The notes beneath the pieces are model-generated. The model saw only the letters and a list, made by a program, of their open reading frames with translations, was not told where the DNA came from and did no database searches. DNA of 64,000 nucleotides from Nitrosopumilaceae archaeon. Lineage in GTDB: Archaea > Thermoproteota > Nitrososphaeria > Nitrososphaerales > Nitrosopumilaceae. Positions within the stretch are counted from its first letter, which is position 1. Every line of letters starts with the position of its first letter. Where the stretch lies: positions 384,001 through 448,000 of the forward strand of contig OZ242365.1 in NCBI GenBank assembly GCA_965208905.1. The letters are read 5' to 3'. A program made the position numbers and the translations under genes. Below are positions 1 to 64,000 of this stretch, piece by piece.

Positions 1-4
1 TATT

Positions 5-772
5 ATGGCTGGGAAATTGTACATTGTGGGTGTGGGTCCTGGTCACCATGACCACATGACTTTTCGTGCCAAAGAGGCCATAGCAGAGAGTGACACCATT
101 GTAGGGTATACTACATATGTAAATCTGGTCGAAGATCTGATAGTAGATAAAGACGTATACAGGTACGCCATGACACAAGAGGTCGAGAGAGCTCATCAGT
201 GTATAGAGCTGGCAAAGTCTGGCAGTATTGTATCGTTGGTGTCCAGTGGAGACCCAGGAATATACGGTATGGCCGGTCTAATATACGAAGTACTGGCAAA
301 GTCTGGTTGGAATCCAGATACGGACCTTCCTGTGGAGATAATCCCTGGTGTTTCGGCTCTAAACTCCTGCTCTGCCATAATAGGCTCCCCATTAATGGCC
401 GACTTTGCCGTTCTAAGTATGAGTGATTTACTAGTACCCTGGGAGATAATTACAAAACGTGTAGAGTCTGCTGCAGCAGGAGACTTTGTAATTGTAATAT
501 ATAATCCCGCCAGTAAGAAGCGCATTCACCAGCTGCAAGACTCTAGAAATATAATACTAAAGTATAGAAAACCCGAGACTCCTGTAGCCATAATAAAAGG
601 GGCATATAGAGACTCTCAGACTGTCATACTAACAACACTCGATGATCTTCCAAAACATTCAGAGCATCTAGGTATGATAAGCACTGTAATAGTTGGTAAC
701 TCATCCACATATACATACAAAGATCTAATGATAAACCCCCGCGGCTACAAATCAAAGTATAACATTACGTGA
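5..772 (+). CDS. cbiH: Precorrin-3B C17-methyltransferase (CbiH/CobJ), cobalamin synthesis
   Basis: Tetrapyrrole methylase motifs LYIVGVGPG, SSGDPGIYGM, IIPGVSA, SDLLVPW, YNPASKKR and C-terminal NPRGY. Confidence 0.92.
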   Translation: MAGKLYIVGVGPGHHDHMTFRAKEAIAESDTIVGYTTYVNLVEDLIVDKDVYRYAMTQEVERAHQCIELAKSGSIVSLVSSGDPGIYGMAGLIYEVLAKSGWNPDTDLPVEIIPGVSALNSCSAIIGSPLMADFAVLSMSDLLVPWEIITKRVESAAAGDFVIVIYNPASKKRIHQLQDSRNIILKYRKPETPVAIIKGAYRDSQTVILTTLDDLPKHSEHLGMISTVIVGNSSTYTYKDLMINPRGYKSKYNIT

Positions 773-1805
773 TGGTTCTCTGAATATCACTGTATAATTC
801 ATCATTTAGTGGTATTTTGTCTCGTATTGGCTGTAATATTTCAATTAAATTATCCGATACGGTCTTTTTTAAATCGGCAGGATGTATCTTTTTAGCAGCA
901 AAGTCATTCTGTAGATCATCAAAGTTGTAATATGACATATTGCCGCCAAACTTTTCAGGTCTGTATATTGTTATGTCGTCCCGCCTGTGAAATATTATAT
1001 TTTGTAGAATCTCCAGCAATGGATTGTTCTGTGTATGACCTTGTGGGCACCATGCTCGGGATATCTTTGTTGCAATCTCTTTGTTAGTGTCATGTATTAG
1101 TATACCCGAGTTGGGATCCGACTTGCTCATCTTGCCGGGTATCTTTGTATCTGTGGGCGCCGACAGGCCAGGTAACAGTTTGTGATGTATAGCAACAGGC
1201 ACCTTCCAGTCTACCTTTGGAAATATATCGCGAACCACCATGTGAATTCTTCTCTGATCCATACCTGCATGTACTATATCCAAGTCCAGCATGTGAATGT
1301 CTGTTGCCTGCATGGGAGGATATAGTAGTTTTGCCAGATCAAGGTTGTCCGAGTCGGTCCTGCCCATTATTGTGATTGCCCTTCTGGTTCGTGCCAGACT
1401 CAAATGTTTTGTAAAACGTACAAAATCAGACCAGTACTCTCTTTTATCATCATAAAGGTCTGTTCCCAGTATAATATTTACACCCGGGCAGACCACCTCA
1501 AATGCTCGTTTGTAGTATTTGGCCACTTTAGATATAATATCCCAGTTGCCTTCTAGTTTGTCGTTGATAAAAGTGTGCCAGTCGGCCAGAAATATAGTAC
1601 ATCTTACGCCAGCGCTCATCATATCGTTTATCTTAAAGCCTGTACTGATTAGGCTGCCCAGATGTAGAAATCCGGATATCTCTAAGCCGATGTAGTGTTT
1701 TGGAGAATCGTTTGTCTGAAAGAGGTTTACCAGCTCGTCTCTTGTAACTACCTCTTGTGTGGGTGGCTCGTACATTAAACGTATCTTCTCTTCTATATCC
1801 ACCAT
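765..1805 (-). CDS. tyrS: Tyrosine--tRNA ligase (archaeal type)
   Basis: YIGLEISG-x-HLGS (HIGH-like), LADWH, YPPMQATD, AGMDQR and KMSKS motifs. Confidence 0.93.
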   Translation of the reverse strand: MVDIEEKIRLMYEPPTQEVVTRDELVNLFQTNDSPKHYIGLEISGFLHLGSLISTGFKINDMMSAGVRCTIFLADWHTFINDKLEGNWDIISKVAKYYKRAFEVVCPGVNIILGTDLYDDKREYWSDFVRFTKHLSLARTRRAITIMGRTDSDNLDLAKLLYPPMQATDIHMLDLDIVHAGMDQRRIHMVVRDIFPKVDWKVPVAIHHKLLPGLSAPTDTKIPGKMSKSDPNSGILIHDTNKEIATKISRAWCPQGHTQNNPLLEILQNIIFHRRDDITIYRPEKFGGNMSYYNFDDLQNDFAAKKIHPADLKKTVSDNLIEILQPIRDKIPLNDELYSDIQRTIT

Positions 1806-1884
1806 GATTGTATGTATGAGAAATTGTATAAACCTATGTTCTATGATTTGTCAATTTTTATACGGAGAGTAAAAAGATGTAGTC

Positions 1885-2442
1885 ATGCCTGAGCATCTAG
1901 AAGAGACCGATGCCGCTTACAAGGTGTATCTGTACATATTTTATGTATGTGGCGCCATAATGCTTGGTATAACCATCTTTGGGTTTTATCATTCCACTAT
2001 AGAATGGTTGGAGAATGGCACTTATGTGATGGGTGAGGTAATACATAATACCACAATACCCTTTGAGAACTTTGCCCGACTATCCACCTGGTTGTTCTTT
2101 TCCAGTATAATAGGGTGGTACTGTGTCTCCCGAATAGGTTGGAAGAGGACGGTTGCAGGTAAGATTTCTAGCCGGAGAATGGCGCTACTCCAGTTAATGT
2201 TACTGGGCCTTTTGATAATATCACTATACGAGGTGCTCTACAACTTTACCGTATTAAATGCAAAAATATCTGCGGGTGTCATAAATGGTGTAGTTCCCGA
2301 TATAGATAGATTATACGTGGCGTATCCGGATGCTAACGCTCCATGGAACCTGGTATTTGCAACAAAGGTATTTCTGGCTGCATTATTAATTAGCGCTCAT
2401 GCATTCTATCTTAGTACACGCCCCCGCAAAATTCTAAAATAA
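1885..2442 (+). CDS. Hypothetical multi-pass membrane protein
   Basis: 185-aa ORF with about 4 hydrophobic segments; TATA-like TTTTTATA upstream. Confidence 0.7.
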   Translation: MPEHLEETDAAYKVYLYIFYVCGAIMLGITIFGFYHSTIEWLENGTYVMGEVIHNTTIPFENFARLSTWLFFSSIIGWYCVSRIGWKRTVAGKISSRRMALLQLMLLGLLIISLYEVLYNFTVLNAKISAGVINGVVPDIDRLYVAYPDANAPWNLVFATKVFLAALLISAHAFYLSTRPRKILK

Positions 2443-2461
2443 CTCTCGTTATTCTAATAAA

Positions 2462-3562
2462 ATGATGTTTGATGATTACATACCAATTAATCGTCCCATA
2501 CTAGGTGATGCCGAGATTGATGCTGCTACATCTGTGATAAAGTCTGGCATATTGACATCACCCAAACCTGAAGGTGGGGAGATGGTACAGAGATTAGAGG
2601 GGGCAGTCTGTGACTTTACAGGGGCTCAGTATGCAGTGGCAGTAAATTCAGGTACTGTGGCTCTGCAGGCGGCATTACTGTCACTAAACATAGGACCAAA
2701 CGACGAGGTGATAGTTCCATCATTTACTTATGTAGCCACGGCCAATGCAGTAAGATCGGTGGGAGCTACGCCGGTCTTTGCAGATATATCATTAGACAAC
2801 TATACAATAAGTCCAGATGCCATACGGGATTGTATTACAAGTCGTACTACAGCCATCATACCTGTACATCTGTACGGATTGGTCGCAGACATAAGACAGA
2901 TACAAGAGATATCTGGCAGTATTCCAGTTATAGAGGATGCGGCCCAATCGTTGGGCTCCACCATGTATAATAGACATACAGGTACGCTGGCAGACGTGGG
3001 ATGTTATAGTCTATACCCGGGCAAGGTGGCTACTGCAGGGGAGGGGGGCATAATAGTAACTAATGATCATAAAACATATGAAAGTCTACTGGCCATACGC
3101 AACCACGGCAATGTACGAGGTACTTTTGCAACCTTTGGCATAAATGCTCGTATGCCCGAGGTGTCTGCTGCCATTGCTTGTGTTCAGATTGAGAAGCTGC
3201 CATCATTCTTGGATATACGTCGGCGGAATGCTGCCATATTGAATAGTAGTTTAGATAGTGATGTGGTGAGGTTTCCTGTAATACGGTCTGGCGAGAGCCC
3301 AAACTGGAATCTATATACTGTATCTATAAGGGCACGCGATAAACTACTTTCTACATTAAATCAGAATAATGTGGGCGCCGCCATTTACTACAAGACACCC
3401 ATACATAGGATGTCGCATTACTCATCTAAAACTATACTGCCACATACTGATGAGGCCGCTGCCAATGTAATGTCTATACCCGTCCATCCTGCAATAACGC
3501 CTGATGATATATCAGGGATCTCCAGAATAATCAATAACCACTCTTTTGACGCTGTACATTGA
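2462..3562 (+). CDS. DegT/DnrJ/EryC1/StrS family PLP-dependent aminotransferase
   Basis: AVNSGT, PSFTYVATANA, PVHLYG, IEDAAQ, SLYPGK and GEGG motifs. Confidence 0.92.
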   Translation: MMFDDYIPINRPILGDAEIDAATSVIKSGILTSPKPEGGEMVQRLEGAVCDFTGAQYAVAVNSGTVALQAALLSLNIGPNDEVIVPSFTYVATANAVRSVGATPVFADISLDNYTISPDAIRDCITSRTTAIIPVHLYGLVADIRQIQEISGSIPVIEDAAQSLGSTMYNRHTGTLADVGCYSLYPGKVATAGEGGIIVTNDHKTYESLLAIRNHGNVRGTFATFGINARMPEVSAAIACVQIEKLPSFLDIRRRNAAILNSSLDSDVVRFPVIRSGESPNWNLYTVSIRARDKLLSTLNQNNVGAAIYYKTPIHRMSHYSSKTILPHTDEAAANVMSIPVHPAITPDDISGISRIINNHSFDAVH

Positions 3563-4754
3563 TGTGATTCTTCTTTGTGTATTCGTCTAGTATGTCTTGA
3601 GGCGACATTCCCAGCTCTATGGACGCCTGTACTACAAAGTGCCAGATATCGGCCAACTCTTCCCGGGCAGCCGCATCATCAAATGGTACGGGCCTCTTCC
3701 ACCACTTCCAGTCTGTCAGTCGTTGCAACTCGACCGCCTCGTGTATTATAGCTGTACATAGAGCAGAAACTCTCTTGTTGTTATCATCTGGATACCTGCT
3801 AGAGTCCATTATGGATGCTAGGCTCTTTTGCATTCTGAATATCTCACTTAGTCTATCATCATACATGGATATCATTGAGCTGTATCTTTTGGTACGGTCT
3901 TGAATGTCTGGGGGGGTGAGGTGTAATAGTCCTGTTATATTGTATTGTTCTACTGTGATGGAACCCACCACGTTGCCGTATATGCAGGCTCGTCTCAAAT
4001 TCTCCATACTTACAGTGTTTGTGGAGTTTAAGTATCCCATCACAGCTCCGGCAAAGGAGTCACCAGCTCCGGTGGGGTCTTGTAGCCTGTCTATGGGAAA
4101 TCCTGGAAGTGAATATGTATGGTTATTATGAAATAGTAGTGAGCCATGCTCGGCCTTTTTTATTATTACATATTTTGCGCCCCAACCCTGTATAGTATCT
4201 GCGCACTCTTTTAGGTTATATCTATCTGTAAGAAGGCGCGCCTCATCTTCGTTTATTATAACGGCATCGACCATCTGTATCAACTCTATTATTCTGTCTG
4301 GTACAGACTTTATCCAGTGTTGTATGGTATCACACATCACAAACTTTGGTGCATCAAACTGTTGTAGTATTGCAATGTGTTGGTTCGGGTCAGTATTTGC
4401 CAGATATACAAACTCAGACTTTTTGTATTGTGAAGGGAGATGTGGTTCATAATTTAGTGATACGTTAGGCTCCACGAGTATGTCTATACGGTCCTTAAAG
4501 TTGTTCTCGTAGCGGGCCTCATATCTGAATGTCTTTCCTTCTCTTGTGTCTATACCAGATGTGTTTACTATACCAGACAGTACATCTATGTATGATTTGG
4601 GAAAGTCTGTTCCTGCCACCGCCACTAAATTGGTCTTTGAGAAGCGGCTGGCGGCCAAGGCCGCATATGTGGATGAACCCCCCAAGGCTTCTTTATACGT
4701 ATGATTAGGTGTATGAATGGTATCAAGCACCATCGAGCCAAATATTGTTAACAT
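3531..4754 (-). CDS. PfkB-family carbohydrate kinase fused in frame to a C-terminal all-alpha (dimeric) dUTPase-like domain
   Basis: N-terminal GGSSTY, NEDEA and DPTGAGDSF (PfkB); C-terminal HEAVEL...WKWWK...EELADIWHF...KKNHINVQRQKSGY (dUTPase_2/MazG-like). Start moved to the ATG at 4754. Confidence 0.85.
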   Translation of the reverse strand: MLTIFGSMVLDTIHTPNHTYKEALGGSSTYAALAASRFSKTNLVAVAGTDFPKSYIDVLSGIVNTSGIDTREGKTFRYEARYENNFKDRIDILVEPNVSLNYEPHLPSQYKKSEFVYLANTDPNQHIAILQQFDAPKFVMCDTIQHWIKSVPDRIIELIQMVDAVIINEDEARLLTDRYNLKECADTIQGWGAKYVIIKKAEHGSLLFHNNHTYSLPGFPIDRLQDPTGAGDSFAGAVMGYLNSTNTVSMENLRRACIYGNVVGSITVEQYNITGLLHLTPPDIQDRTKRYSSMISMYDDRLSEIFRMQKSLASIMDSSRYPDDNNKRVSALCTAIIHEAVELQRLTDWKWWKRPVPFDDAAAREELADIWHFVVQASIELGMSPQDILDEYTKKNHINVQRQKSGY

Positions 4755-4758
4755 TGTA

Positions 4759-4941
4759 TTACACACCACATTTTGTGCATGTCTCAAAGATTGTACCGTC
4801 TAGATGATCAAAGTGAGTTCCACATGTTTTACATGTATGATGCATGTCATAGTATCCGTCCTGTTCGGTTGGCCCTACCTTTTGTGATGTCAAGTCTGTA
4901 CTTTTACATCGTATACAACGGCAGCCGCATTTTGGTGTCAT
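4759..4941 (-). CDS. Small Cys/His-rich zinc-binding protein
   Basis: 60 aa with CxCxCxxC, HxCxxC and CxxC; co-oriented and 4 bp from the pfkB gene start. Confidence 0.65.
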   Translation of the reverse strand: MTPKCGCRCIRCKSTDLTSQKVGPTEQDGYYDMHHTCKTCGTHFDHLDGTIFETCTKCGV

Positions 4942-4995
4942 GTATGGTATTGTATTAGTTAGAGTCTATATACGTATAATGTCTATCTATAATAG

Positions 4996-5151
4996 ATGGA
5001 TGAGGAGCGTATAATACCTGAAGAGATAGATGATCATTTCAAAATGTATGGCAAAGAGCCTTGGGAGATTGAATACACCAACAAATGTTCGTTGTGCGGT
5101 TCTCGGATTGACGAGTACGGTTTCTGCTCTTGTGGTTCCTGCGGTGAGTAG
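4996..5151 (+). CDS. Small zinc-ribbon microprotein (51 aa, absent from the ORF track)
   Basis: Manual translation MDEERIIPEEIDDHFKMYGKEPWEIEYTNKCSLCGSRIDEYGFCSCGSCGE; TATA-like TATATA about 25 bp upstream. Confidence 0.65.
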   Translation: MDEERIIPEEIDDHFKMYGKEPWEIEYTNKCSLCGSRIDEYGFCSCGSCGE

Positions 5152-5210
5152 ATCAAGATTTATTGATGGTCTGTATTATTGCAGAGTTTTCGTTTTAGTG
5201 GTGTGTACTA

Positions 5211-5687
5211 TCATTGTATAGTAACTTTGAGCATCTTGGCTTCCTGCAAAGGGCAGTCGTTGCTGTCTCGGGGCAGGTTGACTATCTTGTCGGCCACATC
5301 CATGCCAGAGACTACCTCGCCAAATACGGTATACTGACGGTCTAAGAATGCTGAGTCTGTAGTCACTATAAAGAACTGTGAGCCTGCGCTGTCAGGGTCT
5401 TGCGCTCTAGCCATGGATACTATTCCTCTCTTGTGTGAGCGAGAGTTAAACTCGGCCTTTATGGTGTAGCCTGGACCTCCCTGGCCCCATGTGCGTTTAT
5501 TATTTGTTTTAGTGTTGGGGTCTCCGCCCTGTATCATAAAGCCGGGTATAACGCGGTGAAAGAGTGTGTTATTGTAAAAGTTGGATTTTGCCAGAGATTC
5601 AAAGTTTCTTACGGTTTCGGGTGCCAATTCAGGCAATAAATGAAAGGATATTGTTCCATGATTCGTCTCTATTACAACTATACTCAT
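5211..5687 (-). CDS. Cyclophilin-type peptidyl-prolyl cis-trans isomerase
   Basis: FHRVIPGFMIQGGDP, SMARA, SAGSQFFI and YTVFGEV motifs. Confidence 0.95.
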   Translation of the reverse strand: MSIVVIETNHGTISFHLLPELAPETVRNFESLAKSNFYNNTLFHRVIPGFMIQGGDPNTKTNNKRTWGQGGPGYTIKAEFNSRSHKRGIVSMARAQDPDSAGSQFFIVTTDSAFLDRQYTVFGEVVSGMDVADKIVNLPRDSNDCPLQEAKMLKVTIQ

Positions 5688-5810
5688 TGAATTTTTGTCT
5701 TAACTACATAATAATAGTGTATACTTGTTTGAAATATATGATCAAAAACTCTATAGATCATGGTAAAAAATGGGTAATACCCATCATATGGTCATAAAAA
5801 ATTTAGTATT

Positions 5811-7481
5811 TTATTGTCCTGGCGTGCATTCTCCACCCGTTACGGTGTCATATGTGAACTGTATCACTAATTCTGAACCGGAGATTGCCTTACCTTCTAT
5901 CGTCAAGTCCGCGTCTTCAAACTCTATTGGATAACTATACTTCTCGTTTAGTATTGAGGTGTTGTCTGCAAATGTGAACTCTGCCTTTGTATCATCGCCA
6001 ACCTTTAACTCCATAGTAACAAAGTTGTTAAAGTCAGCAGCACCACTAATACCTGCAGTAACATCTGTAATCCTTACAGTGTTAAGGTCACAATCTAAAG
6101 ATGAGCCATATGTTTCTATTATATCTGCATCTGGTCCCGAAGGTATTGTCGGACTCACAAATACTATCTGATCAACGTTATCAAGTGGAGCTACATCTGC
6201 TGGGGTTATCCTACATTTAGCATCTGCAGCTTCAGAGTGATAGTTTACTGTTACTGAATATACAGTGGCAGCACCAAGTTGTGCTTTGGTAGCGTTCAAA
6301 TTCGTGGCGGTAAGGCCTGTAAGGGCGGTGAACTCAGTCGCTAATGTATCAGCAGTATCACCGATACCCGTAGCATTAGCGGTATTCAACATTGTTTTTG
6401 CATAATGAAATAGTGCAGTTTGTCCAGTACCAGTAATCGCATCACTTTGCTCTGTCGTGGATTTAAATGTCAACGTCTTGCCGGCCTTTAGTTCCATAAG
6501 CTCAAAGTCATGTGCATTGTCATATACTGTGGGACTAGTAATTGTTCCACCAAACTTACTATCAAATAGTACGTTACCACCAACATACAAGGTAGCATCT
6601 GGCTCATTAGCATCGGCAGTTGCATTATAATACACTGGGTTGGCAACATGATCATTGCTTGTCAGAGACCCAGCTCCAGTCCCATTGTACTTGAGTGTGA
6701 TGCTGTTTGTTCCACTAGCAAGAGCACCTTCAGTACCCGCACCAATGGTAGAGCTCACAGTACCAATAAAGACATCAGATTCGCAAGTAAAGTGGTATTC
6801 GGTCGTGTATTTGTTATCTGTGGGTGCTTCGCTTAGTCTATGAGCATACCACGCCAGTTTGACTTCTTGTTCAACTTTATCGTTGGACAGCTGTTCAGGT
6901 GCTGATCCAACTACGGCCTGGGCGGTCTCCTTGACTAAACCTAACTCACCCTGTATTGATTCAACCTCGGTCTGAATTGTAGCAAGTGTACTACTAAACT
7001 CATTAAGTTGGGTCGTTATAGAATCAACCTTATCTGCAAGGTCTCCTACACTGGCATCTCCTGCCAATGTAGATATTTTGTTTTGTATGTCTGGCAAAGC
7101 ATCTGACAGACTTTCAATCTGTGCTTTGAGTTCTGCAGAGTCACTTGCTCTTGTTGTGGCGTAGTTATCAAGTTTGTCCTCAAGTGTATCTACCTTTGCA
7201 CTAGTGGCCATTACATCATCAGATAAATCAGATATTTCACCCGATATTGTGGTTATCTCTGCAGCAACCATATTAAGGGCATCTGTTATAGGTGTAAATT
7301 GACTACCGAAGTTGTTCCAAATTTCGGTAAGTTGTGCAACTTTACTATTAGTATCAGAAGTAGTATCGACAACGGTCGCTAATCTCTCTGTATTTGTCTG
7401 CGCAAAAGCGTCATTAATCGTCACTGCTCCTGCAATCATTACAGCTGATAACAGGAGTGCATGAAATGTTTTTACTTTCAT
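5811..7481 (-). CDS. Large secreted/surface protein: signal peptide, N-terminal coiled coil, Thr/Ala/Asp-rich beta region
   Basis: Signal peptide ending in AFAQ, heptad-rich residues ~30-190, strong TATA box upstream. Confidence 0.75.
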   Translation of the reverse strand: MKVKTFHALLLSAVMIAGAVTINDAFAQTNTERLATVVDTTSDTNSKVAQLTEIWNNFGSQFTPITDALNMVAAEITTISGEISDLSDDVMATSAKVDTLEDKLDNYATTRASDSAELKAQIESLSDALPDIQNKISTLAGDASVGDLADKVDSITTQLNEFSSTLATIQTEVESIQGELGLVKETAQAVVGSAPEQLSNDKVEQEVKLAWYAHRLSEAPTDNKYTTEYHFTCESDVFIGTVSSTIGAGTEGALASGTNSITLKYNGTGAGSLTSNDHVANPVYYNATADANEPDATLYVGGNVLFDSKFGGTITSPTVYDNAHDFELMELKAGKTLTFKSTTEQSDAITGTGQTALFHYAKTMLNTANATGIGDTADTLATEFTALTGLTATNLNATKAQLGAATVYSVTVNYHSEAADAKCRITPADVAPLDNVDQIVFVSPTIPSGPDADIIETYGSSLDCDLNTVRITDVTAGISGAADFNNFVTMELKVGDDTKAEFTFADNTSILNEKYSYPIEFEDADLTIEGKAISGSELVIQFTYDTVTGGECTPGQ

Positions 7482-8138
7482 TTTACATAGATAAACTACT
7501 GTTTTTATATAAACATAATGGATAATGTACTATAAATTTTATCAAAATAGTATAGGTCACCCATCGTATGATGACTGTACAGGCCAGACAGCATTAGAGC
7601 ATTACGATGTACTCAACGGCGGTAAAATATCAAATAGTTCCCCAGAACACTACATCCAAATGCTCTACAATTTTTCTGTCCAAATCTCAGTAAAGTTTAC
7701 CTTCGGCACTCTGCCAGATTTGGAGCAGCCGCATCAAACCAAGGGAACCATATATTCAAGTAAACACGCGTGGTATGCACGTACCTCCCCTAGTGCTTCT
7801 TGGTGCTTGATGTCTTGGGAGCCGTCTGGCGAATGGCCGCATTCTAGACTTTGTAAACATGATGTGGTGTGTTGCAGCTTGGCGAATCTCCCGGGCAGGT
7901 CGTGTGTGGTGTGTATAGTAGCCGTTGGGCGGGCCACAGTATACACAAAGCGCTGGGCATCTTGTGTAATGCTGGCATGGCGCGCTTGCGAGTTGTACGG
8001 GAGCCGCCCGGGCAACATATGGTGGCACAGTAGCCTCCTTGAAAAATGTGAAACTATGATATTAGGTGTATTCACTCAAATGTATAACTCCTAAACCGAA
8101 TAGAGCCTCTTTAAATACACAATAAATGAGCTTAGTGT

Positions 8139-8384
8139 ATGAGTAAGCCTCAAAGCCAGACCATAAAAGACACAATCATGATACATCTAGGCGAGGGTAT
8201 TACAGATAAACAAGAGATATACACCAAAGTTGCTACAGCCCTAAAGGTTCCTAGGCCAACCGTACGTCGGGTAGCTGGAGACCTGCGTCGCGAAATCGAA
8301 GAGAAGATACAGAGTATGGAGGCACAAAGACAACATATTGAGGGGCAGTTAAGAGTATCCACAAAACCTGCAGGTACATCTTGA
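8139..8384 (+). CDS. Small HTH-like protein
   Basis: 81 aa with helix-turn-helix-like KQEIYTKVATALKVPRPTVRRV; TTTAAATA box about 25 bp upstream. Confidence 0.65.
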   Translation: MSKPQSQTIKDTIMIHLGEGITDKQEIYTKVATALKVPRPTVRRVAGDLRREIEEKIQSMEAQRQHIEGQLRVSTKPAGTS

Positions 8385-8459
8385 ACTATTAAAATCACAG
8401 AATGTTATAGAACAATAAGTGTCTGTTACATTTTTTAAACGTACTTTGGGCTTTAAAAT

Positions 8460-9089
8460 ATGAGACTATTTGTTATTGTTGTATGCCTCATTACAGTCTC
8501 ATACTTTGGGATGGCACATGCACATACTCTTGATTCATACGACAAGTACAGGTTAGAGATTGGGTGGGAGAACACCCCTCCCTACTCAGGCGAGGTCAAT
8601 GCCATTCTAATATATGTGAGCCCACTAGTCGAGGGAATAGAGTTGGAGGAGCAACCCTTCAAAGATGGTATTACCGGCTTGGAAGATACACTTAGGATGG
8701 AGGTGCTAAATCGTGACTCCAGCATCACCTTACTTCTTACGCCTTCGGAAATAGATGGTCTATATCGTACATTTGTCAAAATAGACAAAGCTGGTTTCTA
8801 TCAAGTCAATCTGATTGGAGATATACAGGGTACGCCCATCAGCCTCTCCATGCACCCGCCCCAAGTCATGAGCTCAGAGGACATATCTTTCCCACCCAAT
8901 TATGATATCATTGGCATAGAGTTGCAAGAGCAGTTAGACGCACTAAACGCCACATATAGTGCCGAATTAGACTCTCTTCGTAGTAGTATGGAAGGGCATA
9001 ATGCTTCATTGTTGGCCGCTCAGATTCTGGGAGGTGCCGGTATAATAGTAGGTATAATATCTTTGGTTCGCAGCCGCAAAGGTGCATAA
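8460..9089 (+). CDS. Exported protein with C-terminal membrane anchor
   Basis: Signal peptide followed by AHAH; C-terminal TM helix and basic tail. Confidence 0.75.
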   Translation: MRLFVIVVCLITVSYFGMAHAHTLDSYDKYRLEIGWENTPPYSGEVNAILIYVSPLVEGIELEEQPFKDGITGLEDTLRMEVLNRDSSITLLLTPSEIDGLYRTFVKIDKAGFYQVNLIGDIQGTPISLSMHPPQVMSSEDISFPPNYDIIGIELQEQLDALNATYSAELDSLRSSMEGHNASLLAAQILGGAGIIVGIISLVRSRKGA

Positions 9090-9428
9090 TGTCATGATTA
9101 GCAGTATTTGGTTGCGCAGGCAAATAGTAGAACCGGGAAGGGTATGCTGTATTATATTTGCAGGCATCATCTAAAACCGTTAATTGACTTCCAGTTTAGA
9201 GGTAAGATATCTGTTTAGCGCTCTAATATACACACGGCATGTGGTATGGCGGCGCAGAGCACAATGGCAGAACCATACACAAGGAGGCTGTACGTTATAT
9301 GTGATTTATTGTTGATATGTGCAAATTTTCAAAGTCGTAGAACATCAAAGGGTGATGGTATTTGAGATATTCGCTTGACTGTACCATTTTCCCAAATGAA
9401 CAAAAGGTCATATGGCATTGTGTAGACT

Positions 9429-10325
9429 CTATACGTCAATTACCAACAGGTCTTGAGCGGCAATCACTGAATCGTGTATGCGACAGGCCTCCTTTAGATG
9501 CGTATCAGCATCTTTGTATCTGGTAGAGAAGTGTGTAAGTATCAGATTTTTGACTTTGGCATCTTTAGCCAATGTTGCCGCTTCTTCTGATGTGGAGTGG
9601 CCTGTTTTAATGGCGCGTTGTGCCATATTACTGGCAAACGTAGAGTCAAATATTAGATAGTCACAGCCGGCAAAGAAGCGCCTCAGTTCAGGACTAGGCC
9701 TGGTATCTCCCGAATATCCTATCATCATACCAGGCCTAGATGGGCCTAGAACCTGTTCGGGCGTGACCTGGCCGCCCTGTATAGATATACTGTTGCCCTT
9801 TTGCAGTTCCCCCCACAAGATGCCCTCTGGTACTCCCAACTTGTGAGCTTTTTGTGTATCAAACCTGCCCGCTTTATCACGCTCTTTAAACAGATACGCA
9901 AGCGCCCGAATGCTATGATCTGCTACACAAGCATGTACTGCATATGATGCGGTCTCGCATATCTCGCCTTCAGTTATATCCTCAACAACGACCTCAAAGC
10001 GCGGCACAGTGCCCAACATACGCATATTCTCCTGAACAAACTTCTCTATACCTAGGGGTCCGTATATTGATAGTCTCTTGTCACGATCTTGTAAAGACAT
10101 GGTCTGTATCATGCCTAAAAGTCCCAGACAGTGATCTCCGTGCAGGTGGGATACAAATATGGACATTCTCTTATTCCAGCCCAAACCCGCTGTGCGATAA
10201 GATATCTGTGATCCCTCGCCAACATCAAACATCAATATCTCACCATCCCTCTGTACACATACACATGGGGAGGCGCGTTGCTCGGTAGGGACTGCAGCAG
10301 ATGTACCCAAAAATACAATCTTCAC
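9429..10325 (-). CDS. rnz: Ribonuclease Z
   Basis: FLGTSAAVP, DVGEG, SHLHGDH, exosite GVPEG, SGDTRP, HST and THFSTRY motifs. Confidence 0.95.
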   Translation of the reverse strand: MKIVFLGTSAAVPTEQRASPCVCVQRDGEILMFDVGEGSQISYRTAGLGWNKRMSIFVSHLHGDHCLGLLGMIQTMSLQDRDKRLSIYGPLGIEKFVQENMRMLGTVPRFEVVVEDITEGEICETASYAVHACVADHSIRALAYLFKERDKAGRFDTQKAHKLGVPEGILWGELQKGNSISIQGGQVTPEQVLGPSRPGMMIGYSGDTRPSPELRRFFAGCDYLIFDSTFASNMAQRAIKTGHSTSEEAATLAKDAKVKNLILTHFSTRYKDADTHLKEACRIHDSVIAAQDLLVIDV

Positions 10326-10382
10326 TATAGTGTAACATTATATCCTGCTTATTATCGGCATCGGTTCGGATTCTTCTTACAG

Positions 10383-11826
10383 GGAACTGTCCCATCTACA
10401 GCGCGTGTCCCAAGACAGCGCGTAGATTGACAGCCTGTTGTACAACAGGTGTTGGTGGCGAACCACCATCCAGAGGAGTTACATTGAGATGTTCTTTGTT
10501 GGTTGGATGTTGACACCCATCCTTTGGACAGCCTGTGCCGGCCATCACGTCATTAGCACTTGGAGGAATCATGCAAGTGCCAAGATGTATCTTTCCTCTC
10601 AAGACCATTCCAGCCTTGGCTTGCAGACTATATGCGGTCTGCGCGCGCTTGCTCCAAGATATTACATCTGGAACGTATAGTATATTGTACGCGGCATTGA
10701 TGTCCGCGTGCATTAATACACCACATGTATGGCACCAAAACCTACTGCTCTTGCGCGTTGTGTTCTTACCACCGCACATACAGCACTGTTGAGATGTACC
10801 ACATTGATTGGTTTCCACATATTCTATACTGTGTTGCAGGGAACTCTGCGCGATGTGGCTTCGCGCCTCACCACATTTGGACTGCCGCATTAGACGGTTC
10901 TTGTTTTTCTGACCCTTCCCTTTTGTGGTTATGGTTCTGAGGTTCATGCCCTCCATGATGATTTTGTCGCACTGCGCGAATAGTTTTTTGGCGAACTTGC
11001 GCAGCCTGTCCGTCTGCCTATTTCCCATCTTACGGTATATACATTGCAGTTGCGCATGCAGGTTGCGCCACTTGTGTGAATAAAGTCTGCAATGAGACAT
11101 CCTTTTCTGTATTCGCGCTATGTTCCGCATGGTATCTTTTTCACGAAGTGTCAGCATCGCAATACTCCCATCCGACTTTCCAACAATGAGTGTGTGCTTG
11201 CCACCCATGTCTATGCCCGCATGTACGCCGGTCGTCTTGCGCTTTGGGATGTGTTCACGTATAGTAATATGCAACTCGAACTGCCTCTCCTTATCACTGT
11301 GGTTTGTAACATCCACAAGCTTGTATAACTGGGATGTATTCGGGAGTGTGCCTTTCTGTAGTTTGAAGGGCTTGTCGCATTTTGGGAAATACACCGTATC
11401 ACCCTTGGACTTCTTACCCAACGGGACCGCGCTGTATAGTGGATATATCTTACGCTCGTACTTTACATGCGCACAACCTTTCATCTTATGACCTTCCCGT
11501 ATGGCGCCGTGAACCCAGGCCTGTGGTATACCCTGACACATGGTGGCTACTTTATTGGTGTCGAACACTGACAGACCGGCCCGACGCGCCTCAATCCCCG
11601 CATTGAGCCATATGTGTGATTCCGAATACATCGAGTCAAAATATCTGGTGAGTTTGGTTGATGTCTTGAGACGGTACCGCAGAGTCCTAACAACGTACTT
11701 TCCACCTTTATACTTCATGTATTATTCACCACTCGGTGATATTTAAGCTTCTTGTTTGCCCAACATCTAAAGCAGGATGTCAATCTACGCGCTGTTTTGG
11801 GACACGCGCTGTTTTGGGACAGTTCA
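10383..11826 (-). mobile_element. TIR-bounded TnpB-only element, family A copy 1
   Basis: Inverted ends GGAACTGTCCCATCTACAGCGCGTGTCCC.. (10383) and ..GGGACACGCGCTGTTTTGGGACAGTTCA (11826); flanks TCTTACAG (10375-10382) and TCCTACAG (11827-11834) form an 8-bp TSD with 1 mismatch. Confidence 0.85.
10396..11718 (-). CDS. tnpB: TnpB RNA-guided endonuclease (family A)
   Basis: RuvC-I GIDMGGK, RuvC-II IMEGMNL, Zn finger TSQQCCMC..CHTC and RuvC-III HADINAAYNI; TTAAATA promoter about 25 bp upstream. Confidence 0.92.
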   Translation of the reverse strand: MKYKGGKYVVRTLRYRLKTSTKLTRYFDSMYSESHIWLNAGIEARRAGLSVFDTNKVATMCQGIPQAWVHGAIREGHKMKGCAHVKYERKIYPLYSAVPLGKKSKGDTVYFPKCDKPFKLQKGTLPNTSQLYKLVDVTNHSDKERQFELHITIREHIPKRKTTGVHAGIDMGGKHTLIVGKSDGSIAMLTLREKDTMRNIARIQKRMSHCRLYSHKWRNLHAQLQCIYRKMGNRQTDRLRKFAKKLFAQCDKIIMEGMNLRTITTKGKGQKNKNRLMRQSKCGEARSHIAQSSLQHSIEYVETNQCGTSQQCCMCGGKNTTRKSSRFWCHTCGVLMHADINAAYNILYVPDVISWSKRAQTAYSLQAKAGMVLRGKIHLGTCMIPPSANDVMAGTGCPKDGCQHPTNKEHLNVTPLDGGSPPTPVVQQAVNLRAVLGHAL

Positions 11827-12305
11827 TCCTACAGACATACAAGGTATTCTAAACTCAAATCTGGTCGTATCAAGGTATAGCTGTAAGGTCTTGGAGTATA
11901 CTACTAAGAGTTTATGCGTAATTGCACAACTTGGCAGTATTGGATCATTAAATCGGTGGCGTACAGCCATTCGTCCCTGCCGCGGAGGGTGACCATTGTA
12001 TCGAACGCGTCCTTTTTGGTCGGCTTTATGTTTTCCCACAAGATTCCGTTAGAGTCCATCATGTTTACCAATCTTGCCGTTTTGTTCCGCTTGTCCTGGT
12101 CGGACTCAAAGTCGCGAAAAATGACCCCGCAGAACAACGTGCGGTACGAAAACCTCAAAGGTGTTGAATCGAGGGTGGTATAGCATGTGCTCTGCCTCCC
12201 GCGCTACATCTTCCTTCATCCTGTGCCAAAGTCTGGCAGGTACTAAGAGATGATCTGTTATGTACGACCTGCTAACTTAATATTGGGAGCGGCGATGAAA
12301 AAGTC

Positions 12306-12977
12306 TTGATGAGTACAAATAATCCGAGGCTGGTACTGGTGGACTTTACTGCTAGACTGCCAGATGGTTCTGTAATCGACACCACACAGAGTGATCACAG
12401 CACAGATATACCCACTAAACCTCTAAGGCCAAGATTAGTATCTTTAGGGCACCCATCATTTGTAGTAGTCAAGGGTTTAGAAAGGGCACTCGAAGATGCC
12501 GAATTAAACGTACCACAAACCATAGAGGTGGAACCAAAGGATGCCTATGGTGAATGGAATCGTAAGTTGCTGCGGATGGTGACCGCCAGAAAACTAGAGG
12601 ATCCAGAAAAATCTGCCGTAGGGGATGAAATAAAGATTAACGGTAGAACAGGATTCATTAAATTTATGAGTTCTGGGAGAGTCCAGGTAGACTACAATCA
12701 CAGGTATGCAGGTAAAAAGATACGATATGACTTTACTGTTACCGACCTTTTGGATGCCGATAAGGCAAAGGTAGAAGCCATCTTGGAAGAGGCTGGTTTT
12801 GGCGATGAGCCCAACTACCAACTTGATGAGGGTTCACTGGAGATATCAATACCAAACGATATGCTTAAGGACGAAAAATTTCAGAACAGGATATTCCAGC
12901 TTCAAATGAACATATTCCGTTTTGTATCAGATCTCAAAGACATACGATTCACAATAGAGTTTACAGCGCCAGCTTAG
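12306..12977 (+). CDS. FKBP-type peptidyl-prolyl isomerase (long archaeal SlyD-like)
   Basis: VIDTT, VKGLERAL, EPKDAYG and VDYNHRYAGK motifs. Confidence 0.88.
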   Translation: MMSTNNPRLVLVDFTARLPDGSVIDTTQSDHSTDIPTKPLRPRLVSLGHPSFVVVKGLERALEDAELNVPQTIEVEPKDAYGEWNRKLLRMVTARKLEDPEKSAVGDEIKINGRTGFIKFMSSGRVQVDYNHRYAGKKIRYDFTVTDLLDADKAKVEAILEEAGFGDEPNYQLDEGSLEISIPNDMLKDEKFQNRIFQLQMNIFRFVSDLKDIRFTIEFTAPA

Positions 12978-14029
12978 ATTATGCCGCTCTCCAGAGCCAG
13001 TCTCTTGGCGGAGGATGCATCTAGTGATACCTCTTTTAGTATCGTGTAGCGCTCTGGCCGTAGGCTCTGGGCCATGCATAGTGCCTGGACAACATCCTCA
13101 TCAGAGAGCCCTATGTCGGCAGCAGTTGTGGGGGCGCCCACATTCTTAAGGGCAGTAGTTATACTCTGATGGTCCAAGCCATGTAGTTTGGCCATTACTA
13201 TAGAGCCAATTCCGCACTTTTCACCGTGCAGTCCCTTCCCTGGAGTTATCTTGTCCAGTGCATGTGAGAAGAGATGCTCAGCTCCCGAACACGGTCGGCT
13301 ACTACCGGCTATACATGATGCCACACCCGCACTGATCAAAGCTTCCACAATAAGACGTACTTCTGGGCCCTTCTCGGCAAAGGTGGCCGCATTCTCCATA
13401 ATCATGTTGGCGCTCATCATGGCCAAGCTGGCAGAGTATCTCCCATAGTACTCGCCGGTTTTTTCGTGAGATAGTTGCCAGTCCTGGACGGCTATTATAT
13501 TAGCCACCAAATCACCACAGCCACTGGCCAGTAATTTGGCAGGGGCGCTCTTTATGATATCCAAATCAACAAACACTCCCAAAGGCGACCTCGCCACTCT
13601 AGAGTGGGGACGATCTCCCTTTACAGACACAAAGGGGCTGGCCATACCATCATGTGAGGCTGCCGTAGGAACACTGACGTATGGTCTATCCAGACTGGTA
13701 GCGGTCATCTTTGCGATATCAACGGACCTGCCTCCGCCTATACCCACCACAACATCTGGTCTATCCTGCGTGATGGCGCTCTTGGCCATCGTAAATGACA
13801 CAGTATTGTTGTCCTGAAAGATATGCCATGTGTATCTTATATTTGCCGCCTCCAGTGAGGCCTCAATTATACTACCTAGAACTCTTTTGACGTTCGCCCC
13901 AGAGACCAACGATGCGCAGCCGCCCTTTATCAAATGTATTAAAAAGTCTCCTATCTCTTGTATGTTATTCTCGCCTATAACTATACGGCGGGGCAGCTCC
14001 ATAATATGAGGGGCATTTGACACCAACAT
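12974..14029 (-). CDS. egsA: sn-glycerol-1-phosphate dehydrogenase
   Basis: GIGGGRSVDIAK, PTAASHDGMASP, SSRPCSGAEH and LHGEKCG motifs. Confidence 0.95.
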   Translation of the reverse strand: MLVSNAPHIMELPRRIVIGENNIQEIGDFLIHLIKGGCASLVSGANVKRVLGSIIEASLEAANIRYTWHIFQDNNTVSFTMAKSAITQDRPDVVVGIGGGRSVDIAKMTATSLDRPYVSVPTAASHDGMASPFVSVKGDRPHSRVARSPLGVFVDLDIIKSAPAKLLASGCGDLVANIIAVQDWQLSHEKTGEYYGRYSASLAMMSANMIMENAATFAEKGPEVRLIVEALISAGVASCIAGSSRPCSGAEHLFSHALDKITPGKGLHGEKCGIGSIVMAKLHGLDHQSITTALKNVGAPTTAADIGLSDEDVVQALCMAQSLRPERYTILKEVSLDASSAKRLALESGII

Positions 14030-14090
14030 ACATCAGAATTATAAAGTTATTTAAAAGGGTGCCATACTAACAGAGTTACAAGGTGAACTT

Positions 14091-14720
14091 TTGGAGATCA
14101 TACAGGATAAAATTCTACATGGGACAACTACAGTTGGCATAAAGGCCGATGAAGGTGTGGTGCTATGCGCCGATATGCGAGCCAGCGCTGGATACTTTAT
14201 CGCCAACAACAACACAATGAAGATACAAAAGATAGACCATCATGCCGGTCTCACATTGGCCGGCGGTGTAGCTGACGCTCAAAATATAGTAGACATCCTT
14301 CGGTATCACGCAAACTTACACCGTCTAACAAATAATATCCCCATACCAATCAGATCATTGGCCCGTCTTACATCCCTACTGTTTCATAGAAATCGTGGAT
14401 ACCCGTTTATCGCGGATATTCTAGTGGGTGGATATGATAGTGACGGAGCTGCCTTATTCAATATAGACATGTTCGGCTCCGTAGAGGAGAAGCCATTTGT
14501 CACCACAGGAAGTGGTTCGCCGGTTGCCTATGGTGTTCTTGAGAACGAGTATACGGACAATTTGACCATACAAGATGCCAAAAGAGTTGCGTTGCAAGCA
14601 GTCAAGGCGGCCATAGTCAGGAATATTGGTACCGGAGATGGCATCAACATTGCCATTATAGATAAAGATGGATTCCGTCTACTAACCGAAGAACGGAAGA
14701 AGGCCATAATCAACCTCTAG
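14091..14720 (+). CDS. psmB: Proteasome subunit beta
   Basis: Short propeptide then HG-TTTVG, ADMRAS, AGGVADAQ and TGSGS. Confidence 0.95.
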   Translation: MEIIQDKILHGTTTVGIKADEGVVLCADMRASAGYFIANNNTMKIQKIDHHAGLTLAGGVADAQNIVDILRYHANLHRLTNNIPIPIRSLARLTSLLFHRNRGYPFIADILVGGYDSDGAALFNIDMFGSVEEKPFVTTGSGSPVAYGVLENEYTDNLTIQDAKRVALQAVKAAIVRNIGTGDGINIAIIDKDGFRLLTEERKKAIINL

Positions 14721-14727
14721 AGGTACA

Positions 14728-16656
14728 ATGTCCAAAAAGAGTGATAGGGATAATCCCAATCAAAACATAATTGCAACCATACTTCAAAAGATACCACCGG
14801 GTTCCCAGATAACAAAGATTGAGTATGAAGGGCCCCGCATAGCCATATACACCACATCCCCAAAGTTCCTATTAGAGAGAAACAAGACATTATCGAATTT
14901 AGTAAGCACCATAAAGAAGAGAATAGTAGTACGGACAGACCAATCCATACGCAAGCCCGAAGCAGAGGCCAAAAAGATTTTGACAAAACTTGTACCCAAA
15001 GATGCAAAACTGCAAGGTGCCTTCTTTGATGATACCATAGGCGAAGTAACTATAGAGGTCAAGCGTCCATGGCTCTTGCAGAAGAACCCAGAATTTTTAC
15101 ATAATGATGTTGTAGAGCAGTTGGGGTGGCGTATCCGTGTGCGAAAAGCCACAACTACATCCTCATCTACCATTCAGACCATAAACTATATGCTAAAAGT
15201 TTCGACGCAGGAACGCTCAAAGCAGCTCCGCCAGATTGGTGATGACATATTTCGGCCCAAGATAGCACCAAAGTCCGAAGTGTCGCTACTGACATTGGGC
15301 GGATTCGGACAGGTGGGCCGCTCGTGCATGTTGCTGACTACGCCTGAGAGTCGCATTCTGCTGGACTGTGGTGTCAATCCTGGAGCACGCACCGCCAGTG
15401 AGGCATACCCTCGTCTGGACTGGGCAAATATCGCACTATCAGATATAGATGCCGTGGTGATAGGGCATGCGCATCTGGATCATACTGGTTTTCTGCCGGT
15501 GTTGTGTAAATACGGGTATGGAGGTCCCATATACTGTACGGAACCCACACTCCCCATGATGAATCTTATACAGTTGGATGCCATAAAGGTGGCTAGCGCG
15601 CAAGGTAGAATACCATTATACTCAGAGCGGGATGTAAAACAGGTGATGAAGCAGTCCATCACACTTTCGTATAATATGGTTACCGACATATCACCAGATA
15701 TAAAGTTGGTATTGGCCAATGCAGGCCACATATTGGGCTCGGCATTGTGCCACTTTCACATAGGTAATGGGGATCATAACTTTGTATACTCGGGCGATAT
15801 AAAATTTGGTAAGAGTATTCTGTTTGAGGCGGCAGACTGGCGCTTCCCCCGGGTGGAGACGCTGCTTATAGAGAGTACATACGGTCTAAAAGAGGACATA
15901 CAACCCAATCGTCAAGAGGTGGAGTCGGCATTCGTCAATGTGGTAAACCAGACTCTGGCCGATGGTGGCAAAGTACTCATACCCATACCCGCTGTAGGGC
16001 GTGCGCAAGAGATAATGATGGTAATTGATCATTACATGAAGGCCGGCAAGATGGTCGAGGCTCCGGTCTTTACGGAAGGCATGATATCTGAGGCATCAGC
16101 CATACATGAGTCATATCCGGAGTATTTGGCCCGAGAACTACGCCAAAAGATACTAGAGACTGATGATAACCCCTTTGACTCAGAGTACTTTACCAATATA
16201 GAACATACTAGTTCTCGGGGCGAGGCCCTGCGTGAAGACTCACCGGGAATAGTTTTGGCCACATCAGGAATGTTGGAGGGCGGTCCTGTTCTGGAGTACT
16301 TTAAGAATATAGCTCCCCACAAACAGAACAAGATATTGTTTGTATCATATCAGGTGAACGGCACAATGGGTAGACGCGTTCTAGATGGCGCACACCAAGT
16401 CTCAATGTTGGGCAGAGGAGGAAAGGTTGAGGCTGTAACCATAAACGCAGGTATAGAGAAGTTGGATGGTTTCAGCGGCCACAGTGACTACAACCAACTA
16501 ATGTCATTTGTACATAGGCTACGGCCAAAACTCAAGCGTGTATTAGTAAATCATGGTGAGAGGCGAAAGTCTGAAAACCTGGCAGCGAACATTCGGCGCA
16601 TGTATAGACTGCATGCGCACAACCCTCAGATACAAGAGGCAATAAAATTATTTTAA
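14728..16656 (+). CDS. Archaeal beta-CASP ribonuclease aCPSF1 / transcription termination factor FttA
   Basis: N-terminal KH domains (EYEGP), HAHLDH, AGHILGSA, ESTYG, FSGHSD and HGE motifs; follows psmB as is typical. Confidence 0.93.
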   Translation: MSKKSDRDNPNQNIIATILQKIPPGSQITKIEYEGPRIAIYTTSPKFLLERNKTLSNLVSTIKKRIVVRTDQSIRKPEAEAKKILTKLVPKDAKLQGAFFDDTIGEVTIEVKRPWLLQKNPEFLHNDVVEQLGWRIRVRKATTTSSSTIQTINYMLKVSTQERSKQLRQIGDDIFRPKIAPKSEVSLLTLGGFGQVGRSCMLLTTPESRILLDCGVNPGARTASEAYPRLDWANIALSDIDAVVIGHAHLDHTGFLPVLCKYGYGGPIYCTEPTLPMMNLIQLDAIKVASAQGRIPLYSERDVKQVMKQSITLSYNMVTDISPDIKLVLANAGHILGSALCHFHIGNGDHNFVYSGDIKFGKSILFEAADWRFPRVETLLIESTYGLKEDIQPNRQEVESAFVNVVNQTLADGGKVLIPIPAVGRAQEIMMVIDHYMKAGKMVEAPVFTEGMISEASAIHESYPEYLARELRQKILETDDNPFDSEYFTNIEHTSSRGEALREDSPGIVLATSGMLEGGPVLEYFKNIAPHKQNKILFVSYQVNGTMGRRVLDGAHQVSMLGRGGKVEAVTINAGIEKLDGFSGHSDYNQLMSFVHRLRPKLKRVLVNHGERRKSENLAANIRRMYRLHAHNPQIQEAIKLF

Positions 16657-16923
16657 TCCGTATTCAGGCTTCCATATACGCACATCTTTGGGTGCAATTA
16701 TAATTCTCTCATCACCTAGACGAGCAATCTCGGCATCCTCCTTCCTTGTAATTGCGTATAACTCTTCCACCATGCTTCGCAGCTCCTGAACATCTTTCTG
16801 TGACATGGGCCCGACACGTATTATGAGAATCAGGCCGTTTTGGATATCCTTCTTTATGATGTCAATATCAGTATGATCATGTACAGTAAAGGCTTTCAGG
16901 TATAATGGTTTTGTTGGGGCCAT
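16648..16923 (-). CDS. sepF: Archaeal SepF-like protein
   Basis: 91 aa with YLKA..IKKDIQNGLILI..IARLGDERIIIAPKDVRIW pattern. Confidence 0.8.
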   Translation of the reverse strand: MAPTKPLYLKAFTVHDHTDIDIIKKDIQNGLILIIRVGPMSQKDVQELRSMVEELYAITRKEDAEIARLGDERIIIAPKDVRIWKPEYGLK

Positions 16924-17062
16924 GGTATATTATAATTCTTGTGACAAAAAAATCTTGTGGATCGTTGTTGCTTAGAAAAATTAGACTATAGCACACAATA
17001 CCACTACTGTGGGGCTACATTCACAAGATGGTTATAAATTGGGAGGAAAAAACCATAATACC

Positions 17063-18376
17063 ATGTCTGTAAAAGAGTCGTATAGTGATATTTTTGAAAA
17101 ACTAGAGAGGCACCATAAATGGTTCAACGAGTCTTTGCCTCTTATAGCCAGTGAGAATATACCCAGTCCGGCAGTTCGGGAGGTGTTGGTTTCAGACTTT
17201 GGAAATAGGTATGCCGAGGGGTGGCCCGGTGAGCGAGTTTATGCAGGGTGTACCTACATAGATGAGGTTGAAGTAATATGCATGCGGCTGGCCCAAAAGT
17301 TATACAACGCGGAGTTTGCCGATGTACGGCCGCCATCCGGCGTACTAGCCAATCTGGCCATATATTCAGCGTTTGCACAGCCGCATGATATTATGATGGC
17401 GCCATCCATACCGGCCGGAGGACACATCTCCCATGGCAAGCGCGAGCACGCAGGGACTGCAGGGTTGGTACATGGACTTGATGTGGAGTTCTATTCCTTT
17501 GATGCCACACAGATGAATATTGATGTTGATAAGACAAAGCAGAAGGTACGACAGATGGTACAAGATGGCAGAACCCCCAAGATGGCCATGTTTGGCGGCT
17601 CACTCTTTCTGTTCCCTCATCCCGTAAAAGAGCTGGCAGACTTTCTAAAAGGGTATGATATTCACATAAACTATGATGCAGCCCATGTGGCGGGCCTCAT
17701 CGCCGGGGGTGTATTTCAAGACCCTCTAAGAGAGGGAGTAGACACCATGACCATGAGTACACACAAGACACTCTTTGGACCTCAGGGAGGGCTGATATTG
17801 GGGTTCGAGAGGCACATGGAGGATATAAAAAAATCGGTATTCCCGGGCACGACTAGCAGCCATCACATACATCACATGGCAGCTAAGGCCGTTGCATTTG
17901 CTGAAATGTTAGAGTTTGGTGTGTCATACGCACAACAGGTGGTTGCAAACGCAAAGGCATTGGCAGAGTCTTTGAGCGATATGGGATTCAAGGTGCTGGG
18001 CGAAGATAACGGATTTACCAAGTCGCACCAGGTGGCAGTCAACGTTTTGGATTATTCGGACGGGGGCAATGTGGAGGCGGACTTGGAGAAGGCCAACATT
18101 ATAGTGAATCGGCAGTTGATACCTGGTGATATAAAGGCGGGCCGAAACTACTTTCATCCGGGCGGTATACGTCTAGGTGTTTCTGAAATTACAAGGTTAG
18201 GTATGAAGGAATCTGCCATGAAGGAGGTGGCCAATTATATCAAACAGGTAATAATAGACAAAAAGAATGCCGATACAATAAAGGATAGTGTTAGGTTATT
18301 CCGGCAGGACTACCAAAACGTGCAGTATTGTTTTGATGGGAAGCTTGGCGCCTACGAGTACATCAAACTGCGATGA
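17063..18376 (+). CDS. glyA: Serine hydroxymethyltransferase
   Basis: LIASEN, RYAEG, GGHISH, DAAHVAGL, STHKT and GGIRLG motifs; start moved to ATG 17063. Confidence 0.95.
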   Translation: MSVKESYSDIFEKLERHHKWFNESLPLIASENIPSPAVREVLVSDFGNRYAEGWPGERVYAGCTYIDEVEVICMRLAQKLYNAEFADVRPPSGVLANLAIYSAFAQPHDIMMAPSIPAGGHISHGKREHAGTAGLVHGLDVEFYSFDATQMNIDVDKTKQKVRQMVQDGRTPKMAMFGGSLFLFPHPVKELADFLKGYDIHINYDAAHVAGLIAGGVFQDPLREGVDTMTMSTHKTLFGPQGGLILGFERHMEDIKKSVFPGTTSSHHIHHMAAKAVAFAEMLEFGVSYAQQVVANAKALAESLSDMGFKVLGEDNGFTKSHQVAVNVLDYSDGGNVEADLEKANIIVNRQLIPGDIKAGRNYFHPGGIRLGVSEITRLGMKESAMKEVANYIKQVIIDKKNADTIKDSVRLFRQDYQNVQYCFDGKLGAYEYIKLR

Positions 18377-18422
18377 TTACACTATATCTATTGGTCCTTT
18401 CAAAATTCGACGATATATCATA

Positions 18423-19864
18423 GGAACTGTCCCATCTACAGCGCGTGTCCCAGGACAGCGCGTAGATTGACATCCTATTTTAGATGTTGGGCAAACAAGA
18501 AGCTTAAATATCATCAAGTGGTAAACCACACATGAAGTACAGAGGCGAAAAGTACGTCATTAGAACTCTTCGGTACCGTCTCAAGACATCAACCAAACTC
18601 ACCAGATATTTTGACTCGATATATTCGGAATCACACATATGGCTCAATGCGGGGATTGAGGCGCGTCGGGCCGGTCTGTCAGTATTCGACACCAACAAAA
18701 TAGCCACCATATGCCAGACAATCCCCCAAGCTTGGGTTCATGGCGCGATACGGGAAGGCCACAAGATGGAGGGATGTACTCACGTAAAGTATAGCAAAAA
18801 GGTTTACCCCCTGTTTAGTAGCGTGCCGCTCGGCAAAAAGTCCAAGGGTGACACGGTGTACTTTCCAAAGTGTGATACTTCTTTCAAACTGCAAAAAGGG
18901 TGTCTACCTGACACATCACAGTCGTATAAAATCGTAGATGTGTCGAATAGTACAGACAGGGAAAGACAGTTCGAGCTGCATGTAACTGTACGTGAACATG
19001 TCCCGGACCGTGTATGTACCGGCATACATGCGGGTATTGACATGGGCGGCAAGCACACACTGATTGTTGGAAAGTCTGACGGTACAATTGATATGCTTAC
19101 ATTGCGCGAGAAGGATACTATACGGAATATCGCACGGATTCAAAAGAAGATGTCCCATTGCAGACTTCACTCCCACAAGTGGTGTACACTGCACGCGCAG
19201 CTGCAAAGCACATACCGCAAGATGGGGAATAGGCAGACAGACAAGCTGCGTAAGTTTGCCAAAAAACTGTTCGCGCAATGCGATAAAATCATCATGGAGG
19301 GGATGAACCTCAGAACCATGACCACAAAAGGGAAGGATCAGAAAAACAAGAACCGTCTAATGCGACAATCAAAATGTGGCGAGGCGCGGGCCTTGCTGGC
19401 GCAACAATCACTTAAACATAACACCGAGTATGTCGAGATTGACCAGAAATATACATCACAGTTATGCTGTGTGTGCGGTAGTAAAAACACGGGGCGCAAA
19501 AGCAGCCAGTTCAGGTGTTATGATTGTAATGTTCTGATGCACGCTGATATAAACGCCGCATTCAACATCCTTTTCACTTTTCGTACTGTACAGTGGAGCA
19601 AGCGGGTGCAAGCCGTTTACGCACTGTACAACAAGGCCGGAATGGTCTTGAGAGGGAAGATACATCTCGCGACACTCACTATACCCAGTGTCGTTGGTGA
19701 TGTGATGGCCGGTACAGGCTGTCCAAAGGATGGGCGTCAAAGTCCAACCAACAAGGAACGTCTCAATGGAGCTCCTCTGGATGGTAATTTGCCAACATCT
19801 GTGTTAACACAGGATGTCAATCAACGCGCTGTCTTGGGACACGCGCTGTAGATAGGACAGTTCC
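18423..19864 (+). mobile_element. TIR-bounded TnpB-only element, family A copy 2
   Basis: About 50-bp inverted ends GGAACTGTCCCATCTACAGCGCG.. (18423) and ..CGCGCTGTAGATAGGACAGTTCC (19864); flanks do not match, so no TSD is retained. Confidence 0.85.
18532..19851 (+). CDS. tnpB: TnpB RNA-guided endonuclease (family A)
   Basis: GIDMGGK / IMEGMNL / TSQLCCVC..CYDC / HADINAAFNI; paralog of 10396-11718. Confidence 0.92.
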   Translation: MKYRGEKYVIRTLRYRLKTSTKLTRYFDSIYSESHIWLNAGIEARRAGLSVFDTNKIATICQTIPQAWVHGAIREGHKMEGCTHVKYSKKVYPLFSSVPLGKKSKGDTVYFPKCDTSFKLQKGCLPDTSQSYKIVDVSNSTDRERQFELHVTVREHVPDRVCTGIHAGIDMGGKHTLIVGKSDGTIDMLTLREKDTIRNIARIQKKMSHCRLHSHKWCTLHAQLQSTYRKMGNRQTDKLRKFAKKLFAQCDKIIMEGMNLRTMTTKGKDQKNKNRLMRQSKCGEARALLAQQSLKHNTEYVEIDQKYTSQLCCVCGSKNTGRKSSQFRCYDCNVLMHADINAAFNILFTFRTVQWSKRVQAVYALYNKAGMVLRGKIHLATLTIPSVVGDVMAGTGCPKDGRQSPTNKERLNGAPLDGNLPTSVLTQDVNQRAVLGHAL

Positions 19865-19883
19865 CACAAATTAGAATATTCAC

Positions 19884-20875
19884 TCTATAGTCCTGAAATC
19901 AGTTCGCTATTTAAGATATGAGTTGGGCAGTCGATATGTTTGGAATAGGGGCAAACGCCACAGGATCATGGCAAAACTTGATCCAGTCAAAGTAAGATAC
20001 ATCGTACGGCAAAAGGAGTTTGGAAGAAGCACTAAGGAAATAGCAGCGGAGATGAAGGTGAGTGGGCGATGGGTCCAAAAGTTGTATACCAAGTATCGCA
20101 AAATAAGGGAGATTCCATCCCTCAAAAAGCCTGGCAGGCCCAAGGCTGTCATTACAGACCGCATGCGCAAGATGGTATTGATATGCGTTGAACAGTACCA
20201 GATAGGTGCTGTAGGAATAGAAAAGGAGCTGGACAGATGGGGAATCCATATACCACACAACACCATTCACAGAATAATGATAGTCTGGACTGGCTACTAG
20301 TCAGCCAAAAAAAGTCACGTAGGCGCAGATGGATACGGTACGAGCGTACTCACTCAAACTCGATGTGGCATGCCGACTATAAACTGCTAGACGATGGTAG
20401 ATGGTTCATAGTATATCAGGATGATGCCTCGTGGTTCATAGTAGGATACGGCGTGTTCTCTGAGGCCACTGGCAGGCACGTAATAGACGTACTACATAAT
20501 GCAATATCAAAGCACGGCACGCCTGCCTCGATACTTACCGACCACGGCAGTTAGTTCTATGCAAGCGAGTCAGAACACAAGAAAAAGGGTGCTTCGGAGT
20601 TTGAGCAGGAACTGATTAGGTTAGGTATACGGCACATACCGGTACGGGTAAACCATCCCCAAACAAACGGCAAGCTGGATCGGTTTGAGGATATACGCAG
20701 GTTCGTAACCTGGTGGAACCATATCCGGCCTCACATGTCATTGGACTGGGACAGTCTGGAGACGCCTGCCGAGGCGTTTATACGCAAGATGCCGCCTAAA
20801 GGAACCACCGTGGTAGACGAGCAATCCAGGGGGCGTATGATGTCACGTGGGGCGAACTAATTTCGGGATTGCACA
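19884..20875 (+). mobile_element. Degenerate IS481-family element
   Basis: Imperfect ~25-bp inverted ends TCTATAGTCCTGAAATCAGTTCGC and GCGAACTAATTTCGGGATTGCACA around a broken integrase-core transposase. Confidence 0.75.
19968..20850 (+). pseudogene. IS481-family DDE transposase pseudogene
   Basis: HTH, RYERTHSNSMWHAD, ILTDHGS and HPQTNGKL pieces in different frames; frameshift near 20290 and in-frame TAG at 20552-20554. Confidence 0.85.
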
Positions 20876-23800
20876 TCATGTGTAGTCGGTCAGCAACATC
20901 TGTTCTCCACTACCTTTGCCAAATACCAGTTCAATCTCTTCGGATAAGGCACGTACACGATCCTTCTGATATTCGCCCACATCATACTTTGACACCAGCC
21001 TTTGAGTTATTTGGAGATATTTTGACACGGATGCTCGAGATATTGTAGGTATGGGGACTTTGCCGCAGGTGCACCGCCCGGTCAGTGGTGGACGACGAAA
21101 CTTCCCATTACAGGATGTGCATCTGAATGTTTGCCTGGCGTACGCCCGCAAGTTTCCCATTATATCTGGTACAAGGTGGGTATTTATCACATTATTTACT
21201 GTCTCGGGCGTGTCCACAGCGTCTATCAGGTTGGCGTTTTTAATCTGCATATCCAACTTGTCCAACATAGAACCAAGTGTAGAGTAGGCGCTCTGGGACC
21301 GTGATGTAACCAAAGTTGATGTATCATGTGTAAACAGATAATCAGAGAATTGTTTTGGTGTGTCAAGACGATCACGGGCCAGCTCTATACTTGTGATGTC
21401 AGCAGCCTTCTTCTTCATCAGCGTATCCTCAAAGAATTGTATGGAGTAAGCATCACAGACCTCCAGATTATGAGCCTGAGATGGAGATTCGTGGGGAAGA
21501 ACCGTGGGTTGTATCAGTAGAGGCGCATCCATCAGGCCGCCAATTTTGTCGGAGAGGAATTTTTTAGAAAAGTTCAACAGGGCATCCAGTAATAATATGA
21601 CTGAATCTGCATCACCATCAGCATCTCGACGTTTGGCTGCATGCCAGTTTGGGGTTGCAAAGCAGACCTGCGTGTTGGTAAACCCGATTATGCGGCCTGC
21701 CACTCCGACTGAGGTATGGGGAGCTAAACCTGCCACAAGATGACCCACCAGATCATCGATGGATTGTACATTGTAGAACCGCTCTTTATTATAGAATTTA
21801 GATAATAGATCGTCCACATATGCCGCTGCCTGCGCAAAGTATCTACCACATTCAGCTGGGAGTATAATGTCTTGTATGAATAACTCTACTGTTTGGTCTT
21901 TGTCTGTGAGTGGTCTTCCATGCATGTCATGTGTATAGCCCAATCTTTTGAGGGACTCAAGGGAGGTGCTAATCCAAGAGGGTTTAAAGTGGGTTAGTGT
22001 GACGTTGGTGGCATCAAAGCGAACCGTGCCATCTTTGAATACAGTTAGATTGTGGGCTTGTCGTAGCAGTCCTTTCTCTAATGGTTCAGGTACTTTATCA
22101 TAACTTATCAAAGATTCGACGCCTTTGAAGGGTTCATGTGCACGATATTTTATACGAGCCTGTGCTCTAACAAGTTCAGACTTTAATGGAAATTCACGTC
22201 TTTGGTGCGCATATGTGTCCTTGTGACATTTAGGGCACGTTAAGTCATCTGAGAATATCTTACACCATTTACACCATCTCTTAGTGCCGGTGTCACTGTT
22301 ACACTGGCGACAGACCAGACCTAGTGAAGTCTCACCGCAGTCTACGCATCCGCGCAACATTATATCAGTGAGGAAGGGTTCGGTGCGGGAGGCCTTTATT
22401 ATGTCTCGAGTAGGACCCCCGTCATTATTTATGGGAAAGAGGGAATGTATAGGTGGGTTCATGGTACGGGGCGCAGCCTTTTCGGGACGGCCAATTCGTA
22501 CCCCTATAGATATTGAAGATTTGGGGCGCAGTGTTATTCCCGAGGCTTGACTTAGCGCCAATATTGGCGGTACATCAAGTGCGGGCCGCTTATTTAGTAC
22601 AATTGTTCTGAATAGTTTGGCCTCATCTCCCGTCAATATTGCCAAACCACTCTGCATAACATGTGGAACGCCCAACTTTTCTAGTACTCTTTTGGCTTTA
22701 CTACCATATGTTATAGAGTTATCATCTGAACCTTCGGGCTCTAACAATAGTTGTAGCTCGTTACTGGATAAAAGATCCCAAAAGTACAGATATTTGGGGT
22801 GTAAGGGCACAGATAGTTTAGCGGATATGTCTAGCGCCTCTGAGAGTGTGGGGGTGTTGTCCAGTACTACCTGTTGTTGTGCCGCCTCTCTACTCCAAAA
22901 CTCCTCGACATATCCGGAAGGTACCAGTGTAGAGTTGTTCTCTAAAAAGTCACCGAATGGTATTAGTATATCGCCTAGATGTAGTATTCGGTGTACACTG
23001 TTTTTTAATGTCAGGGCATGTTGCGCATCTGTGATTTTAACAACGTCCCCGTTATGTAACATGACAGTTGGAGTCTCTATAGAGTCAACAAAGGCAATAG
23101 TTGCGCCTTTACCGGGTATGTTGGTCTTTATCTGCGTGCCGGCTACAATGGTATACTCTAGTAACTCTGCCACGGCGGGATGAAGGCCCACAGTTGCGAA
23201 TCCGGTATTGCACGCGCGTCCATATCTTAGACGGAAACCTCCTATCTTTCCGGCAGTGGATAGTACCGAACGTCCTGTAATCACACCCCGCATGCGTTTT
23301 GTCGAGTCGTCTTCTGCGTCTTGTGACTTTTTTGCGCCTTCTATCTCCTCAAGCCACTCCCAGCCTTTTAGTTTGTACATCTCTACACGTTTGCGCAGTT
23401 TCTTTGCCCTGCCTATCAGGCCATCATTGAGTACACGGAGGGCACCTCCCCGAACCCGGTCCGTCTTTATCCGGTGCATATTTCTGTGGTTTACGACCTC
23501 TACGTTGTCTGTATCCACTCCGGCCAACTCGACAGGCAAGTTTGAGATAACATGTATGATATCCTCATCTATAACATTATACTGAAAGTTGCCAGCATCC
23601 CTCTCGTATATCCTCAACTCCTCTACAAAACGGCCAGTCTCATCATCACCAAAAGAGTTTGCCTTGTACTTGTCGAGTCCGGCAATTGTTCTGGCATGGT
23701 CTGCAATCAACATTGTAACTGCAGACTCGGTACCGCCTGCAGACCTCATGGGGCCAGCAATTGAGACGGACAGATACTTTGTCCCATCCCTATTCTCCTT

Positions 23801-24205
23801 TATGTCAACACTGCTTATACCTTGTAGTGGTGCTATTGTAACCCCTTCAGTAACAATTGCCAATCCTACACGAACAGCCATATCAAGACGCTCTTCTAAT
23901 GATACATTAGGTGGTAGAAATTCACCCTTTACAATACGACTGGCCATCTCCAAAGCAGACATCTCTTTGTTCGTCTTGGCTAGCATATCTCGAAGTGTCT
24001 CTGCAATGTCAACATCGTGCATTTTTGCAACGCGGTCGGATAGGTCAAAGGCCACCTTTGGTTCGACCATATAAGATACATCAAATTTTGTAGATTTAGC
24101 GTCGGCTGCCACTTTATAAGTACTGGTAGTATAGTCTACCAATGAATGGTAGTACAGCCTATACTCATTAGGCATGGGTATGTCATCTAGTGGTGTGTTA
24201 GGCAA
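20876..24205 (-). CDS. polC: DNA polymerase D large subunit (DP2)
   Basis: EGVTIAP, AGPMRSAGGT, GGFRLRYGR, KDGTVRFD, LAPHTS, catalytic KRRDADGDAD, GGLMDAPL and Zn-finger Cys clusters; no intein seen. Confidence 0.96.
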   Translation of the reverse strand: MPNTPLDDIPMPNEYRLYYHSLVDYTTSTYKVAADAKSTKFDVSYMVEPKVAFDLSDRVAKMHDVDIAETLRDMLAKTNKEMSALEMASRIVKGEFLPPNVSLEERLDMAVRVGLAIVTEGVTIAPLQGISSVDIKENRDGTKYLSVSIAGPMRSAGGTESAVTMLIADHARTIAGLDKYKANSFGDDETGRFVEELRIYERDAGNFQYNVIDEDIIHVISNLPVELAGVDTDNVEVVNHRNMHRIKTDRVRGGALRVLNDGLIGRAKKLRKRVEMYKLKGWEWLEEIEGAKKSQDAEDDSTKRMRGVITGRSVLSTAGKIGGFRLRYGRACNTGFATVGLHPAVAELLEYTIVAGTQIKTNIPGKGATIAFVDSIETPTVMLHNGDVVKITDAQHALTLKNSVHRILHLGDILIPFGDFLENNSTLVPSGYVEEFWSREAAQQQVVLDNTPTLSEALDISAKLSVPLHPKYLYFWDLLSSNELQLLLEPEGSDDNSITYGSKAKRVLEKLGVPHVMQSGLAILTGDEAKLFRTIVLNKRPALDVPPILALSQASGITLRPKSSISIGVRIGRPEKAAPRTMNPPIHSLFPINNDGGPTRDIIKASRTEPFLTDIMLRGCVDCGETSLGLVCRQCNSDTGTKRWCKWCKIFSDDLTCPKCHKDTYAHQRREFPLKSELVRAQARIKYRAHEPFKGVESLISYDKVPEPLEKGLLRQAHNLTVFKDGTVRFDATNVTLTHFKPSWISTSLESLKRLGYTHDMHGRPLTDKDQTVELFIQDIILPAECGRYFAQAAAYVDDLLSKFYNKERFYNVQSIDDLVGHLVAGLAPHTSVGVAGRIIGFTNTQVCFATPNWHAAKRRDADGDADSVILLLDALLNFSKKFLSDKIGGLMDAPLLIQPTVLPHESPSQAHNLEVCDAYSIQFFEDTLMKKKAADITSIELARDRLDTPKQFSDYLFTHDTSTLVTSRSQSAYSTLGSMLDKLDMQIKNANLIDAVDTPETVNNVINTHLVPDIMGNLRAYARQTFRCTSCNGKFRRPPLTGRCTCGKVPIPTISRASVSKYLQITQRLVSKYDVGEYQKDRVRALSEEIELVFGKGSGEQMLLTDYT

Positions 24206-24207
24206 TT

Positions 24208-24954
24208 TTAGACTGATATAACCGCCTGTGCCATCTCTGAAAGTTTGTGCTGATTCTCCTTCTGCTCAAAGAGGGTGCCTATAACAAGTGCATTGGCTCC
24301 GGCCTCCACCAAATCTTTGGCGGTCTGTGTATCGGCTATGCCACCTCCCACAATCAAGAATCCATCAAAGACCTTACGAACGGCTCGTACCATCTCCGAA
24401 GTGATGGCCCTCTTTGAGCCTGAACCAGCCTCTAGATACACAAATCGCATGCCAAAGAATCTGGCCGCCAATGAGTATGCAGCAGCTATTTTTGGTTTAT
24501 CAAAGGGTATGCCACGAGCAGACCCTACAAACCAGGCAGATGTTCCATCGCCTATGACCAAGTATGCTGTAGGGAGTGGTTCTATACCAAATTTTAGAAT
24601 ATTTGGGGCGCCCAGCGCCTGAGCCTGAGTAATATAGTAGGGATTCTCAGAGTTTAAAAGAGAACTAAATAGTATTGCGTCCGCATCTGGAACTATTCCT
24701 GTAATGTTGCCGGGAAACAACACAACAGGTATCTGAATGTTTTGTTTTACACTTTTAACCACGCCGGCCATCTCAAATGAGTTTGTAGCTGATGAGCCGC
24801 CCACCAGTATCACCGAAGCTCCTGCTCGCTCGGCTGCAGCTGCTCGCTCGGCTGCTTCAGCCTCACTGGAGTCTTCTGAGTCTAAAAGAACAAAGAGTAG
24901 TGCTCTTTTGGTTTTCAGCTCTTCATTGAGATACCTTTCTATCGACTTCATCAT
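24208..24954 (-). CDS. Geranylgeranylglyceryl phosphate synthase
   Basis: VGGSS, PVVLFPG, YLEAGSG and VGGGI motifs (group II GGGPS). Confidence 0.92.
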   Translation of the reverse strand: MMKSIERYLNEELKTKRALLFVLLDSEDSSEAEAAERAAAAERAGASVILVGGSSATNSFEMAGVVKSVKQNIQIPVVLFPGNITGIVPDADAILFSSLLNSENPYYITQAQALGAPNILKFGIEPLPTAYLVIGDGTSAWFVGSARGIPFDKPKIAAAYSLAARFFGMRFVYLEAGSGSKRAITSEMVRAVRKVFDGFLIVGGGIADTQTAKDLVEAGANALVIGTLFEQKENQHKLSEMAQAVISV

Positions 24955-25019
24955 ACCACAAGATAAGATGTACCCTTTAAAGTCTTTAATAGTTGTATAT
25001 ACAATATTGTATAGTAAAT

Positions 25020-25364
25020 ATGGTCTCTAATGAATACAGTTTTAATAAGATATTGAACAAAATTATAGAAAAATCATCATTTACAAAAAGAAATGTTGAG
25101 ATAATGTTAAGTAAAAGCCATCGACAGTTACAGATAAGCAGTGGCGCGTACTATAGACAAAAGAGTCAGATAAAGCAAAAGACCGAGTCAATCATATACT
25201 CACTGGTGTTACTGCAGGCGTTAAATATGCTCTCAAAAGAGAGTTTATATAGTATGGAGCAAATGTCCGAGAGTGTGAGTGTGATATTAGACAGTGATGT
25301 TAGTGAGGAGAGTGATATCATGCGTCTTTTGGATGAGATTGTAAAGAGGAGTGTTGTGATGTGA
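25020..25364 (+). CDS. Hypothetical protein near oriC (possible DNA-binding)
   Basis: SSFTKRNVEI and ISSGAYYR motifs; start moved to ATG 25020; TTTAAAG/TATATA upstream. Confidence 0.7.
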   Translation: MVSNEYSFNKILNKIIEKSSFTKRNVEIMLSKSHRQLQISSGAYYRQKSQIKQKTESIIYSLVLLQALNMLSKESLYSMEQMSESVSVILDSDVSEESDIMRLLDEIVKRSVVM

Positions 25365-25659
25365 TTAACGTACGCCTGTGTTGTGATATCTAAGGGGTTT
25401 GGAGAGGGGATGTATAACTGTGATAATGTATGTTGTGATATTTGTTTATATTGTGAGTGATTGTGATTAAGGTATGGATTATGTGATGTTGTTCTTAGTG
25501 GGAATGGGAATATTTAGTGTGAGCCTTGTAACTGCATATATCACAATGAAAAATAGATGTGATGTGTACCGTGATGAGTTGATCAAACTAAAAATTAAAG
25601 TTGATATGTTATCACAACCTGAAGAATCACCTAGACAATCACGTTTTGATAATATCACA
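25280..25659. repeat. Dense cluster of TGTGAT/ATCACA hexamers
   Basis: By manual count, 9 TGTGAT (25280-25563) and 3 ATCACA (25540-25659) in about 380 bp. Confidence 0.75.
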
Positions 25660-25869
25660 CATGAGGTTTTAAGGTTGGTTAGGGAGAAATCCTTGACTGC
25701 ACGGGAGATACAAGGCGTGTTAGGCCAGAGCCGAGAGCATGTAGCCCGGCTTGTCAAGAAGATGGCCGATGATGGATATTTGAAGCGGATGAACACAAGA
25801 CCCTACACATATAAGATAACAGAGAAGGGCCTAGATTTACTCAAAGATGCCACCCAAAAGTCTGGGTGA
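25474..25869 (+). CDS. Winged-helix (MarR-like) protein with N-terminal transmembrane helix
   Basis: Hydrophobic residues 4-24, short coiled coil, then LTAREIQGVLGQSREHVARLVKKMADDGYL..YKITEKG. Confidence 0.8.
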   Translation: MDYVMLFLVGMGIFSVSLVTAYITMKNRCDVYRDELIKLKIKVDMLSQPEESPRQSRFDNITHEVLRLVREKSLTAREIQGVLGQSREHVARLVKKMADDGYLKRMNTRPYTYKITEKGLDLLKDATQKSG

Positions 25870-26276
25870 TGGTAAACAAAGGTAATCATACATAAGGGTA
25901 GGAGCGCCGCTAGGGTAGGGCTGGATATAGTAGCAAGATGTCATTCATGATTGAGATCGTAGTAAGTTTGATGTAAGGGTAACCGAGAACGACTTCTCTT
26001 TTATTCCAAGGACAATCTGGACTTCATCTGTATGCTGATGGTCACCAGACATAAGATCTCGCGCCACATGGAGAGTGACCTGTCGGTGATAAGGGTACAG
26101 GGGTGAAATGGCGAGCCCGTCCCGTATCACAACACCATAGATATGCACCTGCGGACTATCCCGTACTGTTGGCTGGCCGGGATGTTGGTCAGGCTGTGCA
26201 TGGCCGAGTAGTTGTGTAAACTTTTTGGTGTATATGGTAGGGTTGTGTTAGGTATCATAGAATGGTTAGACGTTGA

Positions 26277-26663
26277 TCAACGCCCAACTTTGAGATGGGG
26301 GTTTACATTAGTAGGAATGATATATGTCCATTCCCGGCCAGTTTTATGTCTCTGCATCTTTAACTTATCTGAAAAGCGGGCTAAGTATGTAGATACAACA
26401 CTAAGTTTGATGGGTTCGTTGTATTCATCCTCATACTTCTCCAACACCATATTAGAGGTAAAGTTCCCAGGAGTAAAGTATTTTTCAGCTACATGCCAAA
26501 TTTTCGCACCAATAGAGTCTAGTGGTGCAGTCTTTTTACCATCCATTAACTCTATCATCTCATATACTTTCAACAACTTTTCTTTGGTGACCTCACCTTC
26601 CAACTTTATATCAAAACGGACACCATCACCATCATCTACATCAATGCGTATGCGTTTTCTCAT
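26277..26663 (-). CDS. Hypothetical winged-helix-like protein divergent from cdc6
   Basis: 128 aa; FTSNMVLEKYEDEYNEPIKLSVVSTYLARF..REWTY resembles a wHTH. Confidence 0.7.
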   Translation of the reverse strand: MRKRIRIDVDDGDGVRFDIKLEGEVTKEKLLKVYEMIELMDGKKTAPLDSIGAKIWHVAEKYFTPGNFTSNMVLEKYEDEYNEPIKLSVVSTYLARFSDKLKMQRHKTGREWTYIIPTNVNPHLKVGR

Positions 26664-26800
26664 CTATAAGATATTAACAATTGTTCACTTATTACCACCT
26701 TTGTCAAAATCTGTTAACAACTAACATTGTTAATTTTGACAAGTGAATTTTCCATATATTATTTTTGGATTTAATGTATAATATAGAAGGAGAGGGTAGA

Positions 26801-27064
26801 ATGACGCCTGGAGTGGAAATGAAGGGGTCAGAATCAGTGATTAACATGTTAACCACACATGATGACGCCTGGAGTGGAAATGAAGGGGTCAGAATCAGCC
26901 TATTTCTTATTCTAGTTAACTTGATATTAACTACTGATTAACAGAGGCCCCCTCCCCACCATTTCCACTCCACTATAATAAAAAATAAAAAAAGAGTGAT
27001 CAAGAATAGATATCAGTATGAGATGTATTATATTCATAATGAGATGGAATGGAAATGAAGGGGT
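26801..27064. promoter_or_regulatory. Replication origin oriC with ORB elements
   Basis: ORB-like GGAGTGGAAATGAAGGGGT within perfect 37-bp repeats (26801-26837, 26862-26898), an inverted ORB at ~26954-26972, another ORB at ~27045-27064, AT-rich spacers, immediately upstream of cdc6. Confidence 0.88.
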
Positions 27065-27073
27065 GAGTGTCAG

Positions 27074-28273
27074 GTGGATCCAATAGACCGTCTCTTAGAT
27101 GAAGCAGAATCAGGCCTCTCTCTGATTAAGAATCGGGATGCCTTACGCTTTACATTCATCCCAGATAGAATACAACATAGAGATAACGAATTAACACAAG
27201 TAACACAATCATTACTACCCATACTTAAACAATCTAGACCATCCAATCTACTAGTGTATGGTAAACCAGGTACGGGAAAGACTCTTGTAGTTAAAAAAGT
27301 GATATCAAAGATTCAAGAGCGTGTGAAATCCACCAACTTTCCCATAAAATTAGTGTATACTAACTCAAAGGTTGAGACTACTCTGTACGGTCTGTTGTTG
27401 AACTTTGGTCGTCAATTAGATATGTCTGAGAAGGAACTACCATGGACTGGAATATCCATAAGTGAGGTATTTAGGAGAATTCTGGATGTTATAAACAACA
27501 AAAAACTAAACGTCATACTGGTGATCGATGAGATAGACTTTCTAGTCAAATTAGTTACAAAAGGAAATAAAGACATTCTATACCATATCACAAGAGCTAA
27601 TGAGAGATTGAATAATGGTTCTCTTACTCTGGTGGGAATATCTAATAATTTAACATTCAAAGATCATCTTGATCCTAGGGTAATAAGCACATTAGGTGAA
27701 GAAGAGGTTGTCTTTACAAGTTATACTATAGAGCAACTACGCTCTATAATACAAGAGAGAATAAGAATGGCATTTGATAGAGATGTAGTATATGACTCCA
27801 CACTGAATCTCTGCGCAGCGTATGCAGGCCGTGAGCATGGTGATGCCCGCCGAGCAATAGACTTGATTCGTGTAGCAGGTGAGATTGCCGAACGGGATCA
27901 ATCTACATCTGTACAACCAGACCATATTGAAGAGGCATTAAAGAAAATTGAAGAAGACAAAGAGACGGCAGCCCTAAAATCCTACCCACTACACGAGAAA
28001 CTTTTGATATTGGGTGTAATGCGTACGGATGGTTCTACTACTGGGAGTATATACAATGTATACAAAGAGATGTGTAGAAAGATACAACAGAAAGAGCTCT
28101 CATATCGTCGCATAACACAAATGCTTAGTGAGATAGAGATGTCTGGTTTAATATCCAGTCGTTTGGTCCATCAAGGCGTACATGGCAACACAAAAAAATT
28201 CAAACTGACCATATCACAAAGTATAGTCAAAGAGACATTATACCTAGATGATACATTAAGAGAGTTAATTTGA
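27074..28273 (+). CDS. cdc6: Cdc6/Orc1 replication initiator
   Basis: Walker A GKPGTGKT, Walker B VIDEID, LDPRVIS, GDARRAIDL and C-terminal wHTH. Confidence 0.96.
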   Translation: MDPIDRLLDEAESGLSLIKNRDALRFTFIPDRIQHRDNELTQVTQSLLPILKQSRPSNLLVYGKPGTGKTLVVKKVISKIQERVKSTNFPIKLVYTNSKVETTLYGLLLNFGRQLDMSEKELPWTGISISEVFRRILDVINNKKLNVILVIDEIDFLVKLVTKGNKDILYHITRANERLNNGSLTLVGISNNLTFKDHLDPRVISTLGEEEVVFTSYTIEQLRSIIQERIRMAFDRDVVYDSTLNLCAAYAGREHGDARRAIDLIRVAGEIAERDQSTSVQPDHIEEALKKIEEDKETAALKSYPLHEKLLILGVMRTDGSTTGSIYNVYKEMCRKIQQKELSYRRITQMLSEIEMSGLISSRLVHQGVHGNTKKFKLTISQSIVKETLYLDDTLRELI

Positions 28274-29677
28274 GAAATCCCTTAAGACTATCTGATGAGT
28301 CTTTAAGTTGAACAATACTGCAATACCGGGTGTAGGTACCTGACCCACGCGTAATTGAAAAGGTGTCTGTCTCTGCCAAGCGCCAGAGTTTATCACCTTT
28401 ACTCCCTTGTATACATCTATCTCAGTTACATGGACATGGCCTGCATGAAACACATCAGGTATATTCTCTATAACCAACAAATCCTCTTTTTCTGGGGCAA
28501 TGGGGGTCTGGCTCCCAAATATGGGAGATAGATGCCTCGCACGCAGTATACTTCTCATTACATCTGCCGGATGAGCGTACTCCATACCGGCCACCCCCTT
28601 TACTATATCATCAATACTCTGTCCGTGAAACATCAATACTTTGATATTATTTACGCTTATCATGGCAGGATTTCCCAACATGAATATATTCTCCTTATTC
28701 CAAAGGTTTGGAGCACTACCTTGTGGTATGGCTGGTTGGGGCAGGGCGCGGCGGCCCGGGTCGTGATTACCAGGAGAGATAAAGACTTTGATATAATCAG
28801 GTATTAACGAGAGTAACTCAGCAGCCTTCTCTAACTGTTTGTATGTAGTCTTCTCTTCCAACTCTTTATCTTGATCCGGAAATATACCCACACCATCTAT
28901 GATATCCCCAGCTATCAGAATGAACCGTACCTTTAAGGCGTATGGATCAGAACTTGACAACCAATCCAGAAACTCCCTAAACTCCCTCTCCATGAAATAC
29001 TTACTTCCTATATGTAAATCCGAGAGTAGTATGGCAAACGCTTCACTGTCACCTTTATTTGTGCTATGCAGGGGCACGTCTGGTTGTATTATATCGGTGA
29101 ATTTTACATCATCACCCTGCTTGTCAACCTTTACCATCACAAATTGATCTAGAAACAACTCTCTGAGCGTATTACGAGCCTGGTCTACAATAAATCCCTC
29201 CAGAGTTCCAGTCATATCCTCTACAGTAAGCCGAAAAGTGTTGTCTTTGATGACTTTATTATTTACAAGACCACAAACATAGGAATCCTGCTCATCTTTG
29301 TTATGTATGTTTGATATATTTTTTAGATTCTTAGCTTCAGGACGCTGTTCCATTATATTTTTTAATTTTTCAAATCTACTTTTAAAAAGTGAATCAAAAC
29401 CCTCACTTTCTCCCGGCATGGTTAGACGGGCAGTACAGTCAAAGAGTATCTCATGTTTACTCTGTATGTTTGTGTCTACTTCAAGTCCCAAATATCTTAT
29501 AATATCATTACCGGTTATGTGAAAATCTTGGTCAATCGACTTTTCTCGTATTATCTCTTTGATGATTTTATCGAGGTTTTTGTCTTCCACACCACCTAAT
29601 ATCTCTACGACCTCTGGATGTATTTGGAAACCCTTCTTGAAAGCATAATCTAGGGCTCTTTTTACATTTCTTCGCAT
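28265..29677 (-). CDS. polB: DNA polymerase D small subunit (DP1, proofreading phosphoesterase)
   Basis: OB fold plus SDLHIGS, AGDIIDG, PGNHD, HGQS, RHLSP and AGHVH motifs. Confidence 0.94.
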   Translation of the reverse strand: MRRNVKRALDYAFKKGFQIHPEVVEILGGVEDKNLDKIIKEIIREKSIDQDFHITGNDIIRYLGLEVDTNIQSKHEILFDCTARLTMPGESEGFDSLFKSRFEKLKNIMEQRPEAKNLKNISNIHNKDEQDSYVCGLVNNKVIKDNTFRLTVEDMTGTLEGFIVDQARNTLRELFLDQFVMVKVDKQGDDVKFTDIIQPDVPLHSTNKGDSEAFAILLSDLHIGSKYFMEREFREFLDWLSSSDPYALKVRFILIAGDIIDGVGIFPDQDKELEEKTTYKQLEKAAELLSLIPDYIKVFISPGNHDPGRRALPQPAIPQGSAPNLWNKENIFMLGNPAMISVNNIKVLMFHGQSIDDIVKGVAGMEYAHPADVMRSILRARHLSPIFGSQTPIAPEKEDLLVIENIPDVFHAGHVHVTEIDVYKGVKVINSGAWQRQTPFQLRVGQVPTPGIAVLFNLKTHQIVLRDFSN

Positions 29678-29749
29678 ACAACACTACTATATTGTATGCA
29701 GAATAAAACCTAAGGCTTCCTACAAATTTTGAACTACATTCCTCTACAA

Positions 29750-29851
29750 GGTAGCCTGCAGGCCCGCGGCTTGTAAAGGATCGACTCGGCGCCGGCATCG
29801 CCAACATCTGCCGTACGGCAGGCTGGTATGTACCTGTAACTTCCCAGTTCC
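29750..29851 (+). mobile_element. Remnant of a family-A element 3' end
   Basis: GCCAACATCTGCCGTACGGCAGGCTG...CCCAGTTCC resembles the family A 3' hairpin and terminus. Confidence 0.5.
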
Positions 29852-29895
29852 CATGAACCCAACCACAAATATGTCACTACACATTAGACATTTTA

Positions 29896-30411
29896 GTGAA
29901 CCGCATCTATGCCTTCTTTGGTTTTATGGTAGTCTTTACCTCGGCATTTTATGCGGGATCCCTCTTTGAGCATGACCCATTGCAAGCTCAGTTGTTAGTG
30001 GATGAGTTTATGGAGAGTATAGAGGGTATAGACGGGCTGGGAATATTTACGCATAACCTATCTTTGTCACTTCCAATGTTTATACCAGGCTTTGGCGTGG
30101 CCTGGGGAATATTTTCAGGCATATCCACAGGGTATATACTCTCTGCCATTATTACACTCAACCCGGAGGTGGCAATATCACCCTTGGAGTTGTTGTTTTT
30201 ATCACCATTTGGCCTTTTAGAGATAACGGCCTACTCTCTGGCAGGCTCACGCAGTTTTTTGTTGGTTTACAAAATGATACAGAAAGTTAGCATAAGACCC
30301 GACGCCAGAATAGTTGCTACGGAAGTAGGGATAGTCGCCGGTCTACTGTTTGCTGGCGGGATTATAGAGTATTATATGATTGAGATGGCAAGAGAGGCAG
30401 GCATCTTTTAA
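29896..30411 (+). CDS. SpoIIM-like (stage II sporulation protein M family) membrane protein
   Basis: IFTHNL..MFIPGFG, PFGLLEI and AGGIIE motifs; multiple TM helices. Confidence 0.8.
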   Translation: MNRIYAFFGFMVVFTSAFYAGSLFEHDPLQAQLLVDEFMESIEGIDGLGIFTHNLSLSLPMFIPGFGVAWGIFSGISTGYILSAIITLNPEVAISPLELLFLSPFGLLEITAYSLAGSRSFLLVYKMIQKVSIRPDARIVATEVGIVAGLLFAGGIIEYYMIEMAREAGIF

Positions 30412-31529
30412 TGTCTTCCAAAGACGCCCCAGCGGCTCTTCTTGTATCCCCCTATTACACGGTCTAGCATATCATATGTGATGGTAAAACCATTTCCAAC
30501 CATGGTGTCATTCTTGTCATATTTACCTGGGTCGTCCACGACATCTCTTATCTTTCTGGATTTGATGTCTCGAAGGAACAACCTCTTTCCATCCTCTAAT
30601 GATACAATCATATCATCACTCAGACCTATTATGGAATACTTTTCAAAGAAGCGTATGGAGCCACCCTTTCGTACCATCACACTACAGTCGTATGTAGCTT
30701 TACTCCCATAGATGGAGATGTCGTGGCCTATAATGCGAACATCATCTTCCATGTTTTTGATGATTATGTTCTCCCCCTCCAATAGTACAGTGTCAGTAGC
30801 GTTCTCCAACACCACACTTCCATGAGGCGCATACAGGTGCGTTCTATGCTCTTGTACTGTGTACAGACCCACGCGGCCGTCCGGGTCATTAACCCTGTAC
30901 TTTCTACCGCGAACATCCCCCACCACAATGTTGCCTCTCTCGGCAGTTATGTTGGCCCCGTTCTCTATACGGTATCTATTCTTTAAAGGGTCAACCATCT
31001 TAAAGTCGCCCGATTGTAGTTTGATATCAGTCTTGAACTCTTTGGTCCATGATGGACTGTTTATGCTGCCCTGCATCAGCATAGGGCCAGCATATGTCAG
31101 GGCACCTGCCATGTAGTTTCCCTTCATGTATAATGTTTTATTGGCTTTCACCTCAAACTCCATCTCACCAAACGTCTTTGAGCCGAACATTCGGGTTCCA
31201 GTTACACCACTGCGCAGGAGGGCTCCGGCCCACTCTTGCGCAGCATTCATCTGGGCGCTTATCTCCTGTCCTAATATCTCATTTCTCTTCTTTATCTCCC
31301 GGTCCGTATCACCCGAGAAGACCCGAGAGTTTCGTAATTTTTCCAGAGGTGTGTCTGGATACTTCTTTCCCCTCTTTAGATCCTCGTAAGCCTGCTTTAT
31401 CTTCATGAATCTACTACTGTCCCCACCCCGGTCTGAATGCTCTAATAGTGCCATGTGCCGGAAGGCATCCCGGATGTCTTTCTGAGTAGCCCCCTCTTTT
31501 ATCCCTAGAATATCATAGTTGCTCTCCAT
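30408..31529 (-). CDS. J-domain (DnaJ-like) protein
   Basis: N-terminal YDILG..IRDAFR..HSDRGG..IKQAYE (variant HSD instead of HPD). Confidence 0.8.
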   Translation of the reverse strand: MESNYDILGIKEGATQKDIRDAFRHMALLEHSDRGGDSSRFMKIKQAYEDLKRGKKYPDTPLEKLRNSRVFSGDTDREIKKRNEILGQEISAQMNAAQEWAGALLRSGVTGTRMFGSKTFGEMEFEVKANKTLYMKGNYMAGALTYAGPMLMQGSINSPSWTKEFKTDIKLQSGDFKMVDPLKNRYRIENGANITAERGNIVVGDVRGRKYRVNDPDGRVGLYTVQEHRTHLYAPHGSVVLENATDTVLLEGENIIIKNMEDDVRIIGHDISIYGSKATYDCSVMVRKGGSIRFFEKYSIIGLSDDMIVSLEDGKRLFLRDIKSRKIRDVVDDPGKYDKNDTMVGNGFTITYDMLDRVIGGYKKSRWGVFGRH

Positions 31530-31596
31530 GAGTATGTAATGCTATATTATCACTTTTTTATGATTCTTTTTTTGACTCTGGTGCCACTGACCTTAA

Positions 31597-33068
31597 GGGA
31601 ATTATATACAAAAGTACACAGCCTCGGCTGTACACTCATGCCTTTTCTGACGGCTTTTTTGTATACAGTGGAGCATAGAAGGTGTTGGCTTGTAGTCCTC
31701 CTTGTGCCCCGGCCGTCTTAGGACGACCTTCCCCGCCGCCCTATGCAGAATATTCCAGGCGGCATTGACATCCGCGTGGAATACCCTGGTACAATTAGTG
31801 CAAATGAATTTGTCGCGTGATATACGCGACTCTGAATCTACGTAACCACACACATGGCACGTCTGGCTCGTATATTTGGCCGATGCCCCCAACAGCGGTA
31901 TGTTGTGCATCTCACACCACTGCGCAAGCTTGCGCAGGAACTCCCCAACATGGTTCTCCCGCATTGAACGGTTCATGGCGCGTTTGTAATTCCCGCCATA
32001 CGTGGTCATATCCTGTATAGAGAGTGATTCGGCCACGACTGCGTCCACACCATTGGTTATCTGTACAATCGTCTGATTTATGGTGTTCGCAGCTATGTTG
32101 TTGGCCTTCCTGTATAGCCGCTTTATTTGGTCATTCAATATATGCCACTTCCGGCCATGTCGTGTCTTGCGGTCGCGCAAACTCTTTAGCGCGTCAATCT
32201 CCCGCAGGATTGCTCTATGGCGGGTGTTGTGTATTGTAACATTACCATTTGTGTCGACAGTGACGGCGAGATGCTTGCCTCCCACATCGACACCCCGTAT
32301 TGTACCAGTATTGCGGTGCGACTCTACCGGTTCATGTATGGCAATATGCAGCTCAAACATGTGGTCTGACGGCTTTGTATGCTTGTCCACCCGTTTGGTG
32401 ACATCAACTATCTTGAATGAGCGCATGTCCCATAATACATTGATGGGCTTGGCGGTCTCTACAATACCATATCCGGGGATATGTATGGTGTGCTCGCCTT
32501 TCTGTATAGGCGGTGTAACGGAACTCAATATGATGCGGCCGTCTTTGCGGCGGTATGGCGCGTGGCCGGAGTTGTCATCTACAACTCTTCCACATGCGAT
32601 AGAGGCATCCTGTATGGCGCCCCTACCAAACGATGTGGGGCACTCGCGCAGCCATGCATGTTCAGCGCGCCACTCCGTAAGCTGCTTGAACATGCCGTAC
32701 TTTAATGCCCTCTTTGACGGCCCAAAGTCATATGTCTGATAGTCATCTTCCAGTGTACCTGATGTAAAATCGTCCAGTGTGTTTGGTAGTTTGAAGGGCT
32801 GTAGTATGTCCACTACCACCCTCCCCATATATTCGCCACCAAACAAATACTCTGATACGGCCCGGTTGTACACATATCTTGACGCATGATTCGTGCGGTG
32901 CGCCCACTTGGCGAATGACACATCCCTTCGTAGCGGTACCTTGACTACCCGTATCATAATGTGTAATACGGTATACTGGTATTTAAGGAGAGTTGCTGTA
33001 TGGACGCGTTCCGTGGTTCAGGAAGTAACTCTCAGAATCGGGGTTGTGTACTTTTGTATATAATTCCC
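31597..33068 (-). mobile_element. TIR-bounded TnpB-only element, family B (IS1595/ISNwi1-like ends)
   Basis: Perfect 24-bp TIR GGGAATTATATACAAAAGTACACA (31597-31620 and 33045-33068); flanks GACCTTAA (31589-31596) and TACCTTAA (33069-33076) form an 8-bp TSD with 1 mismatch. Confidence 0.9.
31602..32957 (-). CDS. tnpB: TnpB RNA-guided endonuclease (family B)
   Basis: RYVYN, RuvC-I GVDVGGK, RuvC-II VAESLSI, TSQTCHVC..CTNC and RuvC-III HADVNAAWNI; TTAAATA promoter about 23 bp upstream. Confidence 0.92.
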   Translation of the reverse strand: MIRVVKVPLRRDVSFAKWAHRTNHASRYVYNRAVSEYLFGGEYMGRVVVDILQPFKLPNTLDDFTSGTLEDDYQTYDFGPSKRALKYGMFKQLTEWRAEHAWLRECPTSFGRGAIQDASIACGRVVDDNSGHAPYRRKDGRIILSSVTPPIQKGEHTIHIPGYGIVETAKPINVLWDMRSFKIVDVTKRVDKHTKPSDHMFELHIAIHEPVESHRNTGTIRGVDVGGKHLAVTVDTNGNVTIHNTRHRAILREIDALKSLRDRKTRHGRKWHILNDQIKRLYRKANNIAANTINQTIVQITNGVDAVVAESLSIQDMTTYGGNYKRAMNRSMRENHVGEFLRKLAQWCEMHNIPLLGASAKYTSQTCHVCGYVDSESRISRDKFICTNCTRVFHADVNAAWNILHRAAGKVVLRRPGHKEDYKPTPSMLHCIQKSRQKRHECTAEAVYFCI

Positions 33069-33106
33069 TACCTTAACAATATAAGACATAATACAAAATA
33101 TAGCAT

Positions 33107-34834
33107 ATGGTTGAGGAGGAACTATCCCAAATCTCAATAACGGAGTTTGAGAATATATGGATGCTCTTTCTGTCTTCTACATCGATACAGGTTGCTTTTG
33201 TAGTACTGATATCGGGTATGATTGGTATAATTAGCGGGTATAGAAAGTTCTCCAATTGGGTTACCGGTCAAAAATTCTACTATGAGAGACCACATGCGTC
33301 ACGGTTCCTGCGGCGGGTTGCCTTACCATTCTTTGCCATCGCACTTATCACATCATTTAATGTGTATACACAATTTACTTTGAGTAGTGCAGAGACGCAT
33401 AATGTGGCCGCCGAGGAGACACTATCAAAGATACTGAATACCTTCAATATACTGGTTATAGGGTATACTGTAGCACATCTTGTTCCTATAATACTGAACA
33501 AGATTGAGAAGAGAAAGCTGGAAGAGTTGGATTTTGATATATGGTTTGAGATGCGTGGGTTTGTTGATGACGCTGATGGGTTCTTCCATAAATTATACAG
33601 ATGGGTTCCGCCCCGAACCGCCCCCGAAGAGATAGGCGAAGAGAGATTCACTGAACTACTCAAAACACCCGAAGGCATCTTGTATCTAGAAGCGTTTAGG
33701 ACATCAAAGGGGGTCTCTATAGGTAGTTATGAGGAACTACAGGATGATACATTTGAGACCTGGAAGAAGTCTGAGAGAAGAAAGTTTGAAAAATATTACA
33801 ACGACTGCATAAGTGGGGACAACCAGTCGGGCAGAAAACTAAAACCCAACTCCATACCACGCGAGATATTCTCCATAGATATATGGCGGGAAGAGAAACG
33901 CCTGAACGGTTATGATTATGTGGTGCCAGGTGCCCGACCCCCTGGCCACGCAACAAGAAAGAAGAAGGATGCGCCCATGTCCTTACAACGCATCTTACCA
34001 TTGGTTATATTCGCCGCCGTTGGATTGGGAGTTGCTGCCTCATGGGGCATAGACTTGTTTGTTCTGGCTACTGCCACCGGCGGCTTCTCCATAGGGTTGG
34101 GACTGGCACTACAAGAGACGATGCAGAACTACTTTGCGTATATAACTATACGGAAAGACAAGATAGTCGTTGAGGGTGACCGTATAAAGTTGGAGAGCGG
34201 TTACAATGGGAATGTGCACAAGATAACTCCACGAGTTACATATATCATGGACCCACTATACGAGTCTGTCGCCATAATTCCGACCAGGCAGCTGGTTGCC
34301 ACCCAGATTGTAAACTATACAAAAGAACACCATGTGGTTCCGGCAGTGGTATCTGTGGGGGTATCATACTTGAACAACCCCCGTCAGGTGGCATCTATTC
34401 TACATAAGGTGGGAGTACGCGCCATGCGTGAAATTGTCGATGACAAAGGCAGGCACATCATACGACAACATCGATGTCCAAACTTGGATGAAAACAAGGC
34501 CAGTTGTGGTTGTGATCGAGACGTACACGAAAATCTGTCACAACCTATTGTACGCTTTTCGAACTTTGGCGACTCGGCTTTGGACTTTACTGTGCTGGTT
34601 TACGTTCGTAACTATGGATCCCAGTTCAAGACTAAAACTGAGATGCGGGTTATGATATATGAAGAGTTTGAAAAATACGACATTCGTATACCCTGGCCTA
34701 TCCGAACCATATACAACAGCAATGAGGCTCAGGAACGTGAAGATATAGCCAAACGTGATAAAGCCCGTGAAAAGTTGATGAAAGAGTATAATGTGTTTGA
34801 TATTGTTCCGAGTGATGATGGTTCAACAGAATAG
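33107..34834 (+). CDS. MscS-family mechanosensitive channel (large)
   Basis: TM helices, GLGLALQETMQNYFA, EGDRI, VGVSY, FGDSALDF and IRIPWP motifs. Confidence 0.9.
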   Translation: MVEEELSQISITEFENIWMLFLSSTSIQVAFVVLISGMIGIISGYRKFSNWVTGQKFYYERPHASRFLRRVALPFFAIALITSFNVYTQFTLSSAETHNVAAEETLSKILNTFNILVIGYTVAHLVPIILNKIEKRKLEELDFDIWFEMRGFVDDADGFFHKLYRWVPPRTAPEEIGEERFTELLKTPEGILYLEAFRTSKGVSIGSYEELQDDTFETWKKSERRKFEKYYNDCISGDNQSGRKLKPNSIPREIFSIDIWREEKRLNGYDYVVPGARPPGHATRKKKDAPMSLQRILPLVIFAAVGLGVAASWGIDLFVLATATGGFSIGLGLALQETMQNYFAYITIRKDKIVVEGDRIKLESGYNGNVHKITPRVTYIMDPLYESVAIIPTRQLVATQIVNYTKEHHVVPAVVSVGVSYLNNPRQVASILHKVGVRAMREIVDDKGRHIIRQHRCPNLDENKASCGCDRDVHENLSQPIVRFSNFGDSALDFTVLVYVRNYGSQFKTKTEMRVMIYEEFEKYDIRIPWPIRTIYNSNEAQEREDIAKRDKAREKLMKEYNVFDIVPSDDGSTE

Positions 34835-34839
34835 TCATG

Positions 34840-36352
34840 GGTTCCTACTGCAAGCACGGGGGTTCCCGCATCCACAATACATCACACGTCACGCCAGAGG
34901 ACGACGGTGCATGATACATCTCGTTCCCCGGTCTGTGCTTGACGTTTCTCAGGGGAGCTGATGCGAGAACCCTCCACGTCCAGACACCCCTTAACATGGG
35001 TGCTGCCGGTATGGTCCGGCAAGTTTCGTAAGTTTAGTTGACCATGCATGGCCTCTGAGCCCAACTTTTTTAGCCCCGCATCCTCTATGTTTGAGCCCGC
35101 ATTACAGTCGGCATGATACGTGTAGCCACACTTCTTACACAAGAATTTTCTACCATCCCGGTTATCCTTATGTGTATAACCGCACGAGTAGCACCGTTGA
35201 CTTGTATACGCTGCCGCAACCCAAATTATTTCGCCAGCCAACTTGTACGCCAACAGTAATGCCAACAGCCCCCAGCACTGCTCCAGGATGGCCTTATTGA
35301 GACCAGATTTCTGCGCAACGTTTTTGCCGGGGTTTTCTTCCGTACCCTTGGCGGACTTTGCCATGTTTTGTATAGGAAGTTTTTCAAAGGCCGCATGTGT
35401 GGTGCTGTCCGATATAACGCGTGATATTTTATGCGCGGTGGTCTTTCGAATATTTGCGGCTTTGCGTTTGTTCTTGGCGGCACGTTTGCTGGCTTTGGCC
35501 CACCGTCGGGAGCCGGGCTTACGATTCGTATGGTTGGGTTTCTGCCTGCGTGACGCTATCTTTTGTGCCTTAGAGGCTGTTTTTCGGCGTTGTTCATGCG
35601 GCGTGCCACCTTTTCGGGTATTATCATCACACAGTCAGGTGTGGCCACATTACCGACATTCCGGTCTATACCAATAACAGTCGGTTCCGTCACGGTTGGC
35701 TTCTCATCGGGTATATCACAAGATATGGTAATCCTCCACCCACCATCCGGTAGTTGAAACAGTTGTGCCGTCTTGTATCGGTAATTCAAGACGGGAAACT
35801 CCCGCGACAGTTTAACCTCGCCCATCTTAGCTATCTTGACTGTACGTTCGCCAGTGAAGCGCGCTTGACCAATAGTGCCATCATGCGTTATTGTAAACGG
35901 GATGGAGATGTGACCTCCATATTTCTTAAAGTGCGGTTCACCAAACTCCGCCTTAGGTTTGATGTTGACAGCCTTCAGCTTCTCTGTTTCCACATATTGG
36001 TCATAATGCCTGCCCAAGTCATGTAATACTTGGCGCGTCACCCCGGATATGGATTGACGCATCCAACGCGGACCTGAATCGTTGCGCAAGTCCGTATACC
36101 ACGCGTTTATCCTACCACGCGTAGTGTTGACCCTCCCAGCTCGACGGTACTCTTCCTTGAAGGTTCCCAATAGTTTGTTATACACGTACCTGTCCACGCC
36201 GGCCTGTCTGGCCAACATCTCCTTCTTGAACCCTTTACGGAATCTAACGCCGAATGTGTATGTGCGTAGTACCATTAGCGTACAGTACGGTCTACATGTT
36301 TAAAAAGATAGTTGAGATGTGATACATAACACCCGTCCTTGCGGGAGGAACC
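34840..36352 (-). mobile_element. TIR-bounded TnpB-only element, family C copy 1
   Basis: Ends GGTTCCTACTGCAAGCACGGG (34840) and CCCGTCCTTGCGGGAGGAACC (36352); flanks TAGTCATG (34832-34839) and TAATCATG (36353-36360) form an 8-bp TSD with 1 mismatch. Confidence 0.88.
34882..36275 (-). pseudogene. tnpB: Frameshifted tnpB (family C)
   Basis: ORFs 35556-36275 and 34882-35364 are the two halves of the 58076-59509 protein; an A5 run (35580-35584) replaces the A6 run of the intact copy. Confidence 0.9.
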
Positions 36353-36397
36353 TAATCATGCAAGATTTATGAATCCGCCAAATAATACGTCATACTA

Positions 36398-37273
36398 TTG
36401 ACAAAAACCACTGTAATTGTTGGCAGCTCCCCCACAGAGTTGGCTCACAGTATAGCGCAGAGATTAGATGCTGACATTGTGACCTCGAAGATTAAAAGAT
36501 TTCCTGACGGTGAGTCAAAGATAACACTCTCTGGCGAACCTTCGGGCAGATGCATAGTGGTGCAGTCTACGCACCCGCCTGTGGACACCAATACCATACT
36601 TGCATTCTCTTTGGTGTTGCAGGCTGCTAAACAGTCTGATGATGTAACAGCCGTCATACCCTACATGGGGTATGGTCGGCAGGACAAGGAGTTTCTGCCT
36701 GGCGAATTAGTTACCATTCAAGGAGTAGCAAAACTCTTTCTATTGGCCGGGGCAAAGAACATACTAACTGTAGACATTCATAGTATGACTGCTCTTGATT
36801 ACTTTGGGGGTGGGGCCAAAAACGTCTCGGCCATACCCTCCCTAGCCGAATATATTCTCACAATGAACTTGGAGCGCCCACTGGTTGTATCACCGGATCA
36901 GGGCGGGATAGATAGAGCAGATAAATTTGCCCACATACTAAATGCTGAGAGTTTTGCCTTAGAGAAGAGGCGGGATAGAGAGACCGGCGATGTTAAAATA
37001 CAAAACAGTAAGGTGAACGTCCATAACCGTAATATTATTTTGGTGGATGATATGGTGAGTACCGGAGGAAGTATAGTCAAGGCTGCTCAATTTTTGATAA
37101 GTCAAGGATGCGCCGATATCTATGTAGCCTGTACTCATGCCCTCTTGGTAAATGATGCACTACAAAACATCAAAGATGCCGGTGTACAAAAGGTAATCAG
37201 CACCAACACAATACCTAATAGTACTACCTCTGTGGATGTATCCGCAACAATAACAGATGCCCTCCAGGCTTGA
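36398..37273 (+). CDS. prs: Ribose-phosphate pyrophosphokinase
   Basis: RFPDGE, PYMGYGRQDK, VDIHS, SPDQGG and LVDDMVSTGGS motifs. Confidence 0.95.
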   Translation: MTKTTVIVGSSPTELAHSIAQRLDADIVTSKIKRFPDGESKITLSGEPSGRCIVVQSTHPPVDTNTILAFSLVLQAAKQSDDVTAVIPYMGYGRQDKEFLPGELVTIQGVAKLFLLAGAKNILTVDIHSMTALDYFGGGAKNVSAIPSLAEYILTMNLERPLVVSPDQGGIDRADKFAHILNAESFALEKRRDRETGDVKIQNSKVNVHNRNIILVDDMVSTGGSIVKAAQFLISQGCADIYVACTHALLVNDALQNIKDAGVQKVISTNTIPNSTTSVDVSATITDALQA

Positions 37274-37311
37274 ACAAGTCCGTACTGAGTCAAGGCTGGG
37301 GTGTGCTTGCC

Positions 37312-37370
37312 GCCAGGCTGTCAACCTACGCGCATGTCTGTGGGACAAGCGCTGTAGATGGGACAGTTCC
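37312..37370 (+). mobile_element. Solo family-A terminal repeat
   Basis: CAGGCTGTCAACCTACGCGCATGTCTGTGGGACAAGCGCTGTAGATGGGACAGTTCC matches the family A TIR; no partner end or ORF. Confidence 0.75.
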
Positions 37371-37408
37371 TATAGATTAATAACGAATAATCGAATGAAT
37401 CAAACAGC

Positions 37409-37482
37409 GGGCCGGTCGTCTAGTCGGTTAGGATACCGCCTCGACACGGCGGTGGTCGTGAGTTCGAATCTCATCCGGCCCA
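37409..37482 (+). tRNA. tRNA-Val(GAC)
   Basis: Acceptor GGGCCGG/CCGGCCC, anticodon stem CCGCC/GGCGG with loop TCGACAC, T-loop TTCGAAT, followed by CCA. Confidence 0.9.
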
Positions 37483-37490
37483 CCATACTA

Positions 37491-37994
37491 TTATTGCATC
37501 ATGGAAGACTCAAAGTTAACTTCCACAATAGCCCATGCCGATTCTACCGTGATCAAACCACTAGCGGCGTACTCTTGTATGTTATTACTAACTATATTCT
37601 GATATTGCGCGCCACCATCTGCTGTTATTGTCATCGTACTCTTTAGTGGTATGGATGCGCCACCATAGAACGCAGCCCTACCAGGCATTGCAATATCTTC
37701 AGTAGAGTATTGCCCAGCGCCTATTACTTGGCCGTCCCCAAACAACTCGTATGATATGGATGGTACGGTGAAAGTCTTATCAGTAGGATTAGTCACTAAG
37801 AACGTCACTTGTAATGTTGCAGTATTCTGTATGTTGTTGATATTAGTGATCTGAACACTCTCCAACTCGATCTCTACTTGTTCTAGAAATGGGTTATCCA
37901 AACTACTATAATATACAATTCCGCCCATAAGGGCCAACATGGCCGCAATGGCCGCATATACAGTCAGCTTGCTCTGTAGCATCATACTAGACAA
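37491..37994 (-). CDS. LEA_2/WHy-like membrane-anchored protein
   Basis: N-terminal TM helix; FLVTNPT..ISYELF..GQVIGAG pattern. Confidence 0.7.
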   Translation of the reverse strand: MSSMMLQSKLTVYAAIAAMLALMGGIVYYSSLDNPFLEQVEIELESVQITNINNIQNTATLQVTFLVTNPTDKTFTVPSISYELFGDGQVIGAGQYSTEDIAMPGRAAFYGGASIPLKSTMTITADGGAQYQNIVSNNIQEYAASGLITVESAWAIVEVNFESSMMQ

Positions 37995-38349
37995 TAGGAC
38001 AATTTACCTAAATAGCTTCACATGTGAAGAACCATCTGTGGCCGGATCCGCCCTGAATGACACGTATGCCGGCTTTTTCTGGCACACTATGACTCCAAAC
38101 AGATTCTTTTTTGCCTTCCCGTTGACTCTCAGGTAGTAGTATCTGCTTTGCGGACCCGCGAGCGGATTTAGCCTCTTCGCAACAGCGCTTATCAAGTCAG
38201 AAATATTATTTCACATTGTGGTTTGACTTTGCCAGAATCACCTCTTGATATGGGCCGTCCTAGGCGTCTATATTGAACAGTTTAGATCATTACTCAACTA
38301 TAAGAGATTTTTACATAAACTCTAATATTTCTTGAAAATTATTATAAGC

Positions 38350-38844
38350 ATGGCTATGGAGCAGGCACTCATTACTTGGGTGCATCTGGTAGCTTCGGCT
38401 ATCTGGGTGGGCGGCTCCATATTCTTGGGAGTGATACTCTCACCAATACTACGTCAAGTGACACCAAACATAGAGGAGCGCTTACGCCTTATGATACTGG
38501 TAGGGAGGCGATTTAACAAGATAGCCATACCTTCTCTGATAGTTTTGGTGGCAACGGGCATATACAACTCCCGCGTCTTATTGGCCAATTACACATTACT
38601 GGATGATTCAAGCTACGGTGTATTTCTTATTATAAAGATGACGCTGGTTGCAATGTTGGTTGTAGTATATCTGACACACGTTCGTATAATTCGTCAAGAT
38701 GTTGTAGATAAAATAATGTCAAAAAATATGGAAGAGTCCGAGTTAAAGCGCCTTCGGATTAAGATCATAATACTAGGCGAAATCACCGTTGTTCTCTCGA
38801 TAGCCATACTCTTCTTTGCAGCCTTATTGGATGCGGGCGTCTGA
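38350..38844 (+). CDS. CopD/DUF4149-like membrane protein
   Basis: WVHLVASAIWVGG, TGIYN, YG..LIIKM and 4 TM helices; start moved to ATG 38350. Confidence 0.75.
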   Translation: MAMEQALITWVHLVASAIWVGGSIFLGVILSPILRQVTPNIEERLRLMILVGRRFNKIAIPSLIVLVATGIYNSRVLLANYTLLDDSSYGVFLIIKMTLVAMLVVVYLTHVRIIRQDVVDKIMSKNMEESELKRLRIKIIILGEITVVLSIAILFFAALLDAGV

Positions 38845-38927
38845 TGTTAAAATAGTCTTGCAGGCAGAGATTTCCATCTAATGAGTTGGTAACCTACGCG
38901 ACGTTTAGTTACCAGCCCACCATCTAA

Positions 38928-40271
38928 CTATGAGAGACTGTACTTTTCTTTCATCTCTTGGTCAAAGAAGAACGAGTCTTCAAAGACAGGCTTTAGGTCA
39001 TCAAGCCATATGGCATCCTCGTCGTACTTTGCAAAGAACGGCCTCTGCACCCAGTCAGGGTTTCGTCCCTGAAGGAAGCGTAACTGCATTACTCTTTGAC
39101 CATTGATGGTGGGCGTGCCTTCTATCATCACCTTTCCTGGCGTCGCAGACATGCTAGGGCCACGAACCGTTCTCCCCAGACCACTTGTCTTCATGTACGC
39201 GGTACGGAATATGTTGTGCGCACGTACTAGGGGTACGCCAAAGTAGTGCTGCGCACCAGTGTCCCGTACTACAAACATGTAGTATGGAATACAACCCATC
39301 TGCACTTGAAGGTGCCACATACGTGACCACATTTCAGCGTCATCATTTATGTGGGCCAAAAGAGGCGACTGTGTCCTTATCTGCGCACCGGTACGTCGCA
39401 CGGCTTGGATGGCATCCTTTAGGGCAGGAGTGGTCATCTCGTTGATGTGATTAAAGTGCGCCATTATTGCGACTTGAAGTCCACTTTGTGTAATTCGATC
39501 AAAGATGTCTAACATCTCATCGGCATCCTTGTCTGTAAGGAATTTGTAAGGCCAGTAAGAGAGTGATTTTGTACCAATGCGAATAGTCCTTAGATTTGGA
39601 ATTTTTGCCTCAAGTAATGTGTCTACGTACGCTCCAAACATCCGTGCGCTCATTATCATGGGGTCGCCACCAGTGAATAAAATATCGGATATCTCCGGAT
39701 GTTCCTGAACATACTGAACTAACTGCTCGCCCTCCTTCATCGCAAACTTCATCTCATCCATTCCCACAAATTGAGGCCAGCGAAAACAGAAACTACAATA
39801 CGCATGACACGTCTGACTCTGACTGGGAAAGAAGAGGCATGTCTCTTTGTATTTGTGTTGCATTCCGTATAGCTTTGTCCCATCCTTCAACTGGGGAACG
39901 TTCAACTCCATCTGGCCTGCCGGGTGCGGATTTAGTTTAAGGCGTATCTCATTGGCCGCCTCGGATATCTCTTTTCGGTCACCGCCACTCTCCAATACAG
40001 ATGCCATCTTGGCATAATGATGAGGCTTGAGCATACCTTTTTGGGGGAACGTGAGTACGAACATGGGATCATTGGGAATATCGCCCCAATCTATCAGCTG
40101 TTCAATGACGTAGTTGTTGGCTTTAAACGGGAGAACGTTGCCGACCACCTCCATCTCAAACTTCTTCTCTTCTGGCATCTCTTGAATTTGTGGTATCTTA
40201 CGAAAGTTAGCTAGTGTATATGAGCCCAAATGTGGAGATTCATCCCAGACGGTTTCCTGATAAGTCAACAT
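38928..40271 (-). CDS. KamA-like radical SAM protein (lysine 2,3-aminomutase family)
   Basis: QHKY, CHAYCSFCFR (CxxxCxxC), FTGGDP, IRIGTK, HFNH and PYYMF motifs; start moved to ATG 40271 because the 5' extension runs into a mobile element. Confidence 0.88.
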   Translation of the reverse strand: MLTYQETVWDESPHLGSYTLANFRKIPQIQEMPEEKKFEMEVVGNVLPFKANNYVIEQLIDWGDIPNDPMFVLTFPQKGMLKPHHYAKMASVLESGGDRKEISEAANEIRLKLNPHPAGQMELNVPQLKDGTKLYGMQHKYKETCLFFPSQSQTCHAYCSFCFRWPQFVGMDEMKFAMKEGEQLVQYVQEHPEISDILFTGGDPMIMSARMFGAYVDTLLEAKIPNLRTIRIGTKSLSYWPYKFLTDKDADEMLDIFDRITQSGLQVAIMAHFNHINEMTTPALKDAIQAVRRTGAQIRTQSPLLAHINDDAEMWSRMWHLQVQMGCIPYYMFVVRDTGAQHYFGVPLVRAHNIFRTAYMKTSGLGRTVRGPSMSATPGKVMIEGTPTINGQRVMQLRFLQGRNPDWVQRPFFAKYDEDAIWLDDLKPVFEDSFFFDQEMKEKYSLS

Positions 40272-40309
40272 AACATATACGTATAATCTATCTTTAAAGT
40301 TATTCATAT

Positions 40310-40743
40310 GGTTCTTATTGCAAACATGGGTATTGAGAGCGCCACACCACAAACGCCTTTTTAAGCACCCAAACCGTACTGTACACTAATAATTCCATGC
40401 ATCTACACTTTCGGCGTTAGATTCCGTAAAGGGTTCAACATGGGAATATTGGAGCGGCAGTTGGGTATGGACAGGTACGCGCATAACAAACTGTTAGAAA
40501 CCTTCAAGGAGGAATATCGTAGAACTGGTAGAGTGAATACGACGTGTGGCAGGATAAACGCCTGGTATATTGACCTGCGCAACACATCAGGACATCTACA
40601 TCAAATTATGGCACAGGCTGTCCAAAGGACGGGCGTCAAACCCCGGCCAACAAGGAACATCTCATGGAATCTCCTCTGGATGGCAACTCGCCAACATTTG
40701 TCGTACGGCAGGCTGTCATATCCCTCTAAGATTTGACAGCTCC
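40310..40743 (+). mobile_element. Chimeric deleted TnpB element (family C left part joined to family A right part)
   Basis: GGTTCTTATTGCAAACATGGG (family C TIR) at 40310, family C tnpB 5' fragment ~40400-40590, family A 3' region ~40610-40715, ends GACAGCTCC. Confidence 0.75.
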
Positions 40744-40786
40744 TCGAGGACGATATATTAGTGGGATACATCCTGTGGTTAGAGTT

Positions 40787-41788
40787 ATGGCAAAGAAGAA
40801 AGTTGTTGCTTTGTTGTCTGGAGGTTTAGATAGTCAGCTGGCGGTACGAATGATGCAGAAGCAAGGCTTTGAAGTATCCGCAGTAGCGATAAAGACCCCC
40901 TTCTGCGACTTTGATTGTGGACGTGGTTGTGGCTTTGAGATACGAGAGAGGGCAGATGACCTGAATGTCAACCTCAAGACCGTATATCTAGGTGATGAGT
41001 ACATCAAGATGCTCAAAAATCCAAAGTATGGTAGGGGAGCTGGTTTCAACCCCTGCGTAGACTGCCGAGCCATGATGTTTGATGCTGCAAAAGAACACAT
41101 GGAAGAGATAGGAGCTGATTTTGTAATATCTGGTGAAGTTGTGGGCCAGAGGCCAATGAGTCAACATAGAAGAGCCCTCAAAACCATAGAAGAAGAGTCT
41201 GAACTTGATGGTGTAATTGTAAGGCCCCTCTCAGGAGGACTACTGCCAGCCACCAAACCCGAAAAGGATGGACTCATACAGCGGAAGGATTTGGGTATGA
41301 TTAGGGGCAGGAGTCGAAAACCGCAACTGGCAATGGCTAAAGAGTTTGGTATACGAGACCCGCCCAATGCGGGAGGTGGATGCCTGCTGACAGACCCGGG
41401 CTTTGGATTACGCGCCGAGGATCTTTTTTCACATATAGAGACCCCTACAATCAACGATATAGATTTGCTAAAAGTAGGCAGGCATTATCGTTTAGACCAG
41501 CAGACAAAGATGGTTATAGGACGAAACAAGACGGAGAATCATACAATACAGATGCTAGCTTTACCCAATGATATAACACTAGAAGTCAGAGATCATATGG
41601 GCCCCACCACCATACTACGGGGTGATACCGCCAAAGATTATGTAGAGTTTGCCGCATCAGTTACACTGAGATACTCTGATGCGCCTGATGGGTATGGAGT
41701 CGTAACAGTCTTGGGCAACACAAAGACCGAGTGTAAGGTGAAAGCCGCCATCGAAGACGACTATCTAAAATACCGAATCAATCCATAA
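40787..41788 (+). CDS. ThiI-like PP-loop ATPase / tRNA thiolation-related protein
   Basis: SGGLDS PP-loop, NPCVDCR, GEVVGQRPMSQ, GGCLLTD and LKVGRH motifs; start moved to ATG 40787. Confidence 0.85.
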   Translation: MAKKKVVALLSGGLDSQLAVRMMQKQGFEVSAVAIKTPFCDFDCGRGCGFEIRERADDLNVNLKTVYLGDEYIKMLKNPKYGRGAGFNPCVDCRAMMFDAAKEHMEEIGADFVISGEVVGQRPMSQHRRALKTIEEESELDGVIVRPLSGGLLPATKPEKDGLIQRKDLGMIRGRSRKPQLAMAKEFGIRDPPNAGGGCLLTDPGFGLRAEDLFSHIETPTINDIDLLKVGRHYRLDQQTKMVIGRNKTENHTIQMLALPNDITLEVRDHMGPTTILRGDTAKDYVEFAASVTLRYSDAPDGYGVVTVLGNTKTECKVKAAIEDDYLKYRINP

Positions 41789-42042
41789 TTTGTTATATAA
41801 CGACTAAATCAAAGATTGACTAGAGTTCGCACGTTATGAATCTGCGCAAACTGCAAGGTAACAAAATATGATGATATACGCGTACAGTATTGGGTACGCG
41901 TGGAGTATAAAATTAGGTAACATCAAACTATGAATTTATTCCACATCTCCACGACACGGTAATCACTTTGAGCGTGCAGCACACTCGTAGTTTGCCCTAC
42001 AATACATTAACATTATAAATCACCATATAATGGATTTAATCT

Positions 42043-42522
42043 ATGGGGTATCTAAAGAACCATTTAGCTACTTTGGTAACGGGGGTCTTTGCTGCTGTAA
42101 TGACCGTGTTGTGGGCGTGGTTTAACGGATTTGCACCCGTGCTAGACTTTGTCTTTATAATGGCAGTCCCCATATCGTGGTTCTTGGTGATAGTACTCTG
42201 GCTTGCGCAGATGAGTACCGACTATATGCATAATCAGAACCATTCTGCCGAATCAGGTACACATGTAGCACAAAAGACAAAGTCTGTACATAGCATGAGC
42301 CATTCTACTGAGTCGGGTACGCAGGTGGCAGTACAAAACACAGAGATGCAGTCTGCCCGGGAGGATTTGAGTAAAGAGCTGGAGAGTCTAAAGAAGGATG
42401 TTAAATTAAAAGACGAACAGATAGAGCGCCTACAAAAACAGATATCCGCCCTAAAGACACGCGTCGAAATAGAGTCCATACAGGCAGAGTTGGCCCGATT
42501 ACGAGCAATGACATCAGACTAG
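42043..42522 (+). CDS. Membrane protein with C-terminal coiled coil and an internal 20-aa duplication
   Basis: 2 TM helices; HSAESGTHVA/HSTESGTQVA repeat with 60-nt period. Confidence 0.7.
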   Translation: MGYLKNHLATLVTGVFAAVMTVLWAWFNGFAPVLDFVFIMAVPISWFLVIVLWLAQMSTDYMHNQNHSAESGTHVAQKTKSVHSMSHSTESGTQVAVQNTEMQSAREDLSKELESLKKDVKLKDEQIERLQKQISALKTRVEIESIQAELARLRAMTSD

Positions 42523-42616
42523 TGGCAGCACTTTACACCGTGATTTCTTTTACAACTAGGACAGCTATGTGCACCACCATAATGGCATTTACAATCACAT
42601 AACTCTGTGGGGTCAA

Positions 42617-43165
42617 TCAAGATCCTCTCACCTTTCTGGTAAGTGTCAGTGTATCATCAACCATCTGTCGGAGTCTCTCTTTGGTAGGTTCAGCAACAAC
42701 ACCATCCACCACATCTTGTGTGGTCATGTATACCGCTTTTGGATTTGCAATCACTTGAAAATAACTGAGTAACTGCGTAAGTAATGTTTGAACGTCGGTA
42801 AAACCAATATTTCCTGCTGCCAAAATTGCCATTCCTGCCACCTTACCTGCTGTTGCTTTGTAGTTTATGTATTCGAACAAATTTTTAAGGGCACCACTAA
42901 AAAACGAGTTATAGATGGGTGTGCCTACAATCCAAACATCTGCATCAGTAATCAGTTTGGCCGCCTTTGTTGTATCCTCGTTATACTGTATACCATACCC
43001 TCTATAACACTCAATATCATACTCGGCCAGATTAATAAATTCAACTTCTACATTTTGGGACAATATATACTCGTGCACATACTTCATGGGTATTTGAGTT
43101 ACAGAGTTTGCGCGGGGACTACCGGATATAACCACAACCTTCATGCGTGTAAAACATACTGCCAT
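42617..43165 (-). CDS. NADPH-dependent FMN reductase
   Basis: ISGSPRANS and GTPIYNSFFSGALKNLFE motifs. Confidence 0.9.
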   Translation of the reverse strand: MAVCFTRMKVVVISGSPRANSVTQIPMKYVHEYILSQNVEVEFINLAEYDIECYRGYGIQYNEDTTKAAKLITDADVWIVGTPIYNSFFSGALKNLFEYINYKATAGKVAGMAILAAGNIGFTDVQTLLTQLLSYFQVIANPKAVYMTTQDVVDGVVAEPTKERLRQMVDDTLTLTRKVRGS

Positions 43166-43239
43166 CTATTTAAACCAAAGTTTGCCTCTAAAATATCTGA
43201 TAAATGCAAATTTATTGGTAAATAGTTATCTAATATGCG

Positions 43240-44730
43240 ATGAATTCAGATATCTCCAAGATGCTTGTCAGATGCATTGACGACGCTGCGCCATATCGCA
43301 TATCCGGCTCGGATGTTTCACTGTTTTTAAAGTCTCCCTTCTCTTTATACTGCAAAAATTTTGTAGACCACTCCGAGATGGACTCTTACGATTATAGTCA
43401 AGAGATCTTTACAAAGTACGGTCATGACTATGAAGGTGAACTTTTGAACAAAAAGTATCCTGATATACCACACAAAAAACACAGTCAGAAAAAGCAGACA
43501 AAACACAGGAAAACAAATCCAGACAATACTCGTAAAAGGAATTTTCAAAAGACATTATACCACATGTATAATGGTACAGAGAGTCTCTTGGAACCACTAC
43601 TGTGTTTTTTGCCCTGGGGGATGCATGGCAGTCCAGATATTTTAGAACGGCAGGAGGGAGAGTCGAATTTTGGCGAATATCACTATATAGTAAAAGAGAT
43701 CAAATCATCAAAAAAGATAAAGCAGAGACATACCATGCAGGCCGCATTTTATAATATGATGTTAGGTGAAATACAAGGGTACATACCTGAGAAGTTTTAC
43801 TTGTTAAATGGAGCTGGCGATGACATAGAGTACAGCTACAAAGAGTGTAGAGAGGAGCTAGCCAGTATCTTAACAAAGATTGTTAAGATAAAGAATGGCC
43901 ACGTACCGCCTGCACTGTACGGTCGAGGTATATTTCCCTGGAGTAATTACTGTGACAAGATGGCCATACATAATGACGATATATCACTAATAAGTAAAAT
44001 TGGAGATGGTACCCGTCTAATATTAGAGGAGAATGGAATCAATACACTAACAAAATTACTAGATTATAATATGCAAAAATTACTAGAATTAAGGATAAAG
44101 CCCAAAGAAGCGCACTACTACATCACTAAAGCCACTGCATTAAAGACAAAAAGTGCTGTAGGTTTTGGGAGTGTTGTACCTATTTCATCTGTAGAGAATG
44201 AGATATTTCTAAGGCTTGATGAGGGTATGAACGGAGAGCCATACATGCTGGGAGTATTAACTCGCAACAAAAAGTCCAAAGAGTACATGTCGTTTATATC
44301 GGCAGGTCCGGGGCAGGATGATAAATTACTGTCAGAATTTTTACTACATTTAAAAAATATTAATAATTTTGAGATATATTATTGGGGAAGTGACGGTGAG
44401 ACTCCCATCACCAAATTAATTCAAAGATATCATAGTGAGAATATCATACATGATATTCCCATGGTTAATCTACAAAGTTTGGTAAACAACACAGTTGCAT
44501 TTCCCACGTATAGAGATAGACTCAAACTGATTGCTGAATGGATTGGTTTTGAGTGGTCTGATGCCGAGGCCGAGTGGGGGAAGGGTGTTATGATGTACAC
44601 AAAATATATTCAAAATACAGCCCGACAGGACTGTTTAGATTACATTATAATGTACAACAAGGACAACTGTCTGGCCATGGCTGTAATTTTGGACTGGTTG
44701 ATTGCGCAGGGCCATTTGAGGCGGGCTTGA
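43240..44730 (+). CDS. TM0106-family RecB-like nuclease with C-terminal RNase H-like domain
   Basis: GSPDIL..EIKSS..QAAFY (PD-(D/E)XK plus QxxxY), HhH region, AFPTY..LKLIA..GFEW and YNKDNC motifs. Confidence 0.8.
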   Translation: MNSDISKMLVRCIDDAAPYRISGSDVSLFLKSPFSLYCKNFVDHSEMDSYDYSQEIFTKYGHDYEGELLNKKYPDIPHKKHSQKKQTKHRKTNPDNTRKRNFQKTLYHMYNGTESLLEPLLCFLPWGMHGSPDILERQEGESNFGEYHYIVKEIKSSKKIKQRHTMQAAFYNMMLGEIQGYIPEKFYLLNGAGDDIEYSYKECREELASILTKIVKIKNGHVPPALYGRGIFPWSNYCDKMAIHNDDISLISKIGDGTRLILEENGINTLTKLLDYNMQKLLELRIKPKEAHYYITKATALKTKSAVGFGSVVPISSVENEIFLRLDEGMNGEPYMLGVLTRNKKSKEYMSFISAGPGQDDKLLSEFLLHLKNINNFEIYYWGSDGETPITKLIQRYHSENIIHDIPMVNLQSLVNNTVAFPTYRDRLKLIAEWIGFEWSDAEAEWGKGVMMYTKYIQNTARQDCLDYIIMYNKDNCLAMAVILDWLIAQGHLRRA

Positions 44731-44796
44731 AGGGCTTCGATCCCTCGACCTGTAACTTAGGAGGCTACCGCGCTATCCATACTGCGCCACAAGCCC
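44722..44796 (-). tRNA. tRNA-Arg(CCT)
   Basis: Reverse complement GGGCTTG..GTAGC CTCCTAA GTTAC..CAAGCCCG folds into a cloverleaf. Confidence 0.88.
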
Positions 44797-44820
44797 ATAG
44801 ACAGGCATACTTGTATTAAT

Positions 44821-45564
44821 TTAAGCGTACTCTGACTCTCCCAAGGTTTTATCCAGTTCACTCCATTGTACATTGGGCTCCCCATTCCAGACCTCATAAT
44901 CTATCACATCCTTAAGTTGCAAGCGAGGCAGCCAGCCTGTCGCCTCTAAATCCGGCTTTGTGGGAAAGTCATCCACATAACCTAAACACAGATACGCCAC
45001 TGGCTCAACATGTGATGGTAAATTCAAATGTTTTTTAATTATATTATTAGACAGTATGCTGACCCAGCCAACACCCACATCCTCGGCACGAGCTGCCAAC
45101 CACAGATTCTGTATTGCGCAACAGACACTATACACTCCGGTCTGCGGTATACTCCCCCGCCCTATAACAAATGGTCCAAATCGTGTAGGGTCATACGTGA
45201 CGCATATGTTAAGATAAGACTCCATGATACCTTCGAGTTTTAATTGCATGTAATGTGAACGGCGTGGCTCCTCTACCATATTGGCAGTTTGCTCTTTCTC
45301 TTCTTCAAATGATTTTTTTATGGCTTTACGGGTTCCGGAATTTTTAACTAAAATGAAATTCCAAGGCTGAGAAAAACCTACCGATGGTGCATGGTGAGCT
45401 GCATGTAGGATACGAGCCAAGACATCAGAAGGTATTGGCTTATTTGTAAAGTATGATCTGACATCCCTGCGGGTATGTATTGCCTTGTACAAACCGGCCT
45501 TCTCCTCATCTGTAAACTCCATCATACATTCTCTAAATTTGGAATAATATACATGTAAATACAA
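44821..45564 (-). CDS. bluB: 5,6-dimethylbenzimidazole synthase
   Basis: RRDVR, APSVGFSQPWNF, LKLEGI, SVCCAIQNLWLAARAE and GWVS motifs. Confidence 0.93.
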   Translation of the reverse strand: MYLHVYYSKFRECMMEFTDEEKAGLYKAIHTRRDVRSYFTNKPIPSDVLARILHAAHHAPSVGFSQPWNFILVKNSGTRKAIKKSFEEEKEQTANMVEEPRRSHYMQLKLEGIMESYLNICVTYDPTRFGPFVIGRGSIPQTGVYSVCCAIQNLWLAARAEDVGVGWVSILSNNIIKKHLNLPSHVEPVAYLCLGYVDDFPTKPDLEATGWLPRLQLKDVIDYEVWNGEPNVQWSELDKTLGESEYA

Positions 45565-45786
45565 TTTTGGCTGATGGTCTAAATTATGCCATACAGGTGA
45601 CTTTACGGGGACCTTCTGTCGTGTATCATTACTACATTTTGATATTTTATGTTATATACACTGCGGACATAATCTGTTTATTTTTTTATATTGTTTGCAT
45701 TGGGCTGTCTGATTATCTCTAAAAAATTCACTCATAATTGAAACGCAGATACTAGCTATAAATTTGGACAATAGCCCACGTATATA

Positions 45787-46848
45787 ATGCAGAGACGCCA
45801 TAACCTATTACAGGAGGCTCAAAAGTGCGGATACGACTCTCTTGTGGCATTTACCCCGGAGAATTTATACTACATGACTGGCTTTTGGGGCGAGGCCGTC
45901 GGCATACTGACCCAAAATGATACAACAATAGTAGTCCCCGAACTAGAGTCTGATCGTGCCAAGGCCGAGTCACAAGACTGTATCGTGCAATCATCCGAGC
46001 GTGGAGCTCGTCTTATACCTCAGGTGTCATCATTACTTGATAAAAAAGGCAGTCCATGTACTGACTGTCCAGACTATGCCACAATGAAGATACTCTTAAA
46101 GGATGCACCAAATGTCACGCACGACACAAAACCATTTCTTAACACCCGCATGATAAAAGACAATACAGAGATTCGGAGACTACGCCAAGCATCTCGTATC
46201 ATTGATGGCCTCTTTGATACATGTACTGCTTCTATAAGGCCCGGACGTACAGAGTTGGAGTTGCAGGCCATACTAATGTCTGAAGCCATAAAACAGAACA
46301 TGTTTGACACTGGATATCCATCAACATTAAACCCCTTGATTGTTGCCAGTGGTCCCAACAGCGCCCTTCCTCACGCCCAGCCCACACGACGAAAATTCAG
46401 AGATGGTGATATGGTGACAGTGGACATTACATTGAGGTATAATGGATACATCTCTGATGCTACCCGTACATTTGGCATAGGGCATATATCAAAGAAGGCC
46501 AAAGAGGTATATGATTTAGTTAAAGAGTCGCAGATGTGTGGCTTAAAGGAGGCGGCGCCAGATGTGCTGTGCAGCACAATAGACCAAACATGTCGTGATG
46601 TTATAGATGAGGCAGGATATGGGGAATACTTTATCCATTCTACAGGACACGGTATAGGGCTTGATGTGCACGAATCACCTACAATATCAAAGTACAGTGA
46701 TTATACACTACAAGACAGGATGGCTGTAACTGTGGAACCTGGAATCTATATTCCCAAAAGATTCGGCGTCCGGATAGAGGACTCCATAATGATTGGTGGC
46801 CGCCAAAAATCCATGCATAAATTTACCAAAGATCTCATTATAATATAA
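45787..46848 (+). CDS. Xaa-Pro aminopeptidase (M24 family)
   Basis: GPNSALPH, DITLRYNGYISD, HSTGHGIGLDVHE, EPGIY and GVRIED motifs. Confidence 0.93.
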   Translation: MQRRHNLLQEAQKCGYDSLVAFTPENLYYMTGFWGEAVGILTQNDTTIVVPELESDRAKAESQDCIVQSSERGARLIPQVSSLLDKKGSPCTDCPDYATMKILLKDAPNVTHDTKPFLNTRMIKDNTEIRRLRQASRIIDGLFDTCTASIRPGRTELELQAILMSEAIKQNMFDTGYPSTLNPLIVASGPNSALPHAQPTRRKFRDGDMVTVDITLRYNGYISDATRTFGIGHISKKAKEVYDLVKESQMCGLKEAAPDVLCSTIDQTCRDVIDEAGYGEYFIHSTGHGIGLDVHESPTISKYSDYTLQDRMAVTVEPGIYIPKRFGVRIEDSIMIGGRQKSMHKFTKDLIII

Positions 46849-46853
46849 TATGA

Positions 46854-47309
46854 TCAGTCATAGTAATACACCAAATCTACAATATCTTTTGAGAGATTGT
46901 TGTTTCCAGACACGCCCTCATCTGTGACATTTATGTTCATATCAAAGTATAACTCACCGTTATACGACTCAAAATCCAAGACTATTCTGTATAGGCCCCC
47001 ACCAGTATCTGTAACTATAACGTGTAGTGTGGTGGAGCGATGCTCATACACGTTACCATCTGGATATTGGTCTGCTATTCTCTCCGATATGGCCTCATAG
47101 ACGTTTATACCAGTATCATTGGGCCCTGTATAGTCAAAGAGGCTCTGTAATATTCGGGTCTCATCTGGGTTTAGTGTCTCTGGTATTATATCTTCAAGTT
47201 CGACCGCTAAAATACCTGGTACTACAAAGACTATCAGAATAGTTACACCAGCAAGATAGAATGGTGCCCTCTTCTTTAGGAACTTTTTACTCTCCCTCTC
47301 TTTCACCAT
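46854..47309 (-). CDS. Hypothetical membrane-anchored protein
   Basis: N-terminal basic stretch and TM helix; directly follows the methyltransferase gene. Confidence 0.65.
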   Translation of the reverse strand: MVKERESKKFLKKRAPFYLAGVTILIVFVVPGILAVELEDIIPETLNPDETRILQSLFDYTGPNDTGINVYEAISERIADQYPDGNVYEHRSTTLHVIVTDTGGGLYRIVLDFESYNGELYFDMNINVTDEGVSGNNNLSKDIVDLVYYYD

Positions 47310-47313
47310 GACT

Positions 47314-48141
47314 TTATACTGTTGCGCCTAAAATTAAGACTTGCCATGGGAATTCTATAATATTCTCTTTGGTGTATTGCGCAGTTCTGCGTCGTATAGC
47401 CTCTTGTAGACTGTTCCTCTCCGTTTCGGTTAATGATTCAATCTTTTGTTGGTACGGTTTAGCTAAATATTGAGTATAATTTTTCCAGTATGATGTAAAG
47501 TCGCCAGGACTGAACGTATATGTTACATCTTTTATAACTATATCAGCAAAGCCTGCATCCCTTACTAGTTTATGTAGTGGTTCTCTCTGCGCATACCTAT
47601 CTAGAGGTGGCATATCAGACCTATAAAAGTCGGGTATGTAACGGACTATCTCTTCGATGAAACATGTGTAGTATGGTGTATTTTTACCATGGACGACAAT
47701 ACCCAACCTTCCGCCCTCTTTTATAACACTCTTCAAGTTTGACAGGGCAGCAGGAGCATCCGGAAAGAAGAATATGCCAAACTGACAGGTTACCGCATCA
47801 AAGAGATGAGTAAATTTTACAGTCTCTGCATCACCATTTACAAAATCCAGATTGGGCAAAACCATATTGGTCTGTTTTGCTATATTCAGGGCAGTCTGGG
47901 ACATGTCTACTCCTACTACATATCCTTGTGTACCCACCAGCTTTATCAATTGCAATATTACAGAGCCCGTGCCACAGGCCACATCCAATACATGCTCACC
48001 TCCCTTTATACTGATCAACTCTAGCATCTTACTGGCGCAGCTAAAAGGTCCTATTGTGGGGCTTATCCACCTTTTGTGGTAGCGAGGCGCCACCTCATTC
48101 CAAATATTCATGCAAGTTTTCTTTTGAGAGGCTGCGTCCAA
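47314..48141 (-). CDS. Class I SAM-dependent methyltransferase
   Basis: VLDVACGTG, GVDMS, GDAE and FDAVTCQFG motifs. Confidence 0.9.
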   Translation of the reverse strand: MDAASQKKTCMNIWNEVAPRYHKRWISPTIGPFSCASKMLELISIKGGEHVLDVACGTGSVILQLIKLVGTQGYVVGVDMSQTALNIAKQTNMVLPNLDFVNGDAETVKFTHLFDAVTCQFGIFFFPDAPAALSNLKSVIKEGGRLGIVVHGKNTPYYTCFIEEIVRYIPDFYRSDMPPLDRYAQREPLHKLVRDAGFADIVIKDVTYTFSPGDFTSYWKNYTQYLAKPYQQKIESLTETERNSLQEAIRRRTAQYTKENIIEFPWQVLILGATV

Positions 48142-48406
48142 GTATATTTCTAAAAGTTATGCCAATTGTAATACTTAACGCTGCACAAAAGATATGATAC
48201 AAGAACTCTCTACGTTCAGACACCCCTTGGCATGGTTGTTATACGTGATTGTAGTTACGAACTGTCCGAAGCGAATTAAATCAAGACTAACAATGGCCAG
48301 ATAATGCCCAAGAACCTAAAATTTTCATTTTTTCTATATACACGCGCAGAAAAGTTGCCAGCCTATCTTGGTGATACCCGTGAGATACGACCCTTTTGAG
48401 AGAGAC

Positions 48407-49654
48407 TTACAGATTGGTCTTTTCTGCCCACTTCTCTTCTATCTTCTCCTTCATGAACTTGACTATATCCTGCTTCTTCTTACGTCCTGAAGTAGAGTGT
48501 GCCTCTGCATCTACTATGATTATCTTGTTATTTTCAGGGTCACTTTGGTAACCGTCCCCTACATCATTGGCCACCATAAGATCTGCCTTTGACTCTAGGA
48601 GCTTTGCCCGGGCGATTCTTATCAAATCTTCTTCGGATATGTTCACCTCGGCTTTGAATCCCACCAAGAAAGAGTCCGGAGCGGCATCGCGTATCCGGTC
48701 TATTATTTTGGGTGTCTTTGTAAAGACCAATTTTATGTCATCACCAGTACTGTCTATCTTGGAACGGTTATACTCAGAAGGGGTGTAGTCAGCCGCCGCC
48801 GCCATCATTATTACAATATCATAATGTTCTCTGGATTCGCGTATGGTGGCCTCCATCATCTCAGAGACACTAGTCACATTTATCACCTTGGCGCCGGATG
48901 GTGGCCTCTCCCGACCCGGACCATATACCATTGTGACATTACATCCATCTAGAATCAACTCCTTGGCTAATAGTACTCCAGTCATACCCGTACTCATGTT
49001 GGTTATGGCCCGTACCGGGTCTATACGCTCTAAAGTTGGGCCCGCCACCACCAATACCTTTCTGTCGCGCAGTACGGTGGGTTTTGTTAGTATGTCGGTG
49101 ACTGCATCTAACAACTCTGATGGCTCCACCACCTTTGCCTTTCCTTCTGAAATTTTAGGTGAAAGAAAGCGTACCGACTGCTCCAAAAATTTGATATTTC
49201 TTTGGACAGCCACATTATTGTATATGGCATCATGCATGGCCGGGCATATTAGAATGGGCGTCCCTGAACCAAGTGCGGTTGTCAGTATGGTGGAGAGTGC
49301 CGTGTCGTCGACACCGTTTGCCAACTTTCCTATTGTATTTGCAGTGGCCGGATATACTATAACTATGTCTGATTTTTTATGGTCTGCAATCTCTATATGC
49401 TCCATGTCTCCGCCCAAAGATGACACTGTGGGATTTCCAGTGGCCCATGTGAAGTATGTGGACGTTATCAACTTTGCGGCAGCCGGACTCTGTACGCATT
49501 GAACCGAGGCACCATGCCGCATCAACAGGCGGGCTGCCTCTATGGCTTTGTATGCGGCTACACTACCTGTTATACACATTACTATTTTTTTACCATTTAA
49601 TGCCGTCCCTTCAGAACCGGTTATATCCAAAGATGAATGTTTATCACTATACAT
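48407..49654 (-). CDS. coaBC: Phosphopantothenoylcysteine decarboxylase/ligase
   Basis: TGSVAAYK, PATANTIGK, PAMH, IDPVRAITN, AAAADY, GFKAE and VANDV motifs. Confidence 0.95.
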   Translation of the reverse strand: MYSDKHSSLDITGSEGTALNGKKIVMCITGSVAAYKAIEAARLLMRHGASVQCVQSPAAAKLITSTYFTWATGNPTVSSLGGDMEHIEIADHKKSDIVIVYPATANTIGKLANGVDDTALSTILTTALGSGTPILICPAMHDAIYNNVAVQRNIKFLEQSVRFLSPKISEGKAKVVEPSELLDAVTDILTKPTVLRDRKVLVVAGPTLERIDPVRAITNMSTGMTGVLLAKELILDGCNVTMVYGPGRERPPSGAKVINVTSVSEMMEATIRESREHYDIVIMMAAAADYTPSEYNRSKIDSTGDDIKLVFTKTPKIIDRIRDAAPDSFLVGFKAEVNISEEDLIRIARAKLLESKADLMVANDVGDGYQSDPENNKIIIVDAEAHSTSGRKKKQDIVKFMKEKIEEKWAEKTNL

Positions 49655-50463
49655 TATACATCATCTCCAAAGGAGTGCTCTTTAGCTGGAAACCGTTCAT
49701 TCTCCACATCCTCTTTGTATGTATGTATAGCCCATCTTATATCCTCCGATAGATTGGCGTACTGCTTTACAAACCGTAGGCTGCTTTTGTGCATTCCCAA
49801 CATATCTTGTATCACCAACACCTGACCATCACACCCCACCCCGGACCCTATTCCGATTGTGGGTATATCTACAGAATCTGTAATTGTACGCGCCGTGTGC
49901 GATGCCACCTTCTCTAGCACTATACAGAACGCCCCAGCCTCTTGTAAGGCTTGTGCGTCATTCTGTAGAACCTCTGCCGCTTCTTTATCTGCCCCCCGAA
50001 CACCATAACCGTCCAGTATTTCAGCACTTTGAGGCTGTAACCCTATGTGTCCCATCACGGGTATCCCAGCGTTTACAATACTTTGTATCGTCTCTGCTTG
50101 TTGCATGCCCCCCTCTAGTTTTACTGCATCGGCGCCACACTGTATTAGTCTCCCTGAATTTCGTATGGCTTCCTGTTTACTCACATTATACGATAAAAAG
50201 GGTAAATCTGCCACGACTAGAGCCTCCTTTCTGCCACGGGAGACGGCTCCTGCAAAGCTGCACATCTCATCCATACTGACGGGTATTGTGCTTTTATATC
50301 CCAACATAACCATCCCGGCACTATCTCCCACCAACAGAATGTCCGCGCCTCCCTCATCACAGAGCGTAGCCATTGTATAGTCGTATGCAGTGACTGTAAC
50401 TATCTTCTTTTTATTCTTCATACGTGTTATGTCCATCACCCTATTATGCATCAATATATTCAT
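49654..50463 (-). CDS. panB: 3-methyl-2-oxobutanoate hydroxymethyltransferase
   Basis: TAYD, LVGDS, DLPF, VKLEGG, GHIGL and GIGSG..DGQVLV motifs. Confidence 0.95.
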   Translation of the reverse strand: MNILMHNRVMDITRMKNKKKIVTVTAYDYTMATLCDEGGADILLVGDSAGMVMLGYKSTIPVSMDEMCSFAGAVSRGRKEALVVADLPFLSYNVSKQEAIRNSGRLIQCGADAVKLEGGMQQAETIQSIVNAGIPVMGHIGLQPQSAEILDGYGVRGADKEAAEVLQNDAQALQEAGAFCIVLEKVASHTARTITDSVDIPTIGIGSGVGCDGQVLVIQDMLGMHKSSLRFVKQYANLSEDIRWAIHTYKEDVENERFPAKEHSFGDDV

Positions 50464-51190
50464 CCAACCTCTCCTTGATTAATCGTACACACTCTTTTAG
50501 GTTTGCCATATTATCAAACTCGGCAATCTCGGCCAACTGTTCTGTGTGGTAGCCTTTCATCTCCTTACAATAATCAGACAATATAGGCAGGGCACGCGTT
50601 ATGTTGTCGACGATGGTGATACTGGCCGTGCGCGCAGTGCGGGAGAGTGGATTTAGGTCTATGGTTATCACCTTCTTTCCTGCATTTATTAGAGCCTGAG
50701 TTCTATCCCCATCTTCTAGAGGGACTACTACTGTGTCCGCCTGCGCTATACCATGACTTACCATCCTCCTCGCCGACTCCAACCCTTTTATCATACTATG
50801 TCGTTCAAGGCCTAACACCTCTTTGGCACCTGCCCTGTGCAACATTCCTATTATGATTCGCCGTCTCTGTATGCTGTCATAGAATAGATTCACTTCTATC
50901 TTTGAGTTGGATGCAAGTGATAGATTCACCACCTCCTTACTACATAATGCTGCTACATTTCCATTTACCGATATTACTGGATGTGATGATAGAAGTAGTG
51001 TGGCGGCCGCTGCCCGTATGGCTGCCTTGGCTGTAAGTAGAGTCTCTTCTCCTAGAATGTAGTCAAAGGCCTCTCCACGACCATGAGCCATCACTCCTTC
51101 CAATGCTACGGCGCCGCTCAGAAAGCCCGCCGATACCATCTCCCGTATACGTAGTGACTCATAACGTGGATGTGATCTTGGCACTGTCAT
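50444..51190 (-). CDS. Archaeal 4-phosphopantoate--beta-alanine ligase (phosphopantothenate synthetase)
   Basis: HPRYESL, AHGRGEAFDY, SVNGN, EVNLF, VPLEDGDR and DLNPLSRT motifs. Confidence 0.93.
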   Translation of the reverse strand: MTVPRSHPRYESLRIREMVSAGFLSGAVALEGVMAHGRGEAFDYILGEETLLTAKAAIRAAAATLLLSSHPVISVNGNVAALCSKEVVNLSLASNSKIEVNLFYDSIQRRRIIIGMLHRAGAKEVLGLERHSMIKGLESARRMVSHGIAQADTVVVPLEDGDRTQALINAGKKVITIDLNPLSRTARTASITIVDNITRALPILSDYCKEMKGYHTEQLAEIAEFDNMANLKECVRLIKERLDEYIDA

Positions 51191-52035
51191 TGGATTACTC
51201 GGGCCCCCTGCATGTCTATACTGGTGTTGTATACATCATATGGGCGTAGCGCATCGGTGATTATATGCTCGTCTTCTGGTGGAACCATGCAGAATATAGT
51301 CTCACCCACCATGGCGACACCACAGGGCGCACCCACATCTGTTACCCGTCTTATTACATCATTCATATCATCTGTTATGGCGCCATTTCTTTTGGCAAAT
51401 CTCATGGACAACTCCTGAAAGAGTTTCAAATCACCACCCATCACCATATCAATCATCGTGTCGTCACTTTGTATACTCTTTTGCAGAAACGCACTGGTGG
51501 ATGATGGCGCAAGACATACTATTAGAATGGCCGGGTCTCCCACATCAAGTTTTTCTATACGGCCATACCCGGGAGCGCCGCCCCGCACCCGCACCTCAAA
51601 TCCACCATGATATGCTGCCAATACGTCCCCTAGGCCACTATTGTAATGTAGCTCTACCCTGTGGGCTATCTGTCCTAATGTTATACTATCAATATTTGTC
51701 TTGAACGCTTCATTTAGCGCATATAGTGTCGATAGGGCCATCGCCCCACTAGAGCCTAATCCACATCCAACTGGCACTGTCGACTCATACTGAATATTTG
51801 CGCCGCCCACCTCTCCTGTCATATTATAAAATAGACGCGCAGTGTACTTTGTCATATCGCCCCACATGCCCCCTACAACCTCCACTCTATTCTCTTCTAT
51901 TACATGCACGGTAGCCTCCACTCCCATCTTGATGGAGAATCCCGCCCCCACTGATCCTGTCTCTTCGGGAGTATCGGCCATATCTGCCCTAAAGAAGCCA
52001 GTTATGTGAGCTGGGCAGAACGCCTTACCCTTCAT
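51187..52035 (-). CDS. Pantoate kinase (GHMP family)
   Basis: PAHITGFF, GSVGAG, PVGCGLGSSGA, GLGDV and GAPG motifs; within the CoA operon. Confidence 0.9.
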   Translation of the reverse strand: MKGKAFCPAHITGFFRADMADTPEETGSVGAGFSIKMGVEATVHVIEENRVEVVGGMWGDMTKYTARLFYNMTGEVGGANIQYESTVPVGCGLGSSGAMALSTLYALNEAFKTNIDSITLGQIAHRVELHYNSGLGDVLAAYHGGFEVRVRGGAPGYGRIEKLDVGDPAILIVCLAPSSTSAFLQKSIQSDDTMIDMVMGGDLKLFQELSMRFAKRNGAITDDMNDVIRRVTDVGAPCGVAMVGETIFCMVPPEDEHIITDALRPYDVYNTSIDMQGARVIQ

Positions 52036-52135
52036 TTAAAGTTGTTAAAATACACTAAAAATATAAGAATATGGATTGGTCAGTGTACGTAGCCTCTCCC
52101 GCACAAGTCTGAGCGATTACACATCAGACCCCACC

Positions 52136-52687
52136 TTATACGGATGTGGCAGAACTATACATCAACACTGAACATATGGTCTTTGAGTCTTGGATTTTGC
52201 CATTACATATCATGGATATGACATCATCCAGAGGGTATGCTTCCACAGATAAAATCTCATCCTCATCAAGATTGGTTTTAGTAAAAGTTAGGCCTGTGGC
52301 CACATAGCAGTGTATTATTTCGGTGTTATACCCTATGGATGGATAGAACGATAAGAGTGGCTTTATGGATTCTGCAATGTAGCCGGTCTCCTCCTGTAAC
52401 TCTCGGCGGGCGCACTCTAAAGGGTCCTCATTCTTCTCCAAAGTTCCCGCGGGTATCTCAAGTACGTTCCCGTGAGGGAATCTGTACTGGTTTACCATTA
52501 TGATATTCTCCTTGTTGTCTATGGCCAATATGGCCGCAGCGCCCGGATGCTCAATTATCTCTCTTCGTATGCGCCTCTCCCCCAAAACACTATCGTATAT
52601 GGAGAGTCCCAACACCTTTCCTTGAAACTTTTTATCACGCTCAAACAACTCTGTATCTTTACTTGCCACTATAGAGGGCTCCGTCAC
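52136..52687 (-). CDS. NUDIX hydrolase (ADP-ribose pyrophosphatase-like)
   Basis: HPGA, QYR, EIPAG..E..ARRELQEETG Nudix box, DSKT. Confidence 0.9.
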   Translation of the reverse strand: MTEPSIVASKDTELFERDKKFQGKVLGLSIYDSVLGERRIRREIIEHPGAAAILAIDNKENIIMVNQYRFPHGNVLEIPAGTLEKNEDPLECARRELQEETGYIAESIKPLLSFYPSIGYNTEIIHCYVATGLTFTKTNLDEDEILSVEAYPLDDVISMICNGKIQDSKTICSVLMYSSATSV

Positions 52688-52718
52688 TACCTTAAATAAA
52701 GAATCTACATTATACAGT

Positions 52719-53909
52719 ATGGTGGATTACAGACTAAAACTGGCCAAAAGAATGCTGTTCAATAAGAAAGGCAGTCTAATAGGAGCAGTTTTGGCAGTTA
52801 CCATTGGAATACTGGTTTTACATGTTAACTTTGTAATATTTCAGGGACTCTACGATGCCTTCATTCGAGATTTAACCGAATATAGTTACGGCGACATACT
52901 GGTTACCGACGAATCAAATTTAATTGAAAAGTCCGATACCATACTGATTAACTGGTTCTCTCGCATACCTGATGTCCAAGCGGCCGCTCCTCGGTTTTCA
53001 TCCAATGGCGAGATAAATATAACAAAGAGCGGGGGCATGATCGAGACGAATCGCGTACCACTCTTGGGCGTTGATCCCATACAGGACATTCAAGCATCTA
53101 CGGCGCACAAGACAGTATCTGAGGGAAGTTATGTCTTTTCTCAAAACTCCATTGTACTGGGCTCAAATATAGTGAAGGATTTGGGAGGTGTTCGTGTTGG
53201 AGATAGCATAGAAGTTGGCGTGGTCAATAGATGGGGTCAGGACGAAGTCCGCCGTTTCATAATATCTGGAATTGCCGCAGCTCCTGGCGGACAGGGGCTG
53301 GACTACTCTGCTGTGGTCCACATAGATACACTTCGTGATATGTTGGATAGGAAAGGGTATACCAGCTCTATAATGGTCAAACTACACGATCCCACAAAAG
53401 CAGAAAGTGTCCGTGATCTGTTTTTAGCATCATTTCCCAATGACGACTTTGTTGCTGAAACTATAGAAGAGTCGGCCGAACAACAACTGGCTGGTTTCCG
53501 TTCAGGCATTGCCATGATAAACATGATTGGCTACTTTGGAATGATGTCATCCGCATTTGCCATAGTGACCATACAGATGATGCTAGTCAACGGCAAAACC
53601 AAAGAGATTGGCATAATGCGCTCCATCGGAGCTCGTCGCAAAGATATTTTGGTTATATTTATCATGCAAGGTATACTTATAGGGTTTATAGGGGCGGCTG
53701 CTGGAACCGGTGCTGGCTTGGCTTATACCTTTTATGCCAAAGAGACGAAACTTTCATTCAATAACAGCATACCACTGGAGGTCACCTTTGACTGGCCTAA
53801 AATATCCCAGACTGCCTTGACAGCATTTGGCCTTGCTGTTTTAGCGTCATTATATCCATCATTTAGGGCCACTCGGCTACTCCCTGTGGAGGCGATGAGA
53901 TATGTCTAA
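52719..53909 (+). CDS. MacB/LolE-like ABC transporter permease
   Basis: N-terminal TM, extracellular domain, KEIGIMRSIGA and YPSFRA..PVEAMRY motifs. Confidence 0.9.
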   Translation: MVDYRLKLAKRMLFNKKGSLIGAVLAVTIGILVLHVNFVIFQGLYDAFIRDLTEYSYGDILVTDESNLIEKSDTILINWFSRIPDVQAAAPRFSSNGEINITKSGGMIETNRVPLLGVDPIQDIQASTAHKTVSEGSYVFSQNSIVLGSNIVKDLGGVRVGDSIEVGVVNRWGQDEVRRFIISGIAAAPGGQGLDYSAVVHIDTLRDMLDRKGYTSSIMVKLHDPTKAESVRDLFLASFPNDDFVAETIEESAEQQLAGFRSGIAMINMIGYFGMMSSAFAIVTIQMMLVNGKTKEIGIMRSIGARRKDILVIFIMQGILIGFIGAAAGTGAGLAYTFYAKETKLSFNNSIPLEVTFDWPKISQTALTAFGLAVLASLYPSFRATRLLPVEAMRYV

Positions 53910-54597
53910 GGTTTTGGATATTCGGGGCCTGACCAAGATATACGGCAAAGAGAAGGCAAATCAGGTTACGGCACTGAGTAACGTCTCTTTCTCTATAAAT
54001 CAAGGCGAGTTTGCCTTGGTGGTGGGAAGCTCGGGCTCAGGCAAGTCCACATTATTAAATATGATAGGACTCTTGGACAAGCCCACACACGGCACAATCT
54101 ATGTAGATGGTACAGATACCTCCAAACTGAACGACGGCCAGATATCCTCATTTCGTAACAAGAAGGTGGGATTTGTCTTTCAGTTTTCAAACCTACTATC
54201 CGACCTTACAGTTTTAGAGAATGTCATGCTTCCCATTCAGATGGCCGGAACGCCCAAGAGTCGTGAAAAAGCCGCCGAGTTGTTGGGGGCGGTGGGTTTG
54301 AGAGATCAGATGAAGCAGAAGGCGGATCGCATATCTGGCGGGCAGGCACAACGGGCGGCCATAGCCCGGGGGCTGGCAAACCAGCCAGCGTTAGTCTTGG
54401 CCGATGAACCCACAGGTAATCTAGACTCAGTTACATCTAAAAGTGTCGTGAAGTTGATGAAGTCGATGTGTAGTACATTGGGGCAGACTTTTGTGGTTGT
54501 AACCCATGACCAAGAAGATTTTGGGGATGTAGATCGTATTATACAAATGAAGGATGGTAAAGCCTATGAGACTATGGTTCGTGGGGTAAGGGCTTGA
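53902..54597 (+). CDS. LolD-like ABC transporter ATPase
   Basis: GSSGSGKST, GFVFQ, ISGGQ, LADEPTGNLD and VTHD motifs. Confidence 0.93.
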   Translation: MSKVLDIRGLTKIYGKEKANQVTALSNVSFSINQGEFALVVGSSGSGKSTLLNMIGLLDKPTHGTIYVDGTDTSKLNDGQISSFRNKKVGFVFQFSNLLSDLTVLENVMLPIQMAGTPKSREKAAELLGAVGLRDQMKQKADRISGGQAQRAAIARGLANQPALVLADEPTGNLDSVTSKSVVKLMKSMCSTLGQTFVVVTHDQEDFGDVDRIIQMKDGKAYETMVRGVRA

Positions 54598-55907
54598 AGT
54601 ATATATTTTTGGCTACCACACTATTATTCACATCTGTATGTGGGCTAGCCTTTGCGCAAGGCTTTGGTGGCTTTGGTGACTCTCCATTTGAGCGTGACTT
54701 TGGTGATATCAAGTATCTGGATTCATACTTTGGCACCTTTGAGTCGAAGGTTGAGGTGTCTCCTGGAGACAAGAACGTACCGTTTACAGTAGTGTTTGCG
54801 AATGTGGGAAGCCATGACATTACTGGCATAAGAGGAGAGATGTCACTACCATACGGATTTAATCCTACTCAAGGAGAAGGACTTGTGATTCATGCAGACA
54901 GCAATACCAACTCGAGGGCCGGAGATACATTCTATCTGACATTCTACATGGATATAGAGCCGTATGTAAACATACAAGAGTATCCGGCGGCAGTAAAGTT
55001 GGAGTTCGCACGGTTGCGCGAGTCAGGCACACGGAACGACTTTTTTGACTTTTACTTTTCAGTACCCGGCAGCGGAATTCTGCAGGTAAAGACATCCGAC
55101 CCATTTTTGATGTCACTACAGACCAACACGGTACAGGTACAGATAATCAACAATGGAACTGCAACACTATCCAACACTGCTGTCTCTACACTGGGAGATC
55201 AAGTTTTAATGGCGCAGAATGTCAACTCCAATCTTGAAAATGTGGTAATATACGAGTCCGACTGGGAGTTGGGTAATATAGCCCCATTCTCCTCTAAATA
55301 TATCGATATTGAGCTGTACATACCAGAGACGCTAAAGGGCGAAACACTACAACTTCCCTTGGTGGTGGAGTATATTGATGCTAATGGTGAGAGAATCAGT
55401 GATACTCGAATAGTCGACTTTTATATTCGAGGACTTGTTGACATCTCTGTTTATGGTATTGATACAATTACCATATCTGATACTATGATGGTGATAGGTG
55501 AGATAATCAATGAAGGAAATGAGGATGCGCTCTTTGGGTTTGTAACATTAGAGCCGCTGGGAACCTCAAACATATCTACCCAGACCCAGTTTATAGACGA
55601 GATAGATACAAGCTCACCAGTACCATTTAACATACCACTCTCTTTTGATGGTGACCCAATGTACGGAGAGCATGACATACAGATAACCGTCCGATATAAA
55701 GACGACATACGCGAAGAGCACTTTTTGACACAGGCGGCTAGCATAAATGTTGCATCCCCTCCGCCAACTGATACCAACAGAGTAATCCCGGGTTTGGATG
55801 TAGATTCGCCCATCAATGACTCATCTCTACTATTAATTATAACTGGTATTGTTGTTGTTGCAGTGGGTGTGGGTGTGGCCGTAGCAGTGCGCCGCCGCCG
55901 TAACTAG
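54594..55907 (+). CDS. COG1361-like S-layer-related exported protein
   Basis: Signal peptide, repeated Ig-like NxG motifs, C-terminal TM and RRRR; follows ABC genes as is typical. Confidence 0.75.
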   Translation: MKYIFLATTLLFTSVCGLAFAQGFGGFGDSPFERDFGDIKYLDSYFGTFESKVEVSPGDKNVPFTVVFANVGSHDITGIRGEMSLPYGFNPTQGEGLVIHADSNTNSRAGDTFYLTFYMDIEPYVNIQEYPAAVKLEFARLRESGTRNDFFDFYFSVPGSGILQVKTSDPFLMSLQTNTVQVQIINNGTATLSNTAVSTLGDQVLMAQNVNSNLENVVIYESDWELGNIAPFSSKYIDIELYIPETLKGETLQLPLVVEYIDANGERISDTRIVDFYIRGLVDISVYGIDTITISDTMMVIGEIINEGNEDALFGFVTLEPLGTSNISTQTQFIDEIDTSSPVPFNIPLSFDGDPMYGEHDIQITVRYKDDIREEHFLTQAASINVASPPPTDTNRVIPGLDVDSPINDSSLLLIITGIVVVAVGVGVAVAVRRRRN

Positions 55908-56018
55908 ATTATCGACCATACCGTATACACATCATACCAAGAGGTGGTAGGAGATTGAGTGTGTACGCTCCCCAAATGGAGCAGATATATAATTATCCAC
56001 TAAACATTACACGGTATA

Positions 56019-56696
56019 ATGAGACGTATAGTCATAAAATTATCTGGGCGTGTCTTTGGGGATAATGACGTATACTCCCTACATGACTATATTGACATAT
56101 TTGGTGCCATTAATGATGTACAGCCTATAATAATTGCTGGCGGCGGCGCCACAGCTCGTCATTACATTAACCGTGCTCGCGCATCTGGAGCTGATGAGTC
56201 CACACTTGATGAGTTGGGCATTGAAGTGTCTCGCCTTAATGCCAAATTACTGATATGCGCAGCAGGTGATAGGGCATATCCACATGTGCCTCTTACACTG
56301 GCAGATGTTCAAACGGCAACTGCGAGTGGCCTTATGGTGTTGAGTGGAGGCCTATATCCAGGTCAGAGCACAAATGGTACAGCAGCACTTATTGCTGAAC
56401 GAGTGGGCGCCTCAATCTTTCTAAATGCGACAGATGTGGATGGTGTCTATGACTCGGATCCAAATGTAAACAAGGATGCCAAGATCTTTAAAACCATAAC
56501 AATATCAAAACTTCAAGACATATTGATCAACAATACATCTGTTGCAGGTGGATATGACTTGATGGATATAATAGCTCTAAAGACGATTCAACGCTCCTCC
56601 ATACAGACACGAATAATACGTGCTACACCCAGCAACCTAAAGAATATACTACAAGGTAAACAGACCGATATGGGCACATTGATACTGCCTGACTAG
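56019..56696 (+). CDS. pyrH: UMP kinase
   Basis: VIKLSG, AGGGATARHYI, PGQSTN, ATDVDGVY..DP and GYDLMD motifs. Confidence 0.93.
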   Translation: MRRIVIKLSGRVFGDNDVYSLHDYIDIFGAINDVQPIIIAGGGATARHYINRARASGADESTLDELGIEVSRLNAKLLICAAGDRAYPHVPLTLADVQTATASGLMVLSGGLYPGQSTNGTAALIAERVGASIFLNATDVDGVYDSDPNVNKDAKIFKTITISKLQDILINNTSVAGGYDLMDIIALKTIQRSSIQTRIIRATPSNLKNILQGKQTDMGTLILPD

Positions 56697-57040
56697 ATAC
56701 TTACTACCGGATACTCCCGAGCCCACATTGTTACCTTATCACCACCAAACTGCTCTGTACCATTTTGGAGTAATTTTTTGTATGTATCTACAGCCTCGTC
56801 TTGTTCGGCGGCCTTTGATTGAGCTTTTGTATAACCATCTTCATCAACCACTACCACCACATAGCCATCATCACTTATAATTACTGCACCATACTCTTCT
56901 TCTCCCACGGGCACAAACTTCCCAGAGACTTTTTTGGTGGTGAGGGTCAACATGGAGAAGCCACCAGCTTCAAATAACTTCATCTGGGCCTTGGACGCGC
57001 GCCTCTTTCCTTCTTGAACTGCTTGAAAGTATTGCAACAA
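56693..57040 (-). CDS. Conserved hypothetical protein
   Basis: 115-aa ORF with plausible composition; TATATA upstream. Confidence 0.65.
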   Translation of the reverse strand: MLQYFQAVQEGKRRASKAQMKLFEAGGFSMLTLTTKKVSGKFVPVGEEEYGAVIISDDGYVVVVVDEDGYTKAQSKAAEQDEAVDTYKKLLQNGTEQFGGDKVTMWAREYPVVSI

Positions 57041-57241
57041 AGTAATGACACTATTACGCTATATATCTTACAGTTTGCGATCTACCATCAAAGATATGTA
57101 GAAAAAAGATCAGACTAGATGACTCTGGTTTGACACGGTATCCTGCAGGTCTAGCTCCCAAGTTTACATCACATATCACGTATAGTCTTTGCTGAATCAT
57201 ATCCTGCTAACATTTATCAGAACCTCAACCACATGTAATGT

Positions 57242-57772
57242 ATGAATCCCAAGGTGTTTGTAGGTGTGGCCATAGCTGCAGTCTTAGTGGGGGTAGCTTT
57301 GGTGGTTACTAGTGGCCCTGCACTACTTGAGGGATTTATGCCCAATCAACAACCAGCCACAGTTGTACCTGTCAATGTGAATGTAGATGATGTCAGTACA
57401 ATCTCACTAAATCAGGATGGTGCTACATTGGAGATTGTAATAAGAGTCTCAAATCCCAACCCCAAAGCTGCTATACTCTCACTGGTAAAGTATCAGATAT
57501 ATCAAGATGATGTACGAGTTGTAGCTGGCGAAATTGGAGAGAGGTCTGGGGGAATGGTGGATGCATCAGACTATTACACCATACTGAGTGATGGTAGTGT
57601 TGTTCTACGAGATAGGATTGATCTAGTTAACACTGGCGGAGCTCCTGAGTTTTGGGCGGCTTTGACATCTGGCGACATAACATGGTTTGTAACCGGTGAG
57701 GCGTTCTTTAACTTGAGTTCAATGACCTCTGGGCAGGAGAACATTATACTGTTTGAACAGACTGTGGACTGA
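57242..57772 (+). CDS. LEA_2-like membrane-anchored protein
   Basis: N-terminal TM helix; VSNPNP..VKYQIY..VVAGE pattern. Confidence 0.7.
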   Translation: MNPKVFVGVAIAAVLVGVALVVTSGPALLEGFMPNQQPATVVPVNVNVDDVSTISLNQDGATLEIVIRVSNPNPKAAILSLVKYQIYQDDVRVVAGEIGERSGGMVDASDYYTILSDGSVVLRDRIDLVNTGGAPEFWAALTSGDITWFVTGEAFFNLSSMTSGQENIILFEQTVD

Positions 57773-57843
57773 TTTTTAATTATATATTTTCAGACTCAAA
57801 TTAATCTACAAAACCTTAAAAGGATGAACAGTAGATAATTCTC

Positions 57844-57954
57844 ATGGCAGAAGCAGGAATGGCAGCTTATGGCGCCACAATAGGAGTTGCGATTGCACTT
57901 GCAGTAGTATGTTTTGCCCTTCGCGGCAAAGGACATCCTGACCCATTAGACTAA
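57844..57954 (+). CDS. Small single-TM protein (36 aa, absent from the ORF track)
   Basis: MAEAGMAAYGATIGVAIALAVVCFALRGKGHPDPLD; TTAAAA box about 25 bp upstream and T-rich terminator-like run downstream. Confidence 0.6.
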   Translation: MAEAGMAAYGATIGVAIALAVVCFALRGKGHPDPLD

Positions 57955-57998
57955 CCGTAGCCAAAACTCTTTTTTACTTTTATAATATTAAGGTCTCC

Positions 57999-59514
57999 GG
58001 TTCCTCCCGCAAGGACGGGTGCCATATATGACACCTCAACTATCTTTTTAAACATGTAGACCGTACTGTACGCTAATGGTACTACGCACATACACATTCG
58101 GCGTTAGATTCCGTAAAGGGTTCAAGAAAGAGATGTTGGCCAGACAGGCCGGCATGGACAGGTACGTGCATAACAAACTATTGGGAACCTTCAAGGAAGA
58201 GTACCGTCGAGCTGGGAGGGTCAACACTACGCGTGGTAGGATAAACACATGGTATACGGACTTACGCAACAATTCTGGTCCGAGTTGGATGCGTCAATCC
58301 ATATCCGGGGTGACGCGCCAAATATTATATGACTTGGGCAGGCATTATGACCAATATGTGGAAACAGAGAAGCTGAAGGCTGTCAACATCAAACCTAAGG
58401 CGGAGTTTGGTGAACCGCACTTTAAGAAATATGGAGGTCACATCTCCATCCCGTTGACGATAACACATGATGGTACCGTCGGCCAAGCGCGCTTCACCGA
58501 TACACGTACAATCAAGATAGCCAAGATGGGCGAGGCTAAACTGTCGCGGGAGTTTCCCGTCTTGAATTACCGATACAAGACGGCCCAACTATTTCAACTA
58601 CCGGATGGTGGGTGGAGGATTACCATATCCTGCGATATACCAGATGAGAAGCCAACCGTGACCGAGCAGACTGTTATTGGTATAGACCGGAATGTTGGTA
58701 ACGTGGCCACACCTGACTGTGTAATAATGGTACCCGAAAAGGTGGCACGCCGCATGAACAACGCCGAAAAAACAGCCTCTAAGGCAGAAAAGATAGCGTC
58801 ACGCAGGCATAAACCGGACTGTGTAAATCGTAAGCCCGGCTCCCGACGGTGGGCCAAAGCCGCCAAGAGGGTTGCCAAGAACAAACACAAAGCTGCAAAC
58901 ATGCGAAAGACCACCGCGCATAAAATATCACGCGTTATATCGGATAGCACCACACATGCAGCCTTTGAGAAACTTCCTATACAAAACATGACAAAGTCCG
59001 CCAAAGGTACGGAAGAAAACCCCGGCAAAAACGTTGCGCAGAAATCTGGTCTCAATAAGGCCATCCTGGAGCAGTGCTGGGGGCTGTTGGCATTACTGTT
59101 GGCGTACAAGTTGACTGGCGAAATAATTTGGGTTGCGGCAGCATATACAAGCCAACGGTGCTACTCGTGTGGTTATACACATAAGGATAACCGGGATGGT
59201 AGACGGTTCTTGTGTAAGGAGTGTGGTTACACGTATCATGCCGACTGTAATGCGGGCTCAAACATAGAGGATGTGGGGCTGAAGAAACTCGGTCCGGGGG
59301 CTAGGCATGGTCAACTAAACTTACGAAACTTGCCGGACCATACCGGCAGCACCCATTGTACAAGGGGCGTCTGGACGTGGAGGGTTCTTGCGTTAGCTCC
59401 CCTGAGAAGCGTCAAGCACAGACCGGGGAACGAGATGCTCTATACACCGTCGTCCTCTGGTGTGACGTGTAATGTATTGTGGATGCGGGAGCCCCCATGC
59501 TTGCAGTAGGAACC
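57999..59514 (+). mobile_element. TIR-bounded TnpB-only element, family C copy 2 (intact)
   Basis: Ends GGTTCCTCCCGCAAGGACGGG (57999) and CCCATGCTTGCAGTAGGAACC (59514); perfect 8-bp TSD AGGTCTCC (57991-57998 and 59515-59522). Confidence 0.92.
58076..59509 (+). CDS. tnpB: TnpB RNA-guided endonuclease (family C)
   Basis: RYVHN, RuvC-I GIDRN, RuvC-II AFEKL, GLNKAILEQCWG, TSQRCYSC..CKEC and RuvC-III HADCNA; TTTAAA promoter about 25 bp upstream. Confidence 0.92.
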   Translation: MVLRTYTFGVRFRKGFKKEMLARQAGMDRYVHNKLLGTFKEEYRRAGRVNTTRGRINTWYTDLRNNSGPSWMRQSISGVTRQILYDLGRHYDQYVETEKLKAVNIKPKAEFGEPHFKKYGGHISIPLTITHDGTVGQARFTDTRTIKIAKMGEAKLSREFPVLNYRYKTAQLFQLPDGGWRITISCDIPDEKPTVTEQTVIGIDRNVGNVATPDCVIMVPEKVARRMNNAEKTASKAEKIASRRHKPDCVNRKPGSRRWAKAAKRVAKNKHKAANMRKTTAHKISRVISDSTTHAAFEKLPIQNMTKSAKGTEENPGKNVAQKSGLNKAILEQCWGLLALLLAYKLTGEIIWVAAAYTSQRCYSCGYTHKDNRDGRRFLCKECGYTYHADCNAGSNIEDVGLKKLGPGARHGQLNLRNLPDHTGSTHCTRGVWTWRVLALAPLRSVKHRPGNEMLYTPSSSGVTCNVLWMREPPCLQ

Positions 59515-59600
59515 AGGTCTCCTCAAAGGTGACATGTCAACTATACACTATTGGCAGCTATCATAAATACGGTATACTCATACGCTTGAGACGGTACATC

Positions 59601-60263
59601 TCAAGAGCTCTTTTCCATACCCAACAGGGCGCCTAGAGTAAGCTGTTTACTCTCTCTTCGTTTAGTGAAACATCGTTGATAGTACTGGCACCCTTCACAA
59701 TCACTTGATGGCTCCACAATGGGGACCTTCTCTTCTTTTAGTAGGTCGCCTAGAACCCTTACCCGCCGTACTGTCTCCTCAAACATCTTTTTGTTGCGGG
59801 TCAGTGAGAAGGAGGACTCTCGTCTGTCCCCGGTTATGTAGACTATGATTCCATCCTCCTTGTCATACATCCACATGCAACTGTTCAGATACAGAAGGTC
59901 TCCGGCCCGAGGATTCTTGAGCTCGTCTGTGGCGGGTCGAAATAGTATTATGGCATCATCTGCCATCATATCGGCGCTACCCTTTAGTGTCACCTCGTCA
60001 ATGCTATATGACACCCGCTCCGAACCATACCCTAACTTTCTTAGCAGACCGGATATTAACTCACTAAAACCACTCTGTTCTTCTTCTATGGGATCCTTCC
60101 TGTTGTAGTATGACCTGCGCAGGCAGCCGACTACCTCCTCTAAATGTATGGTGTTGTTGTCTGTAGAGTCTATGTTTACCTCCAACTCCCGACCCAACGA
60201 CTCTATGGAATTTTTTATCAGACTACGATAGTCACGATCTCCCATCATAATATTATGATACAT
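59601..60263 (-). CDS. Solo Cas4-like (RecB-fold, 4-Cys) protein
   Basis: N-terminal GCLRRSYY and C-terminal CxxCxxxxxC; central GSAD with no clear ExK. Confidence 0.65.
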   Translation of the reverse strand: MYHNIMMGDRDYRSLIKNSIESLGRELEVNIDSTDNNTIHLEEVVGCLRRSYYNRKDPIEEEQSGFSELISGLLRKLGYGSERVSYSIDEVTLKGSADMMADDAIILFRPATDELKNPRAGDLLYLNSCMWMYDKEDGIIVYITGDRRESSFSLTRNKKMFEETVRRVRVLGDLLKEEKVPIVEPSSDCEGCQYYQRCFTKRRESKQLTLGALLGMEKSS

Positions 60264-60320
60264 AAAACAACTCTTATAATTGATGGGTTCTCCCCGTAGG
60301 TCTTAGACACTACAGAGATT

Positions 60321-61967
60321 GTGGTATCAGAGGGGCGCAGCCCAAACTTACAGAGAAAAAAAATCCCAAAGGAACCTATTATTAATGACCCAAAGACATT
60401 AGAAAAATTGGACGATATACGCGTCACATATTCAGGACTACTAGGACTTGCCGTCTCCATGGGAGGTATGTTTGCAGGGCTAGGCTTTACCATCATTGTC
60501 ACTAGGCAGCTGTCTCCTGAGGAGTTTGGTGTGTGGACCATTATAAGCAGCATGATCGCTTACTCTGTTATAGCCGAGACCGTAGTCTCCTACTGGACTA
60601 CTCGCCAGGTCGCCCGGGGGACGCCGGTGGCAAAGACGTCTGTGGTCTCTTCCTCACTCTTTGCTGGTGGTTCTATTCCTGTATATCTACTGTCCATACA
60701 CCTCTTTGCCACCAATATAGAGCCGGTCTTCTTTGACTCGATGCTTTTGGGGGCGATACTAATACCTGTAATGTTCATCCATTACACACTATCTGCCATA
60801 AACTTTGGACATAAACCACACGCCCTCAGCATTGGTACGGCTATCTATCAGGCCCTCAAGATACCCGCCGGATTTGTATTAGTATTCTCGCTTGGACTGG
60901 GAATAGAAGGTGCCATCTTGACACTATTTGCGGCACAGACTGTCAACCTTGTAATACAACTGCGTTACGCACTACCATACCTGAGAGTCTCATTAAACGT
61001 CTCGTATATGCGAGGATGGATTCGTCAGTCATGGCTGCCCCTCTACACCAACATACCTAGTGTACTGAGGGTTTTGGATATAATTTTGTACACTATGATT
61101 ACAGGTTCGGTAATTGGAGCCGCCTACTTTGCCGCAGCATCTGTGATATCTAGAGTAGTGGCTCGCGCAGGTATAGCCTCACAGGCAATCTACCCCAAAC
61201 TACTTGCTAAGGGGTCTCAAGACCACCTTACTGAGAATATGGCCCTCATGATGTACTTTGCCATCCCTCTTCTAACACTAACCACACTATTCTCTTATCA
61301 TATAATGTTCCTTCTTAACGCCGAATATGCTATAGCATGGGTGGCCGGAGTCCTCCTATCGGTAGCTGCATTCCTACAAACCATAAATAACTTCATCCGG
61401 CAGGTGTTAGCGGGTATTGATGATGTTGATGTTGTAGAGAACCCTTCTCTCTCCGCCTTACTAAAAAGCAAACTCTTTCATCTGGGTACCCTGGAGAATT
61501 TCTACTATGCAGTGTATCTTGCAATTCTAGTGGTGTTCTTGTACATGTTCATGGGGCAGTCAGATATGCAACTAGTTTTGGTATGGTCATCAATACTACT
61601 ATCTGTCACAGTTCCGTATCTACTATATCATGTAATATTAATTCGAAGACACGCACCCTTCCGAGTACCTTACCGAAGAATCCTATGTTATATGGGTGGC
61701 GTAGCAGGCATGGTGGTGGCATTTCTAGTCACAAATGATACCATAATAGTCTTTGATGAGAGCATATACGTCTACTTACCCAGACTACTCATCGAGGTGG
61801 CTATCTGCGGCGCAGTATATCTTGGTATTACTTTTGCAATAGACCATAAAACCCGGAGGCTAATCAAACTAATCCTCTTGGAGCTGACATCTCGCATGTT
61901 TTATATGAAAATTATGTTCGTTAATCATCGGTATCTCTCTCCATCCATTTTGGGTCCTTTTCTCTGA
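60321..61967 (+). CDS. Oligosaccharide flippase (Wzx/MATE-like); C-terminus altered by IS insertion
   Basis: About 14 TM helices, RQLSPEEFGVW and YPKLL motifs; original tail ELTSRTKQ* now lies at 62953-62979. Confidence 0.8.
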   Translation: MVSEGRSPNLQRKKIPKEPIINDPKTLEKLDDIRVTYSGLLGLAVSMGGMFAGLGFTIIVTRQLSPEEFGVWTIISSMIAYSVIAETVVSYWTTRQVARGTPVAKTSVVSSSLFAGGSIPVYLLSIHLFATNIEPVFFDSMLLGAILIPVMFIHYTLSAINFGHKPHALSIGTAIYQALKIPAGFVLVFSLGLGIEGAILTLFAAQTVNLVIQLRYALPYLRVSLNVSYMRGWIRQSWLPLYTNIPSVLRVLDIILYTMITGSVIGAAYFAAASVISRVVARAGIASQAIYPKLLAKGSQDHLTENMALMMYFAIPLLTLTTLFSYHIMFLLNAEYAIAWVAGVLLSVAAFLQTINNFIRQVLAGIDDVDVVENPSLSALLKSKLFHLGTLENFYYAVYLAILVVFLYMFMGQSDMQLVLVWSSILLSVTVPYLLYHVILIRRHAPFRVPYRRILCYMGGVAGMVVAFLVTNDTIIVFDESIYVYLPRLLIEVAICGAVYLGITFAIDHKTRRLIKLILLELTSRMFYMKIMFVNHRYLSPSILGPFL

Positions 61968-62950
61968 TCGCTTTTGTGGCCTTTCTGACAGAAAATGCCT
62001 GTAGTGGTGTCTCGTAGTTGTCAATATCCAACGAAAAGTGAAGTCTGCGCTCATTATAGTACTCTATATAGGAAGATAGACTATCATAATGATGTATCTC
62101 TGTCTCTATACTACCGTGAAAGCGTTCCAGTTTGCCGTTTGTCTGCGGATGATACGGTCGTGAGTTTATCATCTCGATTCCACGGTCTAACAACTCGGCC
62201 TCAAACGCAGTAGGCTTCCATTTGCCCTTAGGTGAATCGTCATGCCTTCTTCCCCCGTTAAAACACCTACCATTATCTGAGAGGATAGTGGCCGGTGTAC
62301 CAAATCTCGCTATTGCTTGTCGCAGCACATCTACTACGTTTTCTGAGGTGGCTTCCTTGAATAGGGCAGCACCCGTTATACACCTTGATGAATCATCTAG
62401 AAATGTGACTAGGTTGAGCCCTGCAAAGCGTTGATCCTTCATTATATGCCAGTCAACATGCCACATGGCATTGGAATATTTGCGCTCATACCTAACGTAT
62501 TTTCTTTTTTTGGATTTTGCTACAGATGATGTGACTAGTCCATGTTCTTTCATTATGCGATATATGGTGGCATAGCTTATATTCGGATTGTCTTTTCTGA
62601 CCCTCCTTGCTGTTCGTATGATGCCTACATCTTCCTCTGCATGTTTGTTCAACACGGTTCGGACCTCCTCTGCCGACGGTGGTGGGTGGACTGGCCGGCC
62701 TGGCTTTTGTTGCACGTGTATCTGTCCTGTTCTTGTAAACTCTGCACATAGTCGTCCTACATGTTGTGGTGTTACACCTATATCGTCTGCTATGTCAACA
62801 AGCGTCTTACCCTTACCACGTTCCCTTATGGCGTATCGTATCTGTTTATCCGTCAACTTTGTCATTTTCATCTTTTTTCGTGATCGATAAAGCGTGAAGT
62901 ATTCCTTTGCTTGCAACCAGAACTTAGTCGAACCTAATTTTTGTACAACA
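61897..62950 (-). mobile_element. IS481-family insertion sequence (apparently intact)
   Basis: TGT..ACA imperfect TIRs (TGTTTTATATGAAAATTATGTTCG and CGAACCTAATTTTTTGTACAACA); flanking 16-bp direct repeat GAGCTGACATCTCGCA. Confidence 0.88.
61921..62871 (-). CDS. IS481-family DDE transposase
   Basis: HTH, RYERKYSNAMWHVD, LDDSSR, ILSDNG, HPQTNGKLERF and YNERRLH motifs; start moved to ATG 62871 inside the element. Confidence 0.92.
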   Translation of the reverse strand: MKMTKLTDKQIRYAIRERGKGKTLVDIADDIGVTPQHVGRLCAEFTRTGQIHVQQKPGRPVHPPPSAEEVRTVLNKHAEEDVGIIRTARRVRKDNPNISYATIYRIMKEHGLVTSSVAKSKKRKYVRYERKYSNAMWHVDWHIMKDQRFAGLNLVTFLDDSSRCITGAALFKEATSENVVDVLRQAIARFGTPATILSDNGRCFNGGRRHDDSPKGKWKPTAFEAELLDRGIEMINSRPYHPQTNGKLERFHGSIETEIHHYDSLSSYIEYYNERRLHFSLDIDNYETPLQAFSVRKATKAIREKDPKWMERDTDD

Positions 62951-63022
62951 GAGAGCTGACATCTCGCACGAAACAATAATAGAGTTTATGCGTATTATAA
63001 AACCCGGCTACATTGGGTGGTC

Positions 63023-63985
63023 CTAGGATGAGTCAGCCAACAACAAATGTAATAGGGCGGCCCGTATGTCTTTGCCGTACCGGGCCTGCTCAAAGTATCT
63101 GGCATGTGAGGTGCCATCCACATCAGGAGATATCTCATCAAGTCGAGGTAGCGGATGCATTATTATGGCATCCTTCTTCATTCGACCGACTATATCCAAC
63201 CCCACAACGTAGCTGCCCCGCATCTTTTCATACTCTTCTTGATCTGTGAACCGTTCCCGCTGTATACGGGTAACATACAAGACATCCAACTCATCTATAC
63301 ACTCTTCAATATCGGTTATCTCTGTAAATGATATGCTTTTTCCTAGCTCAAATATGGATTCGGGTCGGATTTTAAGTGACTCTGGTGATATAAGGTATAC
63401 CTTTACATCATAATGGATTAGCGCATACAAAAGTGAGTAGACGGTTCTACCATGTTTTAAATCCCCAATAATTCCTATATTCAAGCCATCTACAGTACCC
63501 TTCTCTTTCTTTATGGTGTATATGTCCAACAAGGCCTGAGTAGGATGCTCTTCGGTGCCACTGGCAGCATTGATTATGGGCTTGTCAGAGATCTCGGCGG
63601 CAAACCGACTGGATCCATCAAGCGGATGTCTCAGTATTACCACATCCACGTATCCAGCCATTATGCGTATTGTATCTGCCAGACTCTCGCCTTTCTGAGT
63701 GGAGGCGGTTGCTGTATTTGAGAACCCCAATGAACTGCCACCTACAGACGCCATGGCCGCCTCAAAACTTAATCTGGTCCGTGTACTGGGCTCATAAAAG
63801 GCATACCCGAGTATCTTGCCTCGGCATAAACTGCTACGCTCTTCGTAGGATAGTTTTGATATGTAGTCTGCCGCGGTAAAGACAATCTCCAACTGGTCCC
63901 TTGTAAAATCTTTGATTGATATTATGTCGCGGATGTCGAGCCGGTTCATTGTATCATGGCTATATACAGCTACATATAATATCAT
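63023..63985 (-). CDS. pyrB: Aspartate carbamoyltransferase catalytic subunit
   Basis: FYEPSTRTRLSF, KGESLAD, HPTQALLD, GDLKHGRT, TRIQRER and HPLPR motifs. Confidence 0.96.
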   Translation of the reverse strand: MILYVAVYSHDTMNRLDIRDIISIKDFTRDQLEIVFTAADYISKLSYEERSSLCRGKILGYAFYEPSTRTRLSFEAAMASVGGSSLGFSNTATASTQKGESLADTIRIMAGYVDVVILRHPLDGSSRFAAEISDKPIINAASGTEEHPTQALLDIYTIKKEKGTVDGLNIGIIGDLKHGRTVYSLLYALIHYDVKVYLISPESLKIRPESIFELGKSISFTEITDIEECIDELDVLYVTRIQRERFTDQEEYEKMRGSYVVGLDIVGRMKKDAIIMHPLPRLDEISPDVDGTSHARYFEQARYGKDIRAALLHLLLADSS

Positions 63986-64000
63986 TCATATGGAGAGATC

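Follow-up and report, generated by a model that had tools for sequence, protein, structure and literature searches.

Five TnpB-only elements

The window, a 64,000-nucleotide stretch of a complete, single-contig Nitrosopumilaceae genome (2.2 Mb, 99.6% complete), holds five elements, E1 to E5, each with tnpB as its only gene (Table 1). Their coordinates and TnpB-only content, first proposed from the letters alone, held when checked against the open reading frames and Pfam, in which OrfB_IS605 and/or Cas12f1-like_TNB matched ORFs of all five; NCBIfam 'guided_TnpB' scored over its cut-off in E2, E3 and E5. The RuvC D-E-D triad is likewise visible as predicted, since an alignment of four TnpB lineages displays the RuvC-I D, the RuvC-II E, a CxxC...CxxC finger and the RuvC-III D(x)NA, and the one copy described as frameshifted is E4, which is broken into frames of 160 and 239 aa. 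A TATA box about 25 bp before the ATG had been claimed for every element; TATA-like A/T-rich boxes (TTAAATA, TTTTTAAA), seen in the sequence as putative promoters, lie ~20-30 bp upstream of the ATG in E2, E3 and E5.

Terminal inverted repeats (TIRs) are present in all five elements and 8-bp target site duplications (TSDs) in four, an observation that we confirm as real. An inverted-repeat search returned TIRs of 45 nt at 91% (E1), 60 nt at 92% (E2) and 31 nt at 94% (E3, GGGAATTATATACAAAAGTACACA) and nothing in E4 or E5, whose imperfect TIRs (19/23, GGTTCCTCCCGCAAGGACGGGTG / GGTTCCTACTGCAAGCACGGGGG, and 18/23, respectively) are visible by alignment only. The E1 repeat, ~49 nt in full, is built from two direct units of ~18 nt (TGTCCCAnnnACAGCGCG). 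The GG...CC termini ascribed to all five occur in E2 to E5 only, E1 having GG...CA with one end TGAACTG. The TSDs are exactly as originally described, one perfect and three at 7/8; E2, with flanks matching at 2/8 and another repeated sequence on its right, has none. The tnpB stop codon lies inside the TIR of E3, 5 nt short of the terminus, and equally 5 nt from the terminus in E5, both junctions of which are spanned by metagenome DNA contigs. The window also holds a remnant solo end, with a tRNA gene 39 bp away, and a cluster of decayed fragments that includes one A-lineage end (GGAGCTGTCAAATC).

Table 1. Positions of the TnpB elements, their duplications and related remnants in the window
Feature	Position	Strand	Details
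E1, family A TnpB-only element	10383..11826	-	tnpB 10396-11718 (-), 440 aa
E1 TSD	10375-10382 / 11827-11834		TCTTACAG / TCCTACAG, 7/8
E2, family A TnpB-only element	18423..19864	+	tnpB 18532-19851 (+), 439 aa
E3, family B TnpB-only element	31597..33068	-	tnpB 31602-32957 (-), 451 aa
E3 TSD	31589-31596 / 33069-33076		GACCTTAA / TACCTTAA, 7/8
E4, family C element, tnpB frameshifted	34840..36352	-	frames 35556-36275 and 34882-35364
E4 TSD	34832-34839 / 36353-36360		TAGTCATG / TAATCATG, 7/8
E5, family C element, tnpB intact	57999..59514	+	tnpB 58076-59509 (+), 477 aa
E5 TSD	57991-57998 and 59515-59522		AGGTCTCC, 8/8
Solo family-A-type TIR, remnant end	37314..37370	-	57 nt, ~93% to E1/E2 ends
Decayed-fragment cluster	40344..40743		family C ~77% identity, family A ~79-81%

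Empty sites and genome-wide census

In G005, a same-genus genome that is ~97% identical, empty sites were found for four of the five elements, each with one 8-mer and no TIR: TCTTACAA for E1 (with a 3-nt indel next to it), TACCTTAA for E3, TAGTCATG for E4 and AGGTGTCC for E5, preceded by TTG. No empty site for E2 was found in this genome. These sites bear on the possibility that a canonical IS200/IS605 (IS1341-type) TnpB had inserted into pre-existing MITEs, from which the TIRs and TSDs would then derive. Solo TnpB elements are classically of the IS1341 type (PMC3119063, PMC4810608). However, the TIR-free empty sites remove this alternative, and the tnpB stop codons of E1, E2, E3 and E5, 5-13 nt from the end, leave no space for an IS605 right end. 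Furthermore, TIR and tnpB are common to the copies of each family as one unit, and neither a Y1 TnpA (PF01797) nor a serine recombinase (PF00239) had any match in the 99.6%-complete genome, in searches whose controls returned hits in 6 and 12 of the 14 genomes, respectively. The nested reading is thus contradicted by the empty sites, by the extension of tnpB into the TIR and by the missing Y1, and we give it almost no weight.

The genome carries ~75 TnpB matches, and by hand count 58 of 75 TNB-domain matches lie within open frames of at least 400 aa. The same ends and the same kind of duplication recur in other copies: among 41 curated full-length elements of four TnpB lineages, the TSD matches at 8/8 in 25, at 7/8 in six and at fewer positions in ten. 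By lineage, 8/8 and 7/8 matches number four and three in A (n=8), nine and one in B (n=13) and four and two in C (n=8), while in D eight of 12 are perfect and a ninth copy is compatible with a 9-bp TSD at 8/9. A crude automatic scan (TIR at least 12/14, TSD at least 7/8) recovered both features at 29 of 74 TnpB loci. The three families of the original prediction were therefore an undercount, given this fourth family D (~1615 bp, 12 full copies) and more TnpB lineages with TIRs besides. Across elements with intact TSDs, tnpB stop codons fall 5-55 nt from the terminus, and deletion has shortened some members of families B, C and D to 355-641 bp. TnpB copies diverge within families by ~5-27%, whereas IS481, IS630 and IS3 copies here are ~99.9% identical, so that the cassettes are not currently bursting elements.

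DDE elements with matching termini

DDE transposase genes with the same TIRs were found in two groups, the IS1595 family for family B and an unnamed IS6-related family with a zinc-finger (zinc-binding) domain for families A, C and D. IS1595-family elements present in this genome have the same termini as family B (GGGAATTATATA), and IS1595-type termini (GGGAATTATATA...) are also used by two or more other TnpB lineages. Four members of the IS1595 family, 2131-2837 bp long, end in GGGAATTATA(T/G) and lie between perfect 8-bp TSDs. The transposase at 1213001-1213972 scored 176 bits against NF033547 (NCBIfam cut-off 75); it alone was run against NCBIfam, and the others are 74-99.7% identical to it (BLASTP). 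When 12 ends from TnpB as well as IS1595 elements were aligned, the first 10 columns showed no variation, the likeness of family B to IS1595 ends being confined to the outer 10-13 nt. IS1595-family elements with passenger genes (the ISNwi1-like group, with its end consensus in ISfinder) resemble family B in their 8-bp TSD, termini GGGAATTAT and passenger carriage, but in the family B cassettes tnpB stands in place of a transposase that was either lost or never present. A DNA methylase-HNH fusion is a passenger gene of the IS1595 family in this genome.

The IS6-related family also forms cargo transposons of 3.6-35 kb in this genome. Its 34.9-kb and 14.7-kb members have ends TGAACTGT..(A/G)GCGCCTGT.. 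and a DDE gene at one end; the former has the TSD GATACGTC, and matching 8-mers were not found at the ends of the latter. Over ~40 TIR columns, 21 are invariant between E1/E2 and these two elements. Several of the group's end subtypes occur in family A lineages: GGAACTGGTGCATCTTGGTGACC is found in one TnpB element and two DDE elements, and TGGGCTGGTAACT is likewise common to TnpB and DDE elements. The C/D ends (GGTTCCTCCCGCAA[A/G]G.CGGGTG) belong to an insertion sequence of 1.44-1.48 kb in the IS6-related DDE group, and elements with this type of TIR had a perfect 8-bp TSD in eight of 16 examined. The only DDE copy with C/D ends in this genome (926302-927837) is frameshifted, and intact 396-aa copies with the same TIR are found in the sister genomes G009 and G004; intact partners were thus seen in other species only, and present-day mobility of C and D in this genome is putative.

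That lack of an intact cognate transposase for C and D, together with haloarchaeal mobile solo tnpB without functional tnpA (PMC3119063), might suggest that the cassettes are transposed by TnpB itself or by some unrecognised enzyme of the host, their DDE-like ends being convergent or incidental. This appears very unlikely, as 10-40 nt of the ends are common to DDE elements making the same 8-bp TSD, and a composite at 924780-927837, consisting of a family C element, 8 bp and the DDE element, is flanked on both sides by TTAAACTC and moved as a single unit. TnpB, moreover, is a RuvC nuclease for which no strand-transfer activity is known.

TnpB lineages and end types have been re-assorted repeatedly. 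One end type carries TnpBs just 20-26% identical to one another and a single lineage is found with several end types, which supports the earlier proposal of more than one origin.

Exapted TnpBs exist, and the copies here are fairly diverged, so the proteins could be domesticated (as guide-RNA-directed repressors or in defence) and merely lie inside dead transposons. We hold little belief in this possibility: the D-E-D triad and zinc finger are preserved in all four lineages, dozens of copies each lie between TIRs with a TSD, and four insertions are missing from the 97%-identical relative. Family C contigs also occur in RNA libraries, although this is not proof of transcription.

A one-sided motif 5' of the TSD

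Immediately 5' of the TSD, families share a motif of their own: WTA at -3..-1 in 11 of 12 family D copies (in all 12 if one TSD is taken as 9 bp), TT at -3,-2 in seven of eight family C copies (TTG/TTA), and ATNG in eight of 13 family B copies, with G at -1 in 11 of the 13. On the mirror side of the TSD the same patterns match in 1/12, 0/8 and 0/13 copies, respectively. The binomial tails (D 4e-15, C 5e-8, B 1e-11) are too small, as the patterns were set on the same copies and then counted. In family A the signal was no more than weak (G at -2 in 6/8, p = 0.003), and the fit was partial in remoter relatives from G006 and G005 (ATG, GCGA, TTC and CATA). In G005, the unoccupied sites of E3, E4 and E5 already show the motif, which is thus part of the target, not of the element. 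From these patterns, the lineage-specific motif is a candidate TAM. RNA-structure and diversity scans of the cassette 3' ends were no more than weakly suggestive.

Alternatively, the motif could reflect which targets the DDE transposase or transpososome prefers, with TnpB as passive cargo or in another role. We regard this as the less likely explanation of the motif, but one to be taken seriously: the motif was defined post hoc, the subterminal sequences of C and D differ, so that different transposase variants are possible, and in 5/7 TnpB-less elements with IS1595-type ends the -1 position is G in one orientation, although some seven such elements are too few to judge motif absence. On the other hand, the motif keeps strictly to one side and follows the orientation of tnpB, whereas DDE target preferences are usually symmetric. 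It also differs between C and D despite identical terminal 23 nt, and a C-lineage TnpB in G005 with another TIR keeps TT[A/G] (TTA in 3/3 copies). Finally, it is absent as a pattern from autonomous DDE copies that carry the C/D TIR (eight usable sites, in other genomes), where WTA and TTR occur in 0/8 and 1/8 on one side and in 1/8 and 2/8 on the other.

Relation to known systems

The best explanation, and one that we hold to be likely, is that E1 to E5 are non-autonomous tnpB-only DDE-type transposons mobilised in trans through the TIRs of two DDE groups. Mobilisation in trans had been predicted, and it is supported by the DDE elements whose termini match and which have 8-bp TSDs of their own. 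The accompanying background, that DDE capture of this nuclease is mainly known for eukaryotic Fanzors, needs revision, as DDE-associated prokaryotic TnpBs with inverted repeats have been known since 2023 (PMC10691335), which gives this lifestyle a prokaryotic precedent. Altae-Tran et al. (2023) described TnpBs with DDE transposases and inverted repeats, among them solo TnpBs whose ends match those of transposase-bearing copies, read as trans mobilisation (PMC10691335), and a 2026 review names the DDE-associated branches ISL2, IS630 and IS1031 (PMC13565253). Our cassettes resemble these in having TnpB within DDE-type inverted terminal repeats and the tnpB 3' end near the transposon end. They differ in their IS1595-family and IS6-related partners, which the main-text parts of these two sources do not name, in a transposase outside the TnpB element (one composite excepted), in a non-specific 8-mer TSD with the lineage-specific motif outside it, and in the presence of dozens of cassettes in one archaeal genome without any TnpA.

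Fanzors, carried in eukaryotes by DDE, Helitron and Crypton transposons, similarly place an RNA-guided nuclease between cut-and-paste TIRs, with a guide RNA overlapping the TIR. For some, the TAM matches the insertion site (PMC10530073), and the 5' TSD has been interpreted as part of the TAM (PMC13565253). In Fanzor hosts the TSD is a fixed short word (TA, TTAA) able to act as the TAM, whereas the TSD here is variable with the motif just outside, and the cassettes are prokaryotic, their proteins scoring as ordinary TnpB (NF040570). IS1341-type solo TnpBs share with our cassettes the size of ~1.4-1.6 kb, the single tnpB gene and insertion directly 3' of a short motif that lies upstream of tnpB; yet IS200/IS605 elements, as these sources describe them, lack TIRs and TSDs and need Y1 TnpA (PMC3119063, PMC4810608, PMC13565253), unlike cassettes with 23-60-nt TIRs and 8-bp TSDs in a genome without Y1. 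Like MITEs and other non-autonomous IS derivatives, they would use a transposase in trans through common TIRs, but they are full-size and coding, and the cargo nuclease may itself favour retention.

In the mechanism that we propose, transposases of the IS1595 and IS6-related elements would recognise the TIRs of cassettes that have no transposase of their own and would probably be what mobilises them, making 8-bp staggered target cuts that give the TSDs. TnpB, presumably an active RNA-guided nuclease, would be guided by an omega-RNA overlapping the ORF 3' end and the 3' TIR, with the adjoining TSD copy and flank as guide, and the motif directly 5' of the other TSD copy (WTA in D, TTG/TTA in C, ATNG in B) would be the TAM. 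TnpB could then cut a site that is empty or has healed precisely (TAM, 8-mer and flank), and recombination would copy the cassette back.

In summary, what appears new is the partnership with IS1595 and IS6-like transposases, the swapping of lineages and end types, and the asymmetric motif 5' of the TSD. In the proposed mechanism, either only those insertions located behind a TAM would persist, or TnpB may take part in target choice.

Results

TnpB elements of the window

All five elements of the original prediction were found where it had placed them, two of family A (E1 and E2), one of family B (E3) and two of family C (E4 and E5). Each contains one long ORF, which in E4 is broken over two frames. 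Pfam placed an OrfB_IS605 and/or a Cas12f1-like TNB domain in the ORFs of E1 to E5: PF07282 passed its cut-off in the C-terminal frame of E4 and in the other four elements, and PF01385 passed in E1 and E5 and fell just short in E2 and E3. The NCBIfam guided_TnpB model (NF040570; cut-off 100) gave 104.8, 122.8 and 145.5 bits among E2, E3 and E5, and the solved ISDra2 TnpB chains aligned with the E5 protein along its entire length. The RuvC D-E-D triad that had been read from the sequence was borne out, as RuvC-I (G[IV]D) and RuvC-II (E) occur in each of four TnpB lineages and the RuvC-III aspartate (D390) is invariant in their alignment, together with four Cys and an NA..NI motif; the cysteines of the CxxC...CxxC zinc finger are kept across all four. 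TATA-like boxes were seen about 20-30 bp upstream of the ATG in E2, E3 and E5.

An inverted-repeat search returned terminal inverted repeats (TIRs) of 45 nt in E1, 60 nt in E2 and 31 nt in E3, and missed the imperfect TIR of E4 and E5 (18-19 of 23 positions), which became clear once copies were aligned. GG...CC termini had been assigned to all five elements and hold for four, but E1 has GG...CA, with one end reading TGAACTG. The four 8-bp target-site duplications (TSDs) match those first listed, and E2 is without one, as had been noted. Between the tnpB stop codon and the element terminus there are 5-55 nt, which puts the stop inside the TIR or immediately ahead of it. The window also holds a solo family-A TIR, 39 bp upstream of a tRNA gene (37409-37482).

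TnpB families across the genome

The host genome, a single archaeal contig of 2.21 Mb that is 99.6% complete, gave 75 TNB-domain matches, 58 of which (counted by hand) lie in open frames of at least 400 aa. The proposed division into three families was upheld for A, B and C but proved an undercount, with a fourth, family D, found elsewhere in the genome (elements of ~1615 bp, proteins of 505-569 aa and a C-type TIR that is almost perfectly matched). BLAST of the five elements gave within-family copy identities of 72-84% (A), 78-92% (B) and 86-95% (C), and TnpB cassettes differ by 5-27% within families. A search for related loci gave four, all fragments of one MAG without usable ends, and the nearest named public relatives of the family B TnpB come from a record labelled Cenarchaeum sp. 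MAG.

The 8-bp TSDs recur at the other genomic copies, with a match of at least 7/8 in 31 of 41 curated full-length copies. Family B (n = 13) has nine copies at 8/8, one at 7/8 and three with fewer matches; family C (n = 8) has four, two and two, respectively; family D (n = 12) has eight, none and four, one of the last four fitting a 9-bp duplication at 8/9; and the A lineage (n = 8) has four, three and one. A crude automatic scan found a TIR and a TSD of at least 7/8 at no fewer than 29 of 74 TnpB loci, a lower bound only, as such scans are noisy and undercount by registering many rows inside the TIR. Further TnpB lineages combine the family B terminal word with different subterminal sequence and perfect TSDs. 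All TIR pairs of 1.3-1.7 kb enclose tnpB only. Families C, D and B also have MITE-like products of 355-641 bp, which derive from TnpB cassettes by internal deletion and keep both TIRs; the three of C/D type retain their TSDs as well. One family B copy is split by an IS630 insertion.

Coordinates of the elements discussed. E1 to E5 and the solo TIR are in window positions, with the window at G000:C1:384001-448000, and all others on contig C1 of the genome under study (G000); the four IS1595-family elements (L042-L044) measure 2131-2837 bp.
Feature	Position	Remarks
E1	10383-11826 (-)	family A
E2	18423-19864 (+)	family A
E3	31597-33068 (-)	family B
E4	34840-36352 (-)	family C
E5	57999-59514 (+)	family C
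Solo family-A TIR	37314-37370	
IS1595-family element	G000:C1:675271-677401	
IS1595-family element	G000:C1:1211856-1213986	
IS1595-family element	G000:C1:1043578-1046414	
IS1595-family element	G000:C1:1770047-1772736	
34.9-kb transposon (L039/L040)	G000:C1:1251085-1285965	TGAACTGT-type ends, perfect 8-bp TSD GATACGTC, IS6-like DDE gene at one end
14.7-kb transposon (L041)	G000:C1:1695225-1709895	family-A-like TIRs, end 8-mers unmatched, IS6-like DDE gene at one end
DDE copy of ~3.6-4 kb	G000:C1:1337692-1341644	
DDE copy of ~3.6-4 kb	G000:C1:1851328-1854929	
DDE element with C/D-type TIRs	G000:C1:926302-927837	three-frame DDE wreck
Composite of family C copy and DDE element	G000:C1:924780-927837	four TIRs
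Family B copy with IS630 insertion	G000:C1:1972621-1975198	
Internal-deletion derivative	G000:C1:539996-540350	
Internal-deletion derivative	G000:C1:626859-627354	
Internal-deletion derivative	G000:C1:999540-1000124	
Internal-deletion derivative	G000:C1:2089312-2089952	

Empty sites and absence of TnpA

In a relative of the same genus (G005), the left- and right-flank alignments of E3, E4 and E5 overlap by 8 bp where they meet, at a flank identity of ~97%. Empty sites had been expected to hold one copy of the 8-mer, and G005 has a single TACCTTAA (E3), TAGTCATG (E4) and AGGTGTCC (E5) with no trace of a TIR. The E1 site agrees, with a single TCTTACAA beside a 3-nt indel and more diverged flanks; for E2, whose right flank consists of another repeat, G005 gave no readable empty site. 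The nesting of a canonical IS605-type element in an older MITE is excluded, since the G005 empty sites are without TIRs and the ORF enters the TIR.

IS200/IS605 and IS607 elements are without TIRs and TSDs (PMC4810608, PMC3119063, PMC13565253), whereas the window elements have TIRs and all but E2 have TSDs. Neither kind of tnpA gene that the original prediction named for a search was present: Y1 TnpA (PF01797) had no match in the 99.6%-complete genome, with positive controls in 6 of 14 genomes, and serine recombinase TnpA (PF00239) had none in the same genome, with positive controls in 12 of 14. The elements thus fall outside IS200/IS605 (IS1341 group), having TIRs of 23-60 nt and 8-bp TSDs in a genome with no Y1 HUH TnpA, and outside IS607, the genome being without serine recombinase TnpA. 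They also fall outside the Fanzors, as the host is an archaeon and not a eukaryote or eukaryotic virus.

DDE elements with the same ends

For a census of transposases, all genome ORFs were clustered and then scanned with Pfam and NCBIfam, which gave IS481-like (27 ORFs), IS630 (19), IS3-like (14), IS5- and IS4-like genes, two IS1595 groups and a group of 13 DDE genes. The IS481-like, IS630 and IS3-like copies are ~99.9% identical, which suggests a recent burst. DDE transposases flanked by the same TIRs as the cassettes, which the original prediction had proposed seeking, were found in IS1595-family elements (family B) and in IS6-like DDE elements (families A, C and D).

The four IS1595-family elements end in GGGAATTATA(T/G) and all have 8/8 TSDs (AAAATTAT twice, AAAAAAAT and CAATTTTA), the same 8-bp length as in family B, where 10 of 13 copies have a TSD of at least 7/8. 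The single partner transposase tested scored 176 bits on NF033547 (cut-off 75). In an alignment of 12 TnpB-family and IS1595 ends the first 10 columns are invariant, and some pairs are identical for 13 nt. Longer TIR pairs with the IS1595-type end enclose the transposase and other cargo. Three of the four elements were examined for passengers, and at least two carry an ORF for a fused N6/N4 DNA methylase-HNH endonuclease, and the 2131-bp type has a 121-aa ORF without a family match.

The 13 related DDE genes encode proteins of 356-501 aa, 12 of which cluster at 60% identity or more. Pfam DDE_Tnp_IS240 scored above its gathering score of 27 in four of five partner proteins scanned (values of 43.2, 31.8 and 30.4 among them) and at 20.1, below that score, in a copy from another relative (G004); the NCBIfam IS6 model (cut-off 125) gave 58-92 bits, which falls short. 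The partner proteins scored here are 390-500 aa long and have an IS1/IS1595-type zinc domain in addition, and part of them a SWIM finger; public homologues bear only the name 'transposase-like protein'. Two named archaeal insertion sequences were considered. ISH6 has GGT ends and an 8-bp TSD, and ISM1 is an element of 1.3-1.6 kb with a TIR, an 8-bp TSD and one ORF; we found no paper on ISM1 as an archaeal insertion sequence with which to compare it. Part of the literature groups ISH6 with the Mutator/IS256 superfamily; the ISH6 group was set aside for the partner proteins, which score best on IS6 and rve models.

The ends of the IS6-like elements were located by motif searches, a simple inverted-repeat search around the genes having given none. 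Those of the 34.9-kb and 14.7-kb transposons read TGAACTGT..(A/G)GCGCCTGT.., the two-unit build also seen in the E1/E2 TIR. A-lineage TnpBs have at least four end subtypes, and two further subtypes are common to DDE elements: GGAACTGGTGCATCTTGGTGACC ends one TnpB cassette and two DDE elements of ~3.6-4 kb, and TGGGCTGGTAACT is likewise common to a TnpB cassette and DDE elements. Two DDE copies of ~3.6-4 kb have exchanged flanks: GTCCGTTG is the left 8-mer of one and recurs as the right 8-mer of its partner, and for AAAATAAC the sides are reversed; this fits a chromosomal inversion of ~0.5 Mb through recombination between them. The 14.7-kb transposon carries genes for a DNA methylase, a Hypoth_Ymh protein, a DUF5131 protein and a SocA/Panacea-domain antitoxin, along with nested IS110 and rve insertion sequences, a gene content like that of a mobile defence island.

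With C/D-type TIRs, the genome has a DDE wreck 25-30% identical to the 13-gene group, separated by 8 bp from a neighbouring family C copy. TTAAACTC stands on either side of the pair, as would follow from a move through the two outer ends, and this composite is the single exception to the separation of tnpB and DDE genes into different elements. Among sister genomes, the C/D-type DDE element has 21 matches in G009; intact copies measure 1442-1482 bp and have a DDE protein of 393-396 aa and TIRs GGTTCCTCCCGCAAAGACGGGTG. DDE elements examined in sister genomes have GGTTCC... ends, and 8 of 16 have a perfect 8-bp TSD. Opposite the 396-aa DDE gene of the 1.44-kb IS6-like element (L053 and L047, in G009) runs an antisense frame of 428-436 aa without a family match, probably an artefact of composition.

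Exchange of nuclease lineages and ends

Although identity among the four TnpB lineages is no more than 20-26%, one end type is common to C and D and another to B and at least two other lineages. Conversely, TnpB genes of G005 (L078-L080) with ~80% DNA identity to family C are bounded by a different 24-nt TIR, GGTTCTCGGACAAACTCTGGTCAA, with 8-bp TSDs, which we take as direct evidence that the nuclease gene moved between end types. Ends shared among divergent lineages, together with one lineage having several ends (as in G005 and the A subtypes), indicate that capture happened repeatedly, in line with the proposal of more than one origin.

A one-sided motif outside the TSD

When every copy was oriented by its own tnpB before flanks were tabulated, a short motif appeared before the upstream TSD copy. 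In family D, WTA occupies -3 to -1 in 11 of the 12 copies (in all 12 if one TSD is taken as 9 bp), and the TSD itself begins with C in seven of the eight that have an 8/8 duplication. Family C has TT at -3 and -2 in 7/8 and TT[A/G] in 6/8; its eighth copy adjoins the DDE element, and TTA precedes the composite as a whole. Family B has ATNG at -4 to -1 in 8/13 and G at -1 in 11/13, while in the A lineage the signal is limited to G at -2, in six of eight copies. The mirror position on the other side has the motif in 1/12 (D), 0/8 (C) and 0/13 (B). Given genome word frequencies of 0.040 (D), 0.067 (C) and 0.018 (B), the binomial tails are 4e-15, 5e-8 and 1e-11, values that are too small, since the same data had served to choose the words. 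The motif belongs to the target, since it is present in the empty sites of G005 (ATTG for E3, CTTG for E4 and ATTG for E5, the occupied E5 site now reading ATTA).

Could the motif be an asymmetric target preference of the transposase? In eight autonomous DDE copies that share the TIR and have perfect TSDs, WTA occurs in 0/8 and TT[A/G] in 1/8 on one side, and in 1/8 and 2/8, respectively, on the other. C-lineage cassettes of G005 have TTA in 3/3 despite their different TIR. Such a preference fits less well with a motif that is one-sided, missing from autonomous DDE copies and tracks the TnpB lineage, not the end type. More distant relatives match the motif only partly, and TnpB-less elements with IS1595-type ends are too few to show its presence or absence.

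RNA and sequencing reads

An Rfam search of the window for an omega-RNA yielded two tRNAs only. In families B and D, sliding nucleotide diversity is somewhat lower over the last ~200 nt than elsewhere in the element, and RNAalifold predicted structures in the last 260 nt, from copies too similar for covariation. Among the 24 sequencing runs listed, 20 contain E5 or part of it, and several of these 20 are labelled as sponge or marine metagenomes. Contigs from two DNA runs bridge both E5 junctions, and no contig joining across E5, as expected of an empty allele, was found in the four runs examined. RNA libraries yielded contigs that match family C internally at 90-99% identity; they give no RNA ends, and such presence is not proof of transcription. 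A further flank, from one loose-end contig, has ...CATTG and then 8 nt ahead of a family C end; the remaining consensuses of this kind, with an agreement of 0.59-0.63, are mixtures and were left out of the counts.

Discussion

Shared termini, 8-bp TSDs, empty sites and the absence of TnpA support the view of the original prediction that DDE transposases mobilise these TnpB cassettes in trans, which on this comparative evidence we consider probable. Its reading of an archaeal, Fanzor-like lifestyle is supported as an interpretation but is less novel than supposed, given that a 2023 survey describes six TnpB branches that are associated with DDE transposases and have inverted terminal repeats, as well as solo TnpBs within the same ends for which mobilisation in trans was inferred (Altae-Tran et al., 2023; PMC10691335). 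In a branch of that survey tnpB and the DDE gene share one inverted-repeat pair, whereas here they are separate apart from the one composite. A 2026 review names ISL2, IS630 and IS1031 as DDE partners and calls the association rare in prokaryotes, on the grounds that DDE excision already leaves a break and that TnpB needs a fixed target-adjacent motif (TAM) (PMC13565253).

Our literature search returned no paper on TnpB cassettes linked to IS1595 or IS6 or on a motif outside the TSD, with ISfinder and the supplements of PMC10691335, which may name more DDE families, outside its scope; TnpB-like 'transposases' with TIRs are possibly already in ISfinder under ISNCY. Apparently new here are IS1595 and an unnamed IS6-related DDE family as partners, the variable 8-bp TSD with a putative TAM outside it, the large TnpB complement in a genome without any TnpA, and the modular way in which nuclease lineages and ends are exchanged.

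In IS605-type TnpB systems, according to the same review, the target word of the transposon serves as the TAM (PMC13565253); for Fanzors, the TAM sometimes matches the insertion site (PMC10530073) and includes the TSD on the 5' side (PMC13565253). An empty site here reads motif, 8-mer and flank, and in an occupied site the tnpB 3' end reads through the TIR into the second copy of the 8-mer and the flank. As this is the geometry of TAM and guide target in IS605-type TnpB systems, we propose the motif as the TAM, a proposal for which we see an even chance. TnpB would then be able to cut an unoccupied or precisely healed site (TAM, 8-mer and flank). Cassettes could come to lie behind the TAM in two ways. 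First, TnpB bound at the element's 3' end could help the transpososome to pick a target directly behind a TAM. Second, survival could be biased, with TnpB re-cutting an empty or microhomology-healed site and so forcing re-copying. That the TAM of TnpB governs the final location of DDE-mobilised cassettes, by target choice or by survival, we put forward tentatively, as a little less probable than the TAM assignment itself. If true, this would be a CRISPR-less functional coupling, in an archaeon, of an RNA-guided nuclease to DDE transposition of the cut-and-paste type, and swaps of nuclease lineages and transposon ends would have put it together several times.

Scarless excision is generally held to be the reason why TnpB pays off in IS605 and IS607 elements. 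This genome is a large-scale natural counter-example, with dozens of intact TnpB genes, no TnpA and at least 31 full-length copies in DDE-type cassettes (TIRs and TSDs of at least 7/8) served by two unrelated groups of DDE partners. The one-sided motif and variable TSD offer a way to test how a TAM-dependent nuclease serves a transposon without target specificity, and the four compact TnpB lineages, with their predicted TAMs and guide positions, are candidates for genome-editing screens. The modular exchange of nucleases and ends, finally, shows a route to Fanzor-like arrangements.

Follow-up and report, generated by a model that had tools for sequence, protein, structure and literature searches.

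An IS1595-type mobile element with tnpB as its sole recognised gene in a sponge-associated archaeon, and an orientation-specific flank G as a putative TAM

TnpB-carrying elements of the IS200/IS605 (IS1341-type) and IS607 groups are moved by a Y1 or a serine TnpA, and their TAM is the transposase's own target site. The known biology of TnpB, whose guide comes after the scaffold, past the right end of the element, explains the service that the nuclease renders to these scarless Y1 and serine transposons. Partnerships with DDE transposases are also on record. In particular, a survey has distinguished six DDE-associated TnpB branches (DDE-1 to DDE-6), all with inverted ends, together with solo TnpBs that have matching ends and are probably mobilised in trans (Altae-Tran et al. 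2023, PMC10691335). Since both DDE-associated and trans-moved solo TnpBs were described in 2023, the kind of system considered here is already known. According to a 2026 review, the DDE partners are ISL2, IS630 and IS1031, and DDE links in prokaryotes are rare and of unclear benefit (PMC13565253). IS1595 occurs in the main text and one supplementary file of the 2023 survey as a profile name only; transposases were counted there only within 1 kb of tnpB, so that purely trans cases would not be linked in it. Among the titles and abstract openings of the literature searched, IS1595 was not found as a TnpB partner, and literature on TnpB together with Cenarchaeum or Nitrosopumil- was likewise not found.

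The element described here lies in a 64-kb stretch of genomic DNA, which is called the window. Like the TnpBs of the DDE branches and the solo TnpBs of the survey, it has symmetrical inverted ends with the 3' end of tnpB near the transposon end. It shares with the IS200/IS605 (IS1341-type) and IS607 elements the nuclease family, a gene at the right end and a predicted scaffold that overlaps the 3' end of that gene; it differs from them in having DDE-type ends and a putative TAM outside a variable 8-bp duplication. A further parallel is offered by Fanzor1 and Fanzor2* elements (Yoon et al. 2023; Bao and Jurka 2013), which, like the window element, are non-autonomous, are bounded by inverted repeats and duplications and contain only the nuclease, and which have an RNA that runs through the repeat into the flank, as is predicted for the window element (PMC10711439, PMC3627910). 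In Fanzors, however, both scaffold and TAM include the short duplication, which is fixed (TA, TTAA), whereas that of the window element is 8 bp long and variable and would thus have to form the beginning of the guide. The IS1595 family itself makes 8-bp duplications, and its relatives have ends in GG (PMC8101967). The window element resembles this family in its GG tips and its 8-bp duplication, and the transposase of its presumed partners is of the DDE_Tnp_IS1595 type and has a zinc ribbon; it departs from the family in being without a transposase and in having an RNA-guided nuclease as its passenger. Judged from sequence, IS1595 would be a new partner family for TnpB-carrying elements of the DDE type.

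The element, its nuclease gene and its copies

The host is a sponge-associated archaeon whose genome is a single contig of 2,214,775 bp (45.6% G+C, 99.6% complete). The mobile element is 1.47 kb long and tnpB is the sole gene with a family match inside it, so the element is non-autonomous. Its 24-bp terminal repeat GGGAATTATATACAAAAGTACACA occurs exactly twice in the 64-kb window, as an inverted pair, while the chance expectation in 100 dinucleotide-preserving shuffles is 0. The two flanking octamers, GACCTTAA and TACCTTAA, agree at 7/8 positions. The first-pass annotation had described both the perfect inverted repeat and the 7/8 duplication, and each stands at the coordinates in Table 1. It had also placed the tnpB stop codon inside the right repeat, which is correct in tnpB orientation and corresponds to the left side in window coordinates (31602-31604); the repeat thereby encodes the final residues of the protein, VYFCI*.

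Table 1. Features of the element and its flanks, in window coordinates
Feature	Position	Strand	Basis or remark
Target-site duplication, right-end copy	31589..31596		GACCTTAA on +; one copy of TACCTTAA in G083
Right-end terminal inverted repeat (right in tnpB orientation), with tnpB stop	31597..31620		GGGAATTATATACAAAAGTACACA on +; exact match, 0 expected
Predicted guide part of omega-RNA	31577..31596	-	31589-31596 duplication plus 12 nt of flank; reads TTAAGGTCAGTGGCACCAGA
Predicted omega-RNA scaffold, overlapping the tnpB 3' end and stopping at the element tip	31597..31786	-	RNAalifold, conservation
tnpB, 451 aa	31602..32957	-	Profile matches, RuvC D224/E310/D396, CxxC...CxxC zinc finger
Left-end untranslated region, presumed tnpB promoter region	32958..33044	-	Sequence only
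Left-end terminal inverted repeat	33045..33068		GGGAATTATATACAAAAGTACACA on -; exact match
Target-site duplication, left-end copy	33069..33076		TACCTTAA on +
TAM-like flank motif ATTG	33077..33080	-	G at 33077 abuts the duplication

The 451-aa product scores 59.9 bits against PF07282, the Cas12f1-like TNB domain (cut-off 26.3), and 122.8 bits against the NCBIfam model NF040570 (guided_TnpB; cut-off 100); a match to PF01385 reaches 27.4 bits and lies under the cut-off of 30.5. In an alignment of 13 homologs, D224, E310 and D396 are invariant, as are C367, C370, C386 and C389, and TnpB chains are the closest solved structures. With a RuvC-like D-E-D triad, a C4 zinc finger and models above cut-off, the product classifies as a TnpB. 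Comparison of the window copy with 13 other copies gives dN/dS values of 0.16-0.30 at dS 0.19-0.87, which indicates that the protein is under purifying selection and that the family is old. A 219-aa open reading frame antisense to tnpB (32080-32739) was considered as a gene and rejected, as it has no Pfam match and its open-frame length varies among relatives.

Sixteen TnpB reading frames in the genome cluster with that of the window, and 14 of these 16 retain the full-length frame. In tnpB orientation, the 8-bp duplication is perfect in 12 copies, 7/8 in one (the window copy) and absent in three, and both 24-bp arms are exact in seven copies despite diverged interiors. Pairwise identity among copies is 77-98%; differences of 2-23% argue against a recent burst. 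Derivatives that have lost tnpB are also present. One of 115 bp has a perfect duplication, another of 641 bp joins 123 nt of the right end to 531 nt of the left end with a 6/8 duplication, and two solo remnants of the right end, each of about 200 nt, cover the predicted omega-RNA part. The family thus occupies many sites with 8-bp duplications and encodes no transposase of its own.

Insertion is documented by comparison with G083, a congeneric genome of 2 contigs (99% complete) that is 94-98% identical at the sites compared. In G083 both flanks of the window copy are present at 97% identity and are joined by a single TACCTTAA; the duplication is therefore genuine, and the 7/8 mismatch arose afterwards in the copy at 31589. 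At all four sites tested (4/4), G083 is empty and shows the predicted arrangement of flank, one 8-bp target and flank, so that the insertions are polymorphic between close relatives. The empty site at the window locus is identical to the predicted guide part (31577..31596) at 19/20 positions. In two sponge RNA-library runs and two DNA-type runs over 31000-33700, neither joints nor empty-site forms were seen.

At E <= 1e-40 the TnpB family was found in 7/300 other genomes of the taxonomic family, namely in 6/9 of the same genus and 1/37 of another genus, and the named homologs come from sponge assemblies of Nitrosopumilaceae and 'Cenarchaeum'. A search of JGI metagenomes with the 13-homolog alignment as query gave 80 retained loci, the best of which is 40% identical over its best segment, and no further members. 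The TnpBs of one related genome, G065, are 56% identical at the amino acid level, and their elements keep the same tips, starting with GGGAATTATATACATAGATTCAC, and have perfect 8-bp duplications in five copies. In addition, 10/13 aligned homologs end in C-I-stop, the residues that are encoded by the repeat. These ends and duplications in G065, together with the shared C-I-stop, indicate that the association between this TnpB lineage and its ends is ancient and no one-off capture.

Candidate transposases and the classification of the element

The genome has 75 TNB-domain matches and about 70 TnpB genes. A profile search of the whole genome gave 0 matches to Y1_Tnp (PF01797) and 0 to Resolvase/serine recombinase (PF00239). 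IS1595-family transposases, in contrast to these, give strong matches in four elements. Three of the transposases were scanned and match NF033547 at 173-177 bits (cut-off 75), and one matches PF12762 at 139.6 bits, with a marginal zinc ribbon. All four elements have perfect 8-bp duplications. Two of them carry a DNA methyltransferase-HNH passenger, and the two others, with a 316-aa transposase, are identical at 2130/2131 positions while lying at different sites, which points to recent transposition. The ends of the four elements start with GGGAATTATATA[C/G] (GGGAATTATATA[C/G]TT...) or GGGAATTATAG (GGGAATTATAGTG...), and their tips are identical to the repeat of the TnpB element over 13 nt in two elements and over 10 nt in the other two. 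Compared over the whole 24-bp repeat, the in-genome IS1595 ends agree at 16-17/24 positions with a contiguous match of at most 13 nt, and this genome yielded no transposase-bearing element that has all 24 bp of the repeat. The likeness extends further in congeners, whose IS1595 elements agree with the repeat over the outermost 14-15 nt and at as many as 21/24 positions; in G083, IS1595 elements with perfect duplications match at 21/24 and 18/24 positions. IS1595 domains are present in 5/5 related genomes searched. The ISNwi1 group of this family has the end consensus ggnnatTAT, which the tips GGGAATTAT fit.

At the tnpB loci themselves, none of the 16 checked has tnpB inside a transposase-bearing IS1595 element. 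An IS1595 transposase gene is missing at 15/16, and the single match (locus L120) belongs to a neighbouring, separate element. It speaks against a role of IS1595 that the closest IS1595 ends occur in G083, yet no copy of the window's TnpB family was found there (0 matches; 24/24 candidates scored).

Transposase-less IS1595 cassettes are known as mobile insertion cassettes. The first-pass annotation had proposed that the element is a cassette of this type with TnpB as its only passenger, and this is supported by the shared tips, by the four empty sites and by the lack of a Y1 or serine TnpA. It had tied the proposal to IS1595 transposases with matching ends in this or related genomes; such transposases are present in the genome, with ends that match over the first 10-13 nt. 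It had also suggested a search for the 24-mer and for pairs of it that enclose an IS1595 transposase: 21 exact copies exist in the genome, no pair was found to enclose such a gene, and the contiguous match of transposase-bearing elements from the tip is at most 13 nt. It can be stated with high confidence, as a reading of these ends and profiles, that the element probably uses an IS1595 transposase made elsewhere, which would recognise the shared GGGAATTATATAC tips and move the element in trans. The derivatives of 115 and 641 bp, which have duplications but no tnpB, lend indirect support to such movement.

The usual classification of a TnpB-only element would make it an ordinary member of the IS200/IS605 (IS1341-type) or IS607 groups, with a TnpA of the Y1 or serine kind as its mover, and the protein does match OrfB_IS605 and TnpB models. 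Such elements, however, are described as having neither inverted repeats nor target duplications (PMC13565253, PMC3627910), whereas this one has both; the 24-bp repeat, an 8-bp duplication that the empty sites confirm and the lack of either TnpA in the genome contradict this classification, which is extremely improbable. The mover could also be a DDE enzyme outside IS1595, either the IS6-like DDE_Tnp_IS240 or an unrecognised one, with the likeness of the tips being convergent. The contiguous match to in-genome IS1595 ends is indeed just 13 nt, and IS6-like elements make 8-bp duplications too; but the IS6-like ends (GGTTCTGTC..., GGGGCTGTT...) agree with the repeat at only 7-10/24 positions, and the ends of other DDE elements in the genome, these included, diverge from it after the first 2-3 nt. 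Outside these ends the 13-mer tip occurs in repeated elements alone, and the congener IS1595 ends come closer still, so that a mover of another family has a small probability, if not quite a negligible one. A slightly smaller one attaches to the idea that this TnpB is domesticated or inactive, for example as a guide-RNA-directed regulator, and that the copies are immobile relics. This would accommodate copies that are mutually old, as their dS values show, and yet have kept nearly all of their reading frames at full length; against it stand the intact RuvC D-E-D triad and zinc finger, the exact arms of seven copies and the insertions that are polymorphic at every site compared with the close relative.

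The flank motif and the predicted omega-RNA

As the two ends can be distinguished by internal sequence, the flanks of all copies could be read in tnpB orientation, giving 22 distinct flanks (16 from the window genome and 3 each from G065 and G018). A G lies directly 5' of the left-end duplication in 21/22 of them (binomial p = 6e-13), and A at -4 and T at -3 are each found in 14/22. The motif is short and is essentially one invariant G. It is also specific to one side, since at the right-end mirror position (C at +8) the corresponding base occurs in 6/31 cases (Fisher p = 2e-8 against the left-end G). Transposase-bearing IS1595 elements have G at -1 on 4/16 sides (3/8 in the window genome and 1/8 in G083; Fisher p = 7e-6), and other tips of the same type in the window genome on 8/38 (21%, with a background of 0.229). 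Among other TnpB families, whose elements were delimited by motif-based pairing of ends, the different family c4, which has the same 13-nt tip, shows the G in 0/5 cases, and the related family c6, with a 22/24 repeat, in 3/3. In the empty sites of G083 the G is present in 3/4, the fourth having T; the G is thus part of the target and not of the element. The orientation-specific flank G is a new observation of this analysis. We infer that the flank motif may be the TAM, with a guide that would start at the duplicated target.

A divergent host reading frame starts within 150 nt of the left end in 7/16 copies and none starts nearby in 9/16; an explanation of the motif by host promoters is unsupported for these nine copies and fits seven at most, and an effect of promoter context keeps some probability. 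More broadly, the G at -1 could stem from the transposase preferring certain targets, or from promoter context together with selection for orientation, with TnpB being a passenger or having some other role. The seven copies near divergent starts speak for this, as do non-TnpB elements with perfect duplications, of which 5/7 have G on exactly one side. A transposase preference, however, should not leave the transposase-bearing IS1595 sides and the other tips at background, as is the case, nor would it be expected to place the motif always on the side upstream of tnpB; and neither the nine copies away from divergent starts nor the c4 family, in which the same tip never has the G, fits such accounts well. 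A G that is not a TAM falls clearly short of an even chance on this evidence, though it is by a wide measure the most serious of the competing explanations.

The last ~280 nt are the most conserved stretch of the element. For 13 right ends, the fold predicted by RNAalifold consists of seven helices; of its 43 pairs, 10 show two-sided compensatory changes, most of these stemming from one split between the type of the window genome and that of G065. Among the helices are a long-range stem and a terminal hairpin to which the inner portion of the repeat contributes, and a 16-nt tail UUUUGUAUAUAAUUCCC reaches the tip. Paired cells amount to 97.1%, against 91.1% in shuffles (0/500 reach the observed value) and 43-54% when the partners are slid, figures to be read with the region being coding and the structure being derived from the same alignment. 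A scan of 31300-33400 against Rfam gave only a chance match to PYLIS_2 (E = 0.79). RNA-library contigs cover scattered stretches of the element and, for another copy, bridge one right-end junction; in these contigs strand, ends and RNA versus DNA origin are not distinguishable.

A proposed mechanism and its implications

The best explanation overall is a tnpB-only cassette of IS1595 type that is moved in trans, and this is quite probably correct. The more specific proposal of an active RNA-guided TnpB with a scaffold of ~190 nt, a guide taken from the duplication and a flank-G TAM is plausible at about an even chance. In this model, the element is a non-autonomous unit transposon with IS1595-type inverted repeats that generates an 8-bp duplication upon insertion, and an IS1595-family DDE transposase supplied from elsewhere would bind the shared tips and move it in trans. 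The omega-RNA scaffold would consist of the final ~190 nt up to the right tip, and the guide would come from the right flank and begin with the 8-bp duplicated target, while the TAM would be the invariant G, in a context of about A-T-N-G, that lies 5' of the duplication at the left end. An empty allele would then present TAM, target and flank in a row and be cleavable. The filled allele would be protected at both ends: at the left end the match to the guide would end after 8 nt, and at the right end the tip of the element would occupy the TAM position. If empty alleles are cleaved and then repaired by recombination, only insertions beside a correctly oriented TAM would be restored or spread, and such selective restoring and spreading would explain the G bias.

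A bolder reading is that the TAM decides which IS1595-made insertions exist at all, either as an RNA-guided homing drive grafted onto a duplication-making DDE transposon or through a cut positioned by TnpB. This is tentative and falls somewhat short of an even chance. In the drive version, insertions would persist or spread only directly 3' of a TAM and in the right orientation, the duplication being the first 8 nt of the guide; in the version that goes further, TAM-bound TnpB would position the staggered cut of the transposase. The strain pattern could be the footprint of such a drive between strains, with 16 diverged copies in one genome while a relative of 94-98% identity has no copy and shows clean empty alleles, and the one G083 empty allele in which the TAM G is replaced by T may also be read in this way.

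The genome offers a compact natural test case, in which about 70 TnpB genes occur with no TnpA, with defined IS1595-type ends and with filled and empty alleles in close relatives, and the orientation-specific flank motif predicts both a TAM and a guide start. If the proposal is true, it would show that the logic of TAM and guide can adapt to transposons that duplicate a variable 8-bp target, and an archaeal nuclease of compact size (451 aa), whose guide can be predicted, would be gained. The flank motif may thereby show how the nuclease helps such transposons to persist.

An interrupted copy, a possible rearrangement and solo remnants

One copy of the 451-aa TnpB cassette is interrupted by a 1109-bp insertion sequence of the IS630 type, which encodes a 335-aa protein with DDE_3 plus HTH and, because five identical copies of it are present in the genome (G000), is judged to be recently active. 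In the TnpB cluster c6, the two 1639-bp elements lie between flanks without matching duplications, and TAATTTCC forms the left flank of one element and the right flank of the other, which suggests a rearrangement in which the two copies recombined with each other.

Two solo remnants consist of just the final ~200 nt of the cassette, corresponding to the predicted omega-RNA part, at ~85% identity to the window copy, and may be truncations or stand-alone RNA genes. The right end also appears in a sponge RNA library (run X1, record 1): in a contig of 433 nt, 97 nt of this end (window 31596-31692) run into the sequence flanking the interrupted copy (1972621). The contig could stem from read-through RNA or from carried-over DNA.

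Coordinates of TnpB elements, remnants and IS1595 transposons in the window or on the single contig (C1) of G000
Feature	Position	Remark
c3 TnpB element	window 34840-36352	
c3 TnpB element	window 57999-59514	
c2 TnpB ORF	window 10396-11718	
c2 TnpB ORF	window 18532-19851	
Interrupted 451-aa TnpB copy	G000:C1:1972621-1975198	
c6 TnpB element	G000:C1:1455264-1456902	1639 bp
c6 TnpB element	G000:C1:2049469-2051107	1639 bp
Solo right-end remnant	G000:C1:1493807-1494006	
Solo right-end remnant	G000:C1:2197134-2197325	
IS1595 transposon, presumed methyltransferase-HNH passenger	G000:C1:1043578-1046414	
IS1595 transposon, presumed methyltransferase-HNH passenger	G000:C1:1770047-1772736	passenger split over two ORFs, 150 and 346 aa

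Sites in a congeneric genome

The congeneric genome G083, whose flanks are 94-98% identical (loci L150, L179-L187), carries none of the 16 copies of the cassette, although the copies in G000 diverge from one another by as much as 23%. The G of the putative TAM position, directly 5' of the left-end duplication, is replaced by T at one of the empty sites in G083, and a second empty site has a different base at position 2 of the target; given just four sites, all this is no more than an observation.

Ends, flanks and cargo of related elements

From motifs recognised in the translations, we take the passenger of both IS1595 transposons to be a DNA methyltransferase with an HNH nuclease either fused to it or linked. 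Terminal inverted repeats are also present in all five other TnpB clusters examined in G000, the elements starting with GGTTCCTCCCGCAAAG in c1/c3 and with TGGGCTGTGACGTT in c2. At least some copies in four of the five (c1/c3, c2 and c4) show 8-bp duplications, and none was found in c5.

In c1/c3, the 5' side of the left-end duplication bears an orientation-specific motif unlike that of the 451-aa cassette. Among the 12 TnpB-bearing copies with duplications, to which these counts are confined and which include the element at window 57999-59514, position -2 is T in all, position -3 is T or A in all, position -1 is A or G in 11, and the first base of the duplication is C in nine; the mirror side of these 12 copies has no motif.

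Two 3.4-kb IS6-like elements of G000 encode a DDE_Tnp_IS240 transposase of 420-425 aa together with restriction-modification-like cargo, and an 8-bp duplication accompanies at least one of them. Their ends read GGTTCTGTCAAG... and GGGGCTGTTAAG..., and the TnpB cluster ends presumably resemble those of IS6. Considering the repeats and duplications of the TnpB clusters alongside these elements and their ends, the TnpB families of this archaeon seem to ride two DDE families.
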